Shown piece after piece: positions 1 through 64,000 of a DNA stretch of 64,000 bases. How positions within the stretch are numbered: position 1 is the first letter of the stretch; every line of letters begins with the position of its first letter. Under the pieces are notes generated by a model, which worked only from the letters and a program-made list of their open reading frames with translations, was not told the origin of the DNA and ran no database searches. Location: positions 1-64,000 of IMG/VR virus record IMGVR_UViG_3300028837_001424. The stretch is one strand, 5' to 3'. A program made the translations under genes and the position numbers. The DNA is from a virus.

Positions 1-143
1 TTCTCTATACTAGCCGCATACGCCTCAGCGGCTTTCTCCGCGTGGGGATCAGTATCGAGCCTCAGTACTAAGTAAACTGCCTCCGGGTCCACCTCGCTTC
101 CATCTGCTTTTGCGATTATGTACTTCTTAAACAAACCTGCCAT
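1..143 (-). CDS. Small phage hypothetical protein, runs off the window edge
   Basis: Reverse strand reads MAGLFKKYIIAKADGSEVDPEAVYLVLRLDTDPHAEKAAEAYAASIE after a GGAGGTGA RBS. Confidence 0.6.
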   Translation of the reverse strand, partial: MAGLFKKYIIAKADGSEVDPEAVYLVLRLDTDPHAEKAAEAYAASIE

Positions 144-669
144 CGCTCACCTCCGAGGGCTTTGTAATACCATTCTATAAAGCCAACCGGAACAATATTC
201 CACTAATGCCGTTACACCATAAGCCCAGACGCATATCAAACAGAGGACGAACACTCACTCACCTCTTAGGGCTATGGCCCTACAATGCGGACTCCATCAA
301 CCGTCCACTCAATAGCATCATCGAAACTTATTTGATAACCTATCTCTTTCTCGATAGTCCAATCCTCGGATCACTCCTCTTTGTCCACCATGATTACAAC
401 GCTTATTTGCACAATTAAATTGACCTGCTCTTTCATCACTCACCTCCGCTCAATTGCAAATAAAGCCCAATGGCTGATCCAATGATGAAGAAGACACTAC
501 CCAACAAATATGAGCCGAACATTACTACTGTTAGGTTCACTTGTTTAGCTCCTACGGTCTTCATCCATATAGCTCTTTTTGTAGTTGTCCTAAATCATTG
601 GCATTAAATTTGCCGTTAGGATCTTCAATTTCGGTATTGATGGCAGCTTGCATTTTCTCAAGCACAATA

Positions 670-963
670 TCATATACGCCCTTCTCTTTCAAGCTCTGGC
701 TCGATACTCGAACCGGCCCCTTCTTGAATAATTTCGCCATATTTCACCTCATGCCATACTTTATAAATGATCTCAGCGCATTGTCGACAACACGTTCTTG
801 TTTCGAAGACGCCTGTTGTACCCATTGGTCTAGGGGGTAATCGATCGGTCCATACAGCCCAAGAATTGCGATCACATAGAGGATTAGCGCACGGCCTTGA
901 GCGCGAGCCTTTGGGCCAATAATATTTAAGTTGATTCATTTGTTTGAATTCCTTTATTACCAA
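670..963 (-). CDS. Hypothetical Cys-containing protein
   Basis: ORF in a tightly packed leftward array; CxxxxC and CCxxC motifs. Confidence 0.5.
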   Translation of the reverse strand: MVIKEFKQMNQLKYYWPKGSRSRPCANPLCDRNSWAVWTDRLPPRPMGTTGVFETRTCCRQCAEIIYKVWHEVKYGEIIQEGAGSSIEPELEREGRI

Positions 964-1265
964 ATTGTTTTAATTCTTTCAATGATGGCGTTATCTACAA
1001 TGTCTAAGAATATCTCAGTGGCCTCTTTTGGATCTGGCATACAAAGCGCAGATGGGTAATCGAAATTGCAAACCTCGCACCAAATGAATGAGTTATATTC
1101 GCTCCAATGAAGGCGCTCGTCATAATGTTGCCCATCTTCTGACATCATAGGGTATTCGCAGATTGGGCAATGGTAGCCTAATTCACAGGGTTGATCCAGT
1201 ATGATCGCACCCGTCCTACGAAGACCCATGAGACGCGCAGCGCGTTTGTTTTTGGAATGGTCCAT
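957..1265 (-). CDS. Hypothetical Zn-ribbon protein
   Basis: CPIC and CEVC pairs; overlaps the 670-963 ORF and abuts the 1266 ORF. Confidence 0.6.
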   Translation of the reverse strand: MDHSKNKRAARLMGLRRTGAIILDQPCELGYHCPICEYPMMSEDGQHYDERLHWSEYNSFIWCEVCNFDYPSALCMPDPKEATEIFLDIVDNAIIERIKTIW

Positions 1266-1520
1266 TTAATCAATCTCCAAAGCATACTCGTCCCGGAATC
1301 TTGGTAGAAGCGCATGATCATGCGAGACGTGCTTTACGAACTCATCTACGCCAACGCGGGACCATACTCTATAAGCTTCTACCTCGCTTGGAAAACCCTT
1401 AGCCAAACGAGCCGTGTTTTTAGTATCGGCCATCATGATAGCTTGGAACAGAGCAGTATAGAAGTCTCCGCTTTGTCTATATTGATATTCAAGATATTTA
1501 TTAAATCCGTTAGTCATCAC
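1266..1520 (-). CDS. Phage hypothetical protein
   Basis: GGAGGTGA RBS; coupled to the upstream stop. Confidence 0.6.
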   Translation of the reverse strand: MMTNGFNKYLEYQYRQSGDFYTALFQAIMMADTKNTARLAKGFPSEVEAYRVWSRVGVDEFVKHVSHDHALLPRFRDEYALEID

Positions 1521-1753
1521 TCACCTCCGATGGCTTCAAAATTATTTAGCCAGTTATACAGATAATTATCGGCAATCGCCCCCATTGTTGCGCCGCACTT
1601 TATGACTGCAATCAACGTCTCATTCTCAGCTTCGAGTTGCTTGGCATATTGAGCAATGTCGGCAAGGATATTGGCGCTTGATAACACCGCTCCTCTTGGC
1701 TTTTTTTCGGCGGACTCAATTGTAAGCTTGTACTTTTCAAGTGGGGTGGTCAT
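1517..1753 (-). CDS. Hypothetical protein
   Basis: Coupled ORF ending AIGGE*. Confidence 0.55.
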   Translation of the reverse strand: MTTPLEKYKLTIESAEKKPRGAVLSSANILADIAQYAKQLEAENETLIAVIKCGATMGAIADNYLYNWLNNFEAIGGE

Positions 1754-1938
1754 TTCTCGTCCCTTATCACGGTACTTTTAAGTCTCTTCAGTTTTAGAAC
1801 ACTAAAGTATTCAATAGCCAGACCGCTCGCCTGATCATAATCTTCATCTGTTCTGGCGGTGCGTGCGGCCACTATAAATGCTGTCTCTGCCTCGTTTGCT
1901 CGCTTCTCTAAATCAATCATTTGACTCTGTCTTTCCAC
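1750..1938 (-). CDS. Hypothetical protein
   Basis: ATGA overlap with the next ORF. Confidence 0.45.
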   Translation of the reverse strand: MERQSQMIDLEKRANEAETAFIVAARTARTDEDYDQASGLAIEYFSVLKLKRLKSTVIRDEK

Positions 1939-2283
1939 TCTATTCCATCATGGGGGATCGGCATAAAACCTGGATATTCTTTATCCAATCTTGCTAAGAT
2001 ACGTGCGGCTTGCGCTTGGGCAGACATGAATTGCTCACTCTCCAAAGGATGATCAAATACGATTTTATGAATAGGAAGAACGCACGCCTTGCTACATAGC
2101 TCTATAAGCTCTAATATCTCTTGAATGGTTAGCTCTAGTGTCTTTCCGCCTTTGCGTCTAGGTCATCCAGGAACTTGTTATATCGGTGTGTCCAGGTAAC
2201 GCACATAGCCATACACATTGGAATACCTATCCAATATCCAAACCACGAGGCGACGGCAAGCATGTCTAAAAATGTATAATCGT

Positions 2284-2559
2284 TCATGATGATTCCTTGC
2301 CTATTTCAATTGTCGGCCTAATCAATGTGTTGTGGATTTCACTAACTGGAAGGTCCATCAGAGTTTTAGCAATAGCATGAGCACTATGTTTCATGTTTGT
2401 ATCTGCTCGGGCTAAGCTTACTTGATCATTATAGAGTGCCCATAACAATCTAGAACCCTCTTTGTTGTCCCCGCACTTATCAATCTTGTATGCTAGTGCT
2501 AGATGGAACGCAAGCACAAAGATTGTGTTACGCGTCTTAATTGGATTGTTTGCGATCAT
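2284..2559 (-). CDS. Hypothetical protein (start revised to MIANNP)
   Basis: AAGGAG RBS and a sigma70 promoter directly upstream of the ATG at 2559. Confidence 0.6.
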   Translation of the reverse strand: MIANNPIKTRNTIFVLAFHLALAYKIDKCGDNKEGSRLLWALYNDQVSLARADTNMKHSAHAIAKTLMDLPVSEIHNTLIRPTIEIGKESS

Positions 2560-2581
2560 GGTGTCTCCTTCATATGACACA

Positions 2582-2610
2582 AGCATACCGTAGAAGGAAC
2601 AGTACGTCAA
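2582..2610 (-). promoter_or_regulatory. Sigma70-type early promoter (TGTTCC spacer family)
   Basis: TTGACG-17nt-TATGCT on the minus strand. Confidence 0.65.
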
Positions 2611-2611
2611 G

Positions 2612-2809
2612 TTACCTTGGTACCATATGTTTTTTAGGCATTTCATCATAAGTTTGACCTTCAAGCAGTCGGCCACCCCAGGCACCATCAATCTTTGACC
2701 TACCTCCAAATTGTTTATAGAAGAAAGAAACATGTGCTTCTGCACACTCATCGCGCAGATCCGTAATCCATCTTATTTTAGGAAGCCGGATATTGTAGCG
2801 TCGGTCCAT
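2612..2809 (-). pseudogene. C-terminal fragment of a DUF5131 (phage Gp37/Gp68) protein
   Basis: WITDLRDECAEAHVSFFYKQFGG...GRLLEGQTYDEMP matches the DUF5131 C-terminus; the N-terminal part is absent. Confidence 0.65.
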
Positions 2810-2824
2810 TCGATTGCGCTGGTT

Positions 2825-3094
2825 TTAGCCATCGTCTAGCTCATTGATCCAGTCCCATATATTCTCGCCAAAAACAGCTATCATCGCCGCCTCATAAACC
2901 CAACAACAGATGTCTTTTACGCCGCGCCCTTCTTTCATCAAGTGATCTATCTGTTCATTACAAGAATTGATTACACTTGACCAATCTTTTTCGGCAAGCT
3001 CTTTTGGTTTATTGGCCAGCCTATTGGCTTGTTCGCGACGTTCAATCTCTTCTTCTAATTGTTCTCTTGTGTATTTGTAAAGGCCTTTTGGCAT
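2825..3094 (-). CDS. Hypothetical protein (start revised to MPKGLY)
   Basis: GGAG RBS and promoter upstream. Confidence 0.6.
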   Translation of the reverse strand: MPKGLYKYTREQLEEEIERREQANRLANKPKELAEKDWSSVINSCNEQIDHLMKEGRGVKDICCWVYEAAMIAVFGENIWDWINELDDG

Positions 3095-3119
3095 TATAAT
3101 TTCTCCATCGATTAAAGCA

Positions 3120-3148
3120 ACTATACCAAAAAAGGAACAAGGCGTCAA
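3120..3148 (-). promoter_or_regulatory. Sigma70-type early promoter (TGTTCC spacer family)
   Basis: TTGACG-17nt-TATAGT on the minus strand. Confidence 0.65.
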
Positions 3149-3201
3149 GGGAACATTTAGGCTCAATACCATATGACTTTAACAACCTGATGACACCCCA
3201 T

Positions 3202-3230
3202 TTGCGCGAAGTCCTAAATAATAGTAGAAT
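3202..3230 (+). promoter_or_regulatory. Sigma70-type promoter for gmd
   Basis: TTGCGC-17nt-TAGAAT, followed by a GGAGGT RBS. Confidence 0.55.
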
Positions 3231-3248
3231 AGGTCAGCGGAGGTAAAA

Positions 3249-5219
3249 ATGTCCAAGTCAAGAGCATTAATTACGGGGTGTACTGGACAAGACGGTTCGT
3301 ATCTGGCCGAGTTTTTATTAAAGAAGGGCTACAAGGTTTATGGGATGGAGCGCCGACATTCAACGGCACATCAAGAAAACATAAAAGGCATAATAGATCA
3401 CCCGAATTTTGAGACAATATACGGTGATATGACTGACGCTGTTTCGCTTTCTATGGTGCTAATTGCAACGCAGCCCGAAGAAATCTATAATCTCGCTGCG
3501 CAGTCATTTGTTCATCTGTCCTGGACTCAACCATGGCTTACTAACCAGGTGAATTATCTGGGCTTCATAAATCTATTAGAGGCTATGAAGAAACAAGTCC
3601 CCGACTCCAAGATTTATCAGGCGTCCTCGTCTGAGATGTTTGGCAATCAGCCGGCACCGCAGGATGAGGAAACTCAGATGACGCCCAGATCCCCATATGG
3701 TGTTTCTAAGTTGGCCAGTCACAGGATAGCGCGTGTTTATCGAGAAAGCTTTGATATGTTCATCGCGTGCGGGATCTGTTTTAATCATGAGTGCATATCA
3801 GCAAAAACACCGTTGCTTGTTCGCCTTGATGGGGAAATAGATGTTTTATCTGCGTCAGAAATTGCACCATATTCGGAAAAAAGAAAGGGCAAATCGAGCA
3901 TAGGCTTTTCTGTAAATGGGAAAGAAGTCTGGGATGGCCTAAAGTGGGCAAAAATAAAGGCAATAACAGCGACGCATAGAAAAGAATCAGATTTCAATCA
4001 TAGGATAATTCGTATTCAAACTCGATCTGGCGTCATTGAAACTACGGCACATCACAACATGATTACAAAAGAAGGCATCATAAAAAGGTCAGACAAGTGT
4101 CGGGTTGGCGAAGAAATGATGGTATCATCCTCTTGGCCCGAAGCGCCATCACTTACAATTGCATCAGATGAGATGGCCGAATTTCTAGGACTGATGGTAG
4201 CAGACGGTTATGTTGCAAAGGATGGTAGCGGTGCTAAGTATACAAAAAATGACAATGAAATGCGTAGCCAACTTAGCTCTTTATGGTCCAGACTATTCGT
4301 GGGGAAGACAAGAGAATGGGGTGGCACATCGGGCTTTGGAGACAGTCGGGTTTGTCAACTAAGCCTCCACGGAAATGTTCCAGCTAACAAGTATATACGT
4401 TCCCAGATTTATGATAAAGAAGGCTTTAAAATAGTGCCTAGATTGATCTTGAATGCCAGTGAAAGAATTCAAAAGATATTTTTTAATGCCTATTATAGAG
4501 GGGACGGTACGAAAGCGGGAAATATGGAGTGTATAACAACGAATAGTCCAAAGCTAATGCTTGGACTATTATATCTGGCGAGACGCATTGCATCTATATA
4601 TTTTGATAGAACTATTGCAGATAAGCCGTTTTATAGAGCCAATTTACTCAAAGATCCAAGTCACCCACGGGTAAAGGAACGTGGCGAAATATTAAATATT
4701 GACGACGGTGAAGATTGCAACTGGGTTTTTGATTTGGAGACCGACAGTTCTCAATTTATGGCTGGCATAGGAACGGTTATAATAAAAAATAGCCCTCGCC
4801 GTGGTATTGAGTTTGTCACTCGCAAGATCGCCCGTGCGGCTGCTCAATTCGCAAAGGGAATAAGGACTGCCGATAAGCCATTGAGCCTTGGCAATATTGA
4901 AGCCTATCGGGACTGGGGTTATGCGCCCGACTATGTAGAGGCAATGTGGCTCATGCTTCAACAGGATCATCCCAACGATTATGTGTTGGCCACTGGTGAA
5001 AAACACAGCGTAGGTGAATTCTTAGATGCGGCGTTTGAACAGGTTGATGTGCGTATTCCAGGCCATGTGTGTATCGGTGAAGCAGAACACATGAGGCCCG
5101 CAGAGGTACATGACCTATTGGGCGACGCATCAAAGGCCAAAGGCAAATTGGGCTGGCAACCCAAAACCAGTTTCAAGCAGCTTGTCGAGATCATGGTCAA
5201 CGCGGAGTTGGAGAAGTGA
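3249..5219 (+). CDS. gmd: GDP-mannose 4,6-dehydratase, intein-containing
   Basis: ITGCTGQDGSYLAE, YNLAAQSFV, YQASSSEMFG, SPYGVSK, FNHE|SPRRG, RDWGYAPDYV motifs. Confidence 0.95.
   Translation: MSKSRALITGCTGQDGSYLAEFLLKKGYKVYGMERRHSTAHQENIKGIIDHPNFETIYGDMTDAVSLSMVLIATQPEEIYNLAAQSFVHLSWTQPWLTNQVNYLGFINLLEAMKKQVPDSKIYQASSSEMFGNQPAPQDEETQMTPRSPYGVSKLASHRIARVYRESFDMFIACGICFNHECISAKTPLLVRLDGEIDVLSASEIAPYSEKRKGKSSIGFSVNGKEVWDGLKWAKIKAITATHRKESDFNHRIIRIQTRSGVIETTAHHNMITKEGIIKRSDKCRVGEEMMVSSSWPEAPSLTIASDEMAEFLGLMVADGYVAKDGSGAKYTKNDNEMRSQLSSLWSRLFVGKTREWGGTSGFGDSRVCQLSLHGNVPANKYIRSQIYDKEGFKIVPRLILNASERIQKIFFNAYYRGDGTKAGNMECITTNSPKLMLGLLYLARRIASIYFDRTIADKPFYRANLLKDPSHPRVKERGEILNIDDGEDCNWVFDLETDSSQFMAGIGTVIIKNSPRRGIEFVTRKIARAAAQFAKGIRTADKPLSLGNIEAYRDWGYAPDYVEAMWLMLQQDHPNDYVLATGEKHSVGEFLDAAFEQVDVRIPGHVCIGEAEHMRPAEVHDLLGDASKAKGKLGWQPKTSFKQLVEIMVNAELEK
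3792..4790 (+). mobile_element. Intein (333 aa) with LAGLIDADG-type homing endonuclease, in Gmd
   Basis: Starts CISAKTP; block B TTAHH; FLGLMVADG; ends VFDLET...IIKN before Ser; removal restores NHESPRRG. Confidence 0.9.
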
Positions 5220-5222
5220 AAT

Positions 5223-5251
5223 TTGCTAACTGTACCGAAATCATGTATACT
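5223..5251 (+). promoter_or_regulatory. Sigma70-type promoter
   Basis: TTGCTA-17nt-TATACT. Confidence 0.5.
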
Positions 5252-5337
5252 AAATGGCAGAAAGATAGTCGGCGTCACAGTCGACTGATTACGATAGAAA
5301 TGCAGATAAAAAATAGAAAGAAAGGAGGTACCAGATA

Positions 5338-5655
5338 ATGTTCGTCAAGCTAGTTCGCTCAGCAAATCCCCCCGATGTGTGCTTACTCGAATGTGTATCA
5401 GCAAGAATAATAGTTCGTATTCTTGAACATGACGAGGAGACTGCGTCAGACTGGGTAGACTGGGACCGTCACGAAGTAACAGGTTCCGCCGACCCACCTT
5501 ACATACCCTTTGGTTTACCGGAACGTGTGGCAAAGGGGACAAAAGTCGTTAAGGTCAAATTGGAAGGGCCTAACGTCGTCTCCAGTACAGTTATGGCTAA
5601 CAATGTTGATGTTTACCTGATGACCGATGACGGGAAAACTATCGATAAGTGTTAG
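5338..5655 (+). CDS. Hypothetical protein
   Basis: Strong AGGAGGT RBS; C-terminal YLMTDDGKTIDK. Confidence 0.65.
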   Translation: MFVKLVRSANPPDVCLLECVSARIIVRILEHDEETASDWVDWDRHEVTGSADPPYIPFGLPERVAKGTKVVKVKLEGPNVVSSTVMANNVDVYLMTDDGKTIDKC

Positions 5656-5694
5656 CCAGTAATTGATTAGCCGACTGTCTTTCTAAGGAGGTAG

Positions 5695-6807
5695 ATGCGA
5701 ATGGATGAGATAATAGAAAAAAACAATAAGGAATCAATGCCAAATGAGCTTGCGGAATACAATAAAATAGCATCGATTATTGAGGGCGCAGAGCCACATG
5801 AGCGAGCAGATATTGATGCTAAGCTGTCAGTGATTGCGAAGATTGCCAAGAAAGTTGGGGCCGATAAAGAAAAACAGGACAAGATTGCAAAGGAAAGAAT
5901 ACGCAATCTTGTACTGATGGGCAATGATTTAGATTGGCTGAGAGAGCAGGGGGTTATAGTAGAAGGCAGACCAAAAACTAGTACCCAGCGTACTAGTTTA
6001 TCAGATATAGCCCCCAAGAAATTACAAGTATGGGCTGACGAACTCAATGATTGGCCAGACGAAGATCTTAATCAATATATAGCCAAGTTGATGGCTAGCG
6101 AGACAAACGATCTCACTGTGAAGGGGGCATACAGAGAGGCTCGCCGATTTCGACTCGATAAAATGCGCAAAGAGGTGGAACTAGAGCCGTATAATCTTGG
6201 CAATGACGTGAAGTTATTCAACGACGATTTCCGAAATGTTTTGCCACAATTAGAGAATGGCATCAGTCCGCTTGTATTTACAGATCCGCCATATGGTAAA
6301 GATTTTATTTCCCTATATGGCGACTTGGCAGAATTGGCCGTGCCATTACTAAGCGATGGAGGTAGCGTAATGGCATATGCGGGACACTATGCCATGTTTT
6401 CAATTTTGAATCGAATGCGGGAACACTTGCGATTTTGGTGGTTACTGGCCATAAAGCATACGGGCGGGGCCAGAAGATTTCAGGGCAAAGATGTGCGCAT
6501 ACACTGGAAACCTGTTGTTTGGTTTGTAAAAGGCACGCGCGGCACCAATGATTTCGTTGACGATTTGGTGGTTTCAACACCGCCAGATAAGGAATTACAG
6601 GAATGGGAACAAAGCACAACTGAAGCAGAGTATTACATTAAGATACTAAGTAATCCTGGGGATTGGATTGTTGATCCCATGATGGGTTCTGGCACAACGG
6701 GAGTAGCGGCACTCAAACTAGGGCGCAGATTTATTGGGATTGAGATTGACGAGCAACGATTTACTGTTGCGCATAATAGAATAGGCAAATGGCTAAACCA
6801 AGGGTAG
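5695..6807 (+). CDS. DNA amino-methyltransferase (N6_N4_Mtase, beta class) with N-terminal helical extension
   Basis: TDPPY catalytic motif precedes [13 protein letters not shown] motif and GIEID. Confidence 0.88.
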
Positions 6808-7430
6808 ATTGGGAACCACATTCGGAATTACAAAAGGACATCAAAGAATTTTGCGAGAGCGTAGGATTTCTTGTTGGCGAAATGACCTATCATGAATCTC
6901 TACCTAAAGAGGTAATTGATAGACTGCGAAGAGTTTACACTTTGCAATCTCTTATTGTTAGAACTAGATCTGACATTGTTGCGGTTCATAAAGAAATTCA
7001 ATTAGCAATTGACTTGGAACCGAAAACCCATATGAGTAGGGACAAACACGATATAACGATTGAGGCACTGCCGCTGATAATGCATATCCGAGAGGGAGGG
7101 CAGTGTTTGTATTGCTACCGAGATCCCTTTGACCGACTAAGCGATGCAGGATGGTGGACAAATAATATGCCAATGCCCAGAGTACTGTTAATGCCAAAGA
7201 GATATGTTGATATGGGCAAGCCAGTCGTCGAATGGTTTGATGATTCATCGCAAGAGTTATTTTCAGATACACCCGTCGTTTTGATGGACCGCAATTTTCC
7301 TGACGGCTCAAATGACCCCTTCTATATCATAGACGAAGAAGATAAGAAAAAGATGTCGGATTGGAAGAGTCTGATCTCAGCCAAAATGAAGAACACAGAT
7401 TGGCGTAATAAATGCTCGGCTGGCTTGTAA
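6789..7430 (+). CDS. Hypothetical protein, possibly PD-(D/E)XK fold
   Basis: Overlaps the MTase; SD...LEPK spacing only. Confidence 0.5.
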
Positions 7431-7636
7431 CTGGCTTTTGGTGGCTTATCTATACGATACATACCATAAAGCATCGTAAGCGGAACACGATCAGCGGGCA
7501 GTGGTGGATCTGGCGCGAGCATGACAGAATAAGCGCATGGATAATCTGGCTGTTTATTACATGGCACTTCATGGTTAGGGGGCCTGAGGATAAAATACGC
7601 AAAAGGAGTATGGGATCATGGACGCAAAACCAATAA
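7412..7636 (+). CDS. Small Trp-rich membrane protein
   Basis: Two hydrophobic segments. Confidence 0.5.
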   Translation: MLGWLVTGFWWLIYTIHTIKHRKRNTISGQWWIWREHDRISAWIIWLFITWHFMVRGPEDKIRKRSMGSWTQNQ

Positions 7637-7923
7637 GATATACTGGAGTTAGGGTTACTTGGCGCGATTCAATTATCTTGGAGTTTCAATGGAGATCGGT
7701 CAATTTTTATAAGGATAGGGCCAAAGAGCTTGGAGCAATAGAACACTCAACCGTTGGCTACCTAGTTGATGAAAATGATGACTATGTGCTTGTTTCGCTT
7801 TGTATGAGACCTGATGGAGCAATGATGGAGGCAATTACTATTCCAAGGCTCGCAATCATCGAAATGGTAGAGCTTGAAATAGGAAGGAAAAGAGAATGGT
7901 CAGGAAAAAATGAAACTAATTGA
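7618..7923 (+). CDS. Phage hypothetical protein
   Basis: VTWRDS...STVGYLVDE...ITIPR pattern common in phage ORFs. Confidence 0.6.
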   Translation: MDAKPIRYTGVRVTWRDSIILEFQWRSVNFYKDRAKELGAIEHSTVGYLVDENDDYVLVSLCMRPDGAMMEAITIPRLAIIEMVELEIGRKREWSGKNETN

Positions 7924-8347
7924 GAGATTAGGCAAGCTATGGCACATCGCTGAGGATAATAAAATGACATCCAAACCAGAGTTTACTTTATCGGAAGCTG
8001 CAAAAGAGAGAATTCGCAAGCGAGGCGAAGAATTAAGGCATCGATATGACTGGTGGCACCACATGAATCCCATCAGGCGTTTCCTGCTACGTTGTGCTAG
8101 GCTGTTTATCAAGTATAATGGACAGACACAAGCCGAGGACACACAATGCTTCATCGATTGCGATTGTGGCAATAATATGTCGATCGGTGACGGGTGGATT
8201 ACTTGGTGTCCATATTGTGGGCGAGGCTACAGCACAGACTTTGTTGTTTATTGCTACCCGCCTACATTGAAGTGGAAACCAGAGCGCCCCGAAATTGCCA
8301 AGCAGGGTGCGCAGATGAATATGCAGGAACATAGCGAAAATAACTAA
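7910..8347 (+). CDS. Hypothetical Zn-ribbon protein
   Basis: CDCG...CPYCG. Confidence 0.55.
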   Translation: MKLIERLGKLWHIAEDNKMTSKPEFTLSEAAKERIRKRGEELRHRYDWWHHMNPIRRFLLRCARLFIKYNGQTQAEDTQCFIDCDCGNNMSIGDGWITWCPYCGRGYSTDFVVYCYPPTLKWKPERPEIAKQGAQMNMQEHSENN

Positions 8348-8354
8348 AACTAAT

Positions 8355-9140
8355 ATGCCCAAGGTAAAAGTCTTCCCAACGCCGGCACAGGCGAAGATCC
8401 TGCAAGCCCTGCACGATTACGAGGGTCTTCATATTGTCTATTTTCCACATGACACAGGTCGAAGTTACGCCGAATGGGGCTGCGATGGTGGTTGGCGGGC
8501 CGAGGCGCAAGCAACCAAGAAGTATGGCAAGCCTAGGGCCAGCACTATCCGTAAAATGTTTAGAGAAGGCTGGCTTGGTCACAAGAGCGAGGATCAAAGG
8601 TTCGAGCTTTGGCTTACAGACATAGGCGAGGAAGTACGCGCTCAGCTTACCCCAGAGCATTTCTACAGCCAAACCAAGGGAATGGCCACATGGCAGGTAA
8701 TCGATGCGCTCAAGAGGCGTCACCAGCAACCAGAGTGGATATTTGTTGAAGAATTGCGTCTTGGCACAGGTTACGGTAGAATGAACATACCAGGTCACTC
8801 TAAGGCAGTTACACACGAGCAACGTATTGATGCATTTGTTTTGAATTGCTATCCATCTCGAAAGAACGAACGATGGGCATACGAGATCAAGGTCTCGCGG
8901 GGAGATTTTATACACGAGTTGAAGCAACCCGACAAACGAGTAGGCGCGATGCATATAAGTAATCGCTTTTACTTTGCCGCACCTGAGGGGTTGATCAAGA
9001 CTGAAGAGCTACCCGACATGTGCGGATTAATGGAAGTACGCGGCGACACAACCCGAATTGTCGTAAAGGCACCCTGGCGGGAGTCTTGCGATCCATACTG
9101 GCCCTTAGTCGCGGCAATTGGCCGGTCATTGTTAAAATGA
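8355..9140 (+). CDS. MmcB-like PD-(D/E)XK nuclease-fold protein
   Basis: RIDA...YEIKVSRGDF..E...PDK...FYFAAP...ELP..CGL. Confidence 0.75.
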   Translation: MPKVKVFPTPAQAKILQALHDYEGLHIVYFPHDTGRSYAEWGCDGGWRAEAQATKKYGKPRASTIRKMFREGWLGHKSEDQRFELWLTDIGEEVRAQLTPEHFYSQTKGMATWQVIDALKRRHQQPEWIFVEELRLGTGYGRMNIPGHSKAVTHEQRIDAFVLNCYPSRKNERWAYEIKVSRGDFIHELKQPDKRVGAMHISNRFYFAAPEGLIKTEELPDMCGLMEVRGDTTRIVVKAPWRESCDPYWPLVAAIGRSLLK

Positions 9141-9146
9141 ATCGAA

Positions 9147-9728
9147 ATGACCGTAGTACCAACACAATATGATTTTATTGAACCCATCGATCTCCTAGAC
9201 GCCGAGAACAGGCAGATTTTACTCATTGAGCAGATCCAGGATATCGAGATGCAGCTTAGCGATGTCGCAAAGATCGACAAGGATACTGGACAGCTTTTAC
9301 CTAAGCCGGCATATGAAAGTTGGAGGCGAAGCGCGCGCTTTGCGCTCAAAATCAAAAAGGCCGAATATAGCTATTTGGGGCGATGGGTAAAGAGGCGTAA
9401 AGAAGAGTGGAGGGCAAAGTCTATTATGCACGCCATCGCTGACCCGTCGACGCCTGACGGTTTAATCATGGCAGCTTTTCGAATATTCAAGCGTAGTTTC
9501 CAGGACGGTATTTCGCCGTTTATCAGAACCGAAGATGAGCAGGCAGTTGTAGATGGTATGCGGGATTATCTTGAAGGTCGTGATTGTACGCCCATAATGC
9601 GTCTACGCGAGACGTTGAAAAAGGCGATGCCTTTGATCGTTGAATGCTGGAATGATCAGGAATTGCCAGAGGCAATAGGCGAGTTGAAGGAGCTATCTAG
9701 TGCTAGCAGTTGGGATAAGGGTCAATGA
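9147..9728 (+). CDS. Hypothetical protein
   Basis: 193-aa ORF in the operon. Confidence 0.6.
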   Translation: MTVVPTQYDFIEPIDLLDAENRQILLIEQIQDIEMQLSDVAKIDKDTGQLLPKPAYESWRRSARFALKIKKAEYSYLGRWVKRRKEEWRAKSIMHAIADPSTPDGLIMAAFRIFKRSFQDGISPFIRTEDEQAVVDGMRDYLEGRDCTPIMRLRETLKKAMPLIVECWNDQELPEAIGELKELSSASSWDKGQ

Positions 9729-9796
9729 TCGAACTATAGGTTGTATTGAAATTATACAGGTAGGGAAAATACGTCGCTCAGCCTCAAGGCTCTTAA

Positions 9797-10027
9797 GGAA
9801 GGTTATTTAGAGAACAAGGCGGTCAATGTGCCATTTGCGGTAGCTTGACGAAGGATGTTCTTTATCTAGATCATGATCATGAAACCGGAAAACTTCGTGG
9901 ATTGCTTTGCCAAAAATGCAATAGCGGGTTGGGTATATTGGGGGATACGAAAGAGATTTTGGAGAGGGCTTTAAGATATGTCGAAAACGCAAAACAAAGA
10001 ACCGACTTGCCCACATTGCGCAGTTAA
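9797..10027 (+). pseudogene. Endonuclease VII-like (His-Me finger) gene, 5' part disrupted
   Basis: In frame: LFREQGGQCAICG...LDHDHETGKLRGLLCQKCNSGLG; an in-frame TAA lies at 9794-9796 with no start codon before CxxC. Confidence 0.65.
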
Positions 10028-10418
10028 AATTTCGGAGCATCCTGAGTCTCGCTGTTTAGATGCGTGGGAGGCTGAGGCCGTGATGGGGCTGGAAGTTTAT
10101 ATGTCGCACGAGGAATATTTGAAGTCTGGCTCTCCTCACGCACAATACTGGAATTCCGCTGTTCATTATCCCGCCTACTGGTGGAACGAGGGTTGGGCAA
10201 TGTCTGTTGCCCCTTACTCCACCGACATCACCGCAGCGTGGCAGGTGGAGGAGAAGATAGAAGAACTCAAATTGAAAACAAGATATGTGCAAGCTCTGCT
10301 CTCAGGAATGTTAGTTATGGATATAGAAATAAACAGCGACGAGGAAACATGGTGGCTATTGGCACACGCCAGTCCTCTTGACCGTAGCCGAGCAGCGATA
10401 AAGGCCCATGGAGGCTAA
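9978..10418 (+). CDS. Phage ABA-sandwich-like protein
   Basis: LDAWEAEAVMG...PYSTDITAAWQVEEK...SPLDRSRAAI. Confidence 0.65.
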   Translation: MSKTQNKEPTCPHCAVKISEHPESRCLDAWEAEAVMGLEVYMSHEEYLKSGSPHAQYWNSAVHYPAYWWNEGWAMSVAPYSTDITAAWQVEEKIEELKLKTRYVQALLSGMLVMDIEINSDEETWWLLAHASPLDRSRAAIKAHGG

Positions 10419-10611
10419 AATGAAAAACTGCCTACTGTTTCACGACTGGGGCAAGTGGGAAAAGTATATGGACGAAAGCACTCACACTTATATTAACCCA
10501 TTTATACCTGAAGATGTTAGAGGCAAGCCGTTTGTATCGAGAGAAGAGCGACAGAGGCGAGTATGTCAAAGGTGTGGCTGGACTCAAGATAGATTAGTAG
10601 GTGAAACATGA
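10408..10611 (+). CDS. Small Zn-ribbon protein (DUF1660-like)
   Basis: CLLFHDW...RVCQRCG. Confidence 0.55.
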   Translation: MEAKMKNCLLFHDWGKWEKYMDESTHTYINPFIPEDVRGKPFVSREERQRRVCQRCGWTQDRLVGET

Positions 10612-10940
10612 AAGTCTACGTAGCAGGTCCATATAGCAACGACGACACTGTACTTCATGTGCGTAATGCGCTAGACGTGGCAGATAAATTATTGAAGGCT
10701 GGCCATGCTCCATTTGTGCCACACCTTACTATGTTCTGGCACTTGATTCATCCTCACGGTTATGAAGAGTGGCTTGCCTATGATAGAATCTGGTTGCTTG
10801 AATGTGAAGCACTCCTAAGATTGCCAGGAGAATCGGACGGTTCAGATCGGGAAGTGATGGATGCCATAGGGGCAGGTATACCAGTTTATTATGGCAATAA
10901 GGGGCTTGATGAATTGATTTATTTAGGGGGCGATCAATGA
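10608..10940 (+). CDS. DUF4406 / nucleoside 2-deoxyribosyltransferase-fold protein
   Basis: KVYVAGPYS...PFVPH...LPGESDGSDRE. Confidence 0.75.
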   Translation: MKVYVAGPYSNDDTVLHVRNALDVADKLLKAGHAPFVPHLTMFWHLIHPHGYEEWLAYDRIWLLECEALLRLPGESDGSDREVMDAIGAGIPVYYGNKGLDELIYLGGDQ

Positions 10941-11446
10941 GTGATAAGGAGGATTTGATTGAAGCTGGCTTACGAGCAATCGCTGTTGCAGCATCAGAAG
11001 ATAGCAAAGATGAATGGGCAGAGAAGTATGGCACCAATTTTGAGAACGAAGCATTTGCAATGCACAGATATTGCTGGTGCGAAAAGGATGATTGCCCTTG
11101 GTGTTCGGGCGAAGCACCCAATTTCTTATACAAGCCGACCGGATTCAGACTTGATTGGTATAAATACATAGGTCGTGGAATGGAGCCGAGCGAATCGGTC
11201 TCGGCATTCGATGTTGTTGTCATGATATTTCGTTGCCTAGTGAGCATATACTACATGGAAAACGAAAACGTTGAAAGGGTTTGGAGATGCAAGAAGTGCG
11301 GGTATACGCACAGACTGGTCGAAGTTCCCATGAACAAGCTTCTTGATACATTGTGGACACACACGGGCTGCGGTGGCCATTGGGAGATCGTGGAAGAAGC
11401 CAAAGATGTTATGGAGCAAGGGACATTAAACGTAAACAAAGAATAG
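10937..11446 (+). CDS. Hypothetical protein
   Basis: PNFLYKPTGFRLDWYKYIGRGM plus a C-terminal Zn ribbon. Confidence 0.6.
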   Translation: MSDKEDLIEAGLRAIAVAASEDSKDEWAEKYGTNFENEAFAMHRYCWCEKDDCPWCSGEAPNFLYKPTGFRLDWYKYIGRGMEPSESVSAFDVVVMIFRCLVSIYYMENENVERVWRCKKCGYTHRLVEVPMNKLLDTLWTHTGCGGHWEIVEEAKDVMEQGTLNVNKE

Positions 11447-11527
11447 AATTTATTGTAGAGCTATTGTTTGCCAGCGCAGCACTTTTGATTCTTGGTTGTA
11501 TGATTTATACGACAGTGAGGTAATAAA

Positions 11528-12103
11528 ATGCAGTTCATTCCCGACGAAGAAGATGGCCCCTCGCTTGATGTACCTTATTTTGGCGAGGCAAGAGCAGAGG
11601 ATGGTTGGCAAGGCCAGAGCACAAAGAGATCTTATAACACATTGAAATCAGATGTGACCAAGGCACTGGCCAGGATCGGCGGTATTGTACATGCCATTAA
11701 GCGGGGAACTTATGAAATAGGTGGTGTTGAGCGGGCCGGAGCGCAGATCCATTACAGTATTGAAGGCATAGGCTCTCAAGTGCACTATGGAAGGATTGAT
11801 GTCGCCGCGTTGCCAGTTCATAAATCAAACAGAGGCGATTGGCGGAAAATATTAAGAAAGCGCCAAGAGCGATCGCTTTGTATGGCTCTTTATAATGTTA
11901 TCCAGGCACTAAAAGCTCAATGGGTATTGAAACAATTGAATCCAGCTTATGTGCCATTGATGCCTTGGCTACTGGCAGACGATGAACGCACCATAAGCCA
12001 AGCCTATCTTGAAGCCGGCATAGGAAAAGCTCTTGCATTACCGGCACCGAGCGAGGCTGGCGAGACGGTGATCGGCGAATTCACGGAGGTCGAAGATGAC
12101 TGA
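11528..12103 (+). CDS. Hypothetical protein
   Basis: GAGGT RBS, 191 aa. Confidence 0.65.
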   Translation: MQFIPDEEDGPSLDVPYFGEARAEDGWQGQSTKRSYNTLKSDVTKALARIGGIVHAIKRGTYEIGGVERAGAQIHYSIEGIGSQVHYGRIDVAALPVHKSNRGDWRKILRKRQERSLCMALYNVIQALKAQWVLKQLNPAYVPLMPWLLADDERTISQAYLEAGIGKALALPAPSEAGETVIGEFTEVEDD

Positions 12104-12386
12104 GATGAATGAAGGAGCGCGGCGCGTCAATGAACAACTTAGGCACCATGGCGAAAGACTGGATCGAGAGACTACTATCGAATTGTTGCGGGATATCCGA
12201 GACAGCTTGGAGCGTATAGAAGAAAATGGTGTTCGACTATATTATTTAAACGAAGCTGATCATGATTTAATTCGAGGGCTTCCGCCCTCAGATGAAGGCG
12301 AATTACTAGAGATGTACGATTCTCTTGAGCAAGAACCACTTCCAGATCCGCCTGATCCATCTCAAGCTATCAAGGGCGAATCTTAG
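12096..12386 (+). CDS. Hypothetical protein
   Basis: GGAGG RBS, overlap with the upstream ORF. Confidence 0.55.
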   Translation: MTEMNEGARRVNEQLRHHGERLDRETTIELLRDIRDSLERIEENGVRLYYLNEADHDLIRGLPPSDEGELLEMYDSLEQEPLPDPPDPSQAIKGES

Positions 12387-12426
12387 CCAAACCACTATGA
12401 CTTGCCAACTGTGATATAATTAGCAC

Positions 12427-12837
12427 ATGGAACCAAAAAATATTTCAAACCCACGAATACCTATGGCCAACGAGGAAGAGACGAAGGCATTTATTGCGCG
12501 CTTTTATCCTCACTTAGTCGAAGCTCCTCAAGTCAGAGCCTTGACAGTAAAGGATGCCCTAAAGGAACAGGCCAAAATCGCAAGTGGTGAACTCAAAGCC
12601 GAAGAGATGATGGCGAATGACATTATTGGTATCATGATTCAAGGTGGATTAACACCTGAAATTATGAGACTTCAATCTGGCGCGACGCCATGGCCCGGAA
12701 CAACGGCTGAGGCTCAAGAGCAAGAACGGGCGCAAGTTACGCAAAAGTTAAGAGAAACTCAGGAAATCAACAAGAATCCAACCCCTAGCCTTCGCAATAT
12801 GGTTAGGCGTCAGTTTGGATTACCCCCGAAGGAATAA
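12427..12837 (+). CDS. Hypothetical protein
   Basis: Follows an extended -10 (TGATATAAT, 12412-12420); leaderless-like start. Confidence 0.6.
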   Translation: MEPKNISNPRIPMANEEETKAFIARFYPHLVEAPQVRALTVKDALKEQAKIASGELKAEEMMANDIIGIMIQGGLTPEIMRLQSGATPWPGTTAEAQEQERAQVTQKLRETQEINKNPTPSLRNMVRRQFGLPPKE

Positions 12838-12847
12838 ACGATTACAA

Positions 12848-12923
12848 TGCGGGGTCGACTGGAGTCTGGTTCCAGCTTAGCCTCATAAGCTAAATAACGC
12901 GGGTTCAAATCCCGCCCCCGCCA
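12848..12923 (+). tRNA. tRNA with CAT anticodon (Met/fMet/Ile2 not resolved)
   Basis: Acceptor (T)GCGGGG/CCCCGC(C); anticodon arm TTAGC-CTCATAA-GCTAA; T arm GCGGG-TTCAAAT-CCCGC. Confidence 0.8.
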
Positions 12924-13052
12924 CTATGCCAACTCTGCCACAAGCCCAGCCCCAGTCGCGATGAACCCCGTTGATTCTTACTGGGAAAAGGGCGTAGCGA
13001 ACATGGGGCCAAGCTACGCAACTAAAAAAGGTACGAACTGACTTATAATAAA

Positions 13053-13571
13053 ATGCCCAAATACATCATCGACGAAAAGGGTAGAGAGTGCAGTAGTTGT
13101 GGCGTTTATAAGCCATGGGTAGATGAAGACGGAGAGACAAATTTCCCTCGTCATCGCCATAGACCAACTGGCTACGATAGCCGATGTAAGGTATGCAAAA
13201 ACGCAGAGATAAAAAAGCTCCGAAGCAGGGAGGGTTATTCTGGAAATCAAGCCGAGAATAGATGTTTGGACTGTGGAGCACCGGTTGATTTGCAAGGTGG
13301 CAGATATTGCAACTACTGTAGAACGAAGAAGCGGAGATTGTCGCAGGGAAATTGGTACTTGGTGATAAAAGATCCGTCAGAGTGCAACCCGTTCTTAGGT
13401 AGAATGATTGACGCACTTAGTTTGAGATATGGATTAAGAGACGGGCATTTTCCAGAGGGAATGCAGTTGAGACATATAGCATGGGGCAAACCGCTAGGGA
13501 TGCATGTTATAAGAGGCAAAGAGCTAGGCAAGCAATCGTTGGAAACCGTGCTTCAATATGTAACTGAGTGA
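13053..13571 (+). CDS. Cys-rich Zn-finger protein
   Basis: CSSC, CKVC, CLDC, CNYC. Confidence 0.65.
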   Translation: MPKYIIDEKGRECSSCGVYKPWVDEDGETNFPRHRHRPTGYDSRCKVCKNAEIKKLRSREGYSGNQAENRCLDCGAPVDLQGGRYCNYCRTKKRRLSQGNWYLVIKDPSECNPFLGRMIDALSLRYGLRDGHFPEGMQLRHIAWGKPLGMHVIRGKELGKQSLETVLQYVTE

Positions 13572-13678
13572 TAAAGGCTGATCCGCCCATTACCGATTCG
13601 CGGGGAATTGGCTCAAAAATGGCTCAAATGGCTCAACCACAGCTAAAGCCTAAATGGAAGATTTAGAAAGGCAGGTGA

Positions 13679-13939
13679 ATGATGATAATCAATATTGATC
13701 CAGATGACTATGTGACTGAAATTAGTCACAGTACATGTCCATTTCACAAGAAACATCCTGGGGAACCCTATGCTGGATGTAGCTGTTCTAGTAGTTATAT
13801 TCGACGACGGGCAACACCAGAAGAGCGTCGGACAAATAAGATTCAACGATTGACGAAAGAACTTCCATCTTTACGGTCAACGCTAAAAGCTAAAGAACGG
13901 GAACTGGAAACCGCACAAAGAAAGGCAGGTGATGTGTAG
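13679..13939 (+). CDS. Hypothetical protein flanked by 14-bp direct repeats
   Basis: AGAAAGGCAGGTGA at 13665-13678 and 13919-13932. Confidence 0.55.
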   Translation: MMIINIDPDDYVTEISHSTCPFHKKHPGEPYAGCSCSSSYIRRRATPEERRTNKIQRLTKELPSLRSTLKAKERELETAQRKAGDV

Positions 13940-14016
13940 TGTACCCGAAATATTATCCGGGATCAGTGCAAAAGCCGGGGGATGCGCATCCGGCATAAAA
14001 CACGCAACGCAATTTT

Positions 14017-14092
14017 AGCGGGTTAGCCTAGTCTGGCTCAAGGCGCTTGCTTTGGAAGTAAGAGATCGCTGGTTCAAATCCAGCACCCGCTA
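14017..14092 (+). tRNA. tRNA-Pro(TGG)
   Basis: Acceptor AGCGGGT/ACCCGCT; anticodon arm CTTGC-TTTGGAA-GTAAG; T arm GCTGG-TTCAAAT-CCAGC. Confidence 0.9.
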
Positions 14093-14094
14093 TT

Positions 14095-14200
14095 GGGCCT
14101 GATGGTTCGATTGGCGAGGAAAATGTAGCGGCTCCATGGAGCTACAGCGAATCGGTGTTTGTGCATACGCCATTCGCGGGTTCAATTCCCGCCAGGTCCA
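14095..14200 (+). ncRNA. Minimal tmRNA-like RNA (tRNA-like domain only, no mRNA-like domain)
   Basis: Acceptor GGGCCTG/CAGGTCC-A with G3:U70; unpaired D-loop ATGGTTCGA; helix-2-like TGGCG/CGCCA; T arm GCGGG-TTCAATT-CCCGC. Confidence 0.7.
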
Positions 14201-14201
14201 C

Positions 14202-14279
14202 TTGCCAGGCGGACAAAATTCGGCTTTATGCCGTGTGATTGTAGGACTACGGTCCGCACAATCCTATATCCTCTGGCAA
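14202..14279 (+). ncRNA. Structured element A (three-way junction)
   Basis: TTGCCAG/CTGGCAA closing stem; internal CGGC/GCCG and GATTGT-GGAC/GTCC-ACAATC hairpins. Confidence 0.4.
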
Positions 14280-14437
14280 ACTAGCGGCATACCCAACAGG
14301 GTTGAGTATAGGAAGAGGGTAGCCTCCAAGCATGTTAAGGACATACGGCTCTGCCCTGCGGGGCAGCAAACGGTGAGGACTATACCCAAGTCCGTTTCGA
14401 CCTTTATCGGCCAGCATGCACCCGAAGTGCCGCTAGT
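14280..14437 (+). ncRNA. Structured element B (multibranch, probable pseudoknot)
   Basis: ACTAGCGGCAT/GTGCCGCTAGT closing stem; several hairpins; 14302-14311 complementary (9/10) to hairpin-loop region 14380-14389. Confidence 0.55.
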
Positions 14438-14480
14438 GATTTACTGCCCATCTGACGCTTCGGCCTCGGATGGATTATGA

Positions 14481-14604
14481 GAAGCCCCTGCATCGAGGGA
14501 ACACAAACAACATAGGGCGCACTATGGCCTGCCTGAGAATAATTGCGTCGCTTAGGAACTGACTAAAAGAAGATTGTGTTGAACGACCTAGACAAGGGCT
14601 TCTC
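14481..14604 (+). ncRNA. Paralogous ncRNA, copy 1
   Basis: 5' GAAGCCCCTGCATCGAGGG ... 3' GAACGACCTAGACAAGGGCTTCTC; the ends base-pair. Confidence 0.55.
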
Positions 14605-14625
14605 TCTCATAAGAAAGGAGATCGA

Positions 14626-14847
14626 ATGAACGGCTGTATTAATGCTTCGGCGGATCAAGTGGTCAGGGTAAATAAAACATGGTCAGACACCAATCTTACT
14701 AGGAATTTTGGTGGGGACGCGTCGTTTGGCCGGTTGAAATGTCGCAATTGTGGCAATCTTACCTTTGAGGTGCTAGATACTGGTAGTTATGAGACATCAG
14801 CTAGGTGCGTTATTTGTGGGTATTATTACAAAGTACATTGTGGATGA
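14626..14847 (+). CDS. Small Zn-ribbon protein
   Basis: AAGGAG RBS; CRNC, CVIC. Confidence 0.6.
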   Translation: MNGCINASADQVVRVNKTWSDTNLTRNFGGDASFGRLKCRNCGNLTFEVLDTGSYETSARCVICGYYYKVHCG

Positions 14848-14861
14848 ACGAAGACATATCA

Positions 14862-14870
14862 TGCTATAAT
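14862..14870 (+). promoter_or_regulatory. Extended -10 promoter for ncRNA copy 2
   Basis: TGCTATAAT, 7 nt before the conserved 5' end. Confidence 0.55.
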
Positions 14871-14877
14871 GCTACAA

Positions 14878-15000
14878 GAAGCCCCTGGATCGAGGGTAGG
14901 CCGCGGAGGCGGTGGAGGAAGTCGGCGTATACCCGTTACTGTCCTTAGCTGAAAAACTGCCCACCGGCAAAGTGGTCGAGCGACCTCACAGGGGCCTCTC
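14878..15000 (+). ncRNA. Paralogous ncRNA, copy 2
   Basis: 5' GAAGCCCCTGGATCGAGGG ... 3' GAGCGACCTCACAGGGGCCTCTC; the ends base-pair. Confidence 0.55.
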
Positions 15001-15052
15001 AACCAAATAAATTGGCGATAAAACCAATTCCTTTGGTGACCAGGAGGATAAT

Positions 15053-15301
15053 ATGAGTTGGCAAACATGTCCGGTTTGTAACGGAACAGGCAAAGTTCCA
15101 AGAAGTTTCTATCCCGACTTGGGACCGCCAGGTTCATCTACTGCCGATAACTATGTGGAGTGTCGGTCGTGCTATGGGCGAGGTGTTTTGCAGAGTACTG
15201 TATATCCGCCATACACTCCTAAACCACCTTACGAGCCTCATCCAGTGTGGCCTTATGGTCCTTGGACGACATGGACATTTGGTAACACTTATATTGCGTG
15301 A
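15053..15301 (+). CDS. Small DnaJ-type Zn-finger protein
   Basis: CPVCNGTG, CRSCYGRG; AGGAGG RBS. Confidence 0.65.
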   Translation: MSWQTCPVCNGTGKVPRSFYPDLGPPGSSTADNYVECRSCYGRGVLQSTVYPPYTPKPPYEPHPVWPYGPWTTWTFGNTYIA

Positions 15302-15390
15302 ATGTAGAAAATAAGCAAAGTTCTACAAAGAAGCAAGAAAGTTTTCACTGGCACTGAAAACTTTTACCTAAAACACCATCACTATATTGC

Positions 15391-15419
15391 TTGACCCGAT
15401 GTTCCCTATACGGTATAAT
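15391..15419 (+). promoter_or_regulatory. Strong sigma70 promoter (TGTTCC spacer family)
   Basis: TTGACC-17nt-TATAAT. Confidence 0.7.
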
Positions 15420-15545
15420 ACAATCTAATTTGGAGGTTTATCATGATGCGAAAAGTGAAATACGCGTTGGCGTTTTTGGCGGGCTGTTGTTTTATATCTC
15501 TTGGGCCGAAGACAAGTAATAAGATCAAGTACGAAGGAGATTGAT

Positions 15546-15845
15546 ATGGCTACAGAAATCTATGGTGCATCCGACGATCTGATAGAAATTCGGGGCAACG
15601 TAAACGGTGAACATTGTCATGATGATGGTTTCTTGATCGTCTCTGACGGCACTGTATTAAAGATCAAATACGGCAAGGATGCGATGGCCATTTGGGAGAT
15701 ACGATTGATTGAGAAAGGCAATCTTTTCGCAACGATTGATCCCTGCTTTGACGAAAATGAGGCTCGCTATTCGGATACCGCCATGTTCGACGAAGGAGTC
15801 AAGTGGGTTTATTTTGCTAAAGAATTAAGTGGCCGAATCAAATAA
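15546..15845 (+). CDS. Phage hypothetical protein
   Basis: AAGGAG RBS; IYGASDDLIEI motif. Confidence 0.65.
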   Translation: MATEIYGASDDLIEIRGNVNGEHCHDDGFLIVSDGTVLKIKYGKDAMAIWEIRLIEKGNLFATIDPCFDENEARYSDTAMFDEGVKWVYFAKELSGRIK

Positions 15846-16359
15846 AAAGGAGATTGAGATGAAACTAGTAAAGCCATTCAGTTCATTCGGAATGAGCTAT
15901 AATTCGGTTTTTCAGTTCCTTCTCGAATCTAATAAGATTGAGAGAATAAACAAAGTCTCAGAACAAGAGATAACTGCGGCTCTACACTTTCTCAACCTGG
16001 AAGAACTGTCCATTGAGGACGTAGAAAAATTTGTGTCGATCACCGCACCCACTGCAGTCTTGCGAGACAAACTAGGTTCTGATGTGATGGTTGGCGATTA
16101 CCTACCGCCTCGTGGTAACCCACGCATTCGACTTCTGCTTTCTACGCTGTTGGAGCAGATAAACACTGGAGAGCTAGATGCTTTTCACGCCCATATTCAC
16201 TACGAGTACCTGCATCCTTTCACTGATGGCAATGGGCGATCGGGTAGACTGATTTGGTTGTGGCAGATGAAGGATGCTCCATTGGGTTTCCTGCATACAT
16301 TCTATTATCAGACATTGCGTGAGAGAAGGTGGTCTACCTTATCTAGCCCTCGGAGGTGA
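15829..16359 (+). CDS. Fic domain protein
   Basis: Canonical HPFTDGNGRSGR motif. Confidence 0.88.
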   Translation: MAESNKKEIEMKLVKPFSSFGMSYNSVFQFLLESNKIERINKVSEQEITAALHFLNLEELSIEDVEKFVSITAPTAVLRDKLGSDVMVGDYLPPRGNPRIRLLLSTLLEQINTGELDAFHAHIHYEYLHPFTDGNGRSGRLIWLWQMKDAPLGFLHTFYYQTLRERRWSTLSSPRR

Positions 16360-16362
16360 GCG

Positions 16363-16551
16363 ATGAAAGCAGTTGGTGATGCAGCATGGGGCATTCTGGT
16401 CGGAGCCTATCTTGGAGCGAGATGGATGTACTTAGAGAAATATGAGAATGTTTTATTTCTGTTGGGCGGCTCATTGGTAATCGTACTTATTGTTATTGGG
16501 TACAATTGGGGAAGATATTTCCATAAGAAAGCCCTCAGAGGTGATCGATGA
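16363..16551 (+). CDS. Small membrane protein
   Basis: Two hydrophobic helices; GGAGGTGA RBS. Confidence 0.55.
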   Translation: MKAVGDAAWGILVGAYLGARWMYLEKYENVLFLLGGSLVIVLIVIGYNWGRYFHKKALRGDR

Positions 16552-16745
16552 ATATGTTATTGTTCGGAGTGTTGATCGGTTATTTATGGGGCGGATTGAT
16601 GTGTAGTAAATTCGGTAGGGTAGCAAGATATGAAGAAGCCCTAAAGGAAATTGCTGACTGGGAAAATTATGACTTAGGTGGTGATGTGCAGTATGGTGGT
16701 ATACATCCTGCTAAAATTGCAGAAGACGCAATCATGGTTGGATAA
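16548..16745 (+). CDS. Hypothetical protein with N-terminal TM segment
   Basis: Coupled ORF. Confidence 0.5.
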   Translation: MNMLLFGVLIGYLWGGLMCSKFGRVARYEEALKEIADWENYDLGGDVQYGGIHPAKIAEDAIMVG

Positions 16746-16765
16746 TTAATTCAATTTGGAGGATA

Positions 16766-17023
16766 ATGATGGGTATGTTTGATAATTTCTATTTCCACTG
16801 CCAAAATTGCGGCGCTGTAATTGAAGAACAATCCAAGGCTGGGTCATGTAAAATGAATCACTATACCTTTCTTAATATGCATCCTGCCGTAGCCGGCGAT
16901 CTGCATGGCAGAAAAGGTAAATGCATTAAATGTGGCTGGCATTATTTGATAGCATCCCAAGTTGCTATATCGGTAGTGCCGTGGGATGACTCCCTCGATC
17001 CTGCTCCAGAAGACGATCGTTGA
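16766..17023 (+). CDS. Zn-ribbon phage protein
   Basis: MGMFD...CQNCG...QSK motif; GGAGG RBS. Confidence 0.6.
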   Translation: MMGMFDNFYFHCQNCGAVIEEQSKAGSCKMNHYTFLNMHPAVAGDLHGRKGKCIKCGWHYLIASQVAISVVPWDDSLDPAPEDDR

Positions 17024-17064
17024 TATATGTAAACGAGTTTATGTTTTTCTACACTCAGATACAT

Positions 17065-17137
17065 AAGGCGGTAGTCCAACTGGCTAGGACACTAGACTGT
17101 GGATCTGGGGATGCGGGTTCGAATCCCGTCCGCCTGA
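17065..17137 (+). tRNA. tRNA with GTG (His) anticodon and atypical acceptor end
   Basis: Anticodon arm CTAGA-CTGTGGA-TCTGG; T arm GCGGG-TTCGAAT-CCCGT; acceptor (A)AGGCGG/CCGCCT(G), A73. Confidence 0.85.
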
Positions 17138-17149
17138 CCTACGTACTAT

Positions 17150-17179
17150 TTGACAGTACTATACCGTATATGGTACACT
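17150..17179 (+). promoter_or_regulatory. Sigma70 promoter
   Basis: TTGACA-18nt-TACACT with TG extension. Confidence 0.5.
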
Positions 17180-17185
17180 CTTGAC

Positions 17186-17335
17186 ATGAAAGAAAATACG
17201 AAGGATGCACTGGGTTTTTATGCTTTAATGATGGCGGCGATATTTGGCTTGCTTGTCATGATAGCTGGAATTATTGTGGCAATACTAAACTTTCTGGCTG
17301 TAAGCGGCTACTTGATCGCTGATGTCATCGGATAA
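17186..17335 (+). CDS. Small membrane protein
   Basis: Hydrophobic 49-aa ORF starting near the predicted TSS. Confidence 0.45.
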   Translation: MKENTKDALGFYALMMAAIFGLLVMIAGIIVAILNFLAVSGYLIADVIG

Positions 17336-17458
17336 AGGGCCGAGTAAATCTTTTTTTGGAGGCTGGCCCGAAGCCCCTTGGAAACGCAAGCGAAGTCGGA
17401 GGTTGCGCGACATCGCCAAGCGTTTTATAATTAAGCTACTTTCAATTAGGTTATTCAA

Positions 17459-18124
17459 ATGACCTGGCATCCTGACATGCCCGAAGAATATAAGAATCAA
17501 ATCGTCACTGGCGATGCGCGTGAGTTGGCAAAGCGGATACCAGACGAGAGTGTTGATTTGATTTTTACTGATCCGGTTTATGACAGGATTGATGATTATG
17601 AGTGGTTGGCAGAAACGGCATATAGAATATTGAAATCAAATAGTGCTTGTCTAATTTGGCAAGGACAGCAATGGCTTGAGAAGACTTATTTGGCGTTGTC
17701 TAAATCCTCCCTAAAATATAGGTGGCAGTTAGGTTGGTATGCTTCCAACAATATGCAGATGGTGGGAAAGATAGGGCGCAAGATTGCGCCCTTGCTGTGG
17801 TACGAAAAAGGACATAGCAATCCTTGGCGATGCTGTCGCGAAATTGTTAATGCGCCAATAACTAGCGGTAAACGACCCCACAAATGTGCAAAGCGCCCAG
17901 ATGCAATTGCGCATTATTTAGAAAAATTCTTAATTGAAATCGGAGTGGTGTTCGACCCATTTTGCGGTGGCGGAACAATCCCCGCAGTATGCAAGCAACT
18001 ATCCCGCAACTACATCGCATTCGAGATTGACCCCGACACTGCCGAGTTAGCCAGAGAGCGAGTGCTAAATACTCAGCCGCCGTTGTTCGTTATGGAGCCT
18101 GAGCAGTTGGAGTTGTCCGAATGA
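17459..18124 (+). CDS. DNA amino-methyltransferase (beta class, DPVY variant)
   Basis: GDARE...VDLIFTDPVY; FDPFCGGGT; AFEIDP. Confidence 0.85.
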   Translation: MTWHPDMPEEYKNQIVTGDARELAKRIPDESVDLIFTDPVYDRIDDYEWLAETAYRILKSNSACLIWQGQQWLEKTYLALSKSSLKYRWQLGWYASNNMQMVGKIGRKIAPLLWYEKGHSNPWRCCREIVNAPITSGKRPHKCAKRPDAIAHYLEKFLIEIGVVFDPFCGGGTIPAVCKQLSRNYIAFEIDPDTAELARERVLNTQPPLFVMEPEQLELSE

Positions 18125-18585
18125 GCTTTATTTATAATCTTACTCAGGGCATTCGAAATATCATTTATTGGTTACCTGTTATATGGCGGGATCGTAATTG
18201 GGATTATTCATATTTTCTTGAGATCCTGAGGCACAAGCTTTATGCCATTCGTCTAGATATACCTAATTGGACCCGCGCGGAGAAGGAGAAAGACGAAGAG
18301 AATATTGAATACGTGATCTCATTAATTGACGCTGTAGTAAACGATGAATATGAGAAACAAGCGTTTGATAAGCACAGGCAGCACTGGGGCAGCCCCAAAG
18401 TGGTATTCGAATCAATTGACGATAAATTCAGCGAGATGACCTTTGTCTACCCAGAAGCATCCAGCCAAGCGGAAGCCGGAGAGCAACTAAGCAGGTTGCT
18501 CCGCGAGGCCATGCGCAAAAGGCAAGAAGCGATAAACATATTGTTCGGGATAATAAGAGACAGCTTCGAGACTTGGTGGATTTGA
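18121..18585 (+). CDS. Phage hypothetical protein
   Basis: WLPVIWRDRNWDY...WW motif common in large phages. Confidence 0.65.
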   Translation: MSFIYNLTQGIRNIIYWLPVIWRDRNWDYSYFLEILRHKLYAIRLDIPNWTRAEKEKDEENIEYVISLIDAVVNDEYEKQAFDKHRQHWGSPKVVFESIDDKFSEMTFVYPEASSQAEAGEQLSRLLREAMRKRQEAINILFGIIRDSFETWWI

Positions 18586-21320
18586 TGTCATGGTATGAGA
18601 TCATAGAGCAAGACATAATCCAGTGGCTTCAAAATTATGAGGGCGAGCGCTTCCACGCTATTCTGTCAGATCCGCCGTATGCGCTAATATCAGTTACAAA
18701 ACGCTTTGGTAAAGAATGTTCCGCGCCTGCGCAAGAGGGCGCGGATGGTCGTTATAGCCGGCTGAGTGGTGGCTTCATGAACCAGGTTTGGGATTCGTTT
18801 GAAAGTTTGGAACATTATAGAGAGTGGGTAAAGACCTGGGCAAAGCTATTGATTGAAAAGGCACTGTATCCAGGGGCGGTTTGCTTATTTTTTGGCGGTT
18901 GTTATGATGAGGAAACAGAACTTCTAACTAAGAGAGGCTGGATTAAATTTGCAGACGTTATAAAAACCGATTATATTATGACTCTGAATCCAAAGACTGA
19001 CAAAATAGAATATCACTTACCTATAGAGATAGTTAAACAACAATATAAAGGACCTATGTATCGATTATTAAATAATAAAGTTGATCTTTATGTCACGCAT
19101 GATCATTGGGTTTATTCGGCACCATTCAACAGTAGGCATAAGAGTAAGCGTTTTTGCCTCCGCACTGCCAAGGAAATAGCGGGTAAACATGTTCACTTTA
19201 AAAAGGACGGTATCTGGCTTGGAAAAGATCAAAAACATTTCATTTTACCTAGTTGCAAAAAGCGACTTGGCGGACCAATATCGAGAGTAATCATTGAGCC
19301 AAGCAAGATGATTCCAATGAAAAAGTGGCTCAAGTTTTTCGGACTATGGATAGCCGAGGGTAGCGCATCAAAAATAAAAGCACCGTCTGGATATAGCTAT
19401 AGAGCATCAATTGCGCACTTTGACATACAGAATTTGAACGAGATAAAAGATGAATTAGTACCTTGGTTCAACATGCGAATATATCCTAAGTATGGGAAGG
19501 CCAACATTTATGGCCGCCAAATTTATGAATACCTAAAGAATTTTGGACATGCGTCAGATAAATATATACCCGATTGGCTAAAAGAATTGACCCCTGAATT
19601 AATACGTTTATTTCTTGAATGGTATCGTAGGGGCGATGGAGATAAAAATAGGTTTAGACTATATACAAGTTCAACAAAGCTAGCAGACGGGCTTCAAGAA
19701 TTGGCACTAAAAGCCGGATGGTCGGCAGATGTATATGTTAGAAACAAAAGGAAACCAAGCTATATAAACGGCAGACAAATAATTGCTCGCCACCCACAAT
19801 TTGTTATCGCCATCAATGTAGTACAAAATCAACCGCACAAGAACCCACATAAAACAAAAATAGAAGAGTGGGTTGATTATGACGGTGATGTTTATTGTGT
19901 TGAAGTACCAAATCATATAATCTACGTAAGGCGAGGAGGAAAAGCTGTTTGGTGTGGAAATACTAGAACTTGGCATCATTTGGCACTTGGTTTGGAGCAG
20001 GGCGGTTTTGAAATTTTCGAAACATTAATGTGGTTGACGGGACAAGGATTCCCGAAAAGTTTTGATATAAGTAAGGGGATAGATCGAGCGGCTGGTAAAG
20101 AGCGTTCTGTGGTTAGAACAACCAAAAGTGGGGGATATAAGCGCATTATGATAACCAACGAGGAGGCTGGTTTTCGTCCAAAAGACTATTACCCAGAAGG
20201 CAATAAATTTACTTCAAATGATCCCATTACGCCAGAAGCCATACCGTGGCGCGGGTATGGCTCAGCCCTTAAACCGGCCTGGAATCCGATTCTCCTATGT
20301 CGTACCCCTAGGAAGGGTGCTACGTTCGCCTCGCTTGCTCTGGAGCATGGGAGCGGGTCGTTGAACATCGATGGAGGACGACTCGGCTATAAAAGCGATG
20401 TAGATAAAGCATCGGCGACACCACAAGGCAAGCCAACTGCCAAATCTGGCGCGTTAGCCGGTGGCATTCAGCACGGAGATGAACGAACGGAATTTGAGCG
20501 GCCAAATCTAAAGGGCCGCTGGCCGGCAAACCTTTTATTGTCCCACCATGAAGACTGTGTGAAAATTGGAACATTCGAAGTGCCGGCACGAGTTATAAAC
20601 CGATGGCTAGATGGAATGAAGCCATTTGGTGATGGCGCAGGTGGCGAATATGAAAGCGTCCATCCTACAAGGAAAGGTGAAGCATCGGCAGACAGAACTT
20701 ATGAAGATGAAGGCGGTACAGACTTTGCCATGAAGCCAGGCGCACGACGAGACAAAGAAATGGAAACCGTCGAGCGTTGGGCCTGTGTACCAGAATGTCC
20801 GATCAGGCAGTTGGATGACCAGGCGGGCGCAAATATGCACAGCGCGGGTGTTGCCAGAAAATCTATTCGTAAGGCCGATGCCACGGGGATGTTCAATCTC
20901 CCAGGCGACGGCCATAGATATGGCGACACCGGCGGTCCCGCGCGTTTCTTTTATTGCGGCAAAGCCAGCCGAGCCGAGAAGGACAAAGGGCTTGAGGAGT
21001 TCTATTGGAGGCGTACAGGCAAGGGCTTTGAAAGGGTCGACCAAGAAGTATGGGCAAAGCTAGAGCTACGCGAGCGGGCGCGGGGCTGCATTCATCCAAC
21101 AGTAAAACCATTGGGCGTCTGCCGATATCTAGCAACCCTTATTCTACCGCCAAAGCAGGAAGATAGAACAAGGCGAATCCTTATTCCATTCTCTGGATCT
21201 GGCTCAGAAATTATCGCTGCCAGACAAGCGGGTTGGGATCTTGTGGTAGGCATTGAAATGAAATCGTTGTATAATGAGTTATCCCGTGCACGTATAAGTG
21301 CCAACATAGGGATGTTCTAA
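18585..21320 (+). CDS. DNA amino-methyltransferase, intein-containing
   Basis: SDPPY; GFPKS; ALKPAW; GRWPAN; ARFFY; HPTVKP; PFSGSGS; TGATG-coupled start at 18585. Confidence 0.9.
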   Translation: MSWYEIIEQDIIQWLQNYEGERFHAILSDPPYALISVTKRFGKECSAPAQEGADGRYSRLSGGFMNQVWDSFESLEHYREWVKTWAKLLIEKALYPGAVCLFFGGCYDEETELLTKRGWIKFADVIKTDYIMTLNPKTDKIEYHLPIEIVKQQYKGPMYRLLNNKVDLYVTHDHWVYSAPFNSRHKSKRFCLRTAKEIAGKHVHFKKDGIWLGKDQKHFILPSCKKRLGGPISRVIIEPSKMIPMKKWLKFFGLWIAEGSASKIKAPSGYSYRASIAHFDIQNLNEIKDELVPWFNMRIYPKYGKANIYGRQIYEYLKNFGHASDKYIPDWLKELTPELIRLFLEWYRRGDGDKNRFRLYTSSTKLADGLQELALKAGWSADVYVRNKRKPSYINGRQIIARHPQFVIAINVVQNQPHKNPHKTKIEEWVDYDGDVYCVEVPNHIIYVRRGGKAVWCGNTRTWHHLALGLEQGGFEIFETLMWLTGQGFPKSFDISKGIDRAAGKERSVVRTTKSGGYKRIMITNEEAGFRPKDYYPEGNKFTSNDPITPEAIPWRGYGSALKPAWNPILLCRTPRKGATFASLALEHGSGSLNIDGGRLGYKSDVDKASATPQGKPTAKSGALAGGIQHGDERTEFERPNLKGRWPANLLLSHHEDCVKIGTFEVPARVINRWLDGMKPFGDGAGGEYESVHPTRKGEASADRTYEDEGGTDFAMKPGARRDKEMETVERWACVPECPIRQLDDQAGANMHSAGVARKSIRKADATGMFNLPGDGHRYGDTGGPARFFYCGKASRAEKDKGLEEFYWRRTGKGFERVDQEVWAKLELRERARGCIHPTVKPLGVCRYLATLILPPKQEDRTRRILIPFSGSGSEIIAARQAGWDLVVGIEMKSLYNELSRARISANIGMF
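18900..19961 (+). mobile_element. Intein (354 aa) with LAGLIDADG endonuclease, in the MTase
   Basis: Starts CYDEETELLTKRGW; VTHDH; FFGLWIAEG; ends VYCVEVPNH...VWCGN before Thr. Confidence 0.9.
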
Positions 21321-21540
21321 TGACGGCAAGAATCGAAATTGACATGGACAAGAAATGTAAGCGGTGCAAGAAGAATCCTCCGACGCAAAACGGCTATTGT
21401 CTAGCTTGCATAACCAAGATGCTGAATGAAGGAAAGTTCGATCATATTTTAGATAGACATCTAGACAAAGCTCGGAATGAGCGATGAAAACCAAAATCTT
21501 GGTAGTCTAAGCGAGGTTGTTCTGATCTAGGAGTTGAATA

Positions 21541-21768
21541 GTGACAGAGAAACTCAGCAAAAGAATGATACGCTACGAGAGTAGAAGCAATCACTCAATA
21601 CGAGACAGTCAGAGGTTTATTATCGTAGATACGGCTGAGTTTGCCGATTGGTTAAATATGGCGAAAAGACTCGAAATTTCGGAAGCCGATGCAGTAAGAC
21701 GCATGAATAAAGCCGAATATGCCAAGGCAAATATGATGCTGGCGCAAGCCCTTGGAGGTGAACGGTGA
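21541..21768 (+). CDS. Hypothetical protein
   Basis: AGGAG RBS. Confidence 0.5.
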   Translation: MTEKLSKRMIRYESRSNHSIRDSQRFIIVDTAEFADWLNMAKRLEISEADAVRRMNKAEYAKANMMLAQALGGER

Positions 21769-22115
21769 CACTGAGCGATGAAAAGAAGAAGGAGTTGAGA
21801 CAACTTATTCTCGATAAAAGAAAAGAAGGTAAGGTTGTAGTAATGGGTATTGATTGCCCAATCTCTATGCCGCTAGATGACATTATAGATCAGCCCACAG
21901 ACGGTTTATTGTACGACTTGAATAGACTCGAAGAAACGTCATTGACATTCCTGGACAATTTGAAATGGGTGAATGACTTTGCCGTTGCTCTCGTGATTAG
22001 AAAACTCAAGTCCAAACTCGACCAACTTAACGAAGAGAATAGGGCATTAGGACAGTTGATTGAAAATTTGAATAGCAAACTCCCAGAAGAAGAAAGAATG
22101 ATTCATGAAAACTAA
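21765..22115 (+). CDS. Hypothetical protein
   Basis: GGAGGTGA RBS; coiled-coil C-terminus. Confidence 0.55.
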   Translation: MTLSDEKKKELRQLILDKRKEGKVVVMGIDCPISMPLDDIIDQPTDGLLYDLNRLEETSLTFLDNLKWVNDFAVALVIRKLKSKLDQLNEENRALGQLIENLNSKLPEEERMIHEN

Positions 22116-22321
22116 AAACTTATTAGTTCTAGTGAGGTTGTTCTAATGACATTGACAGATTTTGTAAAACACACGAAAGAGGATCTAAACAATTTCCAGG
22201 CGAATCTTTCAGAACTACCCGAAAGAAGCGAGTTTAGCAGGGCAAAATGGATGCAGTGGTTCCTTGATTGGCTCGAATGGAAGACCGAAATGCATGAAGA
22301 ATATTGGGGTGAAGAGAAATA

Positions 22322-22504
22322 ATGTCTGTATATCATACTCGATTTTGGAGAGGGGCAGAAATAGTAAGGACACCAAGAAATACTGTTTGTCCGCATTGTG
22401 GTAGTCCTATCGTGTTGCCAGATAAAAAGAAAACTATACTTACTTGTATAGATTGTGGTTATTTTTGGGATTACGATAACAAGAAGATAAAGAGGAAACC
22501 CTAA
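22322..22504 (+). CDS. Small Zn-ribbon protein
   Basis: CPHCG...CIDCG. Confidence 0.55.
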   Translation: MSVYHTRFWRGAEIVRTPRNTVCPHCGSPIVLPDKKKTILTCIDCGYFWDYDNKKIKRKP

Positions 22505-22836
22505 TGACAGAAGCCCCTGAGCATGATCCCAAGAAAGAGAAGAACGAACTACGCCCAATAGATGACATCTTATTTGTTCACGACGTAGTTGATCAATTTA
22601 TAAGTGGTAGATTGCCAGTAAGGCCAGACACTAAAGAAGCGTCCCTATGGACTGGTATTCAATTGGCTTTATGTTGGGTATTAAATCATAGGTTTGGTGA
22701 CACCTTATCGATCAATGTAGAAAATATAATGAAGATGTGTATCGAAGCTGGCTACTTGTTTTATGCCCATCCTGCTAGTGGGGGAAACGGAAAAGGGCCG
22801 AAGCCAATAATTCCAGGAAGCATCGTCAAAAAGTAG
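22504..22836 (+). CDS. Hypothetical protein
   Basis: TAATG coupling. Confidence 0.55.
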   Translation: MTEAPEHDPKKEKNELRPIDDILFVHDVVDQFISGRLPVRPDTKEASLWTGIQLALCWVLNHRFGDTLSINVENIMKMCIEAGYLFYAHPASGGNGKGPKPIIPGSIVKK

Positions 22837-22938
22837 TGTATAATATACAGTGCGGCGAGGGAACTGGGTGAACCAGCCCTCGCATTTCATAATCATATTT
22901 TAGCTTACCGCGGGGACATAGGATGTGAGAGCTAAGAT

Positions 22939-23682
22939 ATGGCGAATGAAAAAACATATACTGACGAAAGCCAATTACCGGATTTACCTCCAAACAAGTG
23001 CGGGAAAAGGAATAAGAGTTGTAGGCTTTGCCACTATCGATTTAAGCCTGGCGACAAGTCTTTAATATGCCCTGAGTGCGGAGCCGATCGACGTTGTAGA
23101 GCCGATAAAGTCAAAGGGTTTAAAACATGCAGGATGCACGGCGGTACTGGTGGGAGACCTCCAAAGCGTGTTTACACAGTCGTAAAAAAACTTGAGAAAG
23201 CCTATAACATAGCACTAGAACAAGCGGGCCATATAAGAACATTGGCCGAAGAACTTGCAGCTTTACGGGGAAGGAACGACCAGCTTTTTCGTAGACTTAA
23301 CAGGATTGAAGAAAGAGCGGCTGTCGCGATGGTGCGAAAAGGGCTTGAGAAGGCTCAGGGCGGTGCCTTATTTGGCGATATGAGTAGAGTATCAAAAGGC
23401 ATATCTTTGGCCATAGAGGGTATTACGCAATTGGAAATTGAAAATGAAACTTGGTTTGAATTACGGCTGAACACTGAGTTGATAAGAAAGATGGAAGACA
23501 CAATGCAGAAATGGGACATCGACAATCAGCAGATGATCAGTGCCCAAAACGTATTCGAAATTATAGTTCGCTTTTACGGATTGCTACTCAAGTATGTAAG
23601 AGACCCAACGGATCGACGTAATATATCATTTGAAATAAGGCAACTGTGTCCACCAGACCATGACCTCTATATTGGCTCCTGA
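22939..23682 (+). CDS. Putative terminase small subunit (HGGxSTG domain)
   Basis: CRMHGG motif; overlaps the TerL start. Confidence 0.65.
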   Translation: MANEKTYTDESQLPDLPPNKCGKRNKSCRLCHYRFKPGDKSLICPECGADRRCRADKVKGFKTCRMHGGTGGRPPKRVYTVVKKLEKAYNIALEQAGHIRTLAEELAALRGRNDQLFRRLNRIEERAAVAMVRKGLEKAQGGALFGDMSRVSKGISLAIEGITQLEIENETWFELRLNTELIRKMEDTMQKWDIDNQQMISAQNVFEIIVRFYGLLLKYVRDPTDRRNISFEIRQLCPPDHDLYIGS

Positions 23683-26281
23683 TGAATTTACGATAAAGAA
23701 TGGCGATCCTAGCTACGTCTGGGCTGCGTTAGCCGAAAAGCTGGTTCCTCAAGACATTGATGAGGAAGAAGAGCGCCGCCGAGAATATGCGCGCACGCAT
23801 ATGATAGGCTACACCCAATACACATTTCCAGGCTATATAACAGACCCATTTCATGAAGACGTATGTAACGCAATCGATCGAGTGGTTTTTGACGATCATC
23901 CGGACGGCCACATCAGCCATCTTATGCTATTTGCTCCACCTCAACATGGCAAACAGTGTGCCCATGAAACACCAATTCTAACTACTAAGGGTTGGAAAAT
24001 ACACGGCGATTTACAAATCGGCGATCACGTTTTTGGGCGATATGGTCAACCAGTTAAAGTTGTTGCTTTATCCAAAGATTCAATGGCCGATTTTGGAGTT
24101 GAATTTACTGACGGTGCTATTATCAAATGCCACAGTCGACACGAATGGATTGTATTTGAAAGGGGTGGCCACAGGTCAGTATATCGTTGTTTGGAGACAG
24201 GCGAAATTGAGGCGAATGGTGTATGGATGGGGGAGAGAAACACGCGTGGTGGTAGAGCAAGATACCAAATTGATGAAAATATTGCTATCGAATTTGAACA
24301 ACAAGATCTTCCGATACACCCGTATATTTTAGGCGTTTGGTTGGGCGACGGAACCAAAAATAAAAATTGCATTACGCACAGCCCTAAAGATTATAAGATA
24401 ATAGATAAGATTGAGAGATTAGGCATCGAACGAACTGCTTTCTCAATTCACCCTGAAACGGGCGTCTTTACAAGTTACTTTCGCCGACTTTATAAGTTAT
24501 TGAAAGAAAACGAATTGTTTGACAATAAAAACATACCTGAGATTTACAAATGTTCATCATTAGATCAACGAATAGAGCTTTTAGCGGGGCTAATAGATAC
24601 GGACGGATATATCTACCACAAAAATGGTAGGACCACTATCTCGACGGCTGATGAGCGATTGCGCGACGACATAGCTGATCTAATAAGAAGTTTGGGATGG
24701 CGAGCGACTATTGTTAGATATGAACCAACCACATCATCCTCCGGCATTGTTGGACGTAAGCCAGTTTATCAAATTAGCTTCAACCCAACACTGGATATAC
24801 CGTGTGCATTAGAACGCAAGCGCCCAAAAAAGCTAAATCCTAAAACTAAAAAACGAGGTATCAAAGCCATACGCCGATGTGATCCTGTGCCTGGTCGATG
24901 CATACAAGTTGAAGGCGGCATTTATTTAGTCGGCAAGACACTTATACCAACACATAATAGTGAAATAGTATCCACTCGCCTTCCTGGCTTTTGGTTGGCT
25001 CACCACCCAGAGCTTCCCGTAGCGCTAACATCATATAATCAGCGACTTGCCTATAGGAACAGCCGCCTTTCGAGAGCAGTTGTCGAAAGCCCAGCATATG
25101 ATCGGCTCTTCGGTGGTCCCGAATATGGTATTTTGCGCGATTTAGTAAATTGGAGGAAAAAGGATTGGCATATACTTGGTCATAAGGGATTCGTTTTTTC
25201 AACAGGTATTGAGGGAGATCTTACAGGAGAAGGATTTGGCCTTGGAATTATAGATGACCCCATTAAAGACTGGGCTGCTGCACAGTCAGAGGTGGTTAGA
25301 GAGAATGCTTGGGATTGGTGGAGAGGCACATATACAACCCGAATGTGGGAGCATCACAGAACAGTATTTATGATGACCAGATGGCACGAAGATGATCTAG
25401 CCGCGCGCATAATTGATTCGGAGGGGACTGTCGAGGAAGGGGGGAAGTGGGACATCTTGGCCTATTCGGCGTTAGCGGAAAGCCAGGATGAGCGCAACAA
25501 ATATGCCGAAGAGGCGGGCAGACCGAAGGGTTTGCCCGATCCTCTTGGCAGATTCCCGCTAGAGCCATTGGCTCCTAGTAGATATAGTGCCGAATACTTG
25601 CTTGACGTACGCGATAATGTTGGGTCGTTAGTTTGGGGAGCAGAATATCAACAGCATCCTACGCCGCCAAAGGGCGATTACTTCAAGGTTGGACGAATCA
25701 AGATAAAAGCGATGTATCCTATAGAATCTTTTGGGGGCGAATTGATAGATCGAGTTCCTGTTGGATTAAAAAAGTGTGTACGCTTCTGGGATTTGGCAGC
25801 AAGCGAAAAGAAAAAGGGTAAAGATCCTGACTATACATCAGGCACATTATTGGGGATAGATAGAGAGGGCTTTACATGGGTTTTGAATCAGATTAGCTTA
25901 CAGGCATCATCAGATCAAGTAGAGCAGGTAATACTCCAAACCGCGAATCTGGATGGCAAGAAGGTAAAAATCAGAATAGAGCAGGAGCCTGGCGCGGCTG
26001 GAAAGGCTCTTTGTGCTGCCTATGTTCGAAAGTTGGCTGGCTATGACGTTGAAGGAATTCCGTCAAGCGGTGATAAACAAACCAGAGCCTATAACTTTTC
26101 GGCACAGGTAAACGCGGGCAATGTAAGATTGCTTGATGCGTCTTGGAATAAAATATGGCTGGCCAGGCACCGTACATTCCCATTCGGCAAACACGATGAT
26201 GAGATTGATAGCACATCAGGTGCATTCAATGATCTTACGGGAGGAAAACGTTGGATAAGACAAACATTCAAACACTTGTAA
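23660..26281 (+). CDS. terL: Terminase large subunit, intein-containing
   Basis: Walker A PPQHGK|S; Walker B GIIDDPIKD; MTRWHEDDL; nuclease RFWDLA, DPDYT, EQEPG, HDDEID. Confidence 0.95.
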   Translation: MTSILAPDEFTIKNGDPSYVWAALAEKLVPQDIDEEEERRREYARTHMIGYTQYTFPGYITDPFHEDVCNAIDRVVFDDHPDGHISHLMLFAPPQHGKQCAHETPILTTKGWKIHGDLQIGDHVFGRYGQPVKVVALSKDSMADFGVEFTDGAIIKCHSRHEWIVFERGGHRSVYRCLETGEIEANGVWMGERNTRGGRARYQIDENIAIEFEQQDLPIHPYILGVWLGDGTKNKNCITHSPKDYKIIDKIERLGIERTAFSIHPETGVFTSYFRRLYKLLKENELFDNKNIPEIYKCSSLDQRIELLAGLIDTDGYIYHKNGRTTISTADERLRDDIADLIRSLGWRATIVRYEPTTSSSGIVGRKPVYQISFNPTLDIPCALERKRPKKLNPKTKKRGIKAIRRCDPVPGRCIQVEGGIYLVGKTLIPTHNSEIVSTRLPGFWLAHHPELPVALTSYNQRLAYRNSRLSRAVVESPAYDRLFGGPEYGILRDLVNWRKKDWHILGHKGFVFSTGIEGDLTGEGFGLGIIDDPIKDWAAAQSEVVRENAWDWWRGTYTTRMWEHHRTVFMMTRWHEDDLAARIIDSEGTVEEGGKWDILAYSALAESQDERNKYAEEAGRPKGLPDPLGRFPLEPLAPSRYSAEYLLDVRDNVGSLVWGAEYQQHPTPPKGDYFKVGRIKIKAMYPIESFGGELIDRVPVGLKKCVRFWDLAASEKKKGKDPDYTSGTLLGIDREGFTWVLNQISLQASSDQVEQVILQTANLDGKKVKIRIEQEPGAAGKALCAAYVRKLAGYDVEGIPSSGDKQTRAYNFSAQVNAGNVRLLDASWNKIWLARHRTFPFGKHDDEIDSTSGAFNDLTGGKRWIRQTFKHL
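23954..24958 (+). mobile_element. Class-3 intein (Gln1, WCT signature, 335 aa) with LAGLIDADG endonuclease, in TerL Walker A
   Basis: QCAHETPILTTKGW start; block B HEW; block F GRCIQV; block G PTHN|S; LGVWLGDG and LAGLIDTDG. Confidence 0.88.
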
Positions 26282-26326
26282 ACGGTGCAAATGCTCTACC
26301 AGTTAAGGCTAAAAACAACTTATCCT
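26282..26326 (+). promoter_or_regulatory. Putative late promoter (20-bp conserved box plus -10)
   Basis: ACGGTGCAAATGCTCTACCA-N18-TTATCCT; identical box at 35953. Confidence 0.6.
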
Positions 26327-26347
26327 TAGAGAGCCAGGAGGTACTGA

Positions 26348-28876
26348 ATGGCTAAAACTAAGGCGTCCTCAAAGAGGCCGCGTCCTCAAGAACCGAGAGG
26401 ACAGCGGGCTATTCAGCTTGTTCCATACTTAAATCGGATTATACCGTTCTGGGGCCATCCAGGCTATCTCTCAGGAATGCAGTGGAGAACATTGGTTAAA
26501 AATCAGCCGTTGGCCATAATTTACCGCGACACATTAATTTCGAATACAATTTCGTTGGATTGGTCAGTAAGATTGCGCGAACCTGAGGAGGTTTCTCCTG
26601 ATAAAAGACTAAGGTATAAAGAGGAGATTGATTATTACACTGAGCTTTTCAATGAAATGGAAGGCGGCTTTGATAATTATATATCCTTAATTCTGCAAGA
26701 TATGCTTGACCTACCTTTTGGTGGGATGTCTGAAATAGGCCGCTTGGACGACGATCCTAAAAAGCGTGTCGTATGGGTACAACACGTTGATGCAGCTAGC
26801 TTAATTCCTACCGGTAATCCCGAATGGCCAGTGATGCAAGCTGTTCCTGGTCTACCTTCAAAACCAGTTGTATTTCCAAGACGTGCTGTAAACCGCTGTT
26901 ACATGAATCCTCGACCTGAAATCAAACGTAAGGGTTGGGGCATGGCCCCTCCTGAAAAAGTATACCTTGCGATTGAGATGCTTTATCGAGGCGACAGATA
27001 TTATGCAAATCTATTGCTTGATACGCCAGAGGCAGGCATTCTTGACTTGCTTGATATGGAAGAAGAAGACGCTAAAGATTGGATAGAAAGTGCGCGAGAA
27101 TTGTTTGGCGGTATTGGTGGCTGGAAAGTTCCCGTCTTATATGAACATGAAAAAGCGGCACAATGGATTCCATTCACACGCCCTCCTAGCGATATGCTGT
27201 ACGACGAAACCACCATGAAATATGCGCAGGTCTTAGCTGCAGGATATGGGCTTCGGTTAAGCGATATTGGAATGGCCGAGCTAAAGGGCGAAAAGACGCT
27301 GGCTGGCGTAATTAGAGGCGAGCGCCAGAGTAGACGTACAGGCTATGGTACAGTACGCAAGAAATTACGCAATCATTTAAATCGCATATTGCCCCCTCAC
27401 CTTATGCTTGTATGGGAAGAAAAGGACGAAGAAGCTAAGACAGAACAAGCCAGGGCATTATCAACTTATGGTCTTGCGTTAGGTCAACTGAAACGCGACG
27501 GTCTTTTATCTCCAGAGGAGGCACGTTCCGAGTTAGTATCAACGGGCTTATTGGAGGTCGAGATTGATCCTCAGGAAGTACCCGAACCTGAGATGCCGAT
27601 GGGAATGCCTGGTCATGGCATGTTTGAAAAGCCAGGCGAAAAGACTGATAAGCGGAAGCCCTTTGGTAAAACAACCGATGAAGACAGAGGACGTGTAAAG
27701 GACGAGGAGAAGGGCAAAGTCTCACCGACCAAGGGTGGTAGAGGCGGCTTAGGATCATTCTTAAAGCGACAATTTGGTAAGAGAGAGGCCGAAACCATTA
27801 AGCCTAAAATTGCACCAGATCAAGTTATAGAACGGATGAAACAAGTTGTTCAGCCTGGGATTGCAGCTATACCAGAAAAAGCCGAACCACCGAGACTTAG
27901 AAGGCTCATAAAAGTTATCACGCGTGCCATGGTTCCCATGCTACAAAAAACCTTTGGCGTTATTGATGATGATGCTATAGAGCGTGTTTGGCTGCCTGAG
28001 ATGCAGGCATTAGAATTTGATCTGCCCAGCGAACTTGACAGTCTAGTTATTCGACAAACCACTCAAGAATTGCGCGATATGCTAGACGAGCATCTTGATG
28101 ACGATCCGTGGTGGAAAACGGCTACAGCTTGGGAGAAGTCCGAGATCCTAGCCATATTCAGGGCGTCTTACGAAGCCGGTCTTGAGGATATGGCACTTAA
28201 TATGGTCCGAAGTCTTTATGAAGAAGGGCTTGCCTCAGTACCTACGCTAGCACCAACGATAGACTTTGATCTTGTAGATCATAAAGTTATTCGAGCATTG
28301 GAACATAAGGCCGCCGAAATGGTGACTCATGTAGATGAAGGAACTAAATATTTCCTAAAGCGCATTGTTGTGGCAGGCGTTCGGCGCGGTTTATCACGGC
28401 AGAAGATGGCCGCCGCAATTCGAGACGGGCAAAGTGCGGAGCGAATTCTACGTGATGAAGGCTTTATGGATGATGTGATTGATCAGATTATGAATGGTCT
28501 GATCGAGATGACTGAGAAGCGCGCAATGTCAATTGTGAATACCGAAGTAAAAGGCGCGCTTGTTGCTGGGCAATTAGAGCAAATCAAGCGTACTGGATTG
28601 ACAAAGAAAGGATGGCGGCACTTCGGCGAACGCGGAGTAACCGCGGCTGGCAACGTGCATCCTTGTCCAGTTTGTGTAAGAAATGAGGAGTTGGGTTTTG
28701 TGCCGTTTGAATATCTTTATGAGACGGTCTTCAAGCGTGGTGGCCCTCAGGGCGACGGAAAAGCTCCAGGCCCACCAGCACATCCTAATGTCTGCCACTG
28801 TTCCATTGTTTTCGACGAGGCTGAGCTATTCGCTACAGTCAAGAAGGGCGAGTTTGCACCCTGGCTTGGCGGATAA
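26348..28876 (+). CDS. Portal protein fused to a MuF/gp7-like head morphogenesis domain
   Basis: Lies after terL; portal-like GWGMAPPE region; C-terminal RAMSIVNTE...CPVC...PPAHPNVCHC MuF signature. Confidence 0.82.
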   Translation: MAKTKASSKRPRPQEPRGQRAIQLVPYLNRIIPFWGHPGYLSGMQWRTLVKNQPLAIIYRDTLISNTISLDWSVRLREPEEVSPDKRLRYKEEIDYYTELFNEMEGGFDNYISLILQDMLDLPFGGMSEIGRLDDDPKKRVVWVQHVDAASLIPTGNPEWPVMQAVPGLPSKPVVFPRRAVNRCYMNPRPEIKRKGWGMAPPEKVYLAIEMLYRGDRYYANLLLDTPEAGILDLLDMEEEDAKDWIESARELFGGIGGWKVPVLYEHEKAAQWIPFTRPPSDMLYDETTMKYAQVLAAGYGLRLSDIGMAELKGEKTLAGVIRGERQSRRTGYGTVRKKLRNHLNRILPPHLMLVWEEKDEEAKTEQARALSTYGLALGQLKRDGLLSPEEARSELVSTGLLEVEIDPQEVPEPEMPMGMPGHGMFEKPGEKTDKRKPFGKTTDEDRGRVKDEEKGKVSPTKGGRGGLGSFLKRQFGKREAETIKPKIAPDQVIERMKQVVQPGIAAIPEKAEPPRLRRLIKVITRAMVPMLQKTFGVIDDDAIERVWLPEMQALEFDLPSELDSLVIRQTTQELRDMLDEHLDDDPWWKTATAWEKSEILAIFRASYEAGLEDMALNMVRSLYEEGLASVPTLAPTIDFDLVDHKVIRALEHKAAEMVTHVDEGTKYFLKRIVVAGVRRGLSRQKMAAAIRDGQSAERILRDEGFMDDVIDQIMNGLIEMTEKRAMSIVNTEVKGALVAGQLEQIKRTGLTKKGWRHFGERGVTAAGNVHPCPVCVRNEELGFVPFEYLYETVFKRGGPQGDGKAPGPPAHPNVCHCSIVFDEAELFATVKKGEFAPWLGG

Positions 28877-28906
28877 TGCGGGGAAATAACCAACGGGAGG
28901 TTAGAA

Positions 28907-29575
28907 GTGAGCGAGAAAGAATTAGAAAAGGTTGAAGAGGAGGCACCTCTAGACCGCGACCAGGTTGACCGACAGCGCCTAATGAATTACACGGTAAAGG
29001 ATCTCAAAACCATTGCCGAAAATCTTGGCGCGGAAAGCGCAACAAGAAAGGCGGACCTGGTAAATAACATTTTGGCGAAAGCTAAATACCAAGAACAGAG
29101 TGAGACCGTAGAACCAGCATCGGAAGAGGTCGAAGAATCCAAAGAGCCTAATCCAATAGCCGTTGAAGATGGCGGCGATGTGTCTGCGCCGAGCATAAAG
29201 CACTTCATGGCAACTGCCGGTATTTCAAGCAGAATGGACCAGGGCGTTTATGACTGGCACGACTTGGATGCTAAGATCTCAAGTTGGTTCCAGCGGGGAT
29301 ATAATCCCGTCGAGTTTCAAGCTGTCGGGACGATACCGGAAGGACATCGATTGCTCTATGTTTTTCAAAAGAGCGACGAGCCGTTGTTCAAGGAAGCACA
29401 TCATGTTGTGCGAGTGCTTACGGCACGCCCTAATCCTGCGATTGGATCAATTTCGGGCTTCCAAGCCGACATCTATATTGGCTCGTTTCTAGATGATGGC
29501 TGGACACTTGTAGGGGCGCGATACAACGGCAATGCCGAAGATGGCATCTATATGGCTTGGTTGCTTGCGAAATGA
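28907..29575 (+). CDS. Hypothetical protein with a Rho-N/HeH-like N-terminal motif
   Basis: TVKDLKTIAENLG...RKADLVNNIL. Confidence 0.6.
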   Translation: MSEKELEKVEEEAPLDRDQVDRQRLMNYTVKDLKTIAENLGAESATRKADLVNNILAKAKYQEQSETVEPASEEVEESKEPNPIAVEDGGDVSAPSIKHFMATAGISSRMDQGVYDWHDLDAKISSWFQRGYNPVEFQAVGTIPEGHRLLYVFQKSDEPLFKEAHHVVRVLTARPNPAIGSISGFQADIYIGSFLDDGWTLVGARYNGNAEDGIYMAWLLAK

Positions 29576-29871
29576 AATGGATTGCCCTTGTAATCACCGG
29601 AAGGTTGGTTATCTGGGTACTCCAAACTAACGGCCTTACCAAACCGATATTGGAAAAACATCCTAAGCTCAAAGAGCTTGTAGGATGTGAGTTTTGCCTA
29701 GGCTGCTGGGTCTTTATGGCTTTATCGTGGGCATTAAAGGCTAATATCTTAGAGCCGGTTTATGTGCCTGGCCTTTGTGAATTTGTGACTGGAATCACAA
29801 TCTCATTTGCTGTGTACCTGGGCCGGCTCGGTTGGAATGACCGGTTTGGAGTAATCGAGTTTGACAACTAA
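29572..29871 (+). CDS. DUF1360-like membrane protein
   Basis: ELVGCEFCLGCWV with flanking TM segments. Confidence 0.55.
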   Translation: MKWIALVITGRLVIWVLQTNGLTKPILEKHPKLKELVGCEFCLGCWVFMALSWALKANILEPVYVPGLCEFVTGITISFAVYLGRLGWNDRFGVIEFDN

Positions 29872-32011
29872 CCTAATAGTTCCTGATCTTGAGAAAAAAC
29901 TAGTCGATATGTTGACTAGGGATTACCCCGCGCCTCACTGTGGGAATCCTGGGGAAATTGGGGGCTCAAAACCGCGTGAAGAGTGCGATGGTGGTAAACG
30001 TATAGCAGAAGTTACCCATCGATACTCTATGATGTTTCCAGGCATGAAGGGCGAGATCATAAAAGAATGGACTGATCCAAACGATAATAAATGGTATCGT
30101 TTAGATTTCGGAGAAAATCAAACTGGCCAAAGATTAAGATCTAATATTCCCGCTAATTCAGCAAGGGTTATTGAAGAAGATCCAGAAAAAGAGTTATCAT
30201 ACGTCTTGGAAGAAATCGATGCAATTACGGACATAGGCCAAAAGCGTTTTGATGAAGCCAAGGATGAGACCATAAAGATGTTACATCCTGCAGGAATTGA
30301 TTGGCTTGAGCGGGATGAATTAGATAGACTTCAAGCTTTGCTAATGAAGCTGCCTGCCCTAGAGCATGAGATCATGGGAAGCCCACAAGAGCGCGTACGC
30401 ATTAAAAGACAGTTACGTAAGCTTGGTATCGAATTTGATCCAAAAGCACCGCTAAGCGATTTGGCGGAAGCTTTGGGGGCTACTCAGAGGTTCATTTTCC
30501 GTGATTATCCTGGTGACGGTCACCTTATTACTCGCGAAGACCTTCTAAGCATTCTGCGTGGCGACCTCCTGTTAAAAGGGGAACTACGCAGAGTAGTCAG
30601 CCTGGAAAATGGACCATTCCTCATAACTGCCGATTATCCTGATCCGCATTGTGGCCTTGAGGGAACACATGGCGGCTCGCGCTCGCGTGAAGAATGCGCT
30701 ACTAATACCGAAGGGCTTGATATTAGGCCTGGGAAGTTTGCGGCAGAGGGGAAGTGGGCGGTCTTCGAAGAAGACAAGATGGCCACCAACTATCATGACA
30801 CGCAAGAAGAGGCTGCGGAAGAATATCATCGCTCTAAAAAGATGAAAAAGACTGGTCAAGCAGCCGCGGATAAACGCAAGGAACTTATTTCCATAATGAT
30901 CGACGCTGGTAGTTTCACAGAAGAACAGCTTATGGAATTCACTGGTGGACACAAAGAGAAAACCCATAAATACGCCTGGGCTGATATTCAAGATTTAGGA
31001 TTGCGATGGACCGATGCGAAGAATGTATTGGAAAAGATCAAGCCAATTGGTCTTAGCGAAGGCGGCTATCGAATCTATGACATGGAAAGGGTTATACAAG
31101 AAGCACTTGACTTTATGGGTGTTGTTGAGCGAGCAGTTGTTGAGCGCAAAGGATTACTTGCTAGTGTCCGTCGCTCACTTGAGAACTTGGTTGAAAAAGT
31201 ATTATCGGTAGCTAGAGTCGGCGAAGGGCCAGGATACCACGATCCTCACGTTGGATTGCCTGGTGTCCATGGGGGATCTCGCCCTAGGGGCGAAGGCGAG
31301 GCTGCACCGATCTATACCGAACCAGGCCAACAGCAAGCGAATGTGCTTGAGAGTCTACCAGAGGATTTAAAGAAGGTTATCAAAGCTGGTAAATTCGATG
31401 AGGAAACCACTCGTCGTATTCTAGAAAGCTCAGAAAAAAGCATCGAACAAGCAAGCGAGCAGGAAACGCGCACCAGTCCGATGATACAAAGATTGGCACA
31501 GCAGACCGGTGCGCAAATCGAGGGATTTGATTATAGGATAAAAGGGAGAGATTCATTAGCTCGCAAGATTGCAACCGACATGGTTGAAAAGAATCTAAGT
31601 CTGGAAGAGGCCACATCTGATGTTTATGATGCCGTGCGCTATACCATGGTTTTTGATAACGAGGAATTTGCAGATAGAGTAGGCGGTGTCCAGGATAGTT
31701 TACAAGAACAAGGTTGGAGTCAATATGATCTAGCGTGGAAAAACTACTTTCCGGCTGGCGACAATTATGATGGTTACAATACGGTTATGGAAAACCCCGA
31801 TACTGGAGAACGCTTTGAGCTTCAATTTCATACGCCCGAAACATGGCAGCACAAAATGGACACACATGGTCTCTATGAGGAATTGCGAGTTCTTCCGAGG
31901 GATAGTACACGTAGGCTTGAGGTTTGGAATCAAATGGTAGAGGGTGCCGCCGCAATAACAAGACCAGATGGCTGGGATAGATTAAGGGGCCAGCAGGTAA
32001 TAAGGCAATGA
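29861..32011 (+). CDS. Modular effector polyprotein with C-terminal Apk2-like RelA/SpoT (SAS) toxin domain
   Basis: Three tag repeats; C-terminal YRIKGRDSLARKI...DAVRYT...YDGYNT...FELQFHT...HGLYE. Confidence 0.8.
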   Translation: MTTNLIVPDLEKKLVDMLTRDYPAPHCGNPGEIGGSKPREECDGGKRIAEVTHRYSMMFPGMKGEIIKEWTDPNDNKWYRLDFGENQTGQRLRSNIPANSARVIEEDPEKELSYVLEEIDAITDIGQKRFDEAKDETIKMLHPAGIDWLERDELDRLQALLMKLPALEHEIMGSPQERVRIKRQLRKLGIEFDPKAPLSDLAEALGATQRFIFRDYPGDGHLITREDLLSILRGDLLLKGELRRVVSLENGPFLITADYPDPHCGLEGTHGGSRSREECATNTEGLDIRPGKFAAEGKWAVFEEDKMATNYHDTQEEAAEEYHRSKKMKKTGQAAADKRKELISIMIDAGSFTEEQLMEFTGGHKEKTHKYAWADIQDLGLRWTDAKNVLEKIKPIGLSEGGYRIYDMERVIQEALDFMGVVERAVVERKGLLASVRRSLENLVEKVLSVARVGEGPGYHDPHVGLPGVHGGSRPRGEGEAAPIYTEPGQQQANVLESLPEDLKKVIKAGKFDEETTRRILESSEKSIEQASEQETRTSPMIQRLAQQTGAQIEGFDYRIKGRDSLARKIATDMVEKNLSLEEATSDVYDAVRYTMVFDNEEFADRVGGVQDSLQEQGWSQYDLAWKNYFPAGDNYDGYNTVMENPDTGERFELQFHTPETWQHKMDTHGLYEELRVLPRDSTRRLEVWNQMVEGAAAITRPDGWDRLRGQQVIRQ

Positions 32012-33702
32012 GATACTTTGTCAGGATCAGGGATAATCCAAAGGCAAATAACTATATGCAGCTACTCTCGTTGCATCGTTTAGGTAAGCGCGGGAATATT
32101 CTCATTACCGAGCGTTGGGATCGAAACAAGAAAAACTGGGTTGATAATCTAAGTATGCTTTATCGTTTCAGCGGCATGGGTGGCGCAAATGATTTTAGAG
32201 AGATCGTAGAGCCTGAGGCTACTGCTTTGATCAAACAATGGTCCAAACCACCTACGATTAAAAGGCCCAAAGACAAAAGACGATGGGAAGATCGGCGTGC
32301 TAAGGAGTTTGAAAATGCAAAAGAAGAACAGCACAAATTAGCGCATCACGTTACTGGTCCTGCTAGTGTAGGACCAACATCATCCTATATTCAAAGTAGT
32401 GTTGTTGGCGCGCTTAGGAGAGTTGTTGAATTACAACCTCTTTATATCAATCTTCCAATAGACGAATCGCAGATTGAATTAAACAAACAACAAGCATTAG
32501 GCAAGCTTGATCCTACGGTGAAGTTGGAACCTGTTGACTTTGATAAACTACACATCACTTTAATATGGTCAGAAAACTGCTCTGACCAAGCTGTTATTCA
32601 AAGCATAAAAGAAGTTTCATGGCCAATGTCATTCAGTGTGCGGGTTAGTCGGTTGGAGGTACTGCAGTCTGATGATGGCTTGACATTAGTTTGGGCTGTT
32701 GATCCAGATCCCGCCCTTGTTAGGCTACAGACCGAGCTTTATAATGCCTTCAAAAATAACAACATAGGCCTTAGCGAGTACTCTGATCAACAGGTTTACA
32801 AACCGCATATTTCAATAGCATATAACTTAAGCCACATGCCATACGAATTACCATCGATAGAGCCATTTAAAATATCAATAGATAGAGTCAGGGTGACCCG
32901 CAAAGATTATCGCGAAACCATGTCAATTGATCTTGTTGGGAGAGACTATCCAGACCCTCATTGCGGATTAGCGGGCGAGCACGGAGGCTCTCGCCCGCGG
33001 GATGAGTGCGCACCCAAGGACGATGAGGGAAAACCAATATCGCGTATTGAGGCTACAAGTGATGCTCAACTTGACTCGGCAATAGAATCTGTTATGGATA
33101 CGTGGCACGATTATGAAGGAGCAAGGATTGCGCTAAGTTGCTTACACGAAGAAATTGCCGAAGAGGGCATAGGGGAAACCCATATATGGAAACGCGACGA
33201 TGATTTAATGGGCGTTATGAGTATTTCACAAGACGCAGCACCATTTACAATTGAGCAATTATCTTCGCTGGATGCCCCTGGACTTGAGGGCGATAAACTT
33301 ACTCAGGTTTTGTATATTGCAAGCAAAGAGCGAGGCATAGGGACAAGGATGATGCAATATGCGGTTGATATTGCAGCCGATAGAGGACATGGTTTATGGG
33401 TTTATTCTGAGCCGGAAGCCATGGGCTTCTACGAAAAGATTGGAATGAAAAGCGCTGTTGATTCTAATACAGGAGCGCCAACCAGATTTTATTACTTCAC
33501 AGACGAGGATGTTAAATCATTATCTTTGCCAACCGTCAAGAAAGCCTTACCCGAAGTCAAGCCTGAAGACGAGCCAGAAAGCGGTGCCTTCGCGTCGCCG
33601 CCTCCTAAAATTGATTCATCAAAAAAGGCCGAATCTAAGGTAGCCAAAAAAGAACGACGTAAGAAAAGCAAAAAGAAACGTAAACGAAAGGCGCGTAAGT
33701 GA
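32008..33702 (+). CDS. Polyprotein: IapK-like immunity domain + 2H phosphoesterase + tag + GNAT + basic tail
   Basis: N-terminal RYF..L.RL..ERWD..KKNWVD..DFREI.E.EA; HITL and HISI 2H motifs; RGIGTRMM...AMGFYEKIGM; KKERRKKSKKKRKRKARK. Confidence 0.75.
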   Translation: MRYFVRIRDNPKANNYMQLLSLHRLGKRGNILITERWDRNKKNWVDNLSMLYRFSGMGGANDFREIVEPEATALIKQWSKPPTIKRPKDKRRWEDRRAKEFENAKEEQHKLAHHVTGPASVGPTSSYIQSSVVGALRRVVELQPLYINLPIDESQIELNKQQALGKLDPTVKLEPVDFDKLHITLIWSENCSDQAVIQSIKEVSWPMSFSVRVSRLEVLQSDDGLTLVWAVDPDPALVRLQTELYNAFKNNNIGLSEYSDQQVYKPHISIAYNLSHMPYELPSIEPFKISIDRVRVTRKDYRETMSIDLVGRDYPDPHCGLAGEHGGSRPRDECAPKDDEGKPISRIEATSDAQLDSAIESVMDTWHDYEGARIALSCLHEEIAEEGIGETHIWKRDDDLMGVMSISQDAAPFTIEQLSSLDAPGLEGDKLTQVLYIASKERGIGTRMMQYAVDIAADRGHGLWVYSEPEAMGFYEKIGMKSAVDSNTGAPTRFYYFTDEDVKSLSLPTVKKALPEVKPEDEPESGAFASPPPKIDSSKKAESKVAKKERRKKSKKKRKRKARK

Positions 33703-33721
33703 CAACCACAGGAGTTGAGGC

Positions 33722-34669
33722 ATGACCAAAATAGATGTTATGTTGAGCGTGTGGAAGCCTTGGAGCTTAGCACTGCCACCAAACAATATATCAATAAAAG
33801 ATCAGGTGAACACCGCCAAAGCTCTTGATGTGCGCGCCATAGCAATAAAGGGGACCAACCGCAATGTTATTTATGGTGCGAAGGAAAAAATGGCATGGCC
33901 ATACAACAAATACAGCAATGATCACATCGAGATCGAGGCCAAGGCACAAGGGCTTGAAGTGGATCTGTGGTGTTGGGTCGACTGCCGGCATCCTGCTATT
34001 CAAGCCGAAGCAGTAAAACAGGCGGTCGCCAGATGGAACCCACGCAACGTATTTATTGATTGTGAAGGCGGGATAGCCAAAACCTATGCTTACAACACAG
34101 GGGCCTTCCTGAGAAGCCTAGGGCGGCTTTATAGGCACAATGGCGAGGAGATAAAGGTTTGGCTACAGTCATATCGTCGGCCAATGTTGCACCCAGAAAT
34201 AGCTTGGCATAAATGGCTTACTTATGTTGGCCAAGATGGGCAATATCTGCTCGAAGGCATATCGCCACAAGCTTACTATGTGGGGACACAGGATAGCGTA
34301 AGTGACTACGCGGGCATGTTATCGGAATACGAAAAGATGGAAGCTAGGATTGGTCGAGTCTTGAATTGGCATGTAACCCTACCTGCGTATTACGAACACG
34401 GTTGGCAGCCTACCGCTGACAGTCTTGAGGCTGGTATTGATTTCCTTAGAGACGAATTAGAAGATCGATTGGTCGGTGTTAATTTCTTCCGACTAGGATG
34501 GTTGATGAACGATAAACTACTCGATGTTTGGTCAATGCTTCTTGGCTATGATTGGGGAGAGGAAGAGGAGCCAGAACCCGAACCGACGCCATTTGAACAG
34601 CGCCCCGAACCTGAACGATGGGTCATTGTGGGTGACGATTTTAGATCACGAGGCGTAATAAGTGACTAA
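33722..34669 (+). CDS. Putative glycoside hydrolase-like (TIM-barrel) protein, possible muralytic enzyme
   Basis: AKALDVRAIAIK...WCW...FIDCE...PQAYY pattern resembling GH25-like phage lysins. Confidence 0.45.
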   Translation: MTKIDVMLSVWKPWSLALPPNNISIKDQVNTAKALDVRAIAIKGTNRNVIYGAKEKMAWPYNKYSNDHIEIEAKAQGLEVDLWCWVDCRHPAIQAEAVKQAVARWNPRNVFIDCEGGIAKTYAYNTGAFLRSLGRLYRHNGEEIKVWLQSYRRPMLHPEIAWHKWLTYVGQDGQYLLEGISPQAYYVGTQDSVSDYAGMLSEYEKMEARIGRVLNWHVTLPAYYEHGWQPTADSLEAGIDFLRDELEDRLVGVNFFRLGWLMNDKLLDVWSMLLGYDWGEEEEPEPEPTPFEQRPEPERWVIVGDDFRSRGVISD

Positions 34670-34723
34670 GAGTGTCATTTGATTAGAAGAATGCAATTTC
34701 ACTAAAAGCACCATATTCAACGA

Positions 34724-35695
34724 GTGTTGAAAATACCTTATTTAGTGAAAATGGTTGTATCTGTGGAAATAAAGAAAGTTGTAATGGGGCCAATGAGAAG
34801 AGTGATTAAACAGAATGAGACTATGCCTATTGTTGTAGGTCTTCTTAGACGCGTTTTTACAAAAACCAAGCAGCTAAACTCCTTAGATTTGCCAGAATTT
34901 ATGGAGCGCGTTGGTAAAGGACCAGGATATCACGACCCTCATTGTGGGCCTCCTCCAGGCGTACATGGTGGCTCAAGACCGCGCGATGAATGTGCTGGGG
35001 AGGTGTCTGTTGAGACTGGCGAACAAATGGTTCAACCATCAATACAAGGGCCACGCGATTTCGGCGAGAATGTTCCAATAGGGGCAAAGTGGATGCCCAG
35101 AAGAGAATATCGGGCAATACAGGAACAGATAGAACATAACGCCATGGATTGGGGTGAGGAAAACTTTGATGAGTTTGTAGAATCGCTATCCGATGAAGAA
35201 ATTTTGGCAATGAGTTCTTATAGAGTACAAGCCTATGATCCCATCAATGATTATTTACGGAAAGGCAAACTCGATCCATACGCAATATATACAGAGGAAG
35301 AGGTTAGGGAATTAATACCCATGATCGAAGGCGTTTTGGATAAAACACAAATTCCTGAGGAAGTATATGCCTATAGAGCGATGCGGATGCCCGAATTTAA
35401 AGATCCAAAAGAGATGATAGGTGAGACATTTACTGATTTCGGCTTTGCCTCGACCACAATGGTGCCGCACATGACTCACGTTTGGATGGAACAACCATCC
35501 GAAACGCCCAGATTCGTTGCTAAGATTAGGATACCTCAAGGTACAAATGCGGCATATATCAGCCATATAACCCATAAAGATCAAAATTATTATCCCGAAG
35601 AGACCGAAATACTATTGCAACGCAATACTAGGTTTAGAATTTTGGGATTAAATAATGACGGGTCAATAGATATGGAGGTTATTGGTGAGGAATGA
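34724..35695 (+). CDS. Tag + VIP2-like ADP-ribosyltransferase (start uncertain, 34724-34823)
   Basis: INDYLRKG; AYR; DFGFASTT; IRIPQGT.AAYI; EETEILLQRNTRFRI (R-S-ExE). Confidence 0.85.
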   Translation: MLKIPYLVKMVVSVEIKKVVMGPMRRVIKQNETMPIVVGLLRRVFTKTKQLNSLDLPEFMERVGKGPGYHDPHCGPPPGVHGGSRPRDECAGEVSVETGEQMVQPSIQGPRDFGENVPIGAKWMPRREYRAIQEQIEHNAMDWGEENFDEFVESLSDEEILAMSSYRVQAYDPINDYLRKGKLDPYAIYTEEEVRELIPMIEGVLDKTQIPEEVYAYRAMRMPEFKDPKEMIGETFTDFGFASTTMVPHMTHVWMEQPSETPRFVAKIRIPQGTNAAYISHITHKDQNYYPEETEILLQRNTRFRILGLNNDGSIDMEVIGEE

Positions 35696-35873
35696 AATAG
35701 GCAAATTCACCTGGGACTTCGGCCTAGACCAAGACCAAGGCATAATGTTTGATAGTCAAAAGGCTAGTTTGAAGGAAGATAAACTAGCTCCTTGGGATGC
35801 CCAAGTAATATCACGCGCGGTTCAAGAAGTTGTTGATTCATTAGCGAACTTGCTTGGTATCGAAAAGAAATAA
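35682..35873 (+). CDS. Small protein coupled to the ART gene
   Basis: GGAGG RBS; overlaps the ART stop. Confidence 0.45.
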   Translation: MVRNEIGKFTWDFGLDQDQGIMFDSQKASLKEDKLAPWDAQVISRAVQEVVDSLANLLGIEKK

Positions 35874-35912
35874 ACCAGCCATTCTATACAAGAAACCCAT
35901 TTGCACTAAGCG

Positions 35913-35950
35913 ATGAGGCGACCCTTTTAGTGGGTCGCCTCATATTTGTT
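35913..35950 (+). terminator. Intrinsic terminator
   Basis: ATGAGGCGACCC/GGGTCGCCTCAT 12-bp stem followed by a T-rich tail. Confidence 0.7.
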
Positions 35951-35952
35951 AT

Positions 35953-35997
35953 ACGGTGCAAATGCTCTACCAAAGACTTATCTAATTGATTTATCAT
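35953..35997 (+). promoter_or_regulatory. Putative late promoter (second copy)
   Basis: ACGGTGCAAATGCTCTACCA-N18-TTATCAT. Confidence 0.6.
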
Positions 35998-36026
35998 GTA
36001 AACAGCCTAATACATGGGAGGTTACA

Positions 36027-37004
36027 ATGCCTATAGGGATTGGCGATGCCCCAGGCACTTTGCCTAGCCATGCGAAGGATATATACGTCTCGGCCTTCAA
36101 TAATTCTTACGAAACGACTTGTAAGAAAAGGAAAGATCGAGACGCGTGCGCGGCAAAGATAGCCTGGTCGGCTGTCAAAAACAAATATAAGAAGGGTGGA
36201 GAAGGCAAGAAATGGGTTGCCAAGAGCTTTAATGAACTCGAAGTTGATGTTGGCAATATTCCTTTGCCCGGTTCTTTATACGAGTCACCCTACCATGCTG
36301 CCCAAAATTGGATTGATGCTTATGGCTCATGCATTATCGCGGAAAAATCTATTGGAGAATCCGCCAGTGACGCGTGGGCTGTTTTGAAGACGCATTACGA
36401 GTGTGATAGTCAGGGACTATGGCAGATCAAGGACGGACAAATGATTGAGCGAGCTTCACTAAACCCCGAAGAGGAAATTGTGGAAGCCCCAGAGGATGCG
36501 AAAGCCGAGCTTGTCATCGTTCGTTCTGAAATCGGCGGCGGATCTTGGCGTACAGAAGGCGGTCCCATTATCGTTGATGGTTTGACACCTGAACAGGAAC
36601 AAGCCCTTGTAGATAAATATTGCAATGAAATAGCTGCAAGGCCCGAAGGTTTTCCTGGAATGGCTTGGGCATCATTAGCTCTCAAGCATAAAACGGTTTG
36701 CAAAGCGATTCATCTTAAGCGCAGATCGAGAGCTTATATGTGCGCAGTCGAGCGCGAACAAAAGCGAGGATGGACTACTTATCTTAACCCATTGAATCCG
36801 AGCGAATATATCTTTAGCGGATGGAAAGTTGAGCCGGACAAAGCGCAAACCCTACAACGAACAGTGCTTGTTCGATCCATTACGGATGACGGCACTAAAT
36901 GTGAACATTGGCTGCTTGGTGATCCGCTCAACTTTGCATCGGCTACCATACAACGCGACGTTGGCCCTGATTATGCTCGATTCAGAGGTCCACTTTTGAA
37001 ATGA
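36027..37004 (+). CDS. ChaB-domain protein (two ChaB-like repeats)
   Basis: LPSHAKDIYVSAFN...AKIAWSAVKNKYKK; second copy HAAQNWIDAY...AWAVLKTHY; GGGAGG RBS. Confidence 0.75.
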   Translation: MPIGIGDAPGTLPSHAKDIYVSAFNNSYETTCKKRKDRDACAAKIAWSAVKNKYKKGGEGKKWVAKSFNELEVDVGNIPLPGSLYESPYHAAQNWIDAYGSCIIAEKSIGESASDAWAVLKTHYECDSQGLWQIKDGQMIERASLNPEEEIVEAPEDAKAELVIVRSEIGGGSWRTEGGPIIVDGLTPEQEQALVDKYCNEIAARPEGFPGMAWASLALKHKTVCKAIHLKRRSRAYMCAVEREQKRGWTTYLNPLNPSEYIFSGWKVEPDKAQTLQRTVLVRSITDDGTKCEHWLLGDPLNFASATIQRDVGPDYARFRGPLLK

Positions 37005-37828
37005 CGCCAATTGATGCTGGTGGAAGCGGCAACACTGGCCATACCACGGCGAGAGGCAAGAAAAGGATTAAGCTTACGCCTGGTGAGGCTGGTTACCGCG
37101 AAGGAATGGGTATACCAGAACTGCGATGCGGAGATTGTGTTTTTTATGTGAATGGTTTGTGTGAGAAAGTTGCAATTAAACCAGACGCCGATGATGTTTG
37201 TAATGAATTTGAGCCTGCCTTACAGAGGGGAAACCTAAGTTCAAATTCTCCAGGAGTGGGTTCGGATTTTGCTACACTAAGAGGTTTGTTAGTGCCAGAC
37301 TTATTGAAATCTAAAGCTAAATGGGAAACGATGGGCCGCAAGGGAGGGCCCAAAGCCGCTGGGCCAGATGGCGAGTGTGTTTGTCCAGAATGCGGATATA
37401 AAACCAAACATGTGGCTGGCGAACCGTGTGAAGATAAAGAATGCCCTAAGTGCAAAACCCCTATGGTAAGAAAAGGTCTTATTGTAAAAGGTGGTTCACG
37501 ATCAGGATATCATGATCCGCACTATGGCAGAGTTGGGCAGATTGGAGGATCAAGAACAAGGAAAAGTCAGATAAATAAACTTCGGGAAGTTGCTATTGGT
37601 TGGCGAAGCATTGTATTGGGATCAATGCATCATAAGATTACTCGCACCGTTGGCCAAGGCAGGCACGAGGCGATTATCAGGAAGACTAGTGAAGGATGGG
37701 ATCTGTCAAGACAAACATACGATTATTGGGGAACACCAATGGGGCGGTCAGGCGTTAGTCATCATGATGAATTAATAGCGGCAATGGCTTCTGGCAATGA
37801 TTGGATTGAGAGAAAAGCAAATGACTGA
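37001..37828 (+). CDS. Modular protein: Cys-cluster domain + Zn ribbon + tag + unknown domain
   Basis: CGDC..C..C (HiPIP-like spacing); CVCPECG..C..CPKC; YHDPHYG..GGS. Confidence 0.65.
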   Translation: MTPIDAGGSGNTGHTTARGKKRIKLTPGEAGYREGMGIPELRCGDCVFYVNGLCEKVAIKPDADDVCNEFEPALQRGNLSSNSPGVGSDFATLRGLLVPDLLKSKAKWETMGRKGGPKAAGPDGECVCPECGYKTKHVAGEPCEDKECPKCKTPMVRKGLIVKGGSRSGYHDPHYGRVGQIGGSRTRKSQINKLREVAIGWRSIVLGSMHHKITRTVGQGRHEAIIRKTSEGWDLSRQTYDYWGTPMGRSGVSHHDELIAAMASGNDWIERKAND

Positions 37829-39425
37829 AAAACAATTGCTTCAAGAACAAGCAGTCGGCATGGAATTAATTATCACGAAAGTTGCCAAAGATAAGCAGAC
37901 TGGCGAAAAGCGCTGGTTTGCACGAGCAAGTGGCGTTGAGCGAGACTTATTTGATGAGAGGATGTCGAAAGAATTGTTTGATGACTTCATCCGACGTGCA
38001 GAAGCCAAAGAATCTGTACCAGAACCATTCTCAAGCAAAGCCTGGAACGGCGGATTGCCATATCTAGGAGTTGCCCATTATCTTGATCTGGAAGGTGAAG
38101 GTATAGCAGGACCTACGACTCAAATCTATACAGATGGCGATTATTTCAAGTCAAAGGGCACATTTGAGAATAGCGAATTAGGAGACCTTTGTTATGACGC
38201 CATCAAGAAAGACATAGAAGATGATATTCCGCACGACCAACGAATACGAATTTCGATTGCGTTTATTGACTGGGGACACGATCACGAAGGACATGGTGTA
38301 TTTAGGCGCGAATCTCTTATGGATCGATGTGAACTATGTGGAAAAGGCATAGGAGAGAAGATTTATAAGGCCGGCCACCTTGTTCATCTGGCACTAACAA
38401 GAAGGCCAGCTTACCCCCAAGCTACTATAGAACTGGAGGAACGATCCATGAATAAGAGACGTGATGATGCCGCTTCCATTGTGGGGGATGATAAAGCTGA
38501 CGAGCTTGAAGCAAAATCCCTAGAAATGCTTCTAGTTGGCAAGACTGAAGGAATTGACCCAAATGCAGTAATCATCAAGGCTGACGAGGAAACGGGTGAA
38601 GAGAGCGCCGAGGAAGCCCCCTATGGTGGGGCTGAAACACTTGACGAAGCCGAAGCGTATCTTGTCCAAAAAGCAACCGAGCCAATCTTGATGAATTCCT
38701 GGGGCGTCTTACAAGGCGTTCTAACTAACATAGCGGGTCGGGATCATGGGCCAGCAATAGCTGAGCAGTTAAAGGCGTTTCAAACAACGCTTGATGTGCA
38801 AGCTCTTGAGGCTCTAAAATCCATGACCCACAGGGAGGTAGTTATGCCCGAAGTAGCAAAAGAAGTTATCGTTGAGAGGCAGCCGCCCTTTGTTGGTGAG
38901 GAAGAGTTAGCTGAGGAAGAAGGGTTAACGACTGGAACCGTTGAAGAGGTAGAAGAGGAAGAGGAAGTTGCCTTCCGATCCACCTCTGAAATGGCCGAGC
39001 CACACCCCTTGGATGAATCTTTCTTGGCACTACGTACCGCCTATGATGAGGCGCTGGAGACCCCTGTAGACCGCTCCTCGCGGCTTCAGATGATTCAGCC
39101 CGCTATAAATGCCGTAGGCGACGCCATCCTAGCCAATATTGAGGCAGTACCCGCGGAAGGCGCTGTTTCAAAGGACATTATTAAGCGAGCCATTGAAGAG
39201 GCTGTCGCACCCCTTCGGGCTGAACTTGAGGCGCTAAGAGTAAAGTCCTTATCAGATTCAACACCTCCGCCCCAAGTGCCAGTACCACGGCACATCGTCG
39301 CTCCAGCACGCGTTGTTAACCAGACGCCTGAAAAACTCATTGTTCGTGACATTGAAGAGGCTAAGGTAGACAACCCAACACCAAAACTGCGTGCAATAGT
39401 GCGCAAATCAGTAGGAATACGGTAA
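37821..39425 (+). CDS. Putative prohead protease/scaffold protein
   Basis: Directly upstream of MCP; ASGVERDLFDERMS, H, SI, HLALTRRPAY protease-like motifs; acidic helical C-terminus. Confidence 0.7.
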   Translation: MTEKQLLQEQAVGMELIITKVAKDKQTGEKRWFARASGVERDLFDERMSKELFDDFIRRAEAKESVPEPFSSKAWNGGLPYLGVAHYLDLEGEGIAGPTTQIYTDGDYFKSKGTFENSELGDLCYDAIKKDIEDDIPHDQRIRISIAFIDWGHDHEGHGVFRRESLMDRCELCGKGIGEKIYKAGHLVHLALTRRPAYPQATIELEERSMNKRRDDAASIVGDDKADELEAKSLEMLLVGKTEGIDPNAVIIKADEETGEESAEEAPYGGAETLDEAEAYLVQKATEPILMNSWGVLQGVLTNIAGRDHGPAIAEQLKAFQTTLDVQALEALKSMTHREVVMPEVAKEVIVERQPPFVGEEELAEEEGLTTGTVEEVEEEEEVAFRSTSEMAEPHPLDESFLALRTAYDEALETPVDRSSRLQMIQPAINAVGDAILANIEAVPAEGAVSKDIIKRAIEEAVAPLRAELEALRVKSLSDSTPPPQVPVPRHIVAPARVVNQTPEKLIVRDIEEAKVDNPTPKLRAIVRKSVGIR

Positions 39426-39524
39426 TAACCCTGCTTGCTATGTGTGCTACTGAGTAAGGCGATCTATCAGTAGCGTTAAGCACGGCGAGAGTAAGAAAAA
39501 GAAAAAGTTTCTGGAGGAAACGTC

Positions 39525-40730
39525 ATGACAGAACAAATAGTTCCCGATATCACTGGCGAGCGGGTTATCAATCCTTCGACTGGCGAAGTCTTTGTTTCAA
39601 AAGCCACCGATCCTGTTATCCTGCCTCAGCCATACGCAACACCTGGCACGTTCTCGGCTCAGTACCCTACTCCACTTGACCCAACCGAGATCATTGCATT
39701 GTGCGAGGAAGTCTCACTTTGGCAAGCATTACCTGAGGAGTTTACATCTTTGAAGGCGTATACTTGGCGCGAAATGGATGCCATCCAGATGATCTCTGGT
39801 TCCACCGCCGCATCAACGTATTTGTTCTTCGCTGATGGTGAGTGTCCTGAGGAGTACGAGCACGAAGGGGACAATTTTACAGTGAATTTAAAAAATATAG
39901 GCGCGAAGAAAAGCCTCAGCATTTCGGACATAATGCACTCGGCGGCTGTGGCTGGAGCTAACTGGCATGGAATTAACCGCCTTGTTGGCGGGTTCCCTGC
40001 AAGTGAAGGCGCGCCAGGCGGAACCGATGCTGCAACGTTTAGCCAAGAACGTGTTTCCGATCTAAAAGAGAAGGAAATTCGAATCGGAATGACATCAGTG
40101 CTGAACGGATGGGACAAATATCTTGTGATTGGCAATAGCGCTGCGCCAGGCGGATTGCAGTTTGATGGACTTGACAATTACGACGCAAACATGGGTGGAA
40201 CTTGCACCTTCCATACAAACGCTGCCGGTGCCCACACTGGAATCTTCACCGCCATTGGCTTTGACCGCTGGTTATCCGAAAGTTGTGCAAAACCAACGCA
40301 CCTTTTTGGGCATCCACAAAGTATGCAAGAGTTGATGTCTGCTTACTTCCAGCTTGGTTACCAGGGAAGTCAGGTGGTCAATTTTTCAAGCGGTGATCGG
40401 ATTGTCCCAGGATTTAACTTTGCCGGTTACGTCAATACTGGTGTTGGCCGATTAGCAGTAACTTCGGACAACAACTTCACTAACGCGACCTATAATGATG
40501 ATATTCAAGGGGAGATTTATGCCCTACGAATGAATCAGAACGGCGAACCGTTGGTGTATAAGCTAACCCAGATTCCGCTTGCTCTTAAAGATCTTACCCC
40601 TGGTTGTACTGCAATCAGTTTTGAGATTTGGTGCAAAACCGCGCTTGTTGTAAAAGCGTGCTGCGCCCAGGGTCGTTATACAGCCCTATTCTCAGGCCGA
40701 GTTCAAGCAACTTGTTCAACCATCGGATAA
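39525..40730 (+). CDS. Major capsid protein
   Basis: Position, 401 aa, GNS...QFDGL motif, strong RBS, downstream hairpin. Confidence 0.75.
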   Translation: MTEQIVPDITGERVINPSTGEVFVSKATDPVILPQPYATPGTFSAQYPTPLDPTEIIALCEEVSLWQALPEEFTSLKAYTWREMDAIQMISGSTAASTYLFFADGECPEEYEHEGDNFTVNLKNIGAKKSLSISDIMHSAAVAGANWHGINRLVGGFPASEGAPGGTDAATFSQERVSDLKEKEIRIGMTSVLNGWDKYLVIGNSAAPGGLQFDGLDNYDANMGGTCTFHTNAAGAHTGIFTAIGFDRWLSESCAKPTHLFGHPQSMQELMSAYFQLGYQGSQVVNFSSGDRIVPGFNFAGYVNTGVGRLAVTSDNNFTNATYNDDIQGEIYALRMNQNGEPLVYKLTQIPLALKDLTPGCTAISFEIWCKTALVVKACCAQGRYTALFSGRVQATCSTIG

Positions 40731-40754
40731 TCTGAGTAGTCGGGAAAATCAAAA

Positions 40755-40791
40755 AGGAGCCGGCGCGGGCCTAACGGACCTGTCGGCTCCT
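40755..40791 (+). terminator. Hairpin after MCP (terminator or stabiliser)
   Basis: AGGAGCCGGC/GTCGGCTCCT stem. Confidence 0.5.
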
Positions 40792-40843
40792 CATACGAAA
40801 TTATAGATTTAATCTTTGAATTTAATAATTCAGGGAGGTTCTA

Positions 40844-42286
40844 ATGCCAGGTATGTCAGATACACCAGTTGATGGTCAACAATATTCAGGTTTATTCAAT
40901 GGTGTTCCAGTAGTACTCGAATACGATGGTTCTGCTGGTGGCTATAAACTTGTTGTTGCTCAAGAGTATGCTGTTAACTTTATGATATCCGGCGTTGTTG
41001 CATTGGAGCCTGGCGATATCGAGATAGGTGCGGTTGAGTTAAAAGATTATGTCACTGATGACCGCGCTCATGTTGATACAAGTCACCTACTTCATGTCTG
41101 CCTAGCGTCAGGTACTATTTGGACCATAGCAGTTGTGCAGTCTGATAAACGTGAGGACACCGCGCATATAACTGGCGATTGGGGTAACTTTAACTTGAGT
41201 GTTCGGCAAGATGCACATGGTCCTTCTGGGGGCGATGGCGATTATGTAGCATTTCTAAGTGATGCCAATGGCTATCTTAAAGTCTGGACGACTGGATCTC
41301 ATTCGTTTGTTGATGTTCTAAGTGATCCGGCTCTAGAAAAAGATGTTGATGAAGTAACAGCCTACGTTACTGGTTCGGTCGGTTTAGTAGATGCCGATGG
41401 TGATCTGGCTAAGATTAATGCCGATGGTTGCTTGCAAGTCGCAGTATGCACGGGTTCGGTAGTTGCCGACACTGAGCTTCCGGCTGCGGCTGTTCTAACC
41501 GATGATTTTGCGAATCCAACTGCGCCTGCGGTGGGTTCATTTGGTATGGGTTATTATCCTGCCAGCGGTTCGTGGTCTCGTCTGACGGTAGATGAGAATG
41601 ATCAATTAAAAGTATCTCTCAGTAGCGAAAATGAGGGTGCCAGTGGCTCTTATGCATTGAGAACTTCTCAATGGGGTATGGCACCTAGCGGATATAGACC
41701 CATTCTGATTGATGATGATGGTCATTTACAGGTCGATATTTTAAGTGATCCAGTACTAGCTAAAGATACTGATGAAGTAACAGCTTACGTAACCGGTTCG
41801 GTAAGAATCGTTGATAGCGAAGGCCATGAGGCTGGTGTTTCTGAGGCCGGTTGTCTACAAGTTCAAGTCTGCACAGGTACCGTTATAGCTCATGTGGAGG
41901 GCGACATACAGATCGGTGCCGTTGAAATAAAAGACGGCGACTCTGATCAACGCGCAGAGGTTGATGCTGATGGATGTTTGCACGTATCCGTCTGTACAGG
42001 ATCAGTAGTTGTTGGTGACGGTGGGGATTCACTTACTGTTGATGATGGAGGTTCTTCGCTAACCGTTGACGGTGCGGTGACGATTCCAAAGCTTGATAAA
42101 GATACGGATGAAGTCAGCGCTTACGTAACTGGCTCGGTTCGAATTGTTGATAGTGATGGTCATGAGGTCGATGTTTCTGAGGATGGTTGTTTAAAGGTTC
42201 AGGTTTGCACTGGGACCGTTGTTGCCACTCTAGAAACTGGTGATATTGAAATAGGTGCAGTAGAAATCAAAGACAGCGACACATGA
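40844..42286 (+). CDS. Repeat-rich virion fibre/decoration protein, part 1
   Basis: Repeats IEIGAVEIKD, DGCLQVAVCTGS, DEVTAYVTGS; ends at a frameshift. Confidence 0.7.
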   Translation: MPGMSDTPVDGQQYSGLFNGVPVVLEYDGSAGGYKLVVAQEYAVNFMISGVVALEPGDIEIGAVELKDYVTDDRAHVDTSHLLHVCLASGTIWTIAVVQSDKREDTAHITGDWGNFNLSVRQDAHGPSGGDGDYVAFLSDANGYLKVWTTGSHSFVDVLSDPALEKDVDEVTAYVTGSVGLVDADGDLAKINADGCLQVAVCTGSVVADTELPAAAVLTDDFANPTAPAVGSFGMGYYPASGSWSRLTVDENDQLKVSLSSENEGASGSYALRTSQWGMAPSGYRPILIDDDGHLQVDILSDPVLAKDTDEVTAYVTGSVRIVDSEGHEAGVSEAGCLQVQVCTGTVIAHVEGDIQIGAVEIKDGDSDQRAEVDADGCLHVSVCTGSVVVGDGGDSLTVDDGGSSLTVDGAVTIPKLDKDTDEVSAYVTGSVRIVDSDGHEVDVSEDGCLKVQVCTGTVVATLETGDIEIGAVEIKDSDT

Positions 42287-44910
42287 TGACGGCTGTTTGA
42301 AAGTTGCAGTTTGCACAGGTAGTGTTGTTGCTGACACCGAATTACCGGCTGCGGCTGCATTAGCAGATGCAACAGCAAGTCCAACGGCACCTGCTGTTGG
42401 TTCCTTCCCTCACGGTTGGGATGAAGTTGATTCTACTTGGGATAGGTTACGCAATGAGGGGGCAAGCGGATCTTACGCCTTACGGGCATCATCCTGGGGT
42501 ATGGCCCCTAGTGGCTATCGGCCCATGCTTCTTGATGATGATGGCCACTTACAGGTTGACGTTCTCAGCGATCCCGTACTCGACAAAGATACTGATGAAG
42601 TCACGGCTTATGTGACGGGAACTATTCGAATTGTTGACAGCGAAGGTCATGAAGCTGGCGTCTCTGAGGCTGGCTGTTTGCAAGTTCAAGTTTGCACTGG
42701 TACGGTCATAGCACATCTCGAAGGTGATGTAGAAATAGGTGCTGTTGAAATCAAGGACGGTGACACAGATCAACGCGCCGAGGTTACGGCAGATGGTTGC
42801 TTGCAAGTTGCAGTTTGTACAGGATCGGTAGTTGTAGGAGACGGCGGTGGATCAATTACGGTTGACGGTACGGTAACCGCCGACACCGAATTACCAGTCG
42901 CGGCAGTCCTAAGTGACGACTTCGCGAATCCGACTGCACCAGCAGTGGGCGCATTTGGCATGGGCTACTACCCTGCAAGTGGTTCTTGGTCTCGTTTAAC
43001 AGTAGACGAAAACGATGCACTAAAAGTTTCACTAAGTAGCGACATTGAAATTGGCGCGGTAGAAATCAAAGACGGCGACTCTGATCAACGCGCGAGCGTG
43101 AGCGCTGATGGATGCTTACAAGTCGCAGTTTGTACTGGCTCTGTTGTTGTAGGAGATGGTGGTGACTCATTAACTATCGATGGATCTGTTACTGCCGACA
43201 CCGAATTGCCAGCCGCCGCGGCACTTGCTGATGGAATGGCTAACCCAACTGCACCAGCTGTAGCCTCTAGTTTAATGGGTTACAACGGTTTGACATGGGA
43301 TCGAATCTATATGGGTTTGTCGGGTAGCGTGAAAGTAGACCTATCTACCAGACTCGACAAAACAAATGATGAGGTCACGGCCTATGTAACTGGCTCTGTG
43401 GGCCTAGTTGATGCTGACGGTGATCTTGCCAATATTAATGCTGACGGTTGCTTGCACGTTGCAGTTTGCACAGGTAGTGTTGTTGCTGACACGGAGTTAC
43501 CGGCTGCCGCTGCTCTTGCAGATGCAACAGCCACACCTACTGCGCCTGCCGTTGGCTCATTCCCGCACGGGTGGGATGAGGTAGATTCTACGTGGGATCG
43601 TTTGCGAAATGAGGGAGCGAGTGGCTCCTACGCTCTAAGATCTTCAATATGGGGTATGGCACCATCTGGTTATAGGCCTGTTCTGATCGACGCCGAAGGA
43701 CATCTTCAAATCGATGTTTTGAGTGATCCTGCTCTTGCCAAAACAACCGACGAAGTTACTGCGTATGTTACTGGATCGGTTGGTTTGGTTGACGCTGATG
43801 GTGATCTTGCCAAAATAGACGCTAATGGATGTCTCCAAGTTGCTGTTTGTACGGGTAGCGTGGTTGTGGGTGATGGTGGAGGCACAATCTCTGTCGATGA
43901 TGGCGGAGGTGCATTAACGGTTGATGGTACTGTTACTGCCGACACCGAATTACCAGTCGCGGCAGTCCTAAGTGACGACTTCGCGAATCCGACCGCACCA
44001 GCAGTTGGTGCCTTTGGCATGGGTTACTATCCCGCGAGCGGTTCTTGGTCGCGTCTAACTGTAGACGAGAATGATGCACTAAAAGTCTCCCTCAGTAGTG
44101 ATATCCAAATAGGCGCGGTAGAAATCAAAGACGGCGACTCTGATCAACGCGCGAGCGTGAATGCGGATGGATGCTTACAGGTAGCTGTCTGCACTGGATC
44201 AGTGGTCGTAGGCGATGGTGGAGGCACAATCTCGGTAGATGATGGAGGCGGTGCCATCACGGTTGATGGATCTGTAACTGTTCAGAATCTTGATAAGGAT
44301 TCGGATGAAGTCACGGCCTACGTTACTGGCTCGGTTCGCTTAGTGGACAGTGACGGTGATGAAGCAGCTATAACAGCCGATGGATGTCTACAAGTTTCTG
44401 TATGTACAGGAACCGTAGTTGCTGACACCGAGCTACCTGCCGCGGCCGCGCTAGCAGATGCAACGGCATCGCCTACGGCACCAGCAGTCGGGTCCTTCCC
44501 TCACGGATGGGACGAAGTAGACAGCACATGGGATAGGCTACGAAACGAGGGTGCAAGCGGTTCTTATGCGCTAAGAACTTCAAGTTGGGGAATGGCCCCA
44601 AGCGGCTATCGGCCCGTACTACTTGACAACGATGGGCATCTCCAGGTTGATGTATTAAGTGATCCCGTACTTGCTAAAGATACGGATGAAGTTACGGCTT
44701 ATGTGACTGGAAGCGTGGTTATAGAAGACGGTGGCGGATCGATCACCGTTGACGGTACGGTAGCAATAGGAGATCTTGATAAAGGCAGCGATGAGGTAAC
44801 CGCATACGTCACGGGTAGCGTTCGCTTAGTAGATAGCGATGGTGACATTGCGGGAATCTCGGCAGACGGTTGCTTGCAAGTAGCAATATGCACAGGAACA
44901 GTCGTAGCCG
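41320..44910 (+). repeat. Shuffled intragenic repeat modules
   Basis: Near-identical DNA blocks, e.g. GCCGACACCGAATTACCAGTCGCGGCAGTCCTAAGTGACGACTTCGCGAATCCGAC at ~42879 and ~43938. Confidence 0.9.
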
Positions 44911-45314
44911 ATGTCTCGCTCGATCAATCAACCGATTCGGTCAAGGCACATCTACCCACTGGCTCTATTATAGGGCTATCAGGTCAGACAAAGGTAATCG
45001 AACGCACGCCAATTAATATCACTGGCACAGCAGGTGAGTACATGCTAATCACAGGTACATCCAGTGAGCGCGTGAAGGTGATGGAGTTTATGCTGATAGC
45101 AAGTGCAGATACGGAAGTCATCTTCAAATCTGGTTGGACTGGAACTGCGCTAACCGGACCTATGAGCTTACCGGCTGATGGTGATGGTTTCTTCTGTGGC
45201 GCACCCGCAACACCTGACTTGTTCCACTTCCAGACTAATTTTAACGAGATGCTTGTTATCCAACTTGTAGGTGGCGCACGAATAGGTGGCTGGATTAACT
45301 GGTACGACGAATAA
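42297..45314 (+). CDS. Repeat-rich virion fibre/decoration protein, part 2 (same gene, +1 frame)
   Basis: Same repeat modules continue; no RBS before the TTG. Confidence 0.7.
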   Translation: MKVAVCTGSVVADTELPAAAALADATASPTAPAVGSFPHGWDEVDSTWDRLRNEGASGSYALRASSWGMAPSGYRPMLLDDDGHLQVDVLSDPVLDKDTDEVTAYVTGTIRIVDSEGHEAGVSEAGCLQVQVCTGTVIAHLEGDVEIGAVEIKDGDTDQRAEVTADGCLQVAVCTGSVVVGDGGGSITVDGTVTADTELPVAAVLSDDFANPTAPAVGAFGMGYYPASGSWSRLTVDENDALKVSLSSDIEIGAVEIKDGDSDQRASVSADGCLQVAVCTGSVVVGDGGDSLTIDGSVTADTELPAAAALADGMANPTAPAVASSLMGYNGLTWDRIYMGLSGSVKVDLSTRLDKTNDEVTAYVTGSVGLVDADGDLANINADGCLHVAVCTGSVVADTELPAAAALADATATPTAPAVGSFPHGWDEVDSTWDRLRNEGASGSYALRSSIWGMAPSGYRPVLIDAEGHLQIDVLSDPALAKTTDEVTAYVTGSVGLVDADGDLAKIDANGCLQVAVCTGSVVVGDGGGTISVDDGGGALTVDGTVTADTELPVAAVLSDDFANPTAPAVGAFGMGYYPASGSWSRLTVDENDALKVSLSSDIQIGAVEIKDGDSDQRASVNADGCLQVAVCTGSVVVGDGGGTISVDDGGGAITVDGSVTVQNLDKDSDEVTAYVTGSVRLVDSDGDEAAITADGCLQVSVCTGTVVADTELPAAAALADATASPTAPAVGSFPHGWDEVDSTWDRLRNEGASGSYALRTSSWGMAPSGYRPVLLDNDGHLQVDVLSDPVLAKDTDEVTAYVTGSVVIEDGGGSITVDGTVAIGDLDKGSDEVTAYVTGSVRLVDSDGDIAGISADGCLQVAICTGTVVADVSLDQSTDSVKAHLPTGSIIGLSGQTKVIERTPINITGTAGEYMLITGTSSERVKVMEFMLIASADTEVIFKSGWTGTALTGPMSLPADGDGFFCGAPATPDLFHFQTNFNEMLVIQLVGGARIGGWINWYDE

Positions 45315-45332
45315 GAGCGAGGTTCATGAACT

Positions 45333-45370
45333 AGAGGTAGCGCCGCGCCGTTGGGTCGGCGCTACCTTTT
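45333..45370 (+). terminator. Intrinsic terminator
   Basis: AGGTAGCGCCG/CGGCGCTACCT stem followed by TTT. Confidence 0.75.
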
Positions 45371-45388
45371 GATTAATGGGAGATTGAA

Positions 45389-46720
45389 ATGCCATCAAGA
45401 ATATATGCTGAGAATAGATTAGTAGTTCAAGATTATTTAATACAAGATTCATTTACTGATAGTGGCGAACTTGAAGATCATGCTCCTGATAGAGATTCAT
45501 TGCATGGCGGTTGGAATGAGGTTGTTGGTGATTGGGAGATAGTATTTAATAAGGCTAGCGTAACATCTGCAGTATTTCAAAATGAGTTTGCAATGATTGA
45601 TTCTGGTAAACGGAATGTTTGTATTCAGGCTGATTTAACATACGGTGCGGGCTGTAATGTTACGGGCATTTTTGGCATTTGTGGTGCCGGAGACCTGGAT
45701 CATAATTGCCTGGGTCTTTATTATATTAAAGATTATGGGTATTTGGGAATCGGCATAATAGACGGTGCGGGAACTTTTGCAGAATATAGCTGGAATGTTG
45801 GAGAAACAAAAAAAATGATGTTGGTTATTGAGGATAATCTTGTAGCGGGATATATTAATGGCGAGAAAAAGGTAGCGAGGGCGATGGCTGATTATCCGAC
45901 AAACACTTTGGTAGGCTTGGTACAAAAAAATTGCGATTCCAATCTTTGGGATAATTTTAGGGTTAGCCAGGGCAAATTACCAACACCATCAAGGTCAATA
46001 AGAGTTGGTGCAAGCTATGCGGTTGGTAGATTAGCGGTTCAGTCGGCAGTTTGGTCGCCCCTCGACATAGCTGATTGTGAATTATGGCTAGATGTCTCAC
46101 AAATTGTTGGATTGAATGATGGCGATGATGTTTCAGCTTGGGATGATTTAAGCGGTAATTCTAGACATGCTACACAAGCGATTGCTCTCGATAAACCACA
46201 TTTTCGGGAAGCCTATAGGAATGGGTTGGCTGCCGTTGAATTTGATGGAGCTAATCATTGGATGGATTTGGATCTATCATCTGCCATTGCCTTGGCGGAC
46301 CATACCATTATTGTTGCCTGTGAGACTAGAGACACTGCAACAACTGCCGATCAGCGTTTCCTATATGTGAATGTAGCTGGTGATGAGTTTTCGCTCAATT
46401 CCGTTACTGCAACTGCGGGTAAACTTGGGTGGTTTGATGGTGCATGGGAAAATGCGGCAAATGCCACGGATGCAGCACAGGTATTGTCGTTCCAATTAGC
46501 CGCCGCTGGTGCGGAGGTTTTTCGTGATGGAGTATCCATTGGTGATAGTTTAGGACTTGTAGCTCACCAACTAGCAGATGATGCTGCTCTATGCGCTAAT
46601 ACTGCTGGAAATTACCTGTTTGACGGATATTTATTTGAGTTTCTTATTTACAGTCCCATACTTAATGCCACAGATCGAGCGAAAGTAGAAGCCTATCTTA
46701 TAGCTAAATGGGGAATTTAG
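45389..46720 (+). CDS. Virion protein with LamG/ConA-like domains
   Basis: WLDVS...VSAWDDLSGNSRHATQ...FDG...KVEAYLIAKWGI. Confidence 0.7.
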   Translation: MPSRIYAENRLVVQDYLIQDSFTDSGELEDHAPDRDSLHGGWNEVVGDWEIVFNKASVTSAVFQNEFAMIDSGKRNVCIQADLTYGAGCNVTGIFGICGAGDLDHNCLGLYYIKDYGYLGIGIIDGAGTFAEYSWNVGETKKMMLVIEDNLVAGYINGEKKVARAMADYPTNTLVGLVQKNCDSNLWDNFRVSQGKLPTPSRSIRVGASYAVGRLAVQSAVWSPLDIADCELWLDVSQIVGLNDGDDVSAWDDLSGNSRHATQAIALDKPHFREAYRNGLAAVEFDGANHWMDLDLSSAIALADHTIIVACETRDTATTADQRFLYVNVAGDEFSLNSVTATAGKLGWFDGAWENAANATDAAQVLSFQLAAAGAEVFRDGVSIGDSLGLVAHQLADDAALCANTAGNYLFDGYLFEFLIYSPILNATDRAKVEAYLIAKWGI

Positions 46721-46735
46721 TAAAAGGAGCTAATC

Positions 46736-46951
46736 ATGGCGTTTTATGGATATACTCACGAAACAATAGAGGCAATGGAGAAGTTTTTCTCGGAACGCGA
46801 CATTCAAGCAATGGTCATAGATCAATGTGCCGTATTGCATGAAAGAATCTGCGCTTCTAACGAGCATGTGATCATCAAAACAGGCATTAATAAAGGTAGA
46901 TGCAAGTATTGTATGAAGATGATTGCCGAACCAATGCCATTACCTAAATAG
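46736..46951 (+). CDS. Hypothetical protein
   Basis: AAGGAG RBS. Confidence 0.5.
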   Translation: MAFYGYTHETIEAMEKFFSERDIQAMVIDQCAVLHERICASNEHVIIKTGINKGRCKYCMKMIAEPMPLPK

Positions 46952-47414
46952 CAACGCGCTTCTAATGACCAGTGGATTGAATTATTACACCGAAATGCTT
47001 AAGGCGGCCCGCGAAGGCCGTACCTTTACTTGCTGGGTTAATGACTATAAACCAGGCGACGGGCTTAATGTCGTAAATATGACTGGTTCTTTTCATAATC
47101 TAAATCCAGGAGAACAGGCAGTTATTACACAAATTGCATTTGGAATTGTTTCTATAAATGACAGTGCCCATTTTGAGGTTGGATACACTAGTGAGGGATA
47201 CTGTTCTGGAACATTTACTCCAATTCATTATCATGAAGAATTAACATCTGGAGCAGCAAAAGAATACAGCGCGATAAAAGATGAGACATTTTTACCACCA
47301 AAAGTTGTGAAATATTCTGATGTTGTAAAGTGCGTTTGCCTAAGAGCCGACTGTAGCGATTCAGACGTTGAGGTTACGGTAGGGTTTAGTGGCTGGGTCG
47401 AACCAGAGGATTAG
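46923..47414 (+). CDS. Putative virion beta-sandwich protein
   Basis: Lies in the structural operon; C-terminal GFSGWVE. Confidence 0.5.
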   Translation: MPNQCHYLNSNALLMTSGLNYYTEMLKAAREGRTFTCWVNDYKPGDGLNVVNMTGSFHNLNPGEQAVITQIAFGIVSINDSAHFEVGYTSEGYCSGTFTPIHYHEELTSGAAKEYSAIKDETFLPPKVVKYSDVVKCVCLRADCSDSDVEVTVGFSGWVEPED

Positions 47415-47428
47415 TAAGGAATAAAAAT

Positions 47429-48844
47429 ATGGCAACTTATATTGGCTGCGATGGCGCAGAACAACAGAACACAGCCCTAGCTTACAGTACAGCCGGCACT
47501 ATAACTATTGATACGACTACAACCTGGAAATCGGGTGCGTCGTTTCGTATGAATTTAGATAACGAACAAGCTGATCTATACTACGGTTCGCAAGTCAACG
47601 CAGCAGATTATTTCGATAACGTAGACACCCGACCTTGGGGCTATTCCTTCCACCTATACATTGCAACTCTTCCGGGCGCTGAGAAGTATCTTCATTTCAC
47701 AGCAGTAAACAAACTTGTTGGCGGCGTAAATATGAAGGCTCGTGTCGACGAGAATGGTCAAGTCAGCATGTGGTCTGATTTCGCTGGGGCATATGTCAAC
47801 AGTGACGCTAATATCTCAACGGGCATCTGGTACGCTGTCCACGTTAGGGTTTATATTCCGGCTGGCTCTTTTGAGCTTGATATGTACAGAGCAGATAATA
47901 GTGTACAAGCATTCAGCACGCTTGCACGAGCCTCTGGCAACCGTAGCTTTAACGGTTGCTATTTGGGAGCCGTGGAAAACAGCACTGGCGATATGTATTT
48001 CGACAACTTTATTATTTCGGGCAATTCAGACGGCGAGAACTGTCGCGATACCGTTGGAGACGATTGGGTTGTTGGTATCTTGATACCTGATGGCACGGGT
48101 GCCCATGATGATGCTTGCTGGGATAATGACTGGACATTTGTGGATGAAATTCCACCCGACGACTTGGTGACTACTAGATCATGTGCTACTTTGGCTAATG
48201 CATTTACCGAAACTATGGAGGCGATGTCTGCTCTAGATCCGCCAGGTGTTGCAACGATACTAGGCGTCCAGCCAGTCTATCATGCTGGCGGTGATGGCGG
48301 GGTGGGGGGACGCTGTGAGTTGAGATTCAGGAGTGGCGGAACAGACTTTGATGGGAACGATCACATACCTGGGGCTGGCTGGAATGAGTTTTTTAGATAT
48401 TGCATGACTGATCCCGACAATGGTGCATGGACCGAAGCTGCCATTAACGCCTGTGAAGTTGGCTGCGAAAAGACGGATAATAATAAGTTGGTTAGAATAT
48501 CGACTTGTTACTTGATGGTGGCCTATCTTCCACACCCTGCACCGACCGTTACCGACTGCGATCCTGATACTGGCCCTACTGCTGGCGGGACTAGCGTGAC
48601 TCTGGCTGGCACCGGATTTAGAGATGGCGCGACGGTAACTTTCGACGGAGACGCTGCCGACAATATAGTGGTTGTCGATCCAACAGAAATTACCTGTGAC
48701 ACTCCTGCGCACGCGAAGGGTCTAGTTGATATAATAGTGACTAATGACGATACGCAGTCTGGAACTTTAGAAAACGGATTTGAATATCTTGCCGGTAATG
48801 GCGGCAAGAGCCATGCTAAAAGACAACTACTAGGATTAATTTAA
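47429..48844 (+). CDS. Virion protein with C-terminal IPT/TIG domain
   Basis: APTVTDCDPDTGPTAGGTSVTLAGTGF...ITCDTPAH..G.VDI.VTN. Confidence 0.75.
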   Translation: MATYIGCDGAEQQNTALAYSTAGTITIDTTTTWKSGASFRMNLDNEQADLYYGSQVNAADYFDNVDTRPWGYSFHLYIATLPGAEKYLHFTAVNKLVGGVNMKARVDENGQVSMWSDFAGAYVNSDANISTGIWYAVHVRVYIPAGSFELDMYRADNSVQAFSTLARASGNRSFNGCYLGAVENSTGDMYFDNFIISGNSDGENCRDTVGDDWVVGILIPDGTGAHDDACWDNDWTFVDEIPPDDLVTTRSCATLANAFTETMEAMSALDPPGVATILGVQPVYHAGGDGGVGGRCELRFRSGGTDFDGNDHIPGAGWNEFFRYCMTDPDNGAWTEAAINACEVGCEKTDNNKLVRISTCYLMVAYLPHPAPTVTDCDPDTGPTAGGTSVTLAGTGFRDGATVTFDGDAADNIVVVDPTEITCDTPAHAKGLVDIIVTNDDTQSGTLENGFEYLAGNGGKSHAKRQLLGLI

Positions 48845-49110
48845 TGGAAATTCCTCCTGAGGCAATCGTCAATGAAGCAGGTCAAGTTGCAATGTGCCAC
48901 AGGAGACCTAGGCAAGTTTGCGTCAAGTGTGCTAACCGAAGCCATGTTTTTGTTCTTCGAGGCAATTGGGCACTTACATGGGTTGAAAGAGAAGATGTGC
49001 CATGTATACTTGCCAAACGCTCAAAGCGTGGTTGTTGTGGCGGTAATAGCAGAAAGGCGTTTATGTTCGCCACAGCAGCGGCGATTAATTTATGGAATAT
49101 GACGAAATAA
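48844..49110 (+). CDS. Small Cys-rich protein
   Basis: GCCGG; TAATG coupling. Confidence 0.5.
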   Translation: MEIPPEAIVNEAGQVAMCHRRPRQVCVKCANRSHVFVLRGNWALTWVEREDVPCILAKRSKRGCCGGNSRKAFMFATAAAINLWNMTK

Positions 49111-49123
49111 TTTATTCATTAAC

Positions 49124-49152
49124 TTGCACAATGTCAATTTGTTTTGTAAAAT
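49124..49152 (+). promoter_or_regulatory. Sigma70 promoter heading the glycosylation operon
   Basis: TTGCAC-17nt-TAAAAT. Confidence 0.55.
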
Positions 49153-49176
49153 AGGTAAACACTTTAGGAGACGATC

Positions 49177-49677
49177 ATGACTGAATCAAATGTTGAAGAG
49201 GCCAAAGGATATACCAAAGAAGCGCTGATGCGAATGAGTAAGCAAGAAATCATCGCAGTGGCAGACGAGATCGGCGTTGATCTTTCTGTTTTGCCTAAGC
49301 TTACCGAAGACTCGATTTCTGACGCCATCTTGGTTTTTCTTGAGCCTTATCTGGAAAAAGATGGTTCATTAGACGAGCTTCCAGTTGAGTATATTGAGGA
49401 AGAATTGGCAGAACCGACTGAGCCAGTCGAGTTAGAGGGACTGGTGGAACCAGAAGAGCCGACCGAGACTCCTGAGCCATGCGAAACGGAAGAGGTGGCG
49501 GAATCAGAGGAGCCGGCTGAAGCAGAAGAACAAATCGAATCGGAAGAGCCTGTCGAGCCTGAAGAGCCATCAGGTCCAGATCCCACCGTAATGTCTGGTT
49601 CTCATCAAGAGATTCTAAGGCCTGTCAAGATTGAACAATCTGTTAGGGTGCGGCGCATAGCGGAAAGCAATAAGTGA
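49177..49677 (+). CDS. Acidic Glu/Pro-rich protein with a Rho-N-like motif
   Basis: LMRMSKQEIIAVADEIG; EEPxE repeats. Confidence 0.6.
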   Translation: MTESNVEEAKGYTKEALMRMSKQEIIAVADEIGVDLSVLPKLTEDSISDAILVFLEPYLEKDGSLDELPVEYIEEELAEPTEPVELEGLVEPEEPTETPEPCETEEVAESEEPAEAEEQIESEEPVEPEEPSGPDPTVMSGSHQEILRPVKIEQSVRVRRIAESNK

Positions 49678-50495
49678 AAATTGCTGTTACAGGACCTAAA
49701 GGGCGGCTAGGCTCTTGCCTAGTAGATAAAGGTTGTATCCCGCTTGACTTTGATATAAACAATCCAAGTCTTGTCGAGAGCGAACTGGATAGCATTAAGC
49801 CAGATGTACTTATAAACTGTGCAGCCTGGACCGATGTAGACGGTGCGGAGGTGGGCGAAAATCTTTATGAGGTGCTTCTTACCAATCTACGCTCACCTGG
49901 CATCCTAAGGGTAAATCACGAAGGCTTGTTTGTTCAGATATCCACTGGATATGTATTTGGAAATGATGAAGGCCCTTTTACTGAGGCAGATGAACCAGAT
50001 CCATTGAGTTGGTACGGTTGGTCGAAATTCGGAGGCGAGAAGGCCGCCGAAATACGCTCTCCAACTTTGATTATTCGAACGCTTGATTTATTTGGAATTA
50101 ACACTAGAACTGATTTTGTGAAACAAGTACGAGAAATGATTGAATCAAATTCCCAAATAGAATTGCCCGATAATCTTTTTGGTACACCTACTTATATTCC
50201 ACATTTAGCCGAGGCTTTGCTGATAGCAATCGAACGCGGTTTAACTGGCATTATAAACATCGCGGGCGATCTCACTCTGAGCCGCTACGATTGGGGAAGA
50301 ACGATAGCTAGACATTTTGGGGCTGACCCTGACATTATAGTACCTACCCAAACGATAAAGGGTAAGGCGCAGAGGCCACTGCGGGGTGGCTTGAATGTCA
50401 ACAACGCCCAAAAACTAGGTCTTCCTATTTATTCTCCCATCGATGGATTACGCGGCATATCGGAGTGGGAGAATGCCAGGGGTAAAGCCTTCTGA
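49674..50495 (+). CDS. rfbD: dTDP-4-dehydrorhamnose reductase-like SDR
   Basis: TGPKGRLG, NCAAWTDVDGAE, STGYVF, YGWSKFGGE, GTPT. Confidence 0.85.
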   Translation: MKIAVTGPKGRLGSCLVDKGCIPLDFDINNPSLVESELDSIKPDVLINCAAWTDVDGAEVGENLYEVLLTNLRSPGILRVNHEGLFVQISTGYVFGNDEGPFTEADEPDPLSWYGWSKFGGEKAAEIRSPTLIIRTLDLFGINTRTDFVKQVREMIESNSQIELPDNLFGTPTYIPHLAEALLIAIERGLTGIINIAGDLTLSRYDWGRTIARHFGADPDIIVPTQTIKGKAQRPLRGGLNVNNAQKLGLPIYSPIDGLRGISEWENARGKAF

Positions 50496-50937
50496 GCGTC
50501 CTCTAAACTCAGTTCTTTTCTTAACCTATAAAAGAGCCGATCTTATAGACGAGCGTATTAGAGAGATTGAGCGCTTGTACTCTTCGCGTTCCGACGTTGA
50601 GCTTATTGTATTTGATAACGGTTCTGAGGGTTCGAACATCGCATTATGCCTTTTGGCACAGTCCGAGGTGGCCAGACTCAATAATTGGAAACTACAATTT
50701 CATACACATAAGATTGAAAAGAATGTCGGCTTTTCGGCTGGCTGGAATGAGGCTTTGCAATTCGCGAATGGCGAATATATATTCTTGCTCAGTGACGACG
50801 TACAGGCATTTGGCGATTTTATTACACCGGTTATTGCCGCATTAAAAGTAGCACCTAACGCAATTGTTGGGGAAGCGTATATTAATTGGCCCGCTGGCTG
50901 GAATGAGTTTGGGCACCTTCCACCAAAGGAGCCATGA
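50473..50937 (+). CDS. GT2 glycosyltransferase, apparently C-terminally truncated
   Basis: VFDNGS, NVGFSAGWN, FLLSDD; the usual GGFD/ED region is missing. Confidence 0.65.
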   Translation: MPGVKPSERPLNSVLFLTYKRADLIDERIREIERLYSSRSDVELIVFDNGSEGSNIALCLLAQSEVARLNNWKLQFHTHKIEKNVGFSAGWNEALQFANGEYIFLLSDDVQAFGDFITPVIAALKVAPNAIVGEAYINWPAGWNEFGHLPPKEP

Positions 50938-51194
50938 TGACTGATCCAATCAAACCCAGTATTGATGAGATTGATGTTGAACATTTGGAGATTAAGCGAA
51001 TAATCCCGATTCATCCCGAAGCCAAATATATGATCTTATGTGGCCCTGATGTTTTACAAGCAGAGGCCGATCAATTGGCGGTTAGGATAAAAGAATGGTA
51101 CTCAGATCCCGAAACGCCAATTGCGATTGTAATGGGAGATATTTCGCTTGTCAGGGTTGACAAGATAACCGATGAGGCGTTGGACATTGGCTAA
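50934..51194 (+). CDS. Hypothetical protein
   Basis: ATGA coupling. Confidence 0.5.
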   Translation: MMTDPIKPSIDEIDVEHLEIKRIIPIHPEAKYMILCGPDVLQAEADQLAVRIKEWYSDPETPIAIVMGDISLVRVDKITDEALDIG

Positions 51195-52155
51195 GAAAAA
51201 GAAACTCAAGGTCATAATAACAGGTATTTGGTATCCAGTAGCAATCTGTCGATACCTGTGGGAAGCCTTACTCAGCTATCCCAATATTGAAACATGGTGT
51301 GCTGGTCCTTATGCAGGGCGCGAAATCCCTTGGGCTAATAAAGAAAATCCAAGAGGAATGAATCTGCCACAAAAATATGTACTCAAGCCAGATCACCCGA
51401 CGCCAATGACCCAACCTCCGATGGTTTCTTATGCAATGCTTGAGAAACACAAGCCCTGGGAACCCGACCTGTGGTTGGAAGTAAACGCCGGATTGCAGGC
51501 TATAGGTAAGCCGATTAGTGCGCCATTGGCTGTTGTAGCAACAGATCCTCATGTGCTCAACTACACAGGTGCGCGCGAGCGCGCAGATTACTTTTTCAAT
51601 ATGCAAACGCCCTATATGAAGTCAGGTGACATCTGGCTACCATATGCATATTCCCCTAAGTGGCACGCGCAAACGGATAAACCAATCAGAGAGCGCGAGT
51701 GGGACGCCGCCTTGATCGGCCTTCAATACCCCAACCGAATAAATCTTGTGAATAGGTTGCGCCAGCCAAACAATCATCTACACAGGGAAGGCGCTGGTTT
51801 CAAAGTCTTCTCGAAGCTAGGACCGTCCTATGATGATGCCCGTGAGATTTATCACAACACGAAGATAGGACTCAATTGGTCAAGTCTTCAAGACACAACG
51901 GCTAGATGCTACGAACTGATGGCCTTTGGTATACCAGCGGTTATGAACAGAGTTCCCGATCTCATGAAGCTTTTTAAGGATCGTCGAGATTTCCTTGGCT
52001 TTGACAGTGAGGACGAGGCCGTAGCCATCATTCACGAGCTTCTAAACGATATGGACTGGGCGGAGGAAGTTGGAAAGCAAGGACGCAAGGCCGTTGAGGA
52101 ACATACTTGGGAAGCAAGAATAAAAACCATTATACAAGAGACAGGAGTGATTTAA
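51172..52155 (+). CDS. Glycosyltransferase, CgeB/YkvP-like (GT-B)
   Basis: WLPYAY, KIGLN, RCYELMAFG, HTWEAR. Confidence 0.8.
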   Translation: MRRWTLAKKKKLKVIITGIWYPVAICRYLWEALLSYPNIETWCAGPYAGREIPWANKENPRGMNLPQKYVLKPDHPTPMTQPPMVSYAMLEKHKPWEPDLWLEVNAGLQAIGKPISAPLAVVATDPHVLNYTGARERADYFFNMQTPYMKSGDIWLPYAYSPKWHAQTDKPIREREWDAALIGLQYPNRINLVNRLRQPNNHLHREGAGFKVFSKLGPSYDDAREIYHNTKIGLNWSSLQDTTARCYELMAFGIPAVMNRVPDLMKLFKDRRDFLGFDSEDEAVAIIHELLNDMDWAEEVGKQGRKAVEEHTWEARIKTIIQETGVI

Positions 52156-52157
52156 TT

Positions 52158-53069
52158 ATGAAATGTGTCGTGATTGGAGGTTCGGGATTTCTTGGCGGCG
52201 CAATAGTTGACGAGCTAGTGGCAAGAGGCGATCAAGTTATTAGTGCCGATAGGAATATTCGCGAATTGAAAGATGGTGTCGAGAGCCGCTTCTGTGACTT
52301 GACGGAACCATCAACCATAAAAGATGTGGTTGATGGCGCAGACGAGGTTTATCTGATAGCTGGCGTTCTTGGAACGTCTGAATTGGATGATCAGATTATT
52401 AGTGCGATTAGAGTAAATGTGATGGGAGCAGTGAATACCCTAAATGCCTGCGTCGAAGCTGGCGTAAAACGATTGTTCTACCCAAGCAAGCCCAATCCTT
52501 GGTTGAATACTTATACAATCACCAAGATCGCGGCAGAGCAATTCATGAAGATATACCACGAAAGATATGATCTGAACGTCATTGTAATGAGATGGTTTAA
52601 TGCTTATGGGCCAGGACAACATGCTTATCCTGTGAGGAAAATTGTTCCGACATTTTGCTTACAAGCAAGATACGGAGAGCTTTTGACCATATTTGGGACG
52701 GGCGAGAACGTATGCGATCTTGTGTCCTCCAGGGATATTGCCCGGTGGTCCGTTGAGGCAACGAGGCTGGAATTGTGTAAGCAAGTTTGGGATTTTGGCC
52801 GTGGAATAGGAATGACGGTCAACCAAGTAGCGGCAGATATTCTTACCGTTGCTGATAAAGATGTGCGAAATGTTCAACATATACCAATGCGTAGGGGCGA
52901 AGTTGAGGGAACGAAATTGGTGGCAGACATCGATGATTTGAGGGATGCGTTTGCCCAAAAAGGGAAAAAGATATATTTCGAATCATGGATGGAAACGCTC
53001 AGGGAAACCTATCGATATTACGAGCATTTGCCAATGGAGAAATTATTAAAAGCAATGGAGATCTGGTAA
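52158..53069 (+). CDS. NAD-dependent epimerase/dehydratase
   Basis: GGSGFLG, YTITK, RWFNAYGPGQ. Confidence 0.88.
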   Translation: MKCVVIGGSGFLGGAIVDELVARGDQVISADRNIRELKDGVESRFCDLTEPSTIKDVVDGADEVYLIAGVLGTSELDDQIISAIRVNVMGAVNTLNACVEAGVKRLFYPSKPNPWLNTYTITKIAAEQFMKIYHERYDLNVIVMRWFNAYGPGQHAYPVRKIVPTFCLQARYGELLTIFGTGENVCDLVSSRDIARWSVEATRLELCKQVWDFGRGIGMTVNQVAADILTVADKDVRNVQHIPMRRGEVEGTKLVADIDDLRDAFAQKGKKIYFESWMETLRETYRYYEHLPMEKLLKAMEIW

Positions 53070-53075
53070 GTATTT

Positions 53076-53372
53076 ATGACGGAAAAAGATTGTATCTATG
53101 AGGCAATTGCCGCGCACTACGAGCGCATGATAACCTATAACGTGCGCGAGGCACTTGTGATGAACAAATGCCTTCATTCAGTAAGCGGGCTTTACGACGT
53201 GCTTTGGCAGCATAAGCGAGAGCTTATTATGTGCGGTGCATTTGATCAACTATGGGAAAGTGCTAACGCCTTGATGCAAGTAATTGAAGTGCGCGCAGAA
53301 ATTACGGGATTAAGGGCTATTTCATCAGAGAGTATGACCAAGGATATTACAAATAAACTGAAGGATCTTTAG
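53076..53372 (+). CDS. Hypothetical protein
   Basis: ORF in the operon. Confidence 0.5.
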   Translation: MTEKDCIYEAIAAHYERMITYNVREALVMNKCLHSVSGLYDVLWQHKRELIMCGAFDQLWESANALMQVIEVRAEITGLRAISSESMTKDITNKLKDL

Positions 53373-53376
53373 GTAA

Positions 53377-54051
53377 ATGGGCAAAAAACTTGTTCCCACA
53401 TCGGCAATATTTGAATTGAAAGATGCTCATAAATTTGGCATAGGAAAGGGACTAGAAATTCATGAGCGAATGAAGGGGCGCTATGCAGGCCAACCTTATG
53501 ATTGGGGCGTTTTAGCAGAAATGATTAAGTGGGCAGGAGACGGGGATCATTTAGAAATCGGAACATTGTTTGGAGGAAGTGCCATATTATCGGCGTTGAC
53601 GAAAATTAAATATGGGCTAAGTGGCAATATTATTTGCGTCGATCCACTAGATAGTTATTACGGCATTAAAGTCGATCCTGGAAGCAACGTTCCAGTCACA
53701 CCCGAAATTGTGAGAAAGAATCTTGAGCTTTTCAATGTTCAGGATCGAATTGAGCTAGTGACTAAGAAATCTCAACCCTGGCCCTTGCCTCCAAACCGCA
53801 AGTTTAATAGTGCATATATAGATGGTCAGCATGATTATAAGGCCTGTTTATCAGATTGGGTAAATTGCGAAGCTTGTGTTGATAAGGTAATACAATTTGA
53901 TAATCATGACATGGCACACGCTGCTATTTGCAACGTCGTTTCTCAAGTGTCTAAAGACGAATGGTTAACTGTACATATTAGTGGAATAAGCGCCGTGTTG
54001 GCGAGGCGTACTTGGCTTAGGCCCGATTGGAAAAAGAGGGAATTATGGTAA
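53377..54051 (+). CDS. SAM methyltransferase (Methyltransf_24-like)
   Basis: LEIGTLFGGSA, VDP, YIDGQHDY. Confidence 0.82.
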   Translation: MGKKLVPTSAIFELKDAHKFGIGKGLEIHERMKGRYAGQPYDWGVLAEMIKWAGDGDHLEIGTLFGGSAILSALTKIKYGLSGNIICVDPLDSYYGIKVDPGSNVPVTPEIVRKNLELFNVQDRIELVTKKSQPWPLPPNRKFNSAYIDGQHDYKACLSDWVNCEACVDKVIQFDNHDMAHAAICNVVSQVSKDEWLTVHISGISAVLARRTWLRPDWKKRELW

Positions 54052-54773
54052 ACAAAGATTTAAATATCGAGAATTACAAAAATCGCCATCTTGGAGAGCG
54101 GGCATTTATTGTAGGCAATGGTCTAGGCACAACTCCCGAAATACTGGATCGACTTGAGCATTCTGGATGGATCACATTTGGAATGAACCGTATTGGAATG
54201 ATCTTCCCCAAAACTTCCTGGCGTCCAAGATTTTATATAGGCACTACCTCGGCTATAAATGATCCTATCCATAGACCCGATAATCTGGCTGGTATTCGCT
54301 CGTCTGAGATTGCTTTTTGCTGTGATGGCTACAAGAATTATCTGGATGAAAGTATTAACGATAACGTGATTTATCTTAGTTGCTCCCAGCTTGAGGATTG
54401 GCTAGGAAAACACAATGAAGCAACCAATGATTTTTGGTCAGACGATATATCTAATCGCCTTTCTAAATTTGCTTGCACCGCTTTTCCGGCAATGCAGGTG
54501 GCGGCTTATTTAGGACTTAATCCGATTTATCTTATTGGTTGCGACGCGGACTACAGACCTCCTGTTGATGGCGTCGATCCATCTCACTTTGATCCTAAAT
54601 ATAGACCGTGGCACGCGTATCCAAGTTACGAGAACTTGAATCTAGGTATACAACGGGCACACGAAATAGCGCAAGTGGCTGCAGACAGATTGGGAATAGA
54701 AATAATTAATATTTCCCCAATCAGCGAAATTACTGCCCATACGTTTGGAAGCTTGGACGAGGCATTGGCATGA
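54045..54773 (+). CDS. DUF115/MptE-like (Maf/sialyltransferase-like) protein
   Basis: YKNRHLGERAFIVGNG, FGMNRI, AAYLGLNPIYLIGCD, SHFDPKY. Confidence 0.78.
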   Translation: MVNKDLNIENYKNRHLGERAFIVGNGLGTTPEILDRLEHSGWITFGMNRIGMIFPKTSWRPRFYIGTTSAINDPIHRPDNLAGIRSSEIAFCCDGYKNYLDESINDNVIYLSCSQLEDWLGKHNEATNDFWSDDISNRLSKFACTAFPAMQVAAYLGLNPIYLIGCDADYRPPVDGVDPSHFDPKYRPWHAYPSYENLNLGIQRAHEIAQVAADRLGIEIINISPISEITAHTFGSLDEALA

Positions 54774-55168
54774 CTAAACCCAAAAGTGCATTCAGTGGAC
54801 ACAAATTTAATATAGTTAGATGGCGCGGAAACCCAACGGAAGCAACGCTAAAAAGCGGACATGTTGTACGCAAAGAAAAATATATTTATTATCGTGACAC
54901 GAATGACAGGTGGATTGCTGTACGTGCCTCCGACTATCATGGCGAACACTTTGTCTATGTTGATCCACTTTTCAACGATGGTGTATTAGGGCATTTCTCG
55001 TTTATGTGTACTTGTGGTAGCCCCGCGGTTATTGTAGGCCCGGCAGACGCCGCACTAGAAGACACTAATTGCCCAGAACGATTATTGGTGTGCTACATAT
55101 ACCATCTTACGCTTACAAAGTATGGTCACGGCTGGCATCAAACCAGCGATGGTAGGAGATGGGTATGA
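54770..55168 (+). CDS. Hypothetical protein
   Basis: CTCG...C..H...H motif. Confidence 0.55.
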   Translation: MTKPKSAFSGHKFNIVRWRGNPTEATLKSGHVVRKEKYIYYRDTNDRWIAVRASDYHGEHFVYVDPLFNDGVLGHFSFMCTCGSPAVIVGPADAALEDTNCPERLLVCYIYHLTLTKYGHGWHQTSDGRRWV

Positions 55169-55809
55169 AACTTAGTCATGAGGCCTGGTTTTTGGGGCTT
55201 AAACTGGAAGGGGAAATCAAAAAGAAACTGGTTGGCGAGTATCAAATGTGGGATAACCAGTTGGGTTTGCTCGCGCAAGTCGTTGAATGTGCCGGCAATG
55301 GATATCATCTTGACATAGGTACAATGTGGGGAGGATCAGCGATATTAGCCGCACTGGTAAAAAAGAGGATGGGCTTAGGCGGACTGGTTTATACAGTTGA
55401 TCCTCTTGATCAACAATTTTTTGATGATAATAAGGGTTATTTGAGCAGTCATAAAGACCCAGTTATACCTACAGTTGAACAAATACTGGAAAACTTCAAG
55501 ACTTTTGGTGTCGAAGATCGAATTATTTTCAAGCAAGTTAAATCATCAGATTTGCCATATCAGTTTAGACGTTTACCAGTATCGGCATTTATTGATGGGG
55601 CACACGACTTTGACAGCGTATTAATTGACTGGGCAACTTGTAGCAAATATTGCAATTTTATAATGTTCCATGATTATTCTGAGATCTCGGCTTGGAAGGG
55701 CGTGAATGAAGTGGTTGATAGATATGTGCTCAAGGACGATAAATTTGAAGTGCTAGGCGAGGCAATACACTGTATCGCTTTTGTAAGAAAAGAACAAGAG
55801 AATATATAA
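55165..55809 (+). CDS. SAM methyltransferase (Methyltransf_24-like)
   Basis: LDIGTMWGGSA, FIDGAHD, FHDY. Confidence 0.82.
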   Translation: MKLSHEAWFLGLKLEGEIKKKLVGEYQMWDNQLGLLAQVVECAGNGYHLDIGTMWGGSAILAALVKKRMGLGGLVYTVDPLDQQFFDDNKGYLSSHKDPVIPTVEQILENFKTFGVEDRIIFKQVKSSDLPYQFRRLPVSAFIDGAHDFDSVLIDWATCSKYCNFIMFHDYSEISAWKGVNEVVDRYVLKDDKFEVLGEAIHCIAFVRKEQENI

Positions 55810-56496
55810 ATGAAAGTTGTCATGATAGCCAGGAGTAAAAACGAGGCATTGAATATAGGAAGGTTTTGCAACGCCTATCGGGATTGTGTTGACATGATAC
55901 TTCTGGCAGATGGAGGGAGCGAAGACAATACCGTTGACATTGCAAAAGGCTTCAAGAATGTGCAGGTACGCCATTTCAAGGAACGAATGGAATTTCCAGG
56001 AGGAGTTTGGAGGAATCCTCACGGCAAACACATGAACTTTCTTATTGATTGGGCATTAGAGGAAGATCCCGACTGGATTATCTTTGATGATATTGATTGT
56101 ATACCGACCGAGGCACTTCGATTAAATCTTCGAGAAATAATGGCGAACGCCGATCATCCCTCAATTTGGCTTTATCGGTTATATGTTTGGGGGAAGGATC
56201 AATATTTTCCCAAACTTAATGAGCCAGGTAAAAGTATATATGCCTGGAAGCCCGAATTGGGTATAGTGGCACAAAACGAGCCGCCCTTAGCGTGTGTTCT
56301 TTTAAATGTTCCAAGCGATACTAAGGGAGTGATTCTTGAGCCTCCGTTTTGTATTATGCATTATTTTTGTCAGACCGAAGAGTTGGCCCAGGCCAAGTTG
56401 GAATTCTACAGGGCTACTGGAGAACAGACGGGCATACAACATCCGAGCAAATTTGGCGGGCCATTGGAATATTTGCCCGATTGGGCGCATGAGTGA
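55810..56496 (+). CDS. GT2 glycosyltransferase (paralog 1)
   Basis: KNEA.NI, ADGGSEDNT, DWIIFDDID. Confidence 0.85.
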   Translation: MKVVMIARSKNEALNIGRFCNAYRDCVDMILLADGGSEDNTVDIAKGFKNVQVRHFKERMEFPGGVWRNPHGKHMNFLIDWALEEDPDWIIFDDIDCIPTEALRLNLREIMANADHPSIWLYRLYVWGKDQYFPKLNEPGKSIYAWKPELGIVAQNEPPLACVLLNVPSDTKGVILEPPFCIMHYFCQTEELAQAKLEFYRATGEQTGIQHPSKFGGPLEYLPDWAHE

Positions 56497-56501
56497 AATA
56501 G

Positions 56502-57188
56502 ATGAAGATTGTGGTAGTGGTCAGAACCAAGAATGAGGTTCGTAACATAGCTCGATTTTGCGCTGCATATAAAGAATGCGCTGATCTTATTCTCGTGGCG
56601 GATGGCGGAAGTGAGGATTATACAGTACCCATTGCCAAATGCTTCAATAATGTAAAGGTTCGCCACTTTGAAGAACGCATTGAATTTCCAGGAGGCTTGT
56701 GGCGCAATCCGCATGGCAAACACATGAACTTTATGTTTGATTGGGCGGTTGACGAGGGTGCGGACTGGATTATTTTTGACGATTGCGATTCTGTTCCTAC
56801 CGCTACGCTGAAAGAGAACATTCGGGAAATAATGACGAGTGCCGTCCATCCAACAATTTTCGCAGACAGATTGTATATTTGGGGTAGGAATAAATATTTC
56901 CCCAAACTTAATGAATCGTGGACGCCTTTATATGCCTGGAGACCAGAAGCGGGTATAGTGGCAGAAGAGAGAAATCCAATAGCGTGCCAGATATTGAATA
57001 TACCGCCAGTGGAAGAACGCGTAATTCTTAAGCCGCCGCTGTGTTGTTTGCATTATTTTTGTCCAGACAAGGAGACTGCACAAGCTAAACTAGATTTCTA
57101 TATAACTATCGGCGAGCAAAAAGACGCAACGCATCCGCTTGAATTCGGAGGGCCATTAGAAGATTTACCGGAGTGGGCACATGAATAA
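56502..57188 (+). CDS. GT2 glycosyltransferase (paralog 2, tandem duplicate)
   Basis: Same 228-aa length and long identical blocks with 55810-56496. Confidence 0.85.
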   Translation: MKIVVVVRTKNEVRNIARFCAAYKECADLILVADGGSEDYTVPIAKCFNNVKVRHFEERIEFPGGLWRNPHGKHMNFMFDWAVDEGADWIIFDDCDSVPTATLKENIREIMTSAVHPTIFADRLYIWGRNKYFPKLNESWTPLYAWRPEAGIVAEERNPIACQILNIPPVEERVILKPPLCCLHYFCPDKETAQAKLDFYITIGEQKDATHPLEFGGPLEDLPEWAHE

Positions 57189-57789
57189 AGTTGTAGCGTT
57201 GGCCATGAATTATAAATGCCTTTTGGGTTATCAAGAGCCTTATGAAGAGCCGATTGTTTTTCTAAAGTCTAGAGAAGCCATCATCGGACCTGGAGAGACA
57301 ATCTTTATACCTCATGATGCTATTGTTTGGCCAGAGGTTGAATTGGCTATTATTATTGGCAAGCAGGCTAGGAATGTTTTGCCCAAGGATGCTTATAAAT
57401 ATATTATTGCGTATGCGATCGCAAATGATGTTACGGCATATTATGGGGATGAACGAGATGTGCATTATGCTAAATCCAAATGCCCAGACACATTTCTGCC
57501 AATGAGCCATATTGTATATGCGCCCGAAGCACCTATCTGGAAATCTCAAGAACTAACCACATTCATTAATAGCCATAGGGTGCAAGCTGGCAATGTTGGA
57601 GACATGATTTTTGGAGTTGAAAAAGCGGTAGAATTTATTTCTAGTTGGATGACGCTCAATAAAGGCGATGTTATTATAACTGGTACGCCCTGGCACAATC
57701 GACCAGAATTACACGACGGCGATATCGTGACTGTTGCGATTGAGGGATTGGGCGAAGTGATTAATCCGGTAAAACTAAGGAAAAACTAA
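57181..57789 (+). CDS. Fumarylacetoacetate hydrolase family protein
   Basis: EVELAIIIGK, NDVTA, KCPDTF, GDVIITGTP. Confidence 0.88.
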   Translation: MNKVVALAMNYKCLLGYQEPYEEPIVFLKSREAIIGPGETIFIPHDAIVWPEVELAIIIGKQARNVLPKDAYKYIIAYAIANDVTAYYGDERDVHYAKSKCPDTFLPMSHIVYAPEAPIWKSQELTTFINSHRVQAGNVGDMIFGVEKAVEFISSWMTLNKGDVIITGTPWHNRPELHDGDIVTVAIEGLGEVINPVKLRKN

Positions 57790-59282
57790 TGGCTCATTCT
57801 ATAACGCAGTTCAAAGATAAATATAAGGGCGAGCGCTGCTTCATTATAGGGAACGGTCCAAGCCTTGCTCGAACACCACTTAGTTTAATTAAGGGAGAAT
57901 ACTCTATTGGCATAAACAGGATAGGGATGCGATATGATAAAACCGATTGGCGTCCCAGTCACTTCTTGTGTGTTACTCAATGGGTAAAGAAGGACGATTA
58001 TCGGGCAGATGTACTAAAATCAATCGATCTTGGCATACCTTGTTTTATAGGCGAACGTATTAGACACTTTATTAATCGGGAAGATGAAAACATCACTTGG
58101 GTTGATTGTACTTTTCCACACGCGGATGAATCGTATGACATAAACAAAACAAGTCTAAAGTGGTGGCTTAGAGATATATCAGATGGGATATTGAATTATT
58201 ATTCGAATGCAACATTTGCAGCAACGAAGCTGGCGGTTTATATGGGTTTTAATCCGTTAATTTTTGTCGGTTGTGATTTGGGCTGGAAAGGTTTAAATTA
58301 TTTGGAATACGGCCTAGACCATGATCATTTTGATAATCGTTATGAAGACGCAACTTTTGAAAAACCCGCTGACCATTGGGACAAATTCAATCCTGATGCA
58401 ATTCGAGCGCACGAGATTATAAGAGTTTGTACAAAGAGTATAGGGGTAGATGTTTACAATGCCACTTTGGGCGGCGAGCTTGAAGTATATCCAAGAGTTA
58501 ATTTTTTGAAGACGGCCATGAAGATTTCTGAACCGCAACCCAAGGGGCTTGATGTGAAAGAACTACTGGGCCAATATAAGGGAGAAAGGATTTTCATAGT
58601 CGGCTGCTCAAAGAGTCTTACGGTAGAACAACTTGATCTTATTAAGGGCGAGTATTCGTTTGGATTAAATCGTATTGCGATGTTATACGACGAAACCGAA
58701 TGGAGGCCGACCTTTTATAAAGCGGCACCACCAGAATATTTGAGCTATAAGCCCTTTAGAGATGATGTAATCAGATCCATAGAGCTTGGAATTCCCTCGT
58801 TCTTGTGTGTTCGCTTACGCTCACACGTAGAAAACGGCATTGAGTATGGTATTGGTGATGCATACGATAATGTTCATTATATTTCATGCACGGCTAGGAC
58901 TCATGGCGAGGATCTTGAGTGGTGGGCAACAAACTATAAAGAAGGGGGAAACGTCGGACGATATTCAAGCTCCACTTTTAGATCGGCCATGATTGCGATC
59001 AAAATGGGTTTTGAGGAGATCGTATTTATCGGCGTAGATATGGATTATCAGATACACGAAGAGGATGGTCCTGACCCCAACCATTTTGCCCCTGACTATG
59101 TTCCAAGACTTGGGCGCTCCGATGTTCATTTAGAGGCGATTAATAAATCGTTTTTAGAGCAATATGAAAGGTTAGAGGAACAAGCCAAATTCTTGGGCAT
59201 TAAGGTGATAAACGCAACAGAAGGTGGGCTACTTGAAGTTTTCCCGCGAGCCAATTTAAAAGAATTAATTAAAAGGGAATAA
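57789..59282 (+). CDS. Tandem double DUF115/MptE-like (Maf-like) protein
   Basis: Two YKGER.FI.G...NRI...MGF..I.F.G.D...HF...NAT.GG.LEV.PR units. Confidence 0.8.
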   Translation: MAHSITQFKDKYKGERCFIIGNGPSLARTPLSLIKGEYSIGINRIGMRYDKTDWRPSHFLCVTQWVKKDDYRADVLKSIDLGIPCFIGERIRHFINREDENITWVDCTFPHADESYDINKTSLKWWLRDISDGILNYYSNATFAATKLAVYMGFNPLIFVGCDLGWKGLNYLEYGLDHDHFDNRYEDATFEKPADHWDKFNPDAIRAHEIIRVCTKSIGVDVYNATLGGELEVYPRVNFLKTAMKISEPQPKGLDVKELLGQYKGERIFIVGCSKSLTVEQLDLIKGEYSFGLNRIAMLYDETEWRPTFYKAAPPEYLSYKPFRDDVIRSIELGIPSFLCVRLRSHVENGIEYGIGDAYDNVHYISCTARTHGEDLEWWATNYKEGGNVGRYSSSTFRSAMIAIKMGFEEIVFIGVDMDYQIHEEDGPDPNHFAPDYVPRLGRSDVHLEAINKSFLEQYERLEEQAKFLGIKVINATEGGLLEVFPRANLKELIKRE

Positions 59283-59283
59283 A

Positions 59284-60117
59284 ATGAACAAAATTATGGG
59301 TTTCATTGAGCATTTATTGGGCTGGGAAATTGAAAAAAAGCCCAACAAAACAGAAAATCGCTTGACAAACAGGCGAATACCTATGAATAAGATTGCGGTT
59401 ATTATACCCGCCAGACTTGCATCAACGAGATTTCCTCGCAAGGCCTTGGCCGATATATATGGAAAGCCCGTGATACAAAGAGTTTACGAGGCGGCTAGCC
59501 AAGCCAAAGGTATAGCTGACGCATTTGTTGCGACGCCCGATGTTGAATTGGCAGAGGTCGTCGAATCCTTTGGTGGCAAGTATATTATGACTGGTCCACA
59601 AGACACTTGTCTAGGAAGATGCTCGGAGGCAATGAGAGACGACGCACTTTTTGATTATTATGGGGCAGTTATTGCACAGGGCGACGAGCCTATGTTGAAG
59701 CCCGAAATGCTTGATGTAGCAGTTGAGGCACTTGGCAAGTATGGTGTTTGTTGGTTAGTAAAAAAGATTCTGCCCCATGAAGATCCAACCGACATCAATA
59801 TGATAAAGTGTGCTTTGAATAGTAACGGCAATATTATTTATGTTTCGCGCGGGGCAATTCCTATCCCTACGCCTGAAGGAGACCATGACTTTATACCAAC
59901 TTATTATAAACAAGTAGGCGTAGTCGCATTTGGCAGAAGAATGCTAATCGAATTCAATAATCTTGAAAGAGGACCACTGGAGAAATGCGAGGGTATAGAT
60001 TTGCTCAGATTTCTTGAGCATGGCGTAATAGTAAGTTCGGCTCTTTCGCCCTATGATACACAATCGCTTGACACCCCAGAAGATTTGGAACGAATACTGG
60101 ACATGTGGCCTAAATGA
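59284..60117 (+). CDS. kdsB: CMP-Kdo synthetase-like cytidylyltransferase
   Basis: IIPARLASTRFPRKALADI, QGDEP, LEKCEGIDLLRFLE, DTPEDL. Confidence 0.85.
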   Translation: MNKIMGFIEHLLGWEIEKKPNKTENRLTNRRIPMNKIAVIIPARLASTRFPRKALADIYGKPVIQRVYEAASQAKGIADAFVATPDVELAEVVESFGGKYIMTGPQDTCLGRCSEAMRDDALFDYYGAVIAQGDEPMLKPEMLDVAVEALGKYGVCWLVKKILPHEDPTDINMIKCALNSNGNIIYVSRGAIPIPTPEGDHDFIPTYYKQVGVVAFGRRMLIEFNNLERGPLEKCEGIDLLRFLEHGVIVSSALSPYDTQSLDTPEDLERILDMWPK

Positions 60118-60926
60118 ATAATAGAGTTGCAGCCATCATTGTTAATTATAATATGCCCGAAAGAACAGATGCCTTATGTTCTTATATAAAGGTACATGTT
60201 AAATGGCCCTACGATCTTATTGTTGTAGATAATGGTAGTGATCCAAAATATCCGTCCGAATGGACTACCGTTAAGCTTCAACAAAATGTACAAACAACAA
60301 ATGGCTGGTTGTGTGGTGTTGCCTATGCAAAAGGATTAGCTAGTATGCGCAAGGAGCCTTATTTGGGCTACTGGTTCATGATAACAAGTGCCGAGTTTGT
60401 AAAAGAAAGCAAAGACCCGCTTACGCCAATAGCGAATATATTGCTGGATATACCCGACGCGGTTGTGGCCTCGCCGGCGCTTACCAAGGATAGCACAACT
60501 GCACATGTACAAATGATAACAAGAGGAGGCAACGACCCAAGACGCACATGGCTACTTGATAACATTGCTGCGTTATGGAGGGCAGATTGGCTCGATTCCA
60601 TTGGCGGTTTCCCGCCAGAACTTACCATGGCCTGGGGTTGTGATTTTGAAACCTGTTATCTTGCAAGAAAGGCTGGCAAAAGTATCTGGATACACGAGGG
60701 CACGCGTGTCAAAAAAATAAGTGACATAGGTTACACAATGGATCGCATGGGAATGACCGCTGAGGAGAGAGGCCCTATGGCCGGTCTTGAAATGAGGAAT
60801 TATCTTGTGCCTAAATACGGCGAAGATTATGACGCAAGACTTCATAAGGAATACACAGACCCAAAATGGTGTAGTCGTGTTACAAGGATAAATGAATGGC
60901 AGCCTTCTGCCGATAAGGAGAATTAA
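60114..60926 (+). CDS. GT2-like glycosyltransferase
   Basis: IIVNYN, VVDNGSD, IGGF..WGCD. Confidence 0.75.
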   Translation: MNNRVAAIIVNYNMPERTDALCSYIKVHVKWPYDLIVVDNGSDPKYPSEWTTVKLQQNVQTTNGWLCGVAYAKGLASMRKEPYLGYWFMITSAEFVKESKDPLTPIANILLDIPDAVVASPALTKDSTTAHVQMITRGGNDPRRTWLLDNIAALWRADWLDSIGGFPPELTMAWGCDFETCYLARKAGKSIWIHEGTRVKKISDIGYTMDRMGMTAEERGPMAGLEMRNYLVPKYGEDYDARLHKEYTDPKWCSRVTRINEWQPSADKEN

Positions 60927-60927
60927 A

Positions 60928-61794
60928 ATGGCCAAAGACCCTGCAGTGGGACCTATTACTAGATATGACAAATTCGGGAACGCAAGAGTTGATCGAGGAG
61001 AGGCACTACCCGTTGTTCCAGTAGAGGAAGTAATTGAGTATGCTCCCGAAAAGAAGGACATGAAGACGATCATTTTGGCTGGCGGTCATGGTACTAGATT
61101 GCAGGATGAAACCGAGGGGAAGATCCCTAAGCCATTGGTAAAGATTGGCCTAATGACAATGCTTCAACACATCATTTACCTTTATGAAGGCCAAGGCAAT
61201 AGCCAGTTCATAGTGGCGGGTGGCTATAAGGCAGACGCGTTGTTGAAATGGCGAGAAGAATTGCATGATGTGTTTGGGCATCGTGAATTAAATGTTCTTA
61301 TAACCGATACTGGCGTAGAGACGCAGACTGGTGGCCGGCTTCTACGTTTAAAATATTACTTGTCTAAACCGTTCATGATGACCTATGGCGATGGCTTGTC
61401 TGATATAAATTTATCGGCGCTTGCGGAGTTTCATGATCGAATGGTTATTGATCACAACATTCTTGTTACTTTGACTGCGGTAAGACCGCCAGCGCGCTTT
61501 GGAAATCTTGTAATCGAAAACGGTCTTGCAAAGCTATTTGTAGAAAAATCGCAGGCTACAGGTGGTTGGATCAATGGCGGTTTCTATATTATCCAGCCAG
61601 ATGCTTTGAATTTGATCAGCGGTGATTCCTGTAGATGGGAATATGATGTTTTGCCTACATTGGCAATTCAGGGAAGGCTTGCCGCATACCAGCATACTGG
61701 TTATTTTCAAATGTGCGACACATCGCGAGATCTGGAATCACTGAGAAGTATATGGGAGCTTGGAAATGCCCCATGGGCGAGGTTATTTAAATGA
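60928..61794 (+). CDS. rfbF: Glucose-1-phosphate cytidylyltransferase
   Basis: ILAGGHGTRL, PKPLV, DTG..TQTGGRL, MTYGDG, WINGGF, DT.RD. Confidence 0.88.
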   Translation: MAKDPAVGPITRYDKFGNARVDRGEALPVVPVEEVIEYAPEKKDMKTIILAGGHGTRLQDETEGKIPKPLVKIGLMTMLQHIIYLYEGQGNSQFIVAGGYKADALLKWREELHDVFGHRELNVLITDTGVETQTGGRLLRLKYYLSKPFMMTYGDGLSDINLSALAEFHDRMVIDHNILVTLTAVRPPARFGNLVIENGLAKLFVEKSQATGGWINGGFYIIQPDALNLISGDSCRWEYDVLPTLAIQGRLAAYQHTGYFQMCDTSRDLESLRSIWELGNAPWARLFK

Positions 61795-62840
61795 CAGACG
61801 ATTTGATTAAGCAATTGAAAAACCAACGAGTTTTGGTAACCGGTGCCACTGGTTTTATGGGCCAAAGGCTTGTCGATATTTTATTGAGCGCGGGAGCGTA
61901 TGTAAGCGCGCTAGTACTTGACATTGATTTTGCCAGTCGGTTTTATAGAGAAACCTACATGAGTTGTCTGGCCAATCGAATAGAGAAAACCATCACCGGT
62001 GATCTGCGCAATTACTTTGACTGTGAACGGGCAGTTGCCGAATCGAGACCTACTATCATATTTCATTTGGCGGCCATAACCCAGGTATGCGATGCAAGCA
62101 GGATGCCTCTACAAGCGTTTGATTCGAACATTATGGGTACGGCCAATCTGCTTGAGGCGGCGCGCAAGATAGCTCCTGGAGAGATTGCAATAGTAGTTGC
62201 TTCAAGCGATAAAGCGTTTGGTGAACCAATTGACGAGATGCCATTTAATGAAAACTCAGTACTAAACCCTATTCATCCTTACGATGTATCTAAGGCATCG
62301 GCGGATCTGGTTGCGAGATGTTACGCTTTACATTATGGAGAAAAAGTTGCCATTACTCGTTGCGGAAATGTATACGGGCCGGGCGATATCAATTGGCAGC
62401 GCCTCATACCCGAAGCGATTAGGTGTGGCCTAACTGGTAAAACGCTGATCATTCGTAGCGATGGGTCACTGGTGAGAGAATACAATTATGTCGATGACAT
62501 AATTGATGCTTACATTCGGATTGCGCTTTCACTCATGCCTTGGGGCGGTCAACCTGAGCCATGGGCGCTGGGTACATCTTGGACGGTTTCAGATAATCGA
62601 GGACGTATGAGCGTTTTAGAAATAGTAGATAAGATAAGCGCCGTCATAAATCAAGATATCAAAATTGATATATTAGGAAAAGCTCAAGACGAGACGGGAG
62701 AATTGATACTTGAATCTGGTTTAATTAGACGCAAATTGGATTGGCGACCAAAAACGGAACTGCCAGAAGGCCTACGAAAAACTACCAGATGGCTTGTCAA
62801 GCACCTAAGAAGTAGAGGTGAGGTTGTAAAAACGGTATGA
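61791..62840 (+). CDS. rfbG: CDP-glucose 4,6-dehydratase-like SDR
   Basis: VTGATGFMG, FHLAA, SSDKA, PYDVSKA, RCGNVYGPGD; follows rfbF. Confidence 0.75.
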   Translation: MTDDLIKQLKNQRVLVTGATGFMGQRLVDILLSAGAYVSALVLDIDFASRFYRETYMSCLANRIEKTITGDLRNYFDCERAVAESRPTIIFHLAAITQVCDASRMPLQAFDSNIMGTANLLEAARKIAPGEIAIVVASSDKAFGEPIDEMPFNENSVLNPIHPYDVSKASADLVARCYALHYGEKVAITRCGNVYGPGDINWQRLIPEAIRCGLTGKTLIIRSDGSLVREYNYVDDIIDAYIRIALSLMPWGGQPEPWALGTSWTVSDNRGRMSVLEIVDKISAVINQDIKIDILGKAQDETGELILESGLIRRKLDWRPKTELPEGLRKTTRWLVKHLRSRGEVVKTV

Positions 62841-63319
62841 ATGGTTTGATTGATGGCGTAAGTGTGACGGATCTAAAAGTTATTAAGGATGAGCGCGGGG
62901 CCGTATGGCATATGCTGCGCGCGGGCAATATGCCATTTTTTGAGCCAATGGGAGAAGTATATTTTTCAATGGTGCGTCCAAATGTTGTAAAGGCCTGGCA
63001 CTGTCATAAAGCCATGAGGCTAAATTATTGCTGTGTTGTTGGAGAAATTCAATTAGGATTAGTGGATCTGAGGCTATCCAGTCCAACTTTTGGCATAGAG
63101 AATACAATATATTTAAGTGACGGAATGTTACCGAATTACAAATTAGTTAGCATACCGCCGCTTGTATGGAACGGGTTTAGAAGTCTTGCTATAAACAACA
63201 ATAGCGCGCTTATGGCCAATATGGCCACGCTTCCGCATGATCCAGAAGAAATAGTTAGAGTCCACCCTAGAGAATTTCCAGTAGATTATTATTGGGGAGA
63301 TTACGAAATAGCGGGCTAA
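62837..63319 (+). CDS. rfbC: NDP-4-keto-6-deoxy-sugar 3,5-epimerase (RmlC-like cupin)
   Basis: DERG, VKAWHCH, DLR..SPTFG, IPP.VWNGF. Confidence 0.8.
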   Translation: MNGLIDGVSVTDLKVIKDERGAVWHMLRAGNMPFFEPMGEVYFSMVRPNVVKAWHCHKAMRLNYCCVVGEIQLGLVDLRLSSPTFGIENTIYLSDGMLPNYKLVSIPPLVWNGFRSLAINNNSALMANMATLPHDPEEIVRVHPREFPVDYYWGDYEIAG

Positions 63320-63392
63320 TTGCGCCCAGGCACGCAGGAGCGTGTAGGAGACGATTTTTGATGGAAAACATGATACAGGACACCTTAATCCG

Positions 63393-63758
63393 ATGATGAT
63401 CATTGTAAACTGTCGGGCGCTATATTCTTGCCCATGGATTTCATATTTACTCAGTGAGCTACAACCAGCCGAAAATCAGGTTGTAGTATGCGGGATGCTC
63501 TCCGACTATGACAGCGGCAAGATTGAAGCCGCCAAAGCAGCGTTCCGAGCGATAGATTACGAGATCTGCCAGGATAATAACTTGCGTAGTCATGTTGCAA
63601 TGCTCAATCTATTGACAAATCGGCACCAGGAAAAGACGGGCGACTTCCTGCTTGTAAGCAGTATACCTGCCGATCAGGAAGCCGCCGTATCGATCGGCAT
63701 GGAATATATTCAACCGGAGTTGTTCGATGTAGTTTATAAAGGATTGATTAATGGCTAA
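63393..63758 (+). CDS. Hypothetical protein, degenerate HAD-like
   Basis: C-terminal ADQEAAVSIGMEYI. Confidence 0.45.
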   Translation: MMIIVNCRALYSCPWISYLLSELQPAENQVVVCGMLSDYDSGKIEAAKAAFRAIDYEICQDNNLRSHVAMLNLLTNRHQEKTGDFLLVSSIPADQEAAVSIGMEYIQPELFDVVYKGLING

Positions 63759-64000
63759 TAAGCAATCAAGGCTTAAGCTCCAAATAGCCGGTCTGGCTGA
63801 TATCTACGCCGAGAGAGAGTATCGAGGCCAGGAAGAATTCAAGGCTGGAAAAACCTATATACCTCCAAGCGGAAAAGTTGTTCGAGGCCTAGAGGCGGCG
63901 TATGGCGTAGAGGCCGTTCTTGACGGTTGGCTTACGGAGGGCCGTTGGGTTGATCAATTCGAAAAGAAACTAGCGTCTTACATCAGCGTCAGATATGCAT
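63751..64000 (+). CDS. rfbH: RfbH/DdhC-like CDP-4-keto-6-deoxyglucose 3-dehydrase (DegT family), runs off the window
   Basis: Not in the ORF track; reads MANKQ...FKAGKTYIPPSGKV...AVLDGWLTEGRW..QFEKKLA. Confidence 0.8.
   Translation, partial: MANKQSRLKLQIAGLADIYAEREYRGQEEFKAGKTYIPPSGKVVRGLEAAYGVEAVLDGWLTEGRWVDQFEKKLASYISVRYA

Follow-up and report, generated by a model that had tools for sequence, protein, structure and literature searches.

A sugar-gene island between the capsid and neck genes of an uncultured marine-sediment phage and its possible part in virion glycosylation

Corndog-type phages carry an O-methyltransferase gene and three glycosyltransferase genes between those for the portal and the protease (PMC4351075), and a passage of PMC11600133 that cites Freeman 2023 attributes to the enzymes of this cassette the modification of the capsid and the tail tube. 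The closest precedent for the locus described here is given by the Cluster O mycobacteriophages, where a methyltransferase and glycosyltransferase cassette, proven to glycosylate the virion, lies at a comparable place within the head operon.

Extent and gene content of the island

The window, i.e. the whole stretch of DNA analysed, comprises positions 1 to 64,000 of IMG/VR record IMGVR_UViG_3300028837_001424, an uncultured marine-sediment phage with a 112.6-kb genome rated complete. The sugar genes form an island of 18.6 kb (49674-68301) sited between the capsid and neck genes. The array runs on without a break from the genes on the capsid side and is packed like an operon, with 26 ORFs between 49177 and 68301, all on one strand and separated by gaps of at most 73 bp. 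An island of more than 14 kb had been recognized in an earlier, sequence-only reading; it is real, but its extent was underestimated, as it runs 4.3 kb beyond the window with two GT4 genes and one GT2 gene. The genes listed in that reading (RfbD, an epimerase, RfbF-RfbG-RfbC-RfbH, KdsB, five glycosyltransferases, three DUF115 domains and two methyltransferases) were all located by profile matches or paralogy (Table 1). Counted over its full length, the island has eight glycosyltransferases and two methyltransferases, together with three DUF115/Maf-like domains and one enzyme of the fumarylacetoacetate-hydrolase family. The gene for this last enzyme had been overlooked; its best NCBIfam matches, HpaG-C and 2,4-didehydro-3-deoxy-L-rhamnonate hydrolase, are both far under cut-off.

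Table 1. Features of the island, of its capsid-side neighbours and of the distant gmd gene
Feature	Coordinates	Strand	Evidence
GDP-mannose 4,6-dehydratase (Gmd) with LAGLIDADG intein	3249-5219	+	PF16363 365.6 bits, two stretches; LAGLIDADG_3
Major capsid protein, SU10/HK97 type	39525-40730	+	Atlas feature score 0.98 to SU10_MCP clusters; structural TM 0.61-0.84
Lineage-specific block, five larger ORFs (480, 1005, 443, 163, 471 aa)	40844-48844	+	
Small basic Cys-rich protein, 88 aa (core)	48844-49110	+	in 23 of 26 non-redundant related loci
Acidic Glu/Pro-rich protein, 166 aa, basic C-terminus	49177-49677	+	positional orthologues in L005, L013/L015
RmlD-like NAD(P)H 4-ketoreductase	49674-50495	+	PF04321 130 bits; TIGR01214 140 bits, below cut-off 224
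GT2 glycosyltransferase (core), shortened in present record	50443-50937	+	PF00535 48.6 bits
86-aa ORF	50934-51194	+	no family match; C-terminus of GT2 orthologues not alignable to it
GT-B glycosyltransferase, Glyco_trans_1_2 (core)	51172-52155	+	PF13524 70.5 bits
SDR nucleotide-sugar epimerase/reductase	52107-53069	+	PF01370 110 bits
98-aa ORF	53076-53372	+	no family match
Methyltransferase (Methyltransf_24)	53377-54051	+	PF13578 27.9 bits; 36% identity to 55159-55809
DUF115/MptE-like (Maf-like) protein, single domain	54027-54773	+	BLASTP 6e-28, 2e-25 to the two halves of 57789-59282
Small zinc-type protein, 132 aa (core)	54770-55168	+	H60, F61, C80, C82, C108, H123 invariant in 16 orthologues
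Methyltransferase (Methyltransf_24), paralogue of 53377	55159-55809	+	PF13578 25.3 bits, slightly below cut-off 26.3; paralogy
Two tandem GT2_4 glycosyltransferases	55810-56496, 56502-57188	+	PF13704 30.9 and 26.0 bits
Fumarylacetoacetate-hydrolase-family enzyme	57181-57789	+	PF01557 154 bits
Tandem DUF115/MptE-like (Maf-like) transferase, two domains	57789-59282	+	PF01973 59.6 bits, two stretches; internal duplication
KdsB-type CMP-ulosonic-acid synthetase	59284-60117	+	NF003952 198.9 bits, above cut-off 193; TIGR00466 124.6, below 155
270-aa protein, weakly GT2-like	60114-60926	+	no Pfam match; BLASTP 1e-3 to GT2 at 50443
RfbF-like glucose-1-phosphate cytidylyltransferase	60892-61794	+	TIGR02623 216.9 bits, below cut-off 300
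RfbG-like CDP-glucose 4,6-dehydratase	61791-62840	+	TIGR02622 172.9 bits, below cut-off 278; PF16363 155 bits
RmlC-like cupin epimerase	62837-63319	+	PF00908 36.5 bits, above cut-off 27
121-aa ORF	63393-63758	+	no family match
RfbH (CDP-6-deoxy-D-xylo-4-hexulose 3-dehydrase, E1)	63751-65067	+	NF011936 624.8 bits, above cut-off 423; 83 codons within the window (63751-64000)
GT4, downstream of RfbH	65067-66122	+	Pfam match
GT4	66119-67405	+	Pfam match
GT2, last gene of island	67402-68301	+	Pfam match

The island had been described as directly following the capsid and fibre genes. The capsid gene is indeed upstream, but it is 9 kb away and the intervening ORFs are not established as fibres. In this block of about 8 kb, none of whose five larger ORFs has a homologue in any related locus, the structural signals are limited to a weak match of 45389-46720 to phrog_10356 "virion structural protein" (3e-19) and a TIG/IPT domain in 47429-48844, and its products are possibly head or fibre decorations. 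The acidic protein encoded next to the island has orthologues with EPEA repeats (L005, L013/L015), and since Ser/Thr is missing from the repeats of some of them it is a poor candidate for an O-glycan acceptor.

Among the transferases, the core GT2 has orthologues of 208-262 aa; Logan contigs hold 267 additional letters between 50921 and 50922, with which the protein would reach about 253 aa. For the core GT-B, which has at least 814 metagenomic relatives, the AF2 model (pLDDT 93.6) shows a GT4-like fold of a generic kind that offers no clue to the acceptor. The zinc-type protein (pLDDT 86.8) found no match in the structural search. The tandem GT2_4 pair shares 62% mutual identity, and relatives have one copy. 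The weakly GT2-like protein has an orthologue in L013/L015, and a gene similar in size to the 121-aa ORF, with no detectable sequence similarity, is found at the same position in G001. DUF115/Maf proteins O-glycosylate other proteins in the cytoplasm; they are soluble and take CMP-activated sugars as donors. Relatives of the two-domain protein are often methyltransferase fusions, and one of them carries the name "motility associated factor glycosyltransferase".

Three donor routes are encoded: one to a CDP-3,6-dideoxyhexose, one through KdsB (about 40% identical to KdsB of Bacteroidota and Planctomycetes) and one through the SDR enzyme with Gmd as a possible partner. In G002 an orthologue of Gmd without the intein aligns to residues 4-182 and 515-654 as one contiguous stretch, and the intein-split Gmd is probably the third route supplying the island, the SDR enzyme being one that may act on its product. 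It had been proposed that the phage makes its own rare donors; routes to rare sugars are encoded, but they are incomplete. The E3 reductase needed by RfbH and the KdsA needed for Kdo are both absent from the genome, so that host enzymes must contribute.

Conservation of the island in related phages

The position of the island recurs across a large phage lineage, synteny in related phages having been proposed beforehand as a check. In about 57 related viral contigs it is found at the same place, directly after the SU10/HK97-type capsid gene, whose product shows 50-66% identity in 39 viral loci and which anchors this conserved position. When loci were found through the capsid protein, the island followed the capsid gene in about 23 of the 25 informative ones. 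A search with the GT-B only yielded 18 further loci, 13 of them with the same capsid gene 2-7 kb upstream, three with too little upstream sequence to judge and two without the capsid gene. At the 3' end the island gives way to neck-gene homologues (73336, 74040, 74426) wherever a locus reaches far enough to show them. The conserved core comprises the small Cys-rich protein, GT2, GT-B, the zinc-type protein, two GT4 and a final GT2, and minimal islands of about 5.5 kb (L042, L037) hold the transferase core only. The small Cys-rich protein, always encoded immediately upstream of the transferase genes, is the most conserved after the capsid protein; GT-B occurs in 22 and GT2 in 20 of the 26 non-redundant loci. 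The genes for donor sugars and their tailoring, by contrast, are hypervariable, and 199 of the 233 protein clusters in these loci are singletons.

The identity matrices of the capsid protein and GT-B are correlated (Mantel r 0.65; 0/2000 permutations as high). Judged from these comparisons GT-B co-diverges with the capsid protein, and the transferase core is vertically inherited with the capsid gene. A complete relative of 61 kb (G004) has no island, which is thus not essential for this capsid type.

Possible targets of the glycan

The explanation that we prefer, and for which we consider the chances to be about even, is that the phage coats its own virion with a custom glycan, a reading drawn from synteny. 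The island would be a phage-encoded unit for cytoplasmic glycan assembly, built into the late morphogenesis array and made of two layers, an ancestral core inherited with the capsid gene and a hypervariable accessory layer for donor supply and tailoring that would also include the two O-methyltransferases. RfbF, RfbG, RfbH and the RmlC-like and RmlD-like enzymes would lead to the CDP-3,6-dideoxyhexose; provided that a reductase of the host substitutes for the missing E3, the sugar would resemble ascarylose and have the L configuration. KdsB and the three Maf-like domains would account for a CMP-activated ulosonic acid, and Gmd with the SDR enzyme for a GDP-6-deoxyhexose. Most likely the transferases would work in the cytoplasm ahead of lysis and, with no lipid carrier involved, assemble a methylated oligosaccharide of rare sugars straight on at least one virion protein, be it the capsid or a decoration protein. 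The gene content, the packing, the conserved position, the co-divergence with the capsid protein and the lack of export and DNA-hydroxymethylation genes are shown, whereas we infer which acceptor is used, which sugars are made and when. Counted against this explanation is that no acceptor was found and that none of the structural proteins has a Ser/Thr-rich tail.

Alternatively, the soluble transferases and donors could alter a surface glycan of the host (an O-antigen, a capsule or a polymer of the wall) while it sits on the host's own lipid carriers, with export by host transporters or ligases, in order to block superinfection or to prevent adsorption of progeny to debris. This is unlikely, though it deserves serious consideration. 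KdsB, 3,6-dideoxyhexoses and terminal methyl groups belong to the usual features of O-antigens in Gram-negative bacteria and of chain termination that depends on ABC transporters, and the phage relies on the host for Kdo and the E3 reductase. LCP enzymes transfer lipid-linked glycopolymers onto the cell wall. In one close relative (G002) the island has, between its transferase genes and coupled to them, a lipoprotein of the LCP family that bears a lipobox signal, as well as a DUF3307 membrane protein and an M23-SH3 peptidase, and the secreted lipoprotein with these other envelope proteins points to the cell envelope and not to the virion; the present phage, however, has no LCP gene. Phage glucosylation of ABC-transporter-dependent O-antigens is known from work cited in PMC13477221. 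It also counts against a virion target that soluble transferases are able to elongate lipid-linked intermediates of the host, for export by host ABC transporters. Against an envelope target, the hydropathy scan revealed no membrane protein of any kind in the island and no multi-pass one in the whole genome, so that the reported absence of flippase, polymerase and priming (Und-P) transferase holds; ligase and transporter are likewise missing from the genome. Moreover the core is fixed beside the capsid gene and diverges in step with it, whereas the genes with which other phages modify surfaces are sporadic and mobile, and the place of the core in the structural array suggests late expression, which would be too late to protect the infected cell.

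It is rather improbable that the target is a non-virion protein, such as a host factor or an internal or scaffold protein of the phage (e.g. the adjacent acidic protein), or that a free oligosaccharide or glycolipid is made. The failure to find an acceptor would suit such a target, as would the acidic protein encoded directly upstream, the conserved zinc-type and Cys-rich proteins that match no known function, and the presence of the small-molecule glycosyltransferases MshA and BshA among the GT4-fold enzymes. Nevertheless the number of components (eight transferases and three Maf-like domains, with three donor routes) implies a heteroglycan of some complexity and not a simple tag, and the conserved head-neck position argues for a link to morphogenesis.

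Sugar decoration of modified phage bases as a protection from restriction, known from T-even phages and from the clusters of Pyle et al., is very unlikely here. Phage DNA glycosyltransferases do have GT-A and GT-B folds and some of their clusters lie near structural genes (10.1101/2023.12.21.572611); the T4 alpha-glucosyltransferase is at rank 20 among the GT-B fold matches, and a C5 cytosine methyltransferase is encoded at 96551-97279. This gene, however, has unrelated neighbours and lies 28 kb from the island, the complete genome encodes no thymidylate-synthase-like (ThyA-like) hydroxymethylase or TET/JBP dioxygenase, enzymes on which the DNA glycosylation known in phages depends, and the known pathways are clustered, with one to three transferases and host-supplied donors (10.1101/2023.12.21.572611).

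A host polysaccharide locus misjoined to a phage contig, named beforehand as a refuting possibility, has next to no probability: the content resembles bacterial O-antigen loci and the record differs from the Logan contigs by the letters at 50921/50922, but GC and skew are uniform, phage genes of the same strand flank the island on either side, Logan contigs assembled independently cover 44131 to 50921 without a break and so span the island junction, and dozens of contigs from different samples have the same arrangement.

Virion glycosylation had also been proposed in the sequence-only reading. What endures of that proposal is the combination of donor routes with many soluble transferases and methyltransferases inside a morphogenesis array and without export machinery, with the virion as a putative target. 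If virion glycosylation is the true explanation, the particle would bear a glycan coat that varies with the lineage.

Gene content and setting of the island

The sugar-gene island that lies between the capsid and neck genes of this phage was found to contain 26 ORFs from 49177 to 68301, all on a single strand, most of them overlapping by 1-8 bases and with no gap larger than 73 bp. Eight glycosyltransferases (GTs) and two methyltransferases are encoded between these head and neck genes. All the genes named in the sequence-only reading were found, from the RmlD-like reductase to the start of RfbH, while a fumarylacetoacetate-hydrolase-family (FAH) gene at 57181 (154 bits) had been overlooked; the extent assigned to the region, 49674-64000, proved too short, the island running on past the window to 68301. 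The count of three Maf-like domains was right, since the 248-aa protein at 54027, which has no Pfam match, is clearly paralogous to each half of the tandem DUF115 protein. Only a weak likeness to GT2 is seen in the 270-aa protein encoded at 60114.

Features of the head-gene region and of the sugar-gene island, by range or start position
Feature	Position	Remark
tRNAs, DNA methyltransferases, large terminase, portal, MuF-like head proteins	left part of window	
Major capsid protein	39525-40730	Atlas: SU10_MCP/HK97 clusters, feature score 0.98, structural TM 0.61-0.84
8-kb block between capsid gene and island	40844-48844	homologue in no relative
RmlD-like reductase	49674	
GT2	50443	
GT-B, Glyco_trans_1_2 family	51172	
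SDR epimerase	52107	
Two Methyltransf_24 paralogues	53377, 55159	
Two GT2_4 genes	55810, 56502	62% identical to each other
Tandem DUF115/MptE-like protein	57789	
KdsB	59284	
RfbF	60892	
RfbG	61791	
RmlC-like cupin	62837	
RfbH	63751	rest beyond window
Two GT4 genes, then GT2	after RfbH, beyond window	GT2 closes island at 68301

The earlier statement that no flippase, polymerase or priming transferase is present could be upheld by a hydropathy scan, because no membrane protein was found in the island, where no product has more than one hydrophobic segment, and no protein in the whole genome has more than three. Moreover, no Pfam match to a priming phosphoglycosyl transferase or to the export and polymerisation families was obtained in the island. 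Promoter and terminator scans of 39000-58900 and of the island end gave no excess over shuffled controls and therefore say nothing on transcription units. PDB sequence and profile searches were uninformative for the tandem DUF115, 270-aa, 248-aa, GT-B and zinc-type proteins.

The source record (112,591 bp, of which the window is the first 64 kb) is rated complete by CheckV, and GC content and skew are even throughout the window. The phage DNA is also carried by Logan contigs from two runs of one marine-sediment metagenome; these two DNA runs from a single sample, probably the source sample, were the only sequencing runs listed as carrying it, with no RNA run among them. These contigs, which were assembled independently, are unbroken from 44131 to 50921, that is, over the junction between the capsid side and the island. 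This junction, together with the same arrangement in relatives, contradicts the possibility that the region is a chimeric host contig. Between 50921 and 50922 the Logan contigs contain 267 extra letters, within the GT2 ORF that starts at 50443 and that has 164 aa in the record compared with 208-262 aa in its orthologues. As 267 letters correspond to 89 codons, the real GT2 is probably intact with about 253 aa, and this piece seems to be missing from the public record through either an assembly drop or a deletion variant. An 86-aa ORF at 50934 was considered as a split-off GT2 C-terminus and rejected, given that it does not align to the orthologues and that the missing 267 letters fit better.

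Other peculiarities of the genome were observed. A 4.7-kb minus-strand insertion, absent from the related genomes G001 and G002, separates the island from the neck genes (68.5-72.9 kb in the genome; 5500-9900 in locus L002) and carries pentanucleotide arrays (GCTNN, L002 8691-8823). The C5 cytosine methyltransferase ORF (L068 1498-2903; genome 96551-97956 including the next ORF) matches the family model in its N-terminal half only, and the next ORF has DUF559 and LuxR-type HTH domains, so that the methylase may be split or interrupted. Cysteine is unusually abundant in many proteins, with 9 residues in the capsid protein, 18 in a 1005-aa protein and 25 in a 446-aa protein (92246-93586), and this may reflect an anoxic sediment host. 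The host is probably a Gram-negative bacterium; the relatives of KdsB belong to Bacteroidota, Planctomycetes and Omnitrophota (about 40% identity), and the three phage tRNAs give no host clue. A cultured-phage collection, searched at the nucleotide and protein levels, gave no match to the island, to the capsid protein or to the 1005-aa protein, and weak partial matches only to a 443-aa protein.

Conserved position and variable layers in related phages

The capsid protein served as the first query for relatives and an alignment of four such proteins as the second; 39 viral loci were obtained in which this protein is 50-66% identical. The synteny that had been proposed as a check was observed: by tblastn, the capsid gene is immediately followed by homologues of island genes in about 23 of the 25 loci with enough sequence, the apparent exceptions being G005 and G006, in which transferase genes are placed further downstream. 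In G001 (a 102-kb record with an island of 12.6 kb) and G002 (a 112-kb record with terminal repeats and an island of 22 kb) the boundaries of the island are exactly those seen in this phage, with the capsid gene and the small Cys-rich protein on one side and, on the other, homologues of 72984-74992, which have weak head-tail adaptor and Neck1 matches. The island is absent from G004, a complete relative of 61 kb.

The reciprocal search, with a GT-B alignment as query, returned 41 loci. Eighteen of these were new, and 13 of them have the same capsid gene 2-7 kb upstream; in three the upstream sequence is too short to tell, and the two most distant lack this capsid gene. The GT-B profile matched at least 814 distinct metagenome proteins, almost none of them from named organisms, and at least 57 viral contigs and more than 800 distinct metagenomic GT-B proteins are counted for the lineage. 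Pairwise identities of GT-B and of the capsid protein are correlated (Mantel r 0.65, reached by 0 of 2000 permutations), which indicates that the core has been inherited with the capsid gene.

When all downstream proteins of 26 non-redundant loci were clustered, 233 clusters were obtained, of which 199 are singletons. The most widely held were the small Cys-rich protein (23 loci), GT-B (22), GT2 (20) and the SDR enzymes (14), and the 132-aa protein encoded at 54770 occurs in at least 14 loci. The two GT4 genes are present in 12 and 11 loci, many loci stopping before reaching them. Minimal islands (L042 and L037, about 5.5 kb) consist of the transferase core only, followed by the neck genes. 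The accessory layer differs from phage to phage. In G001 it includes a sulfotransferase and a different methyltransferase, and in G002 an additional GT2, a HAD phosphatase, a nucleotidyltransferase and a block of envelope proteins. The KdsB, DUF115, FAH and Methyltransf_24 genes occur in this phage only among the loci examined, most of which reach 8-10 kb past the capsid gene, with the sole exception of a KdsB-like match in L043 (27% identical).

Tentatively, since we hold it slightly short of evenly balanced, these data could be read as an ancestral capsid-linked glycosylation core onto which donor and tailoring cassettes are plugged and swapped, diversifying the particle surface into O-antigen-like 'serotypes' by an autonomous, cytoplasmic process similar to that of giant viruses. 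The core would consist of five transferases, the zinc-type protein of unmatched fold and the small Cys-rich protein, and the cassettes would be those for dideoxyhexose, for Kdo/Maf and for sulfo- and methyl-transferases.

Throughout the lineage the conserved 132-aa protein (54770-55168) keeps a set of invariant residues, H, F, CxC, C and H, a pattern that suggests a zinc site. Its confident model (pLDDT 86.8) had no structural match in the PDB (Foldseek, VIA-align wide) or in BFVD, and only sub-threshold leads in Atlas. The gene of the 88-aa Cys-rich protein (48844) is second only to the capsid gene in conservation. Each of these two small proteins is a candidate adaptor, decoration protein or glycan acceptor. 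A search of the capsid and neighbouring proteins revealed no Ser/Thr-rich acceptor window, the maximum being 8-12 Ser/Thr per 30 residues. Just before the island an acidic Glu/Pro-rich protein is encoded (49177-49677; in relatives, L005 11969-12754 and L013/L015 12922-13674), which in the relatives has long EPEA-type repeats and ends in a conserved basic C-terminus. It was set aside as glycan acceptor because the repeats are without Ser/Thr in some orthologues.

Predicted donor sugars and tailoring enzymes

Three donor routes can be proposed from the gene content. In the first, RfbF, RfbG and RfbH would lead to CDP-4-keto-3,6-dideoxyhexose, which the RmlC-like epimerase and the RmlD-like reductase could convert to an L-configured product; we take this pair to parallel the AscE/AscF logic of the ascarylose pathway, which yields an L-sugar. 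RfbH, the E1 3-dehydrase (RfbH/AscC), aligned end to end with NF011936 at 624.8 bits, above the cut-off of 423. The best NCBIfam matches of RfbF (TIGR02623, 217 bits) and RfbG (TIGR02622, 173 bits) are under the equivalog cut-offs of 300 and 278, the family being right in both cases. As its partner RfbH requires E3, an iron-sulfur flavoprotein reductase. A genome-wide search for such an enzyme (RfbI/AscD, with 2Fe-2S and flavin/NAD-binding domains) gave no match to PF00175 or PF00111, whereas control genomes were matched, and therefore a host reductase must serve RfbH. The RmlD-like gene is placed 11 kb from the rest of this route and is kept in relatives without RfbH, so it may serve another route. 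The order RfbF-RfbG-(epimerase)-RfbH resembles that of the CDP-3,6-dideoxyhexose pathway (RfbF/G/H/I) of Salmonella and Yersinia O-antigens, from which the island differs in having no E3, RfbF and RfbG below cut-off, a distant reductase and no Wzx/Wzy or priming transferase.

In the second route the tandem DUF115 protein (PF01973, 59.6 bits against a cut-off of 34.6), whose gene adjoins that of KdsB, would transfer a CMP-activated acid sugar by analogy with Maf. KdsB is about 40% identical to named bacterial KdsB proteins and exceeds the cut-off of NF003952 (198.9 bits, cut-off 193), while being under those of other KdsB models. As KdsA (Kdo-8-phosphate synthase, PF00793) had no match in the genome, Kdo or a related acid must come from the host, presumably Gram-negative. 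The likeness to Maf flagellin O-glycosyltransferases lies in the DUF115/MptE-like domain, present here three times, in the adjoining CMP-sugar synthetase of the CTP_transf_3 family and in the soluble cytoplasmic nature of the enzymes. However, Maf systems use CMP-nonulosonic acid donors and the synthetase is here of KdsB type and not of PseF, LegF or NeuA type; the PseF model gave 38 bits only and no nonulosonic-acid synthase domain (Pse, Leg, Neu) was found in the island. Moreover, the phage has no flagellin target, and identity to named Maf proteins is about 29% and restricted to one domain.

The third route could start from a GDP-mannose 4,6-dehydratase (3249-5219) supplying the SDR enzyme at 52107. 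Its gene is broken by a LAGLIDADG intein of about 330 aa, and the intein-free orthologue of G002 matches both exteins contiguously. A LAGLIDADG domain is also found in the DNA methyltransferase at 18573-21320. The two methyltransferases of the island would tailor the glycan.

Possible targets of the proposed glycan and known systems

The sequence-only reading had claimed that the phage makes its own rare donors and builds a complex methylated glycan on the virion in the cytoplasm, as giant viruses do. From the gene data, glycosylation of virion proteins in the cytoplasm is the best-supported reading, one to which we give about an even chance of being correct. It is favoured because the island keeps its place between head and neck genes, because its GT-B co-diverges with the capsid protein and because Maf-like domains are present. 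The GT-B model itself matches GT4-fold enzymes with lipid, small-molecule, polysaccharide, protein (SdgB) and DNA (T4 AGT) acceptors alike, and so the fold does not reveal the target.

Remodelling of the host cell envelope is the next candidate, and we consider it rather unlikely. The island of G002 fits delivery to the envelope, as it encodes an LCP-family protein with a lipoprotein signal, a DUF3307 membrane protein with a signal peptide and an M23 peptidase with an SH3 domain (L012 5161-7831 and L007 19552-20676), coupled to transferase genes. However, the priming and export proteins of a surface-polysaccharide locus are absent from the phage described here. Other cytoplasmic targets appear more doubtful still. 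Glycosylation of the phage DNA is very improbable: known systems, which likewise use envelope-derived GT-A/GT-B enzymes and sometimes epimerases and are sometimes near structural genes, need a ThyA-like hydroxymethylase or a TET-like (5-methylpyrimidine) dioxygenase, usually clustered with the transferases (10.1101/2023.12.21.572611), whereas the complete genome has no PF00303 (ThyA-like) or PF12851 (TET/JBP) match and its sole C5 cytosine methyltransferase is 28 kb off, amid unrelated genes.

For the glycosylation of virion proteins the closest precedent is found in the Cluster O (Corndog-type) mycobacteriophages, in which soluble transferases and an O-methyltransferase are encoded inside the head-assembly operon; their products are made in infected cells and are missing from virions, and capsid peptides are oddly scarce in virion proteomics (PMC4351075). 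A passage in PMC11600133, citing Freeman et al. 2023, states that these enzymes modify capsid and tail-tube proteins, and in mycobacteriophages the acceptor segment is C-terminal on structural proteins (PMC12619734). The likeness consists in phage-encoded soluble transferases and a methyltransferase within a head-gene array. The cassettes of Cluster O and other mycobacteriophages, however, have three or four genes, use host donors, lie between portal and protease and belong to actinobacteriophages, whereas the present system, a candidate for virion glycosylation, comes from an uncultured marine-sediment lineage unrelated to them, is placed between capsid and neck genes and has 26 genes with eight transferases, three Maf-like domains and three donor routes.

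Giant viruses (chloroviruses and Mimiviridae) have their own nucleotide-sugar routes to rare methylated deoxy-sugars and clustered multi-domain transferases, and their glycosylation is cytoplasmic and independent of the host secretory pathway, with capsid and fibril glycan structures determined experimentally (PMC4691112). By gene content, the phage shares with them the possession of own donor routes and clustered transferases. They are eukaryotic viruses, nevertheless, and in sequence they are related to the phage only at the level of enzyme superfamilies.

A phage that glycosylates its own particle is already known; to our knowledge, this has been demonstrated experimentally only in actinobacteriophages, with a few transferases. 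The system described here would be much larger and more autonomous, in an unrelated and widespread uncultured lineage, and would combine a conserved core with an O-antigen-like variable layer, its autonomy resembling that of giant-virus glycosylation. The lineage may bear a complex methylated rare-sugar coat, largely self-made and differing between relatives. If this is true, the glycans of phage surfaces would diversify in evolution just as those of bacterial O-antigens and giant-virus capsids do, with a bearing on adsorption to particles and to mucus, on virus grazing and decay in sediments and on the evasion of recognition by hosts and predators. It would also affect the interpretation of 'auxiliary metabolic' sugar genes in viromes, which are now routinely scored as host-reprogramming. 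The GT-B, zinc-type and small Cys-rich proteins are clonable targets for testing whether proteins are glycosylated in the cytoplasm by a lipid-free mechanism.
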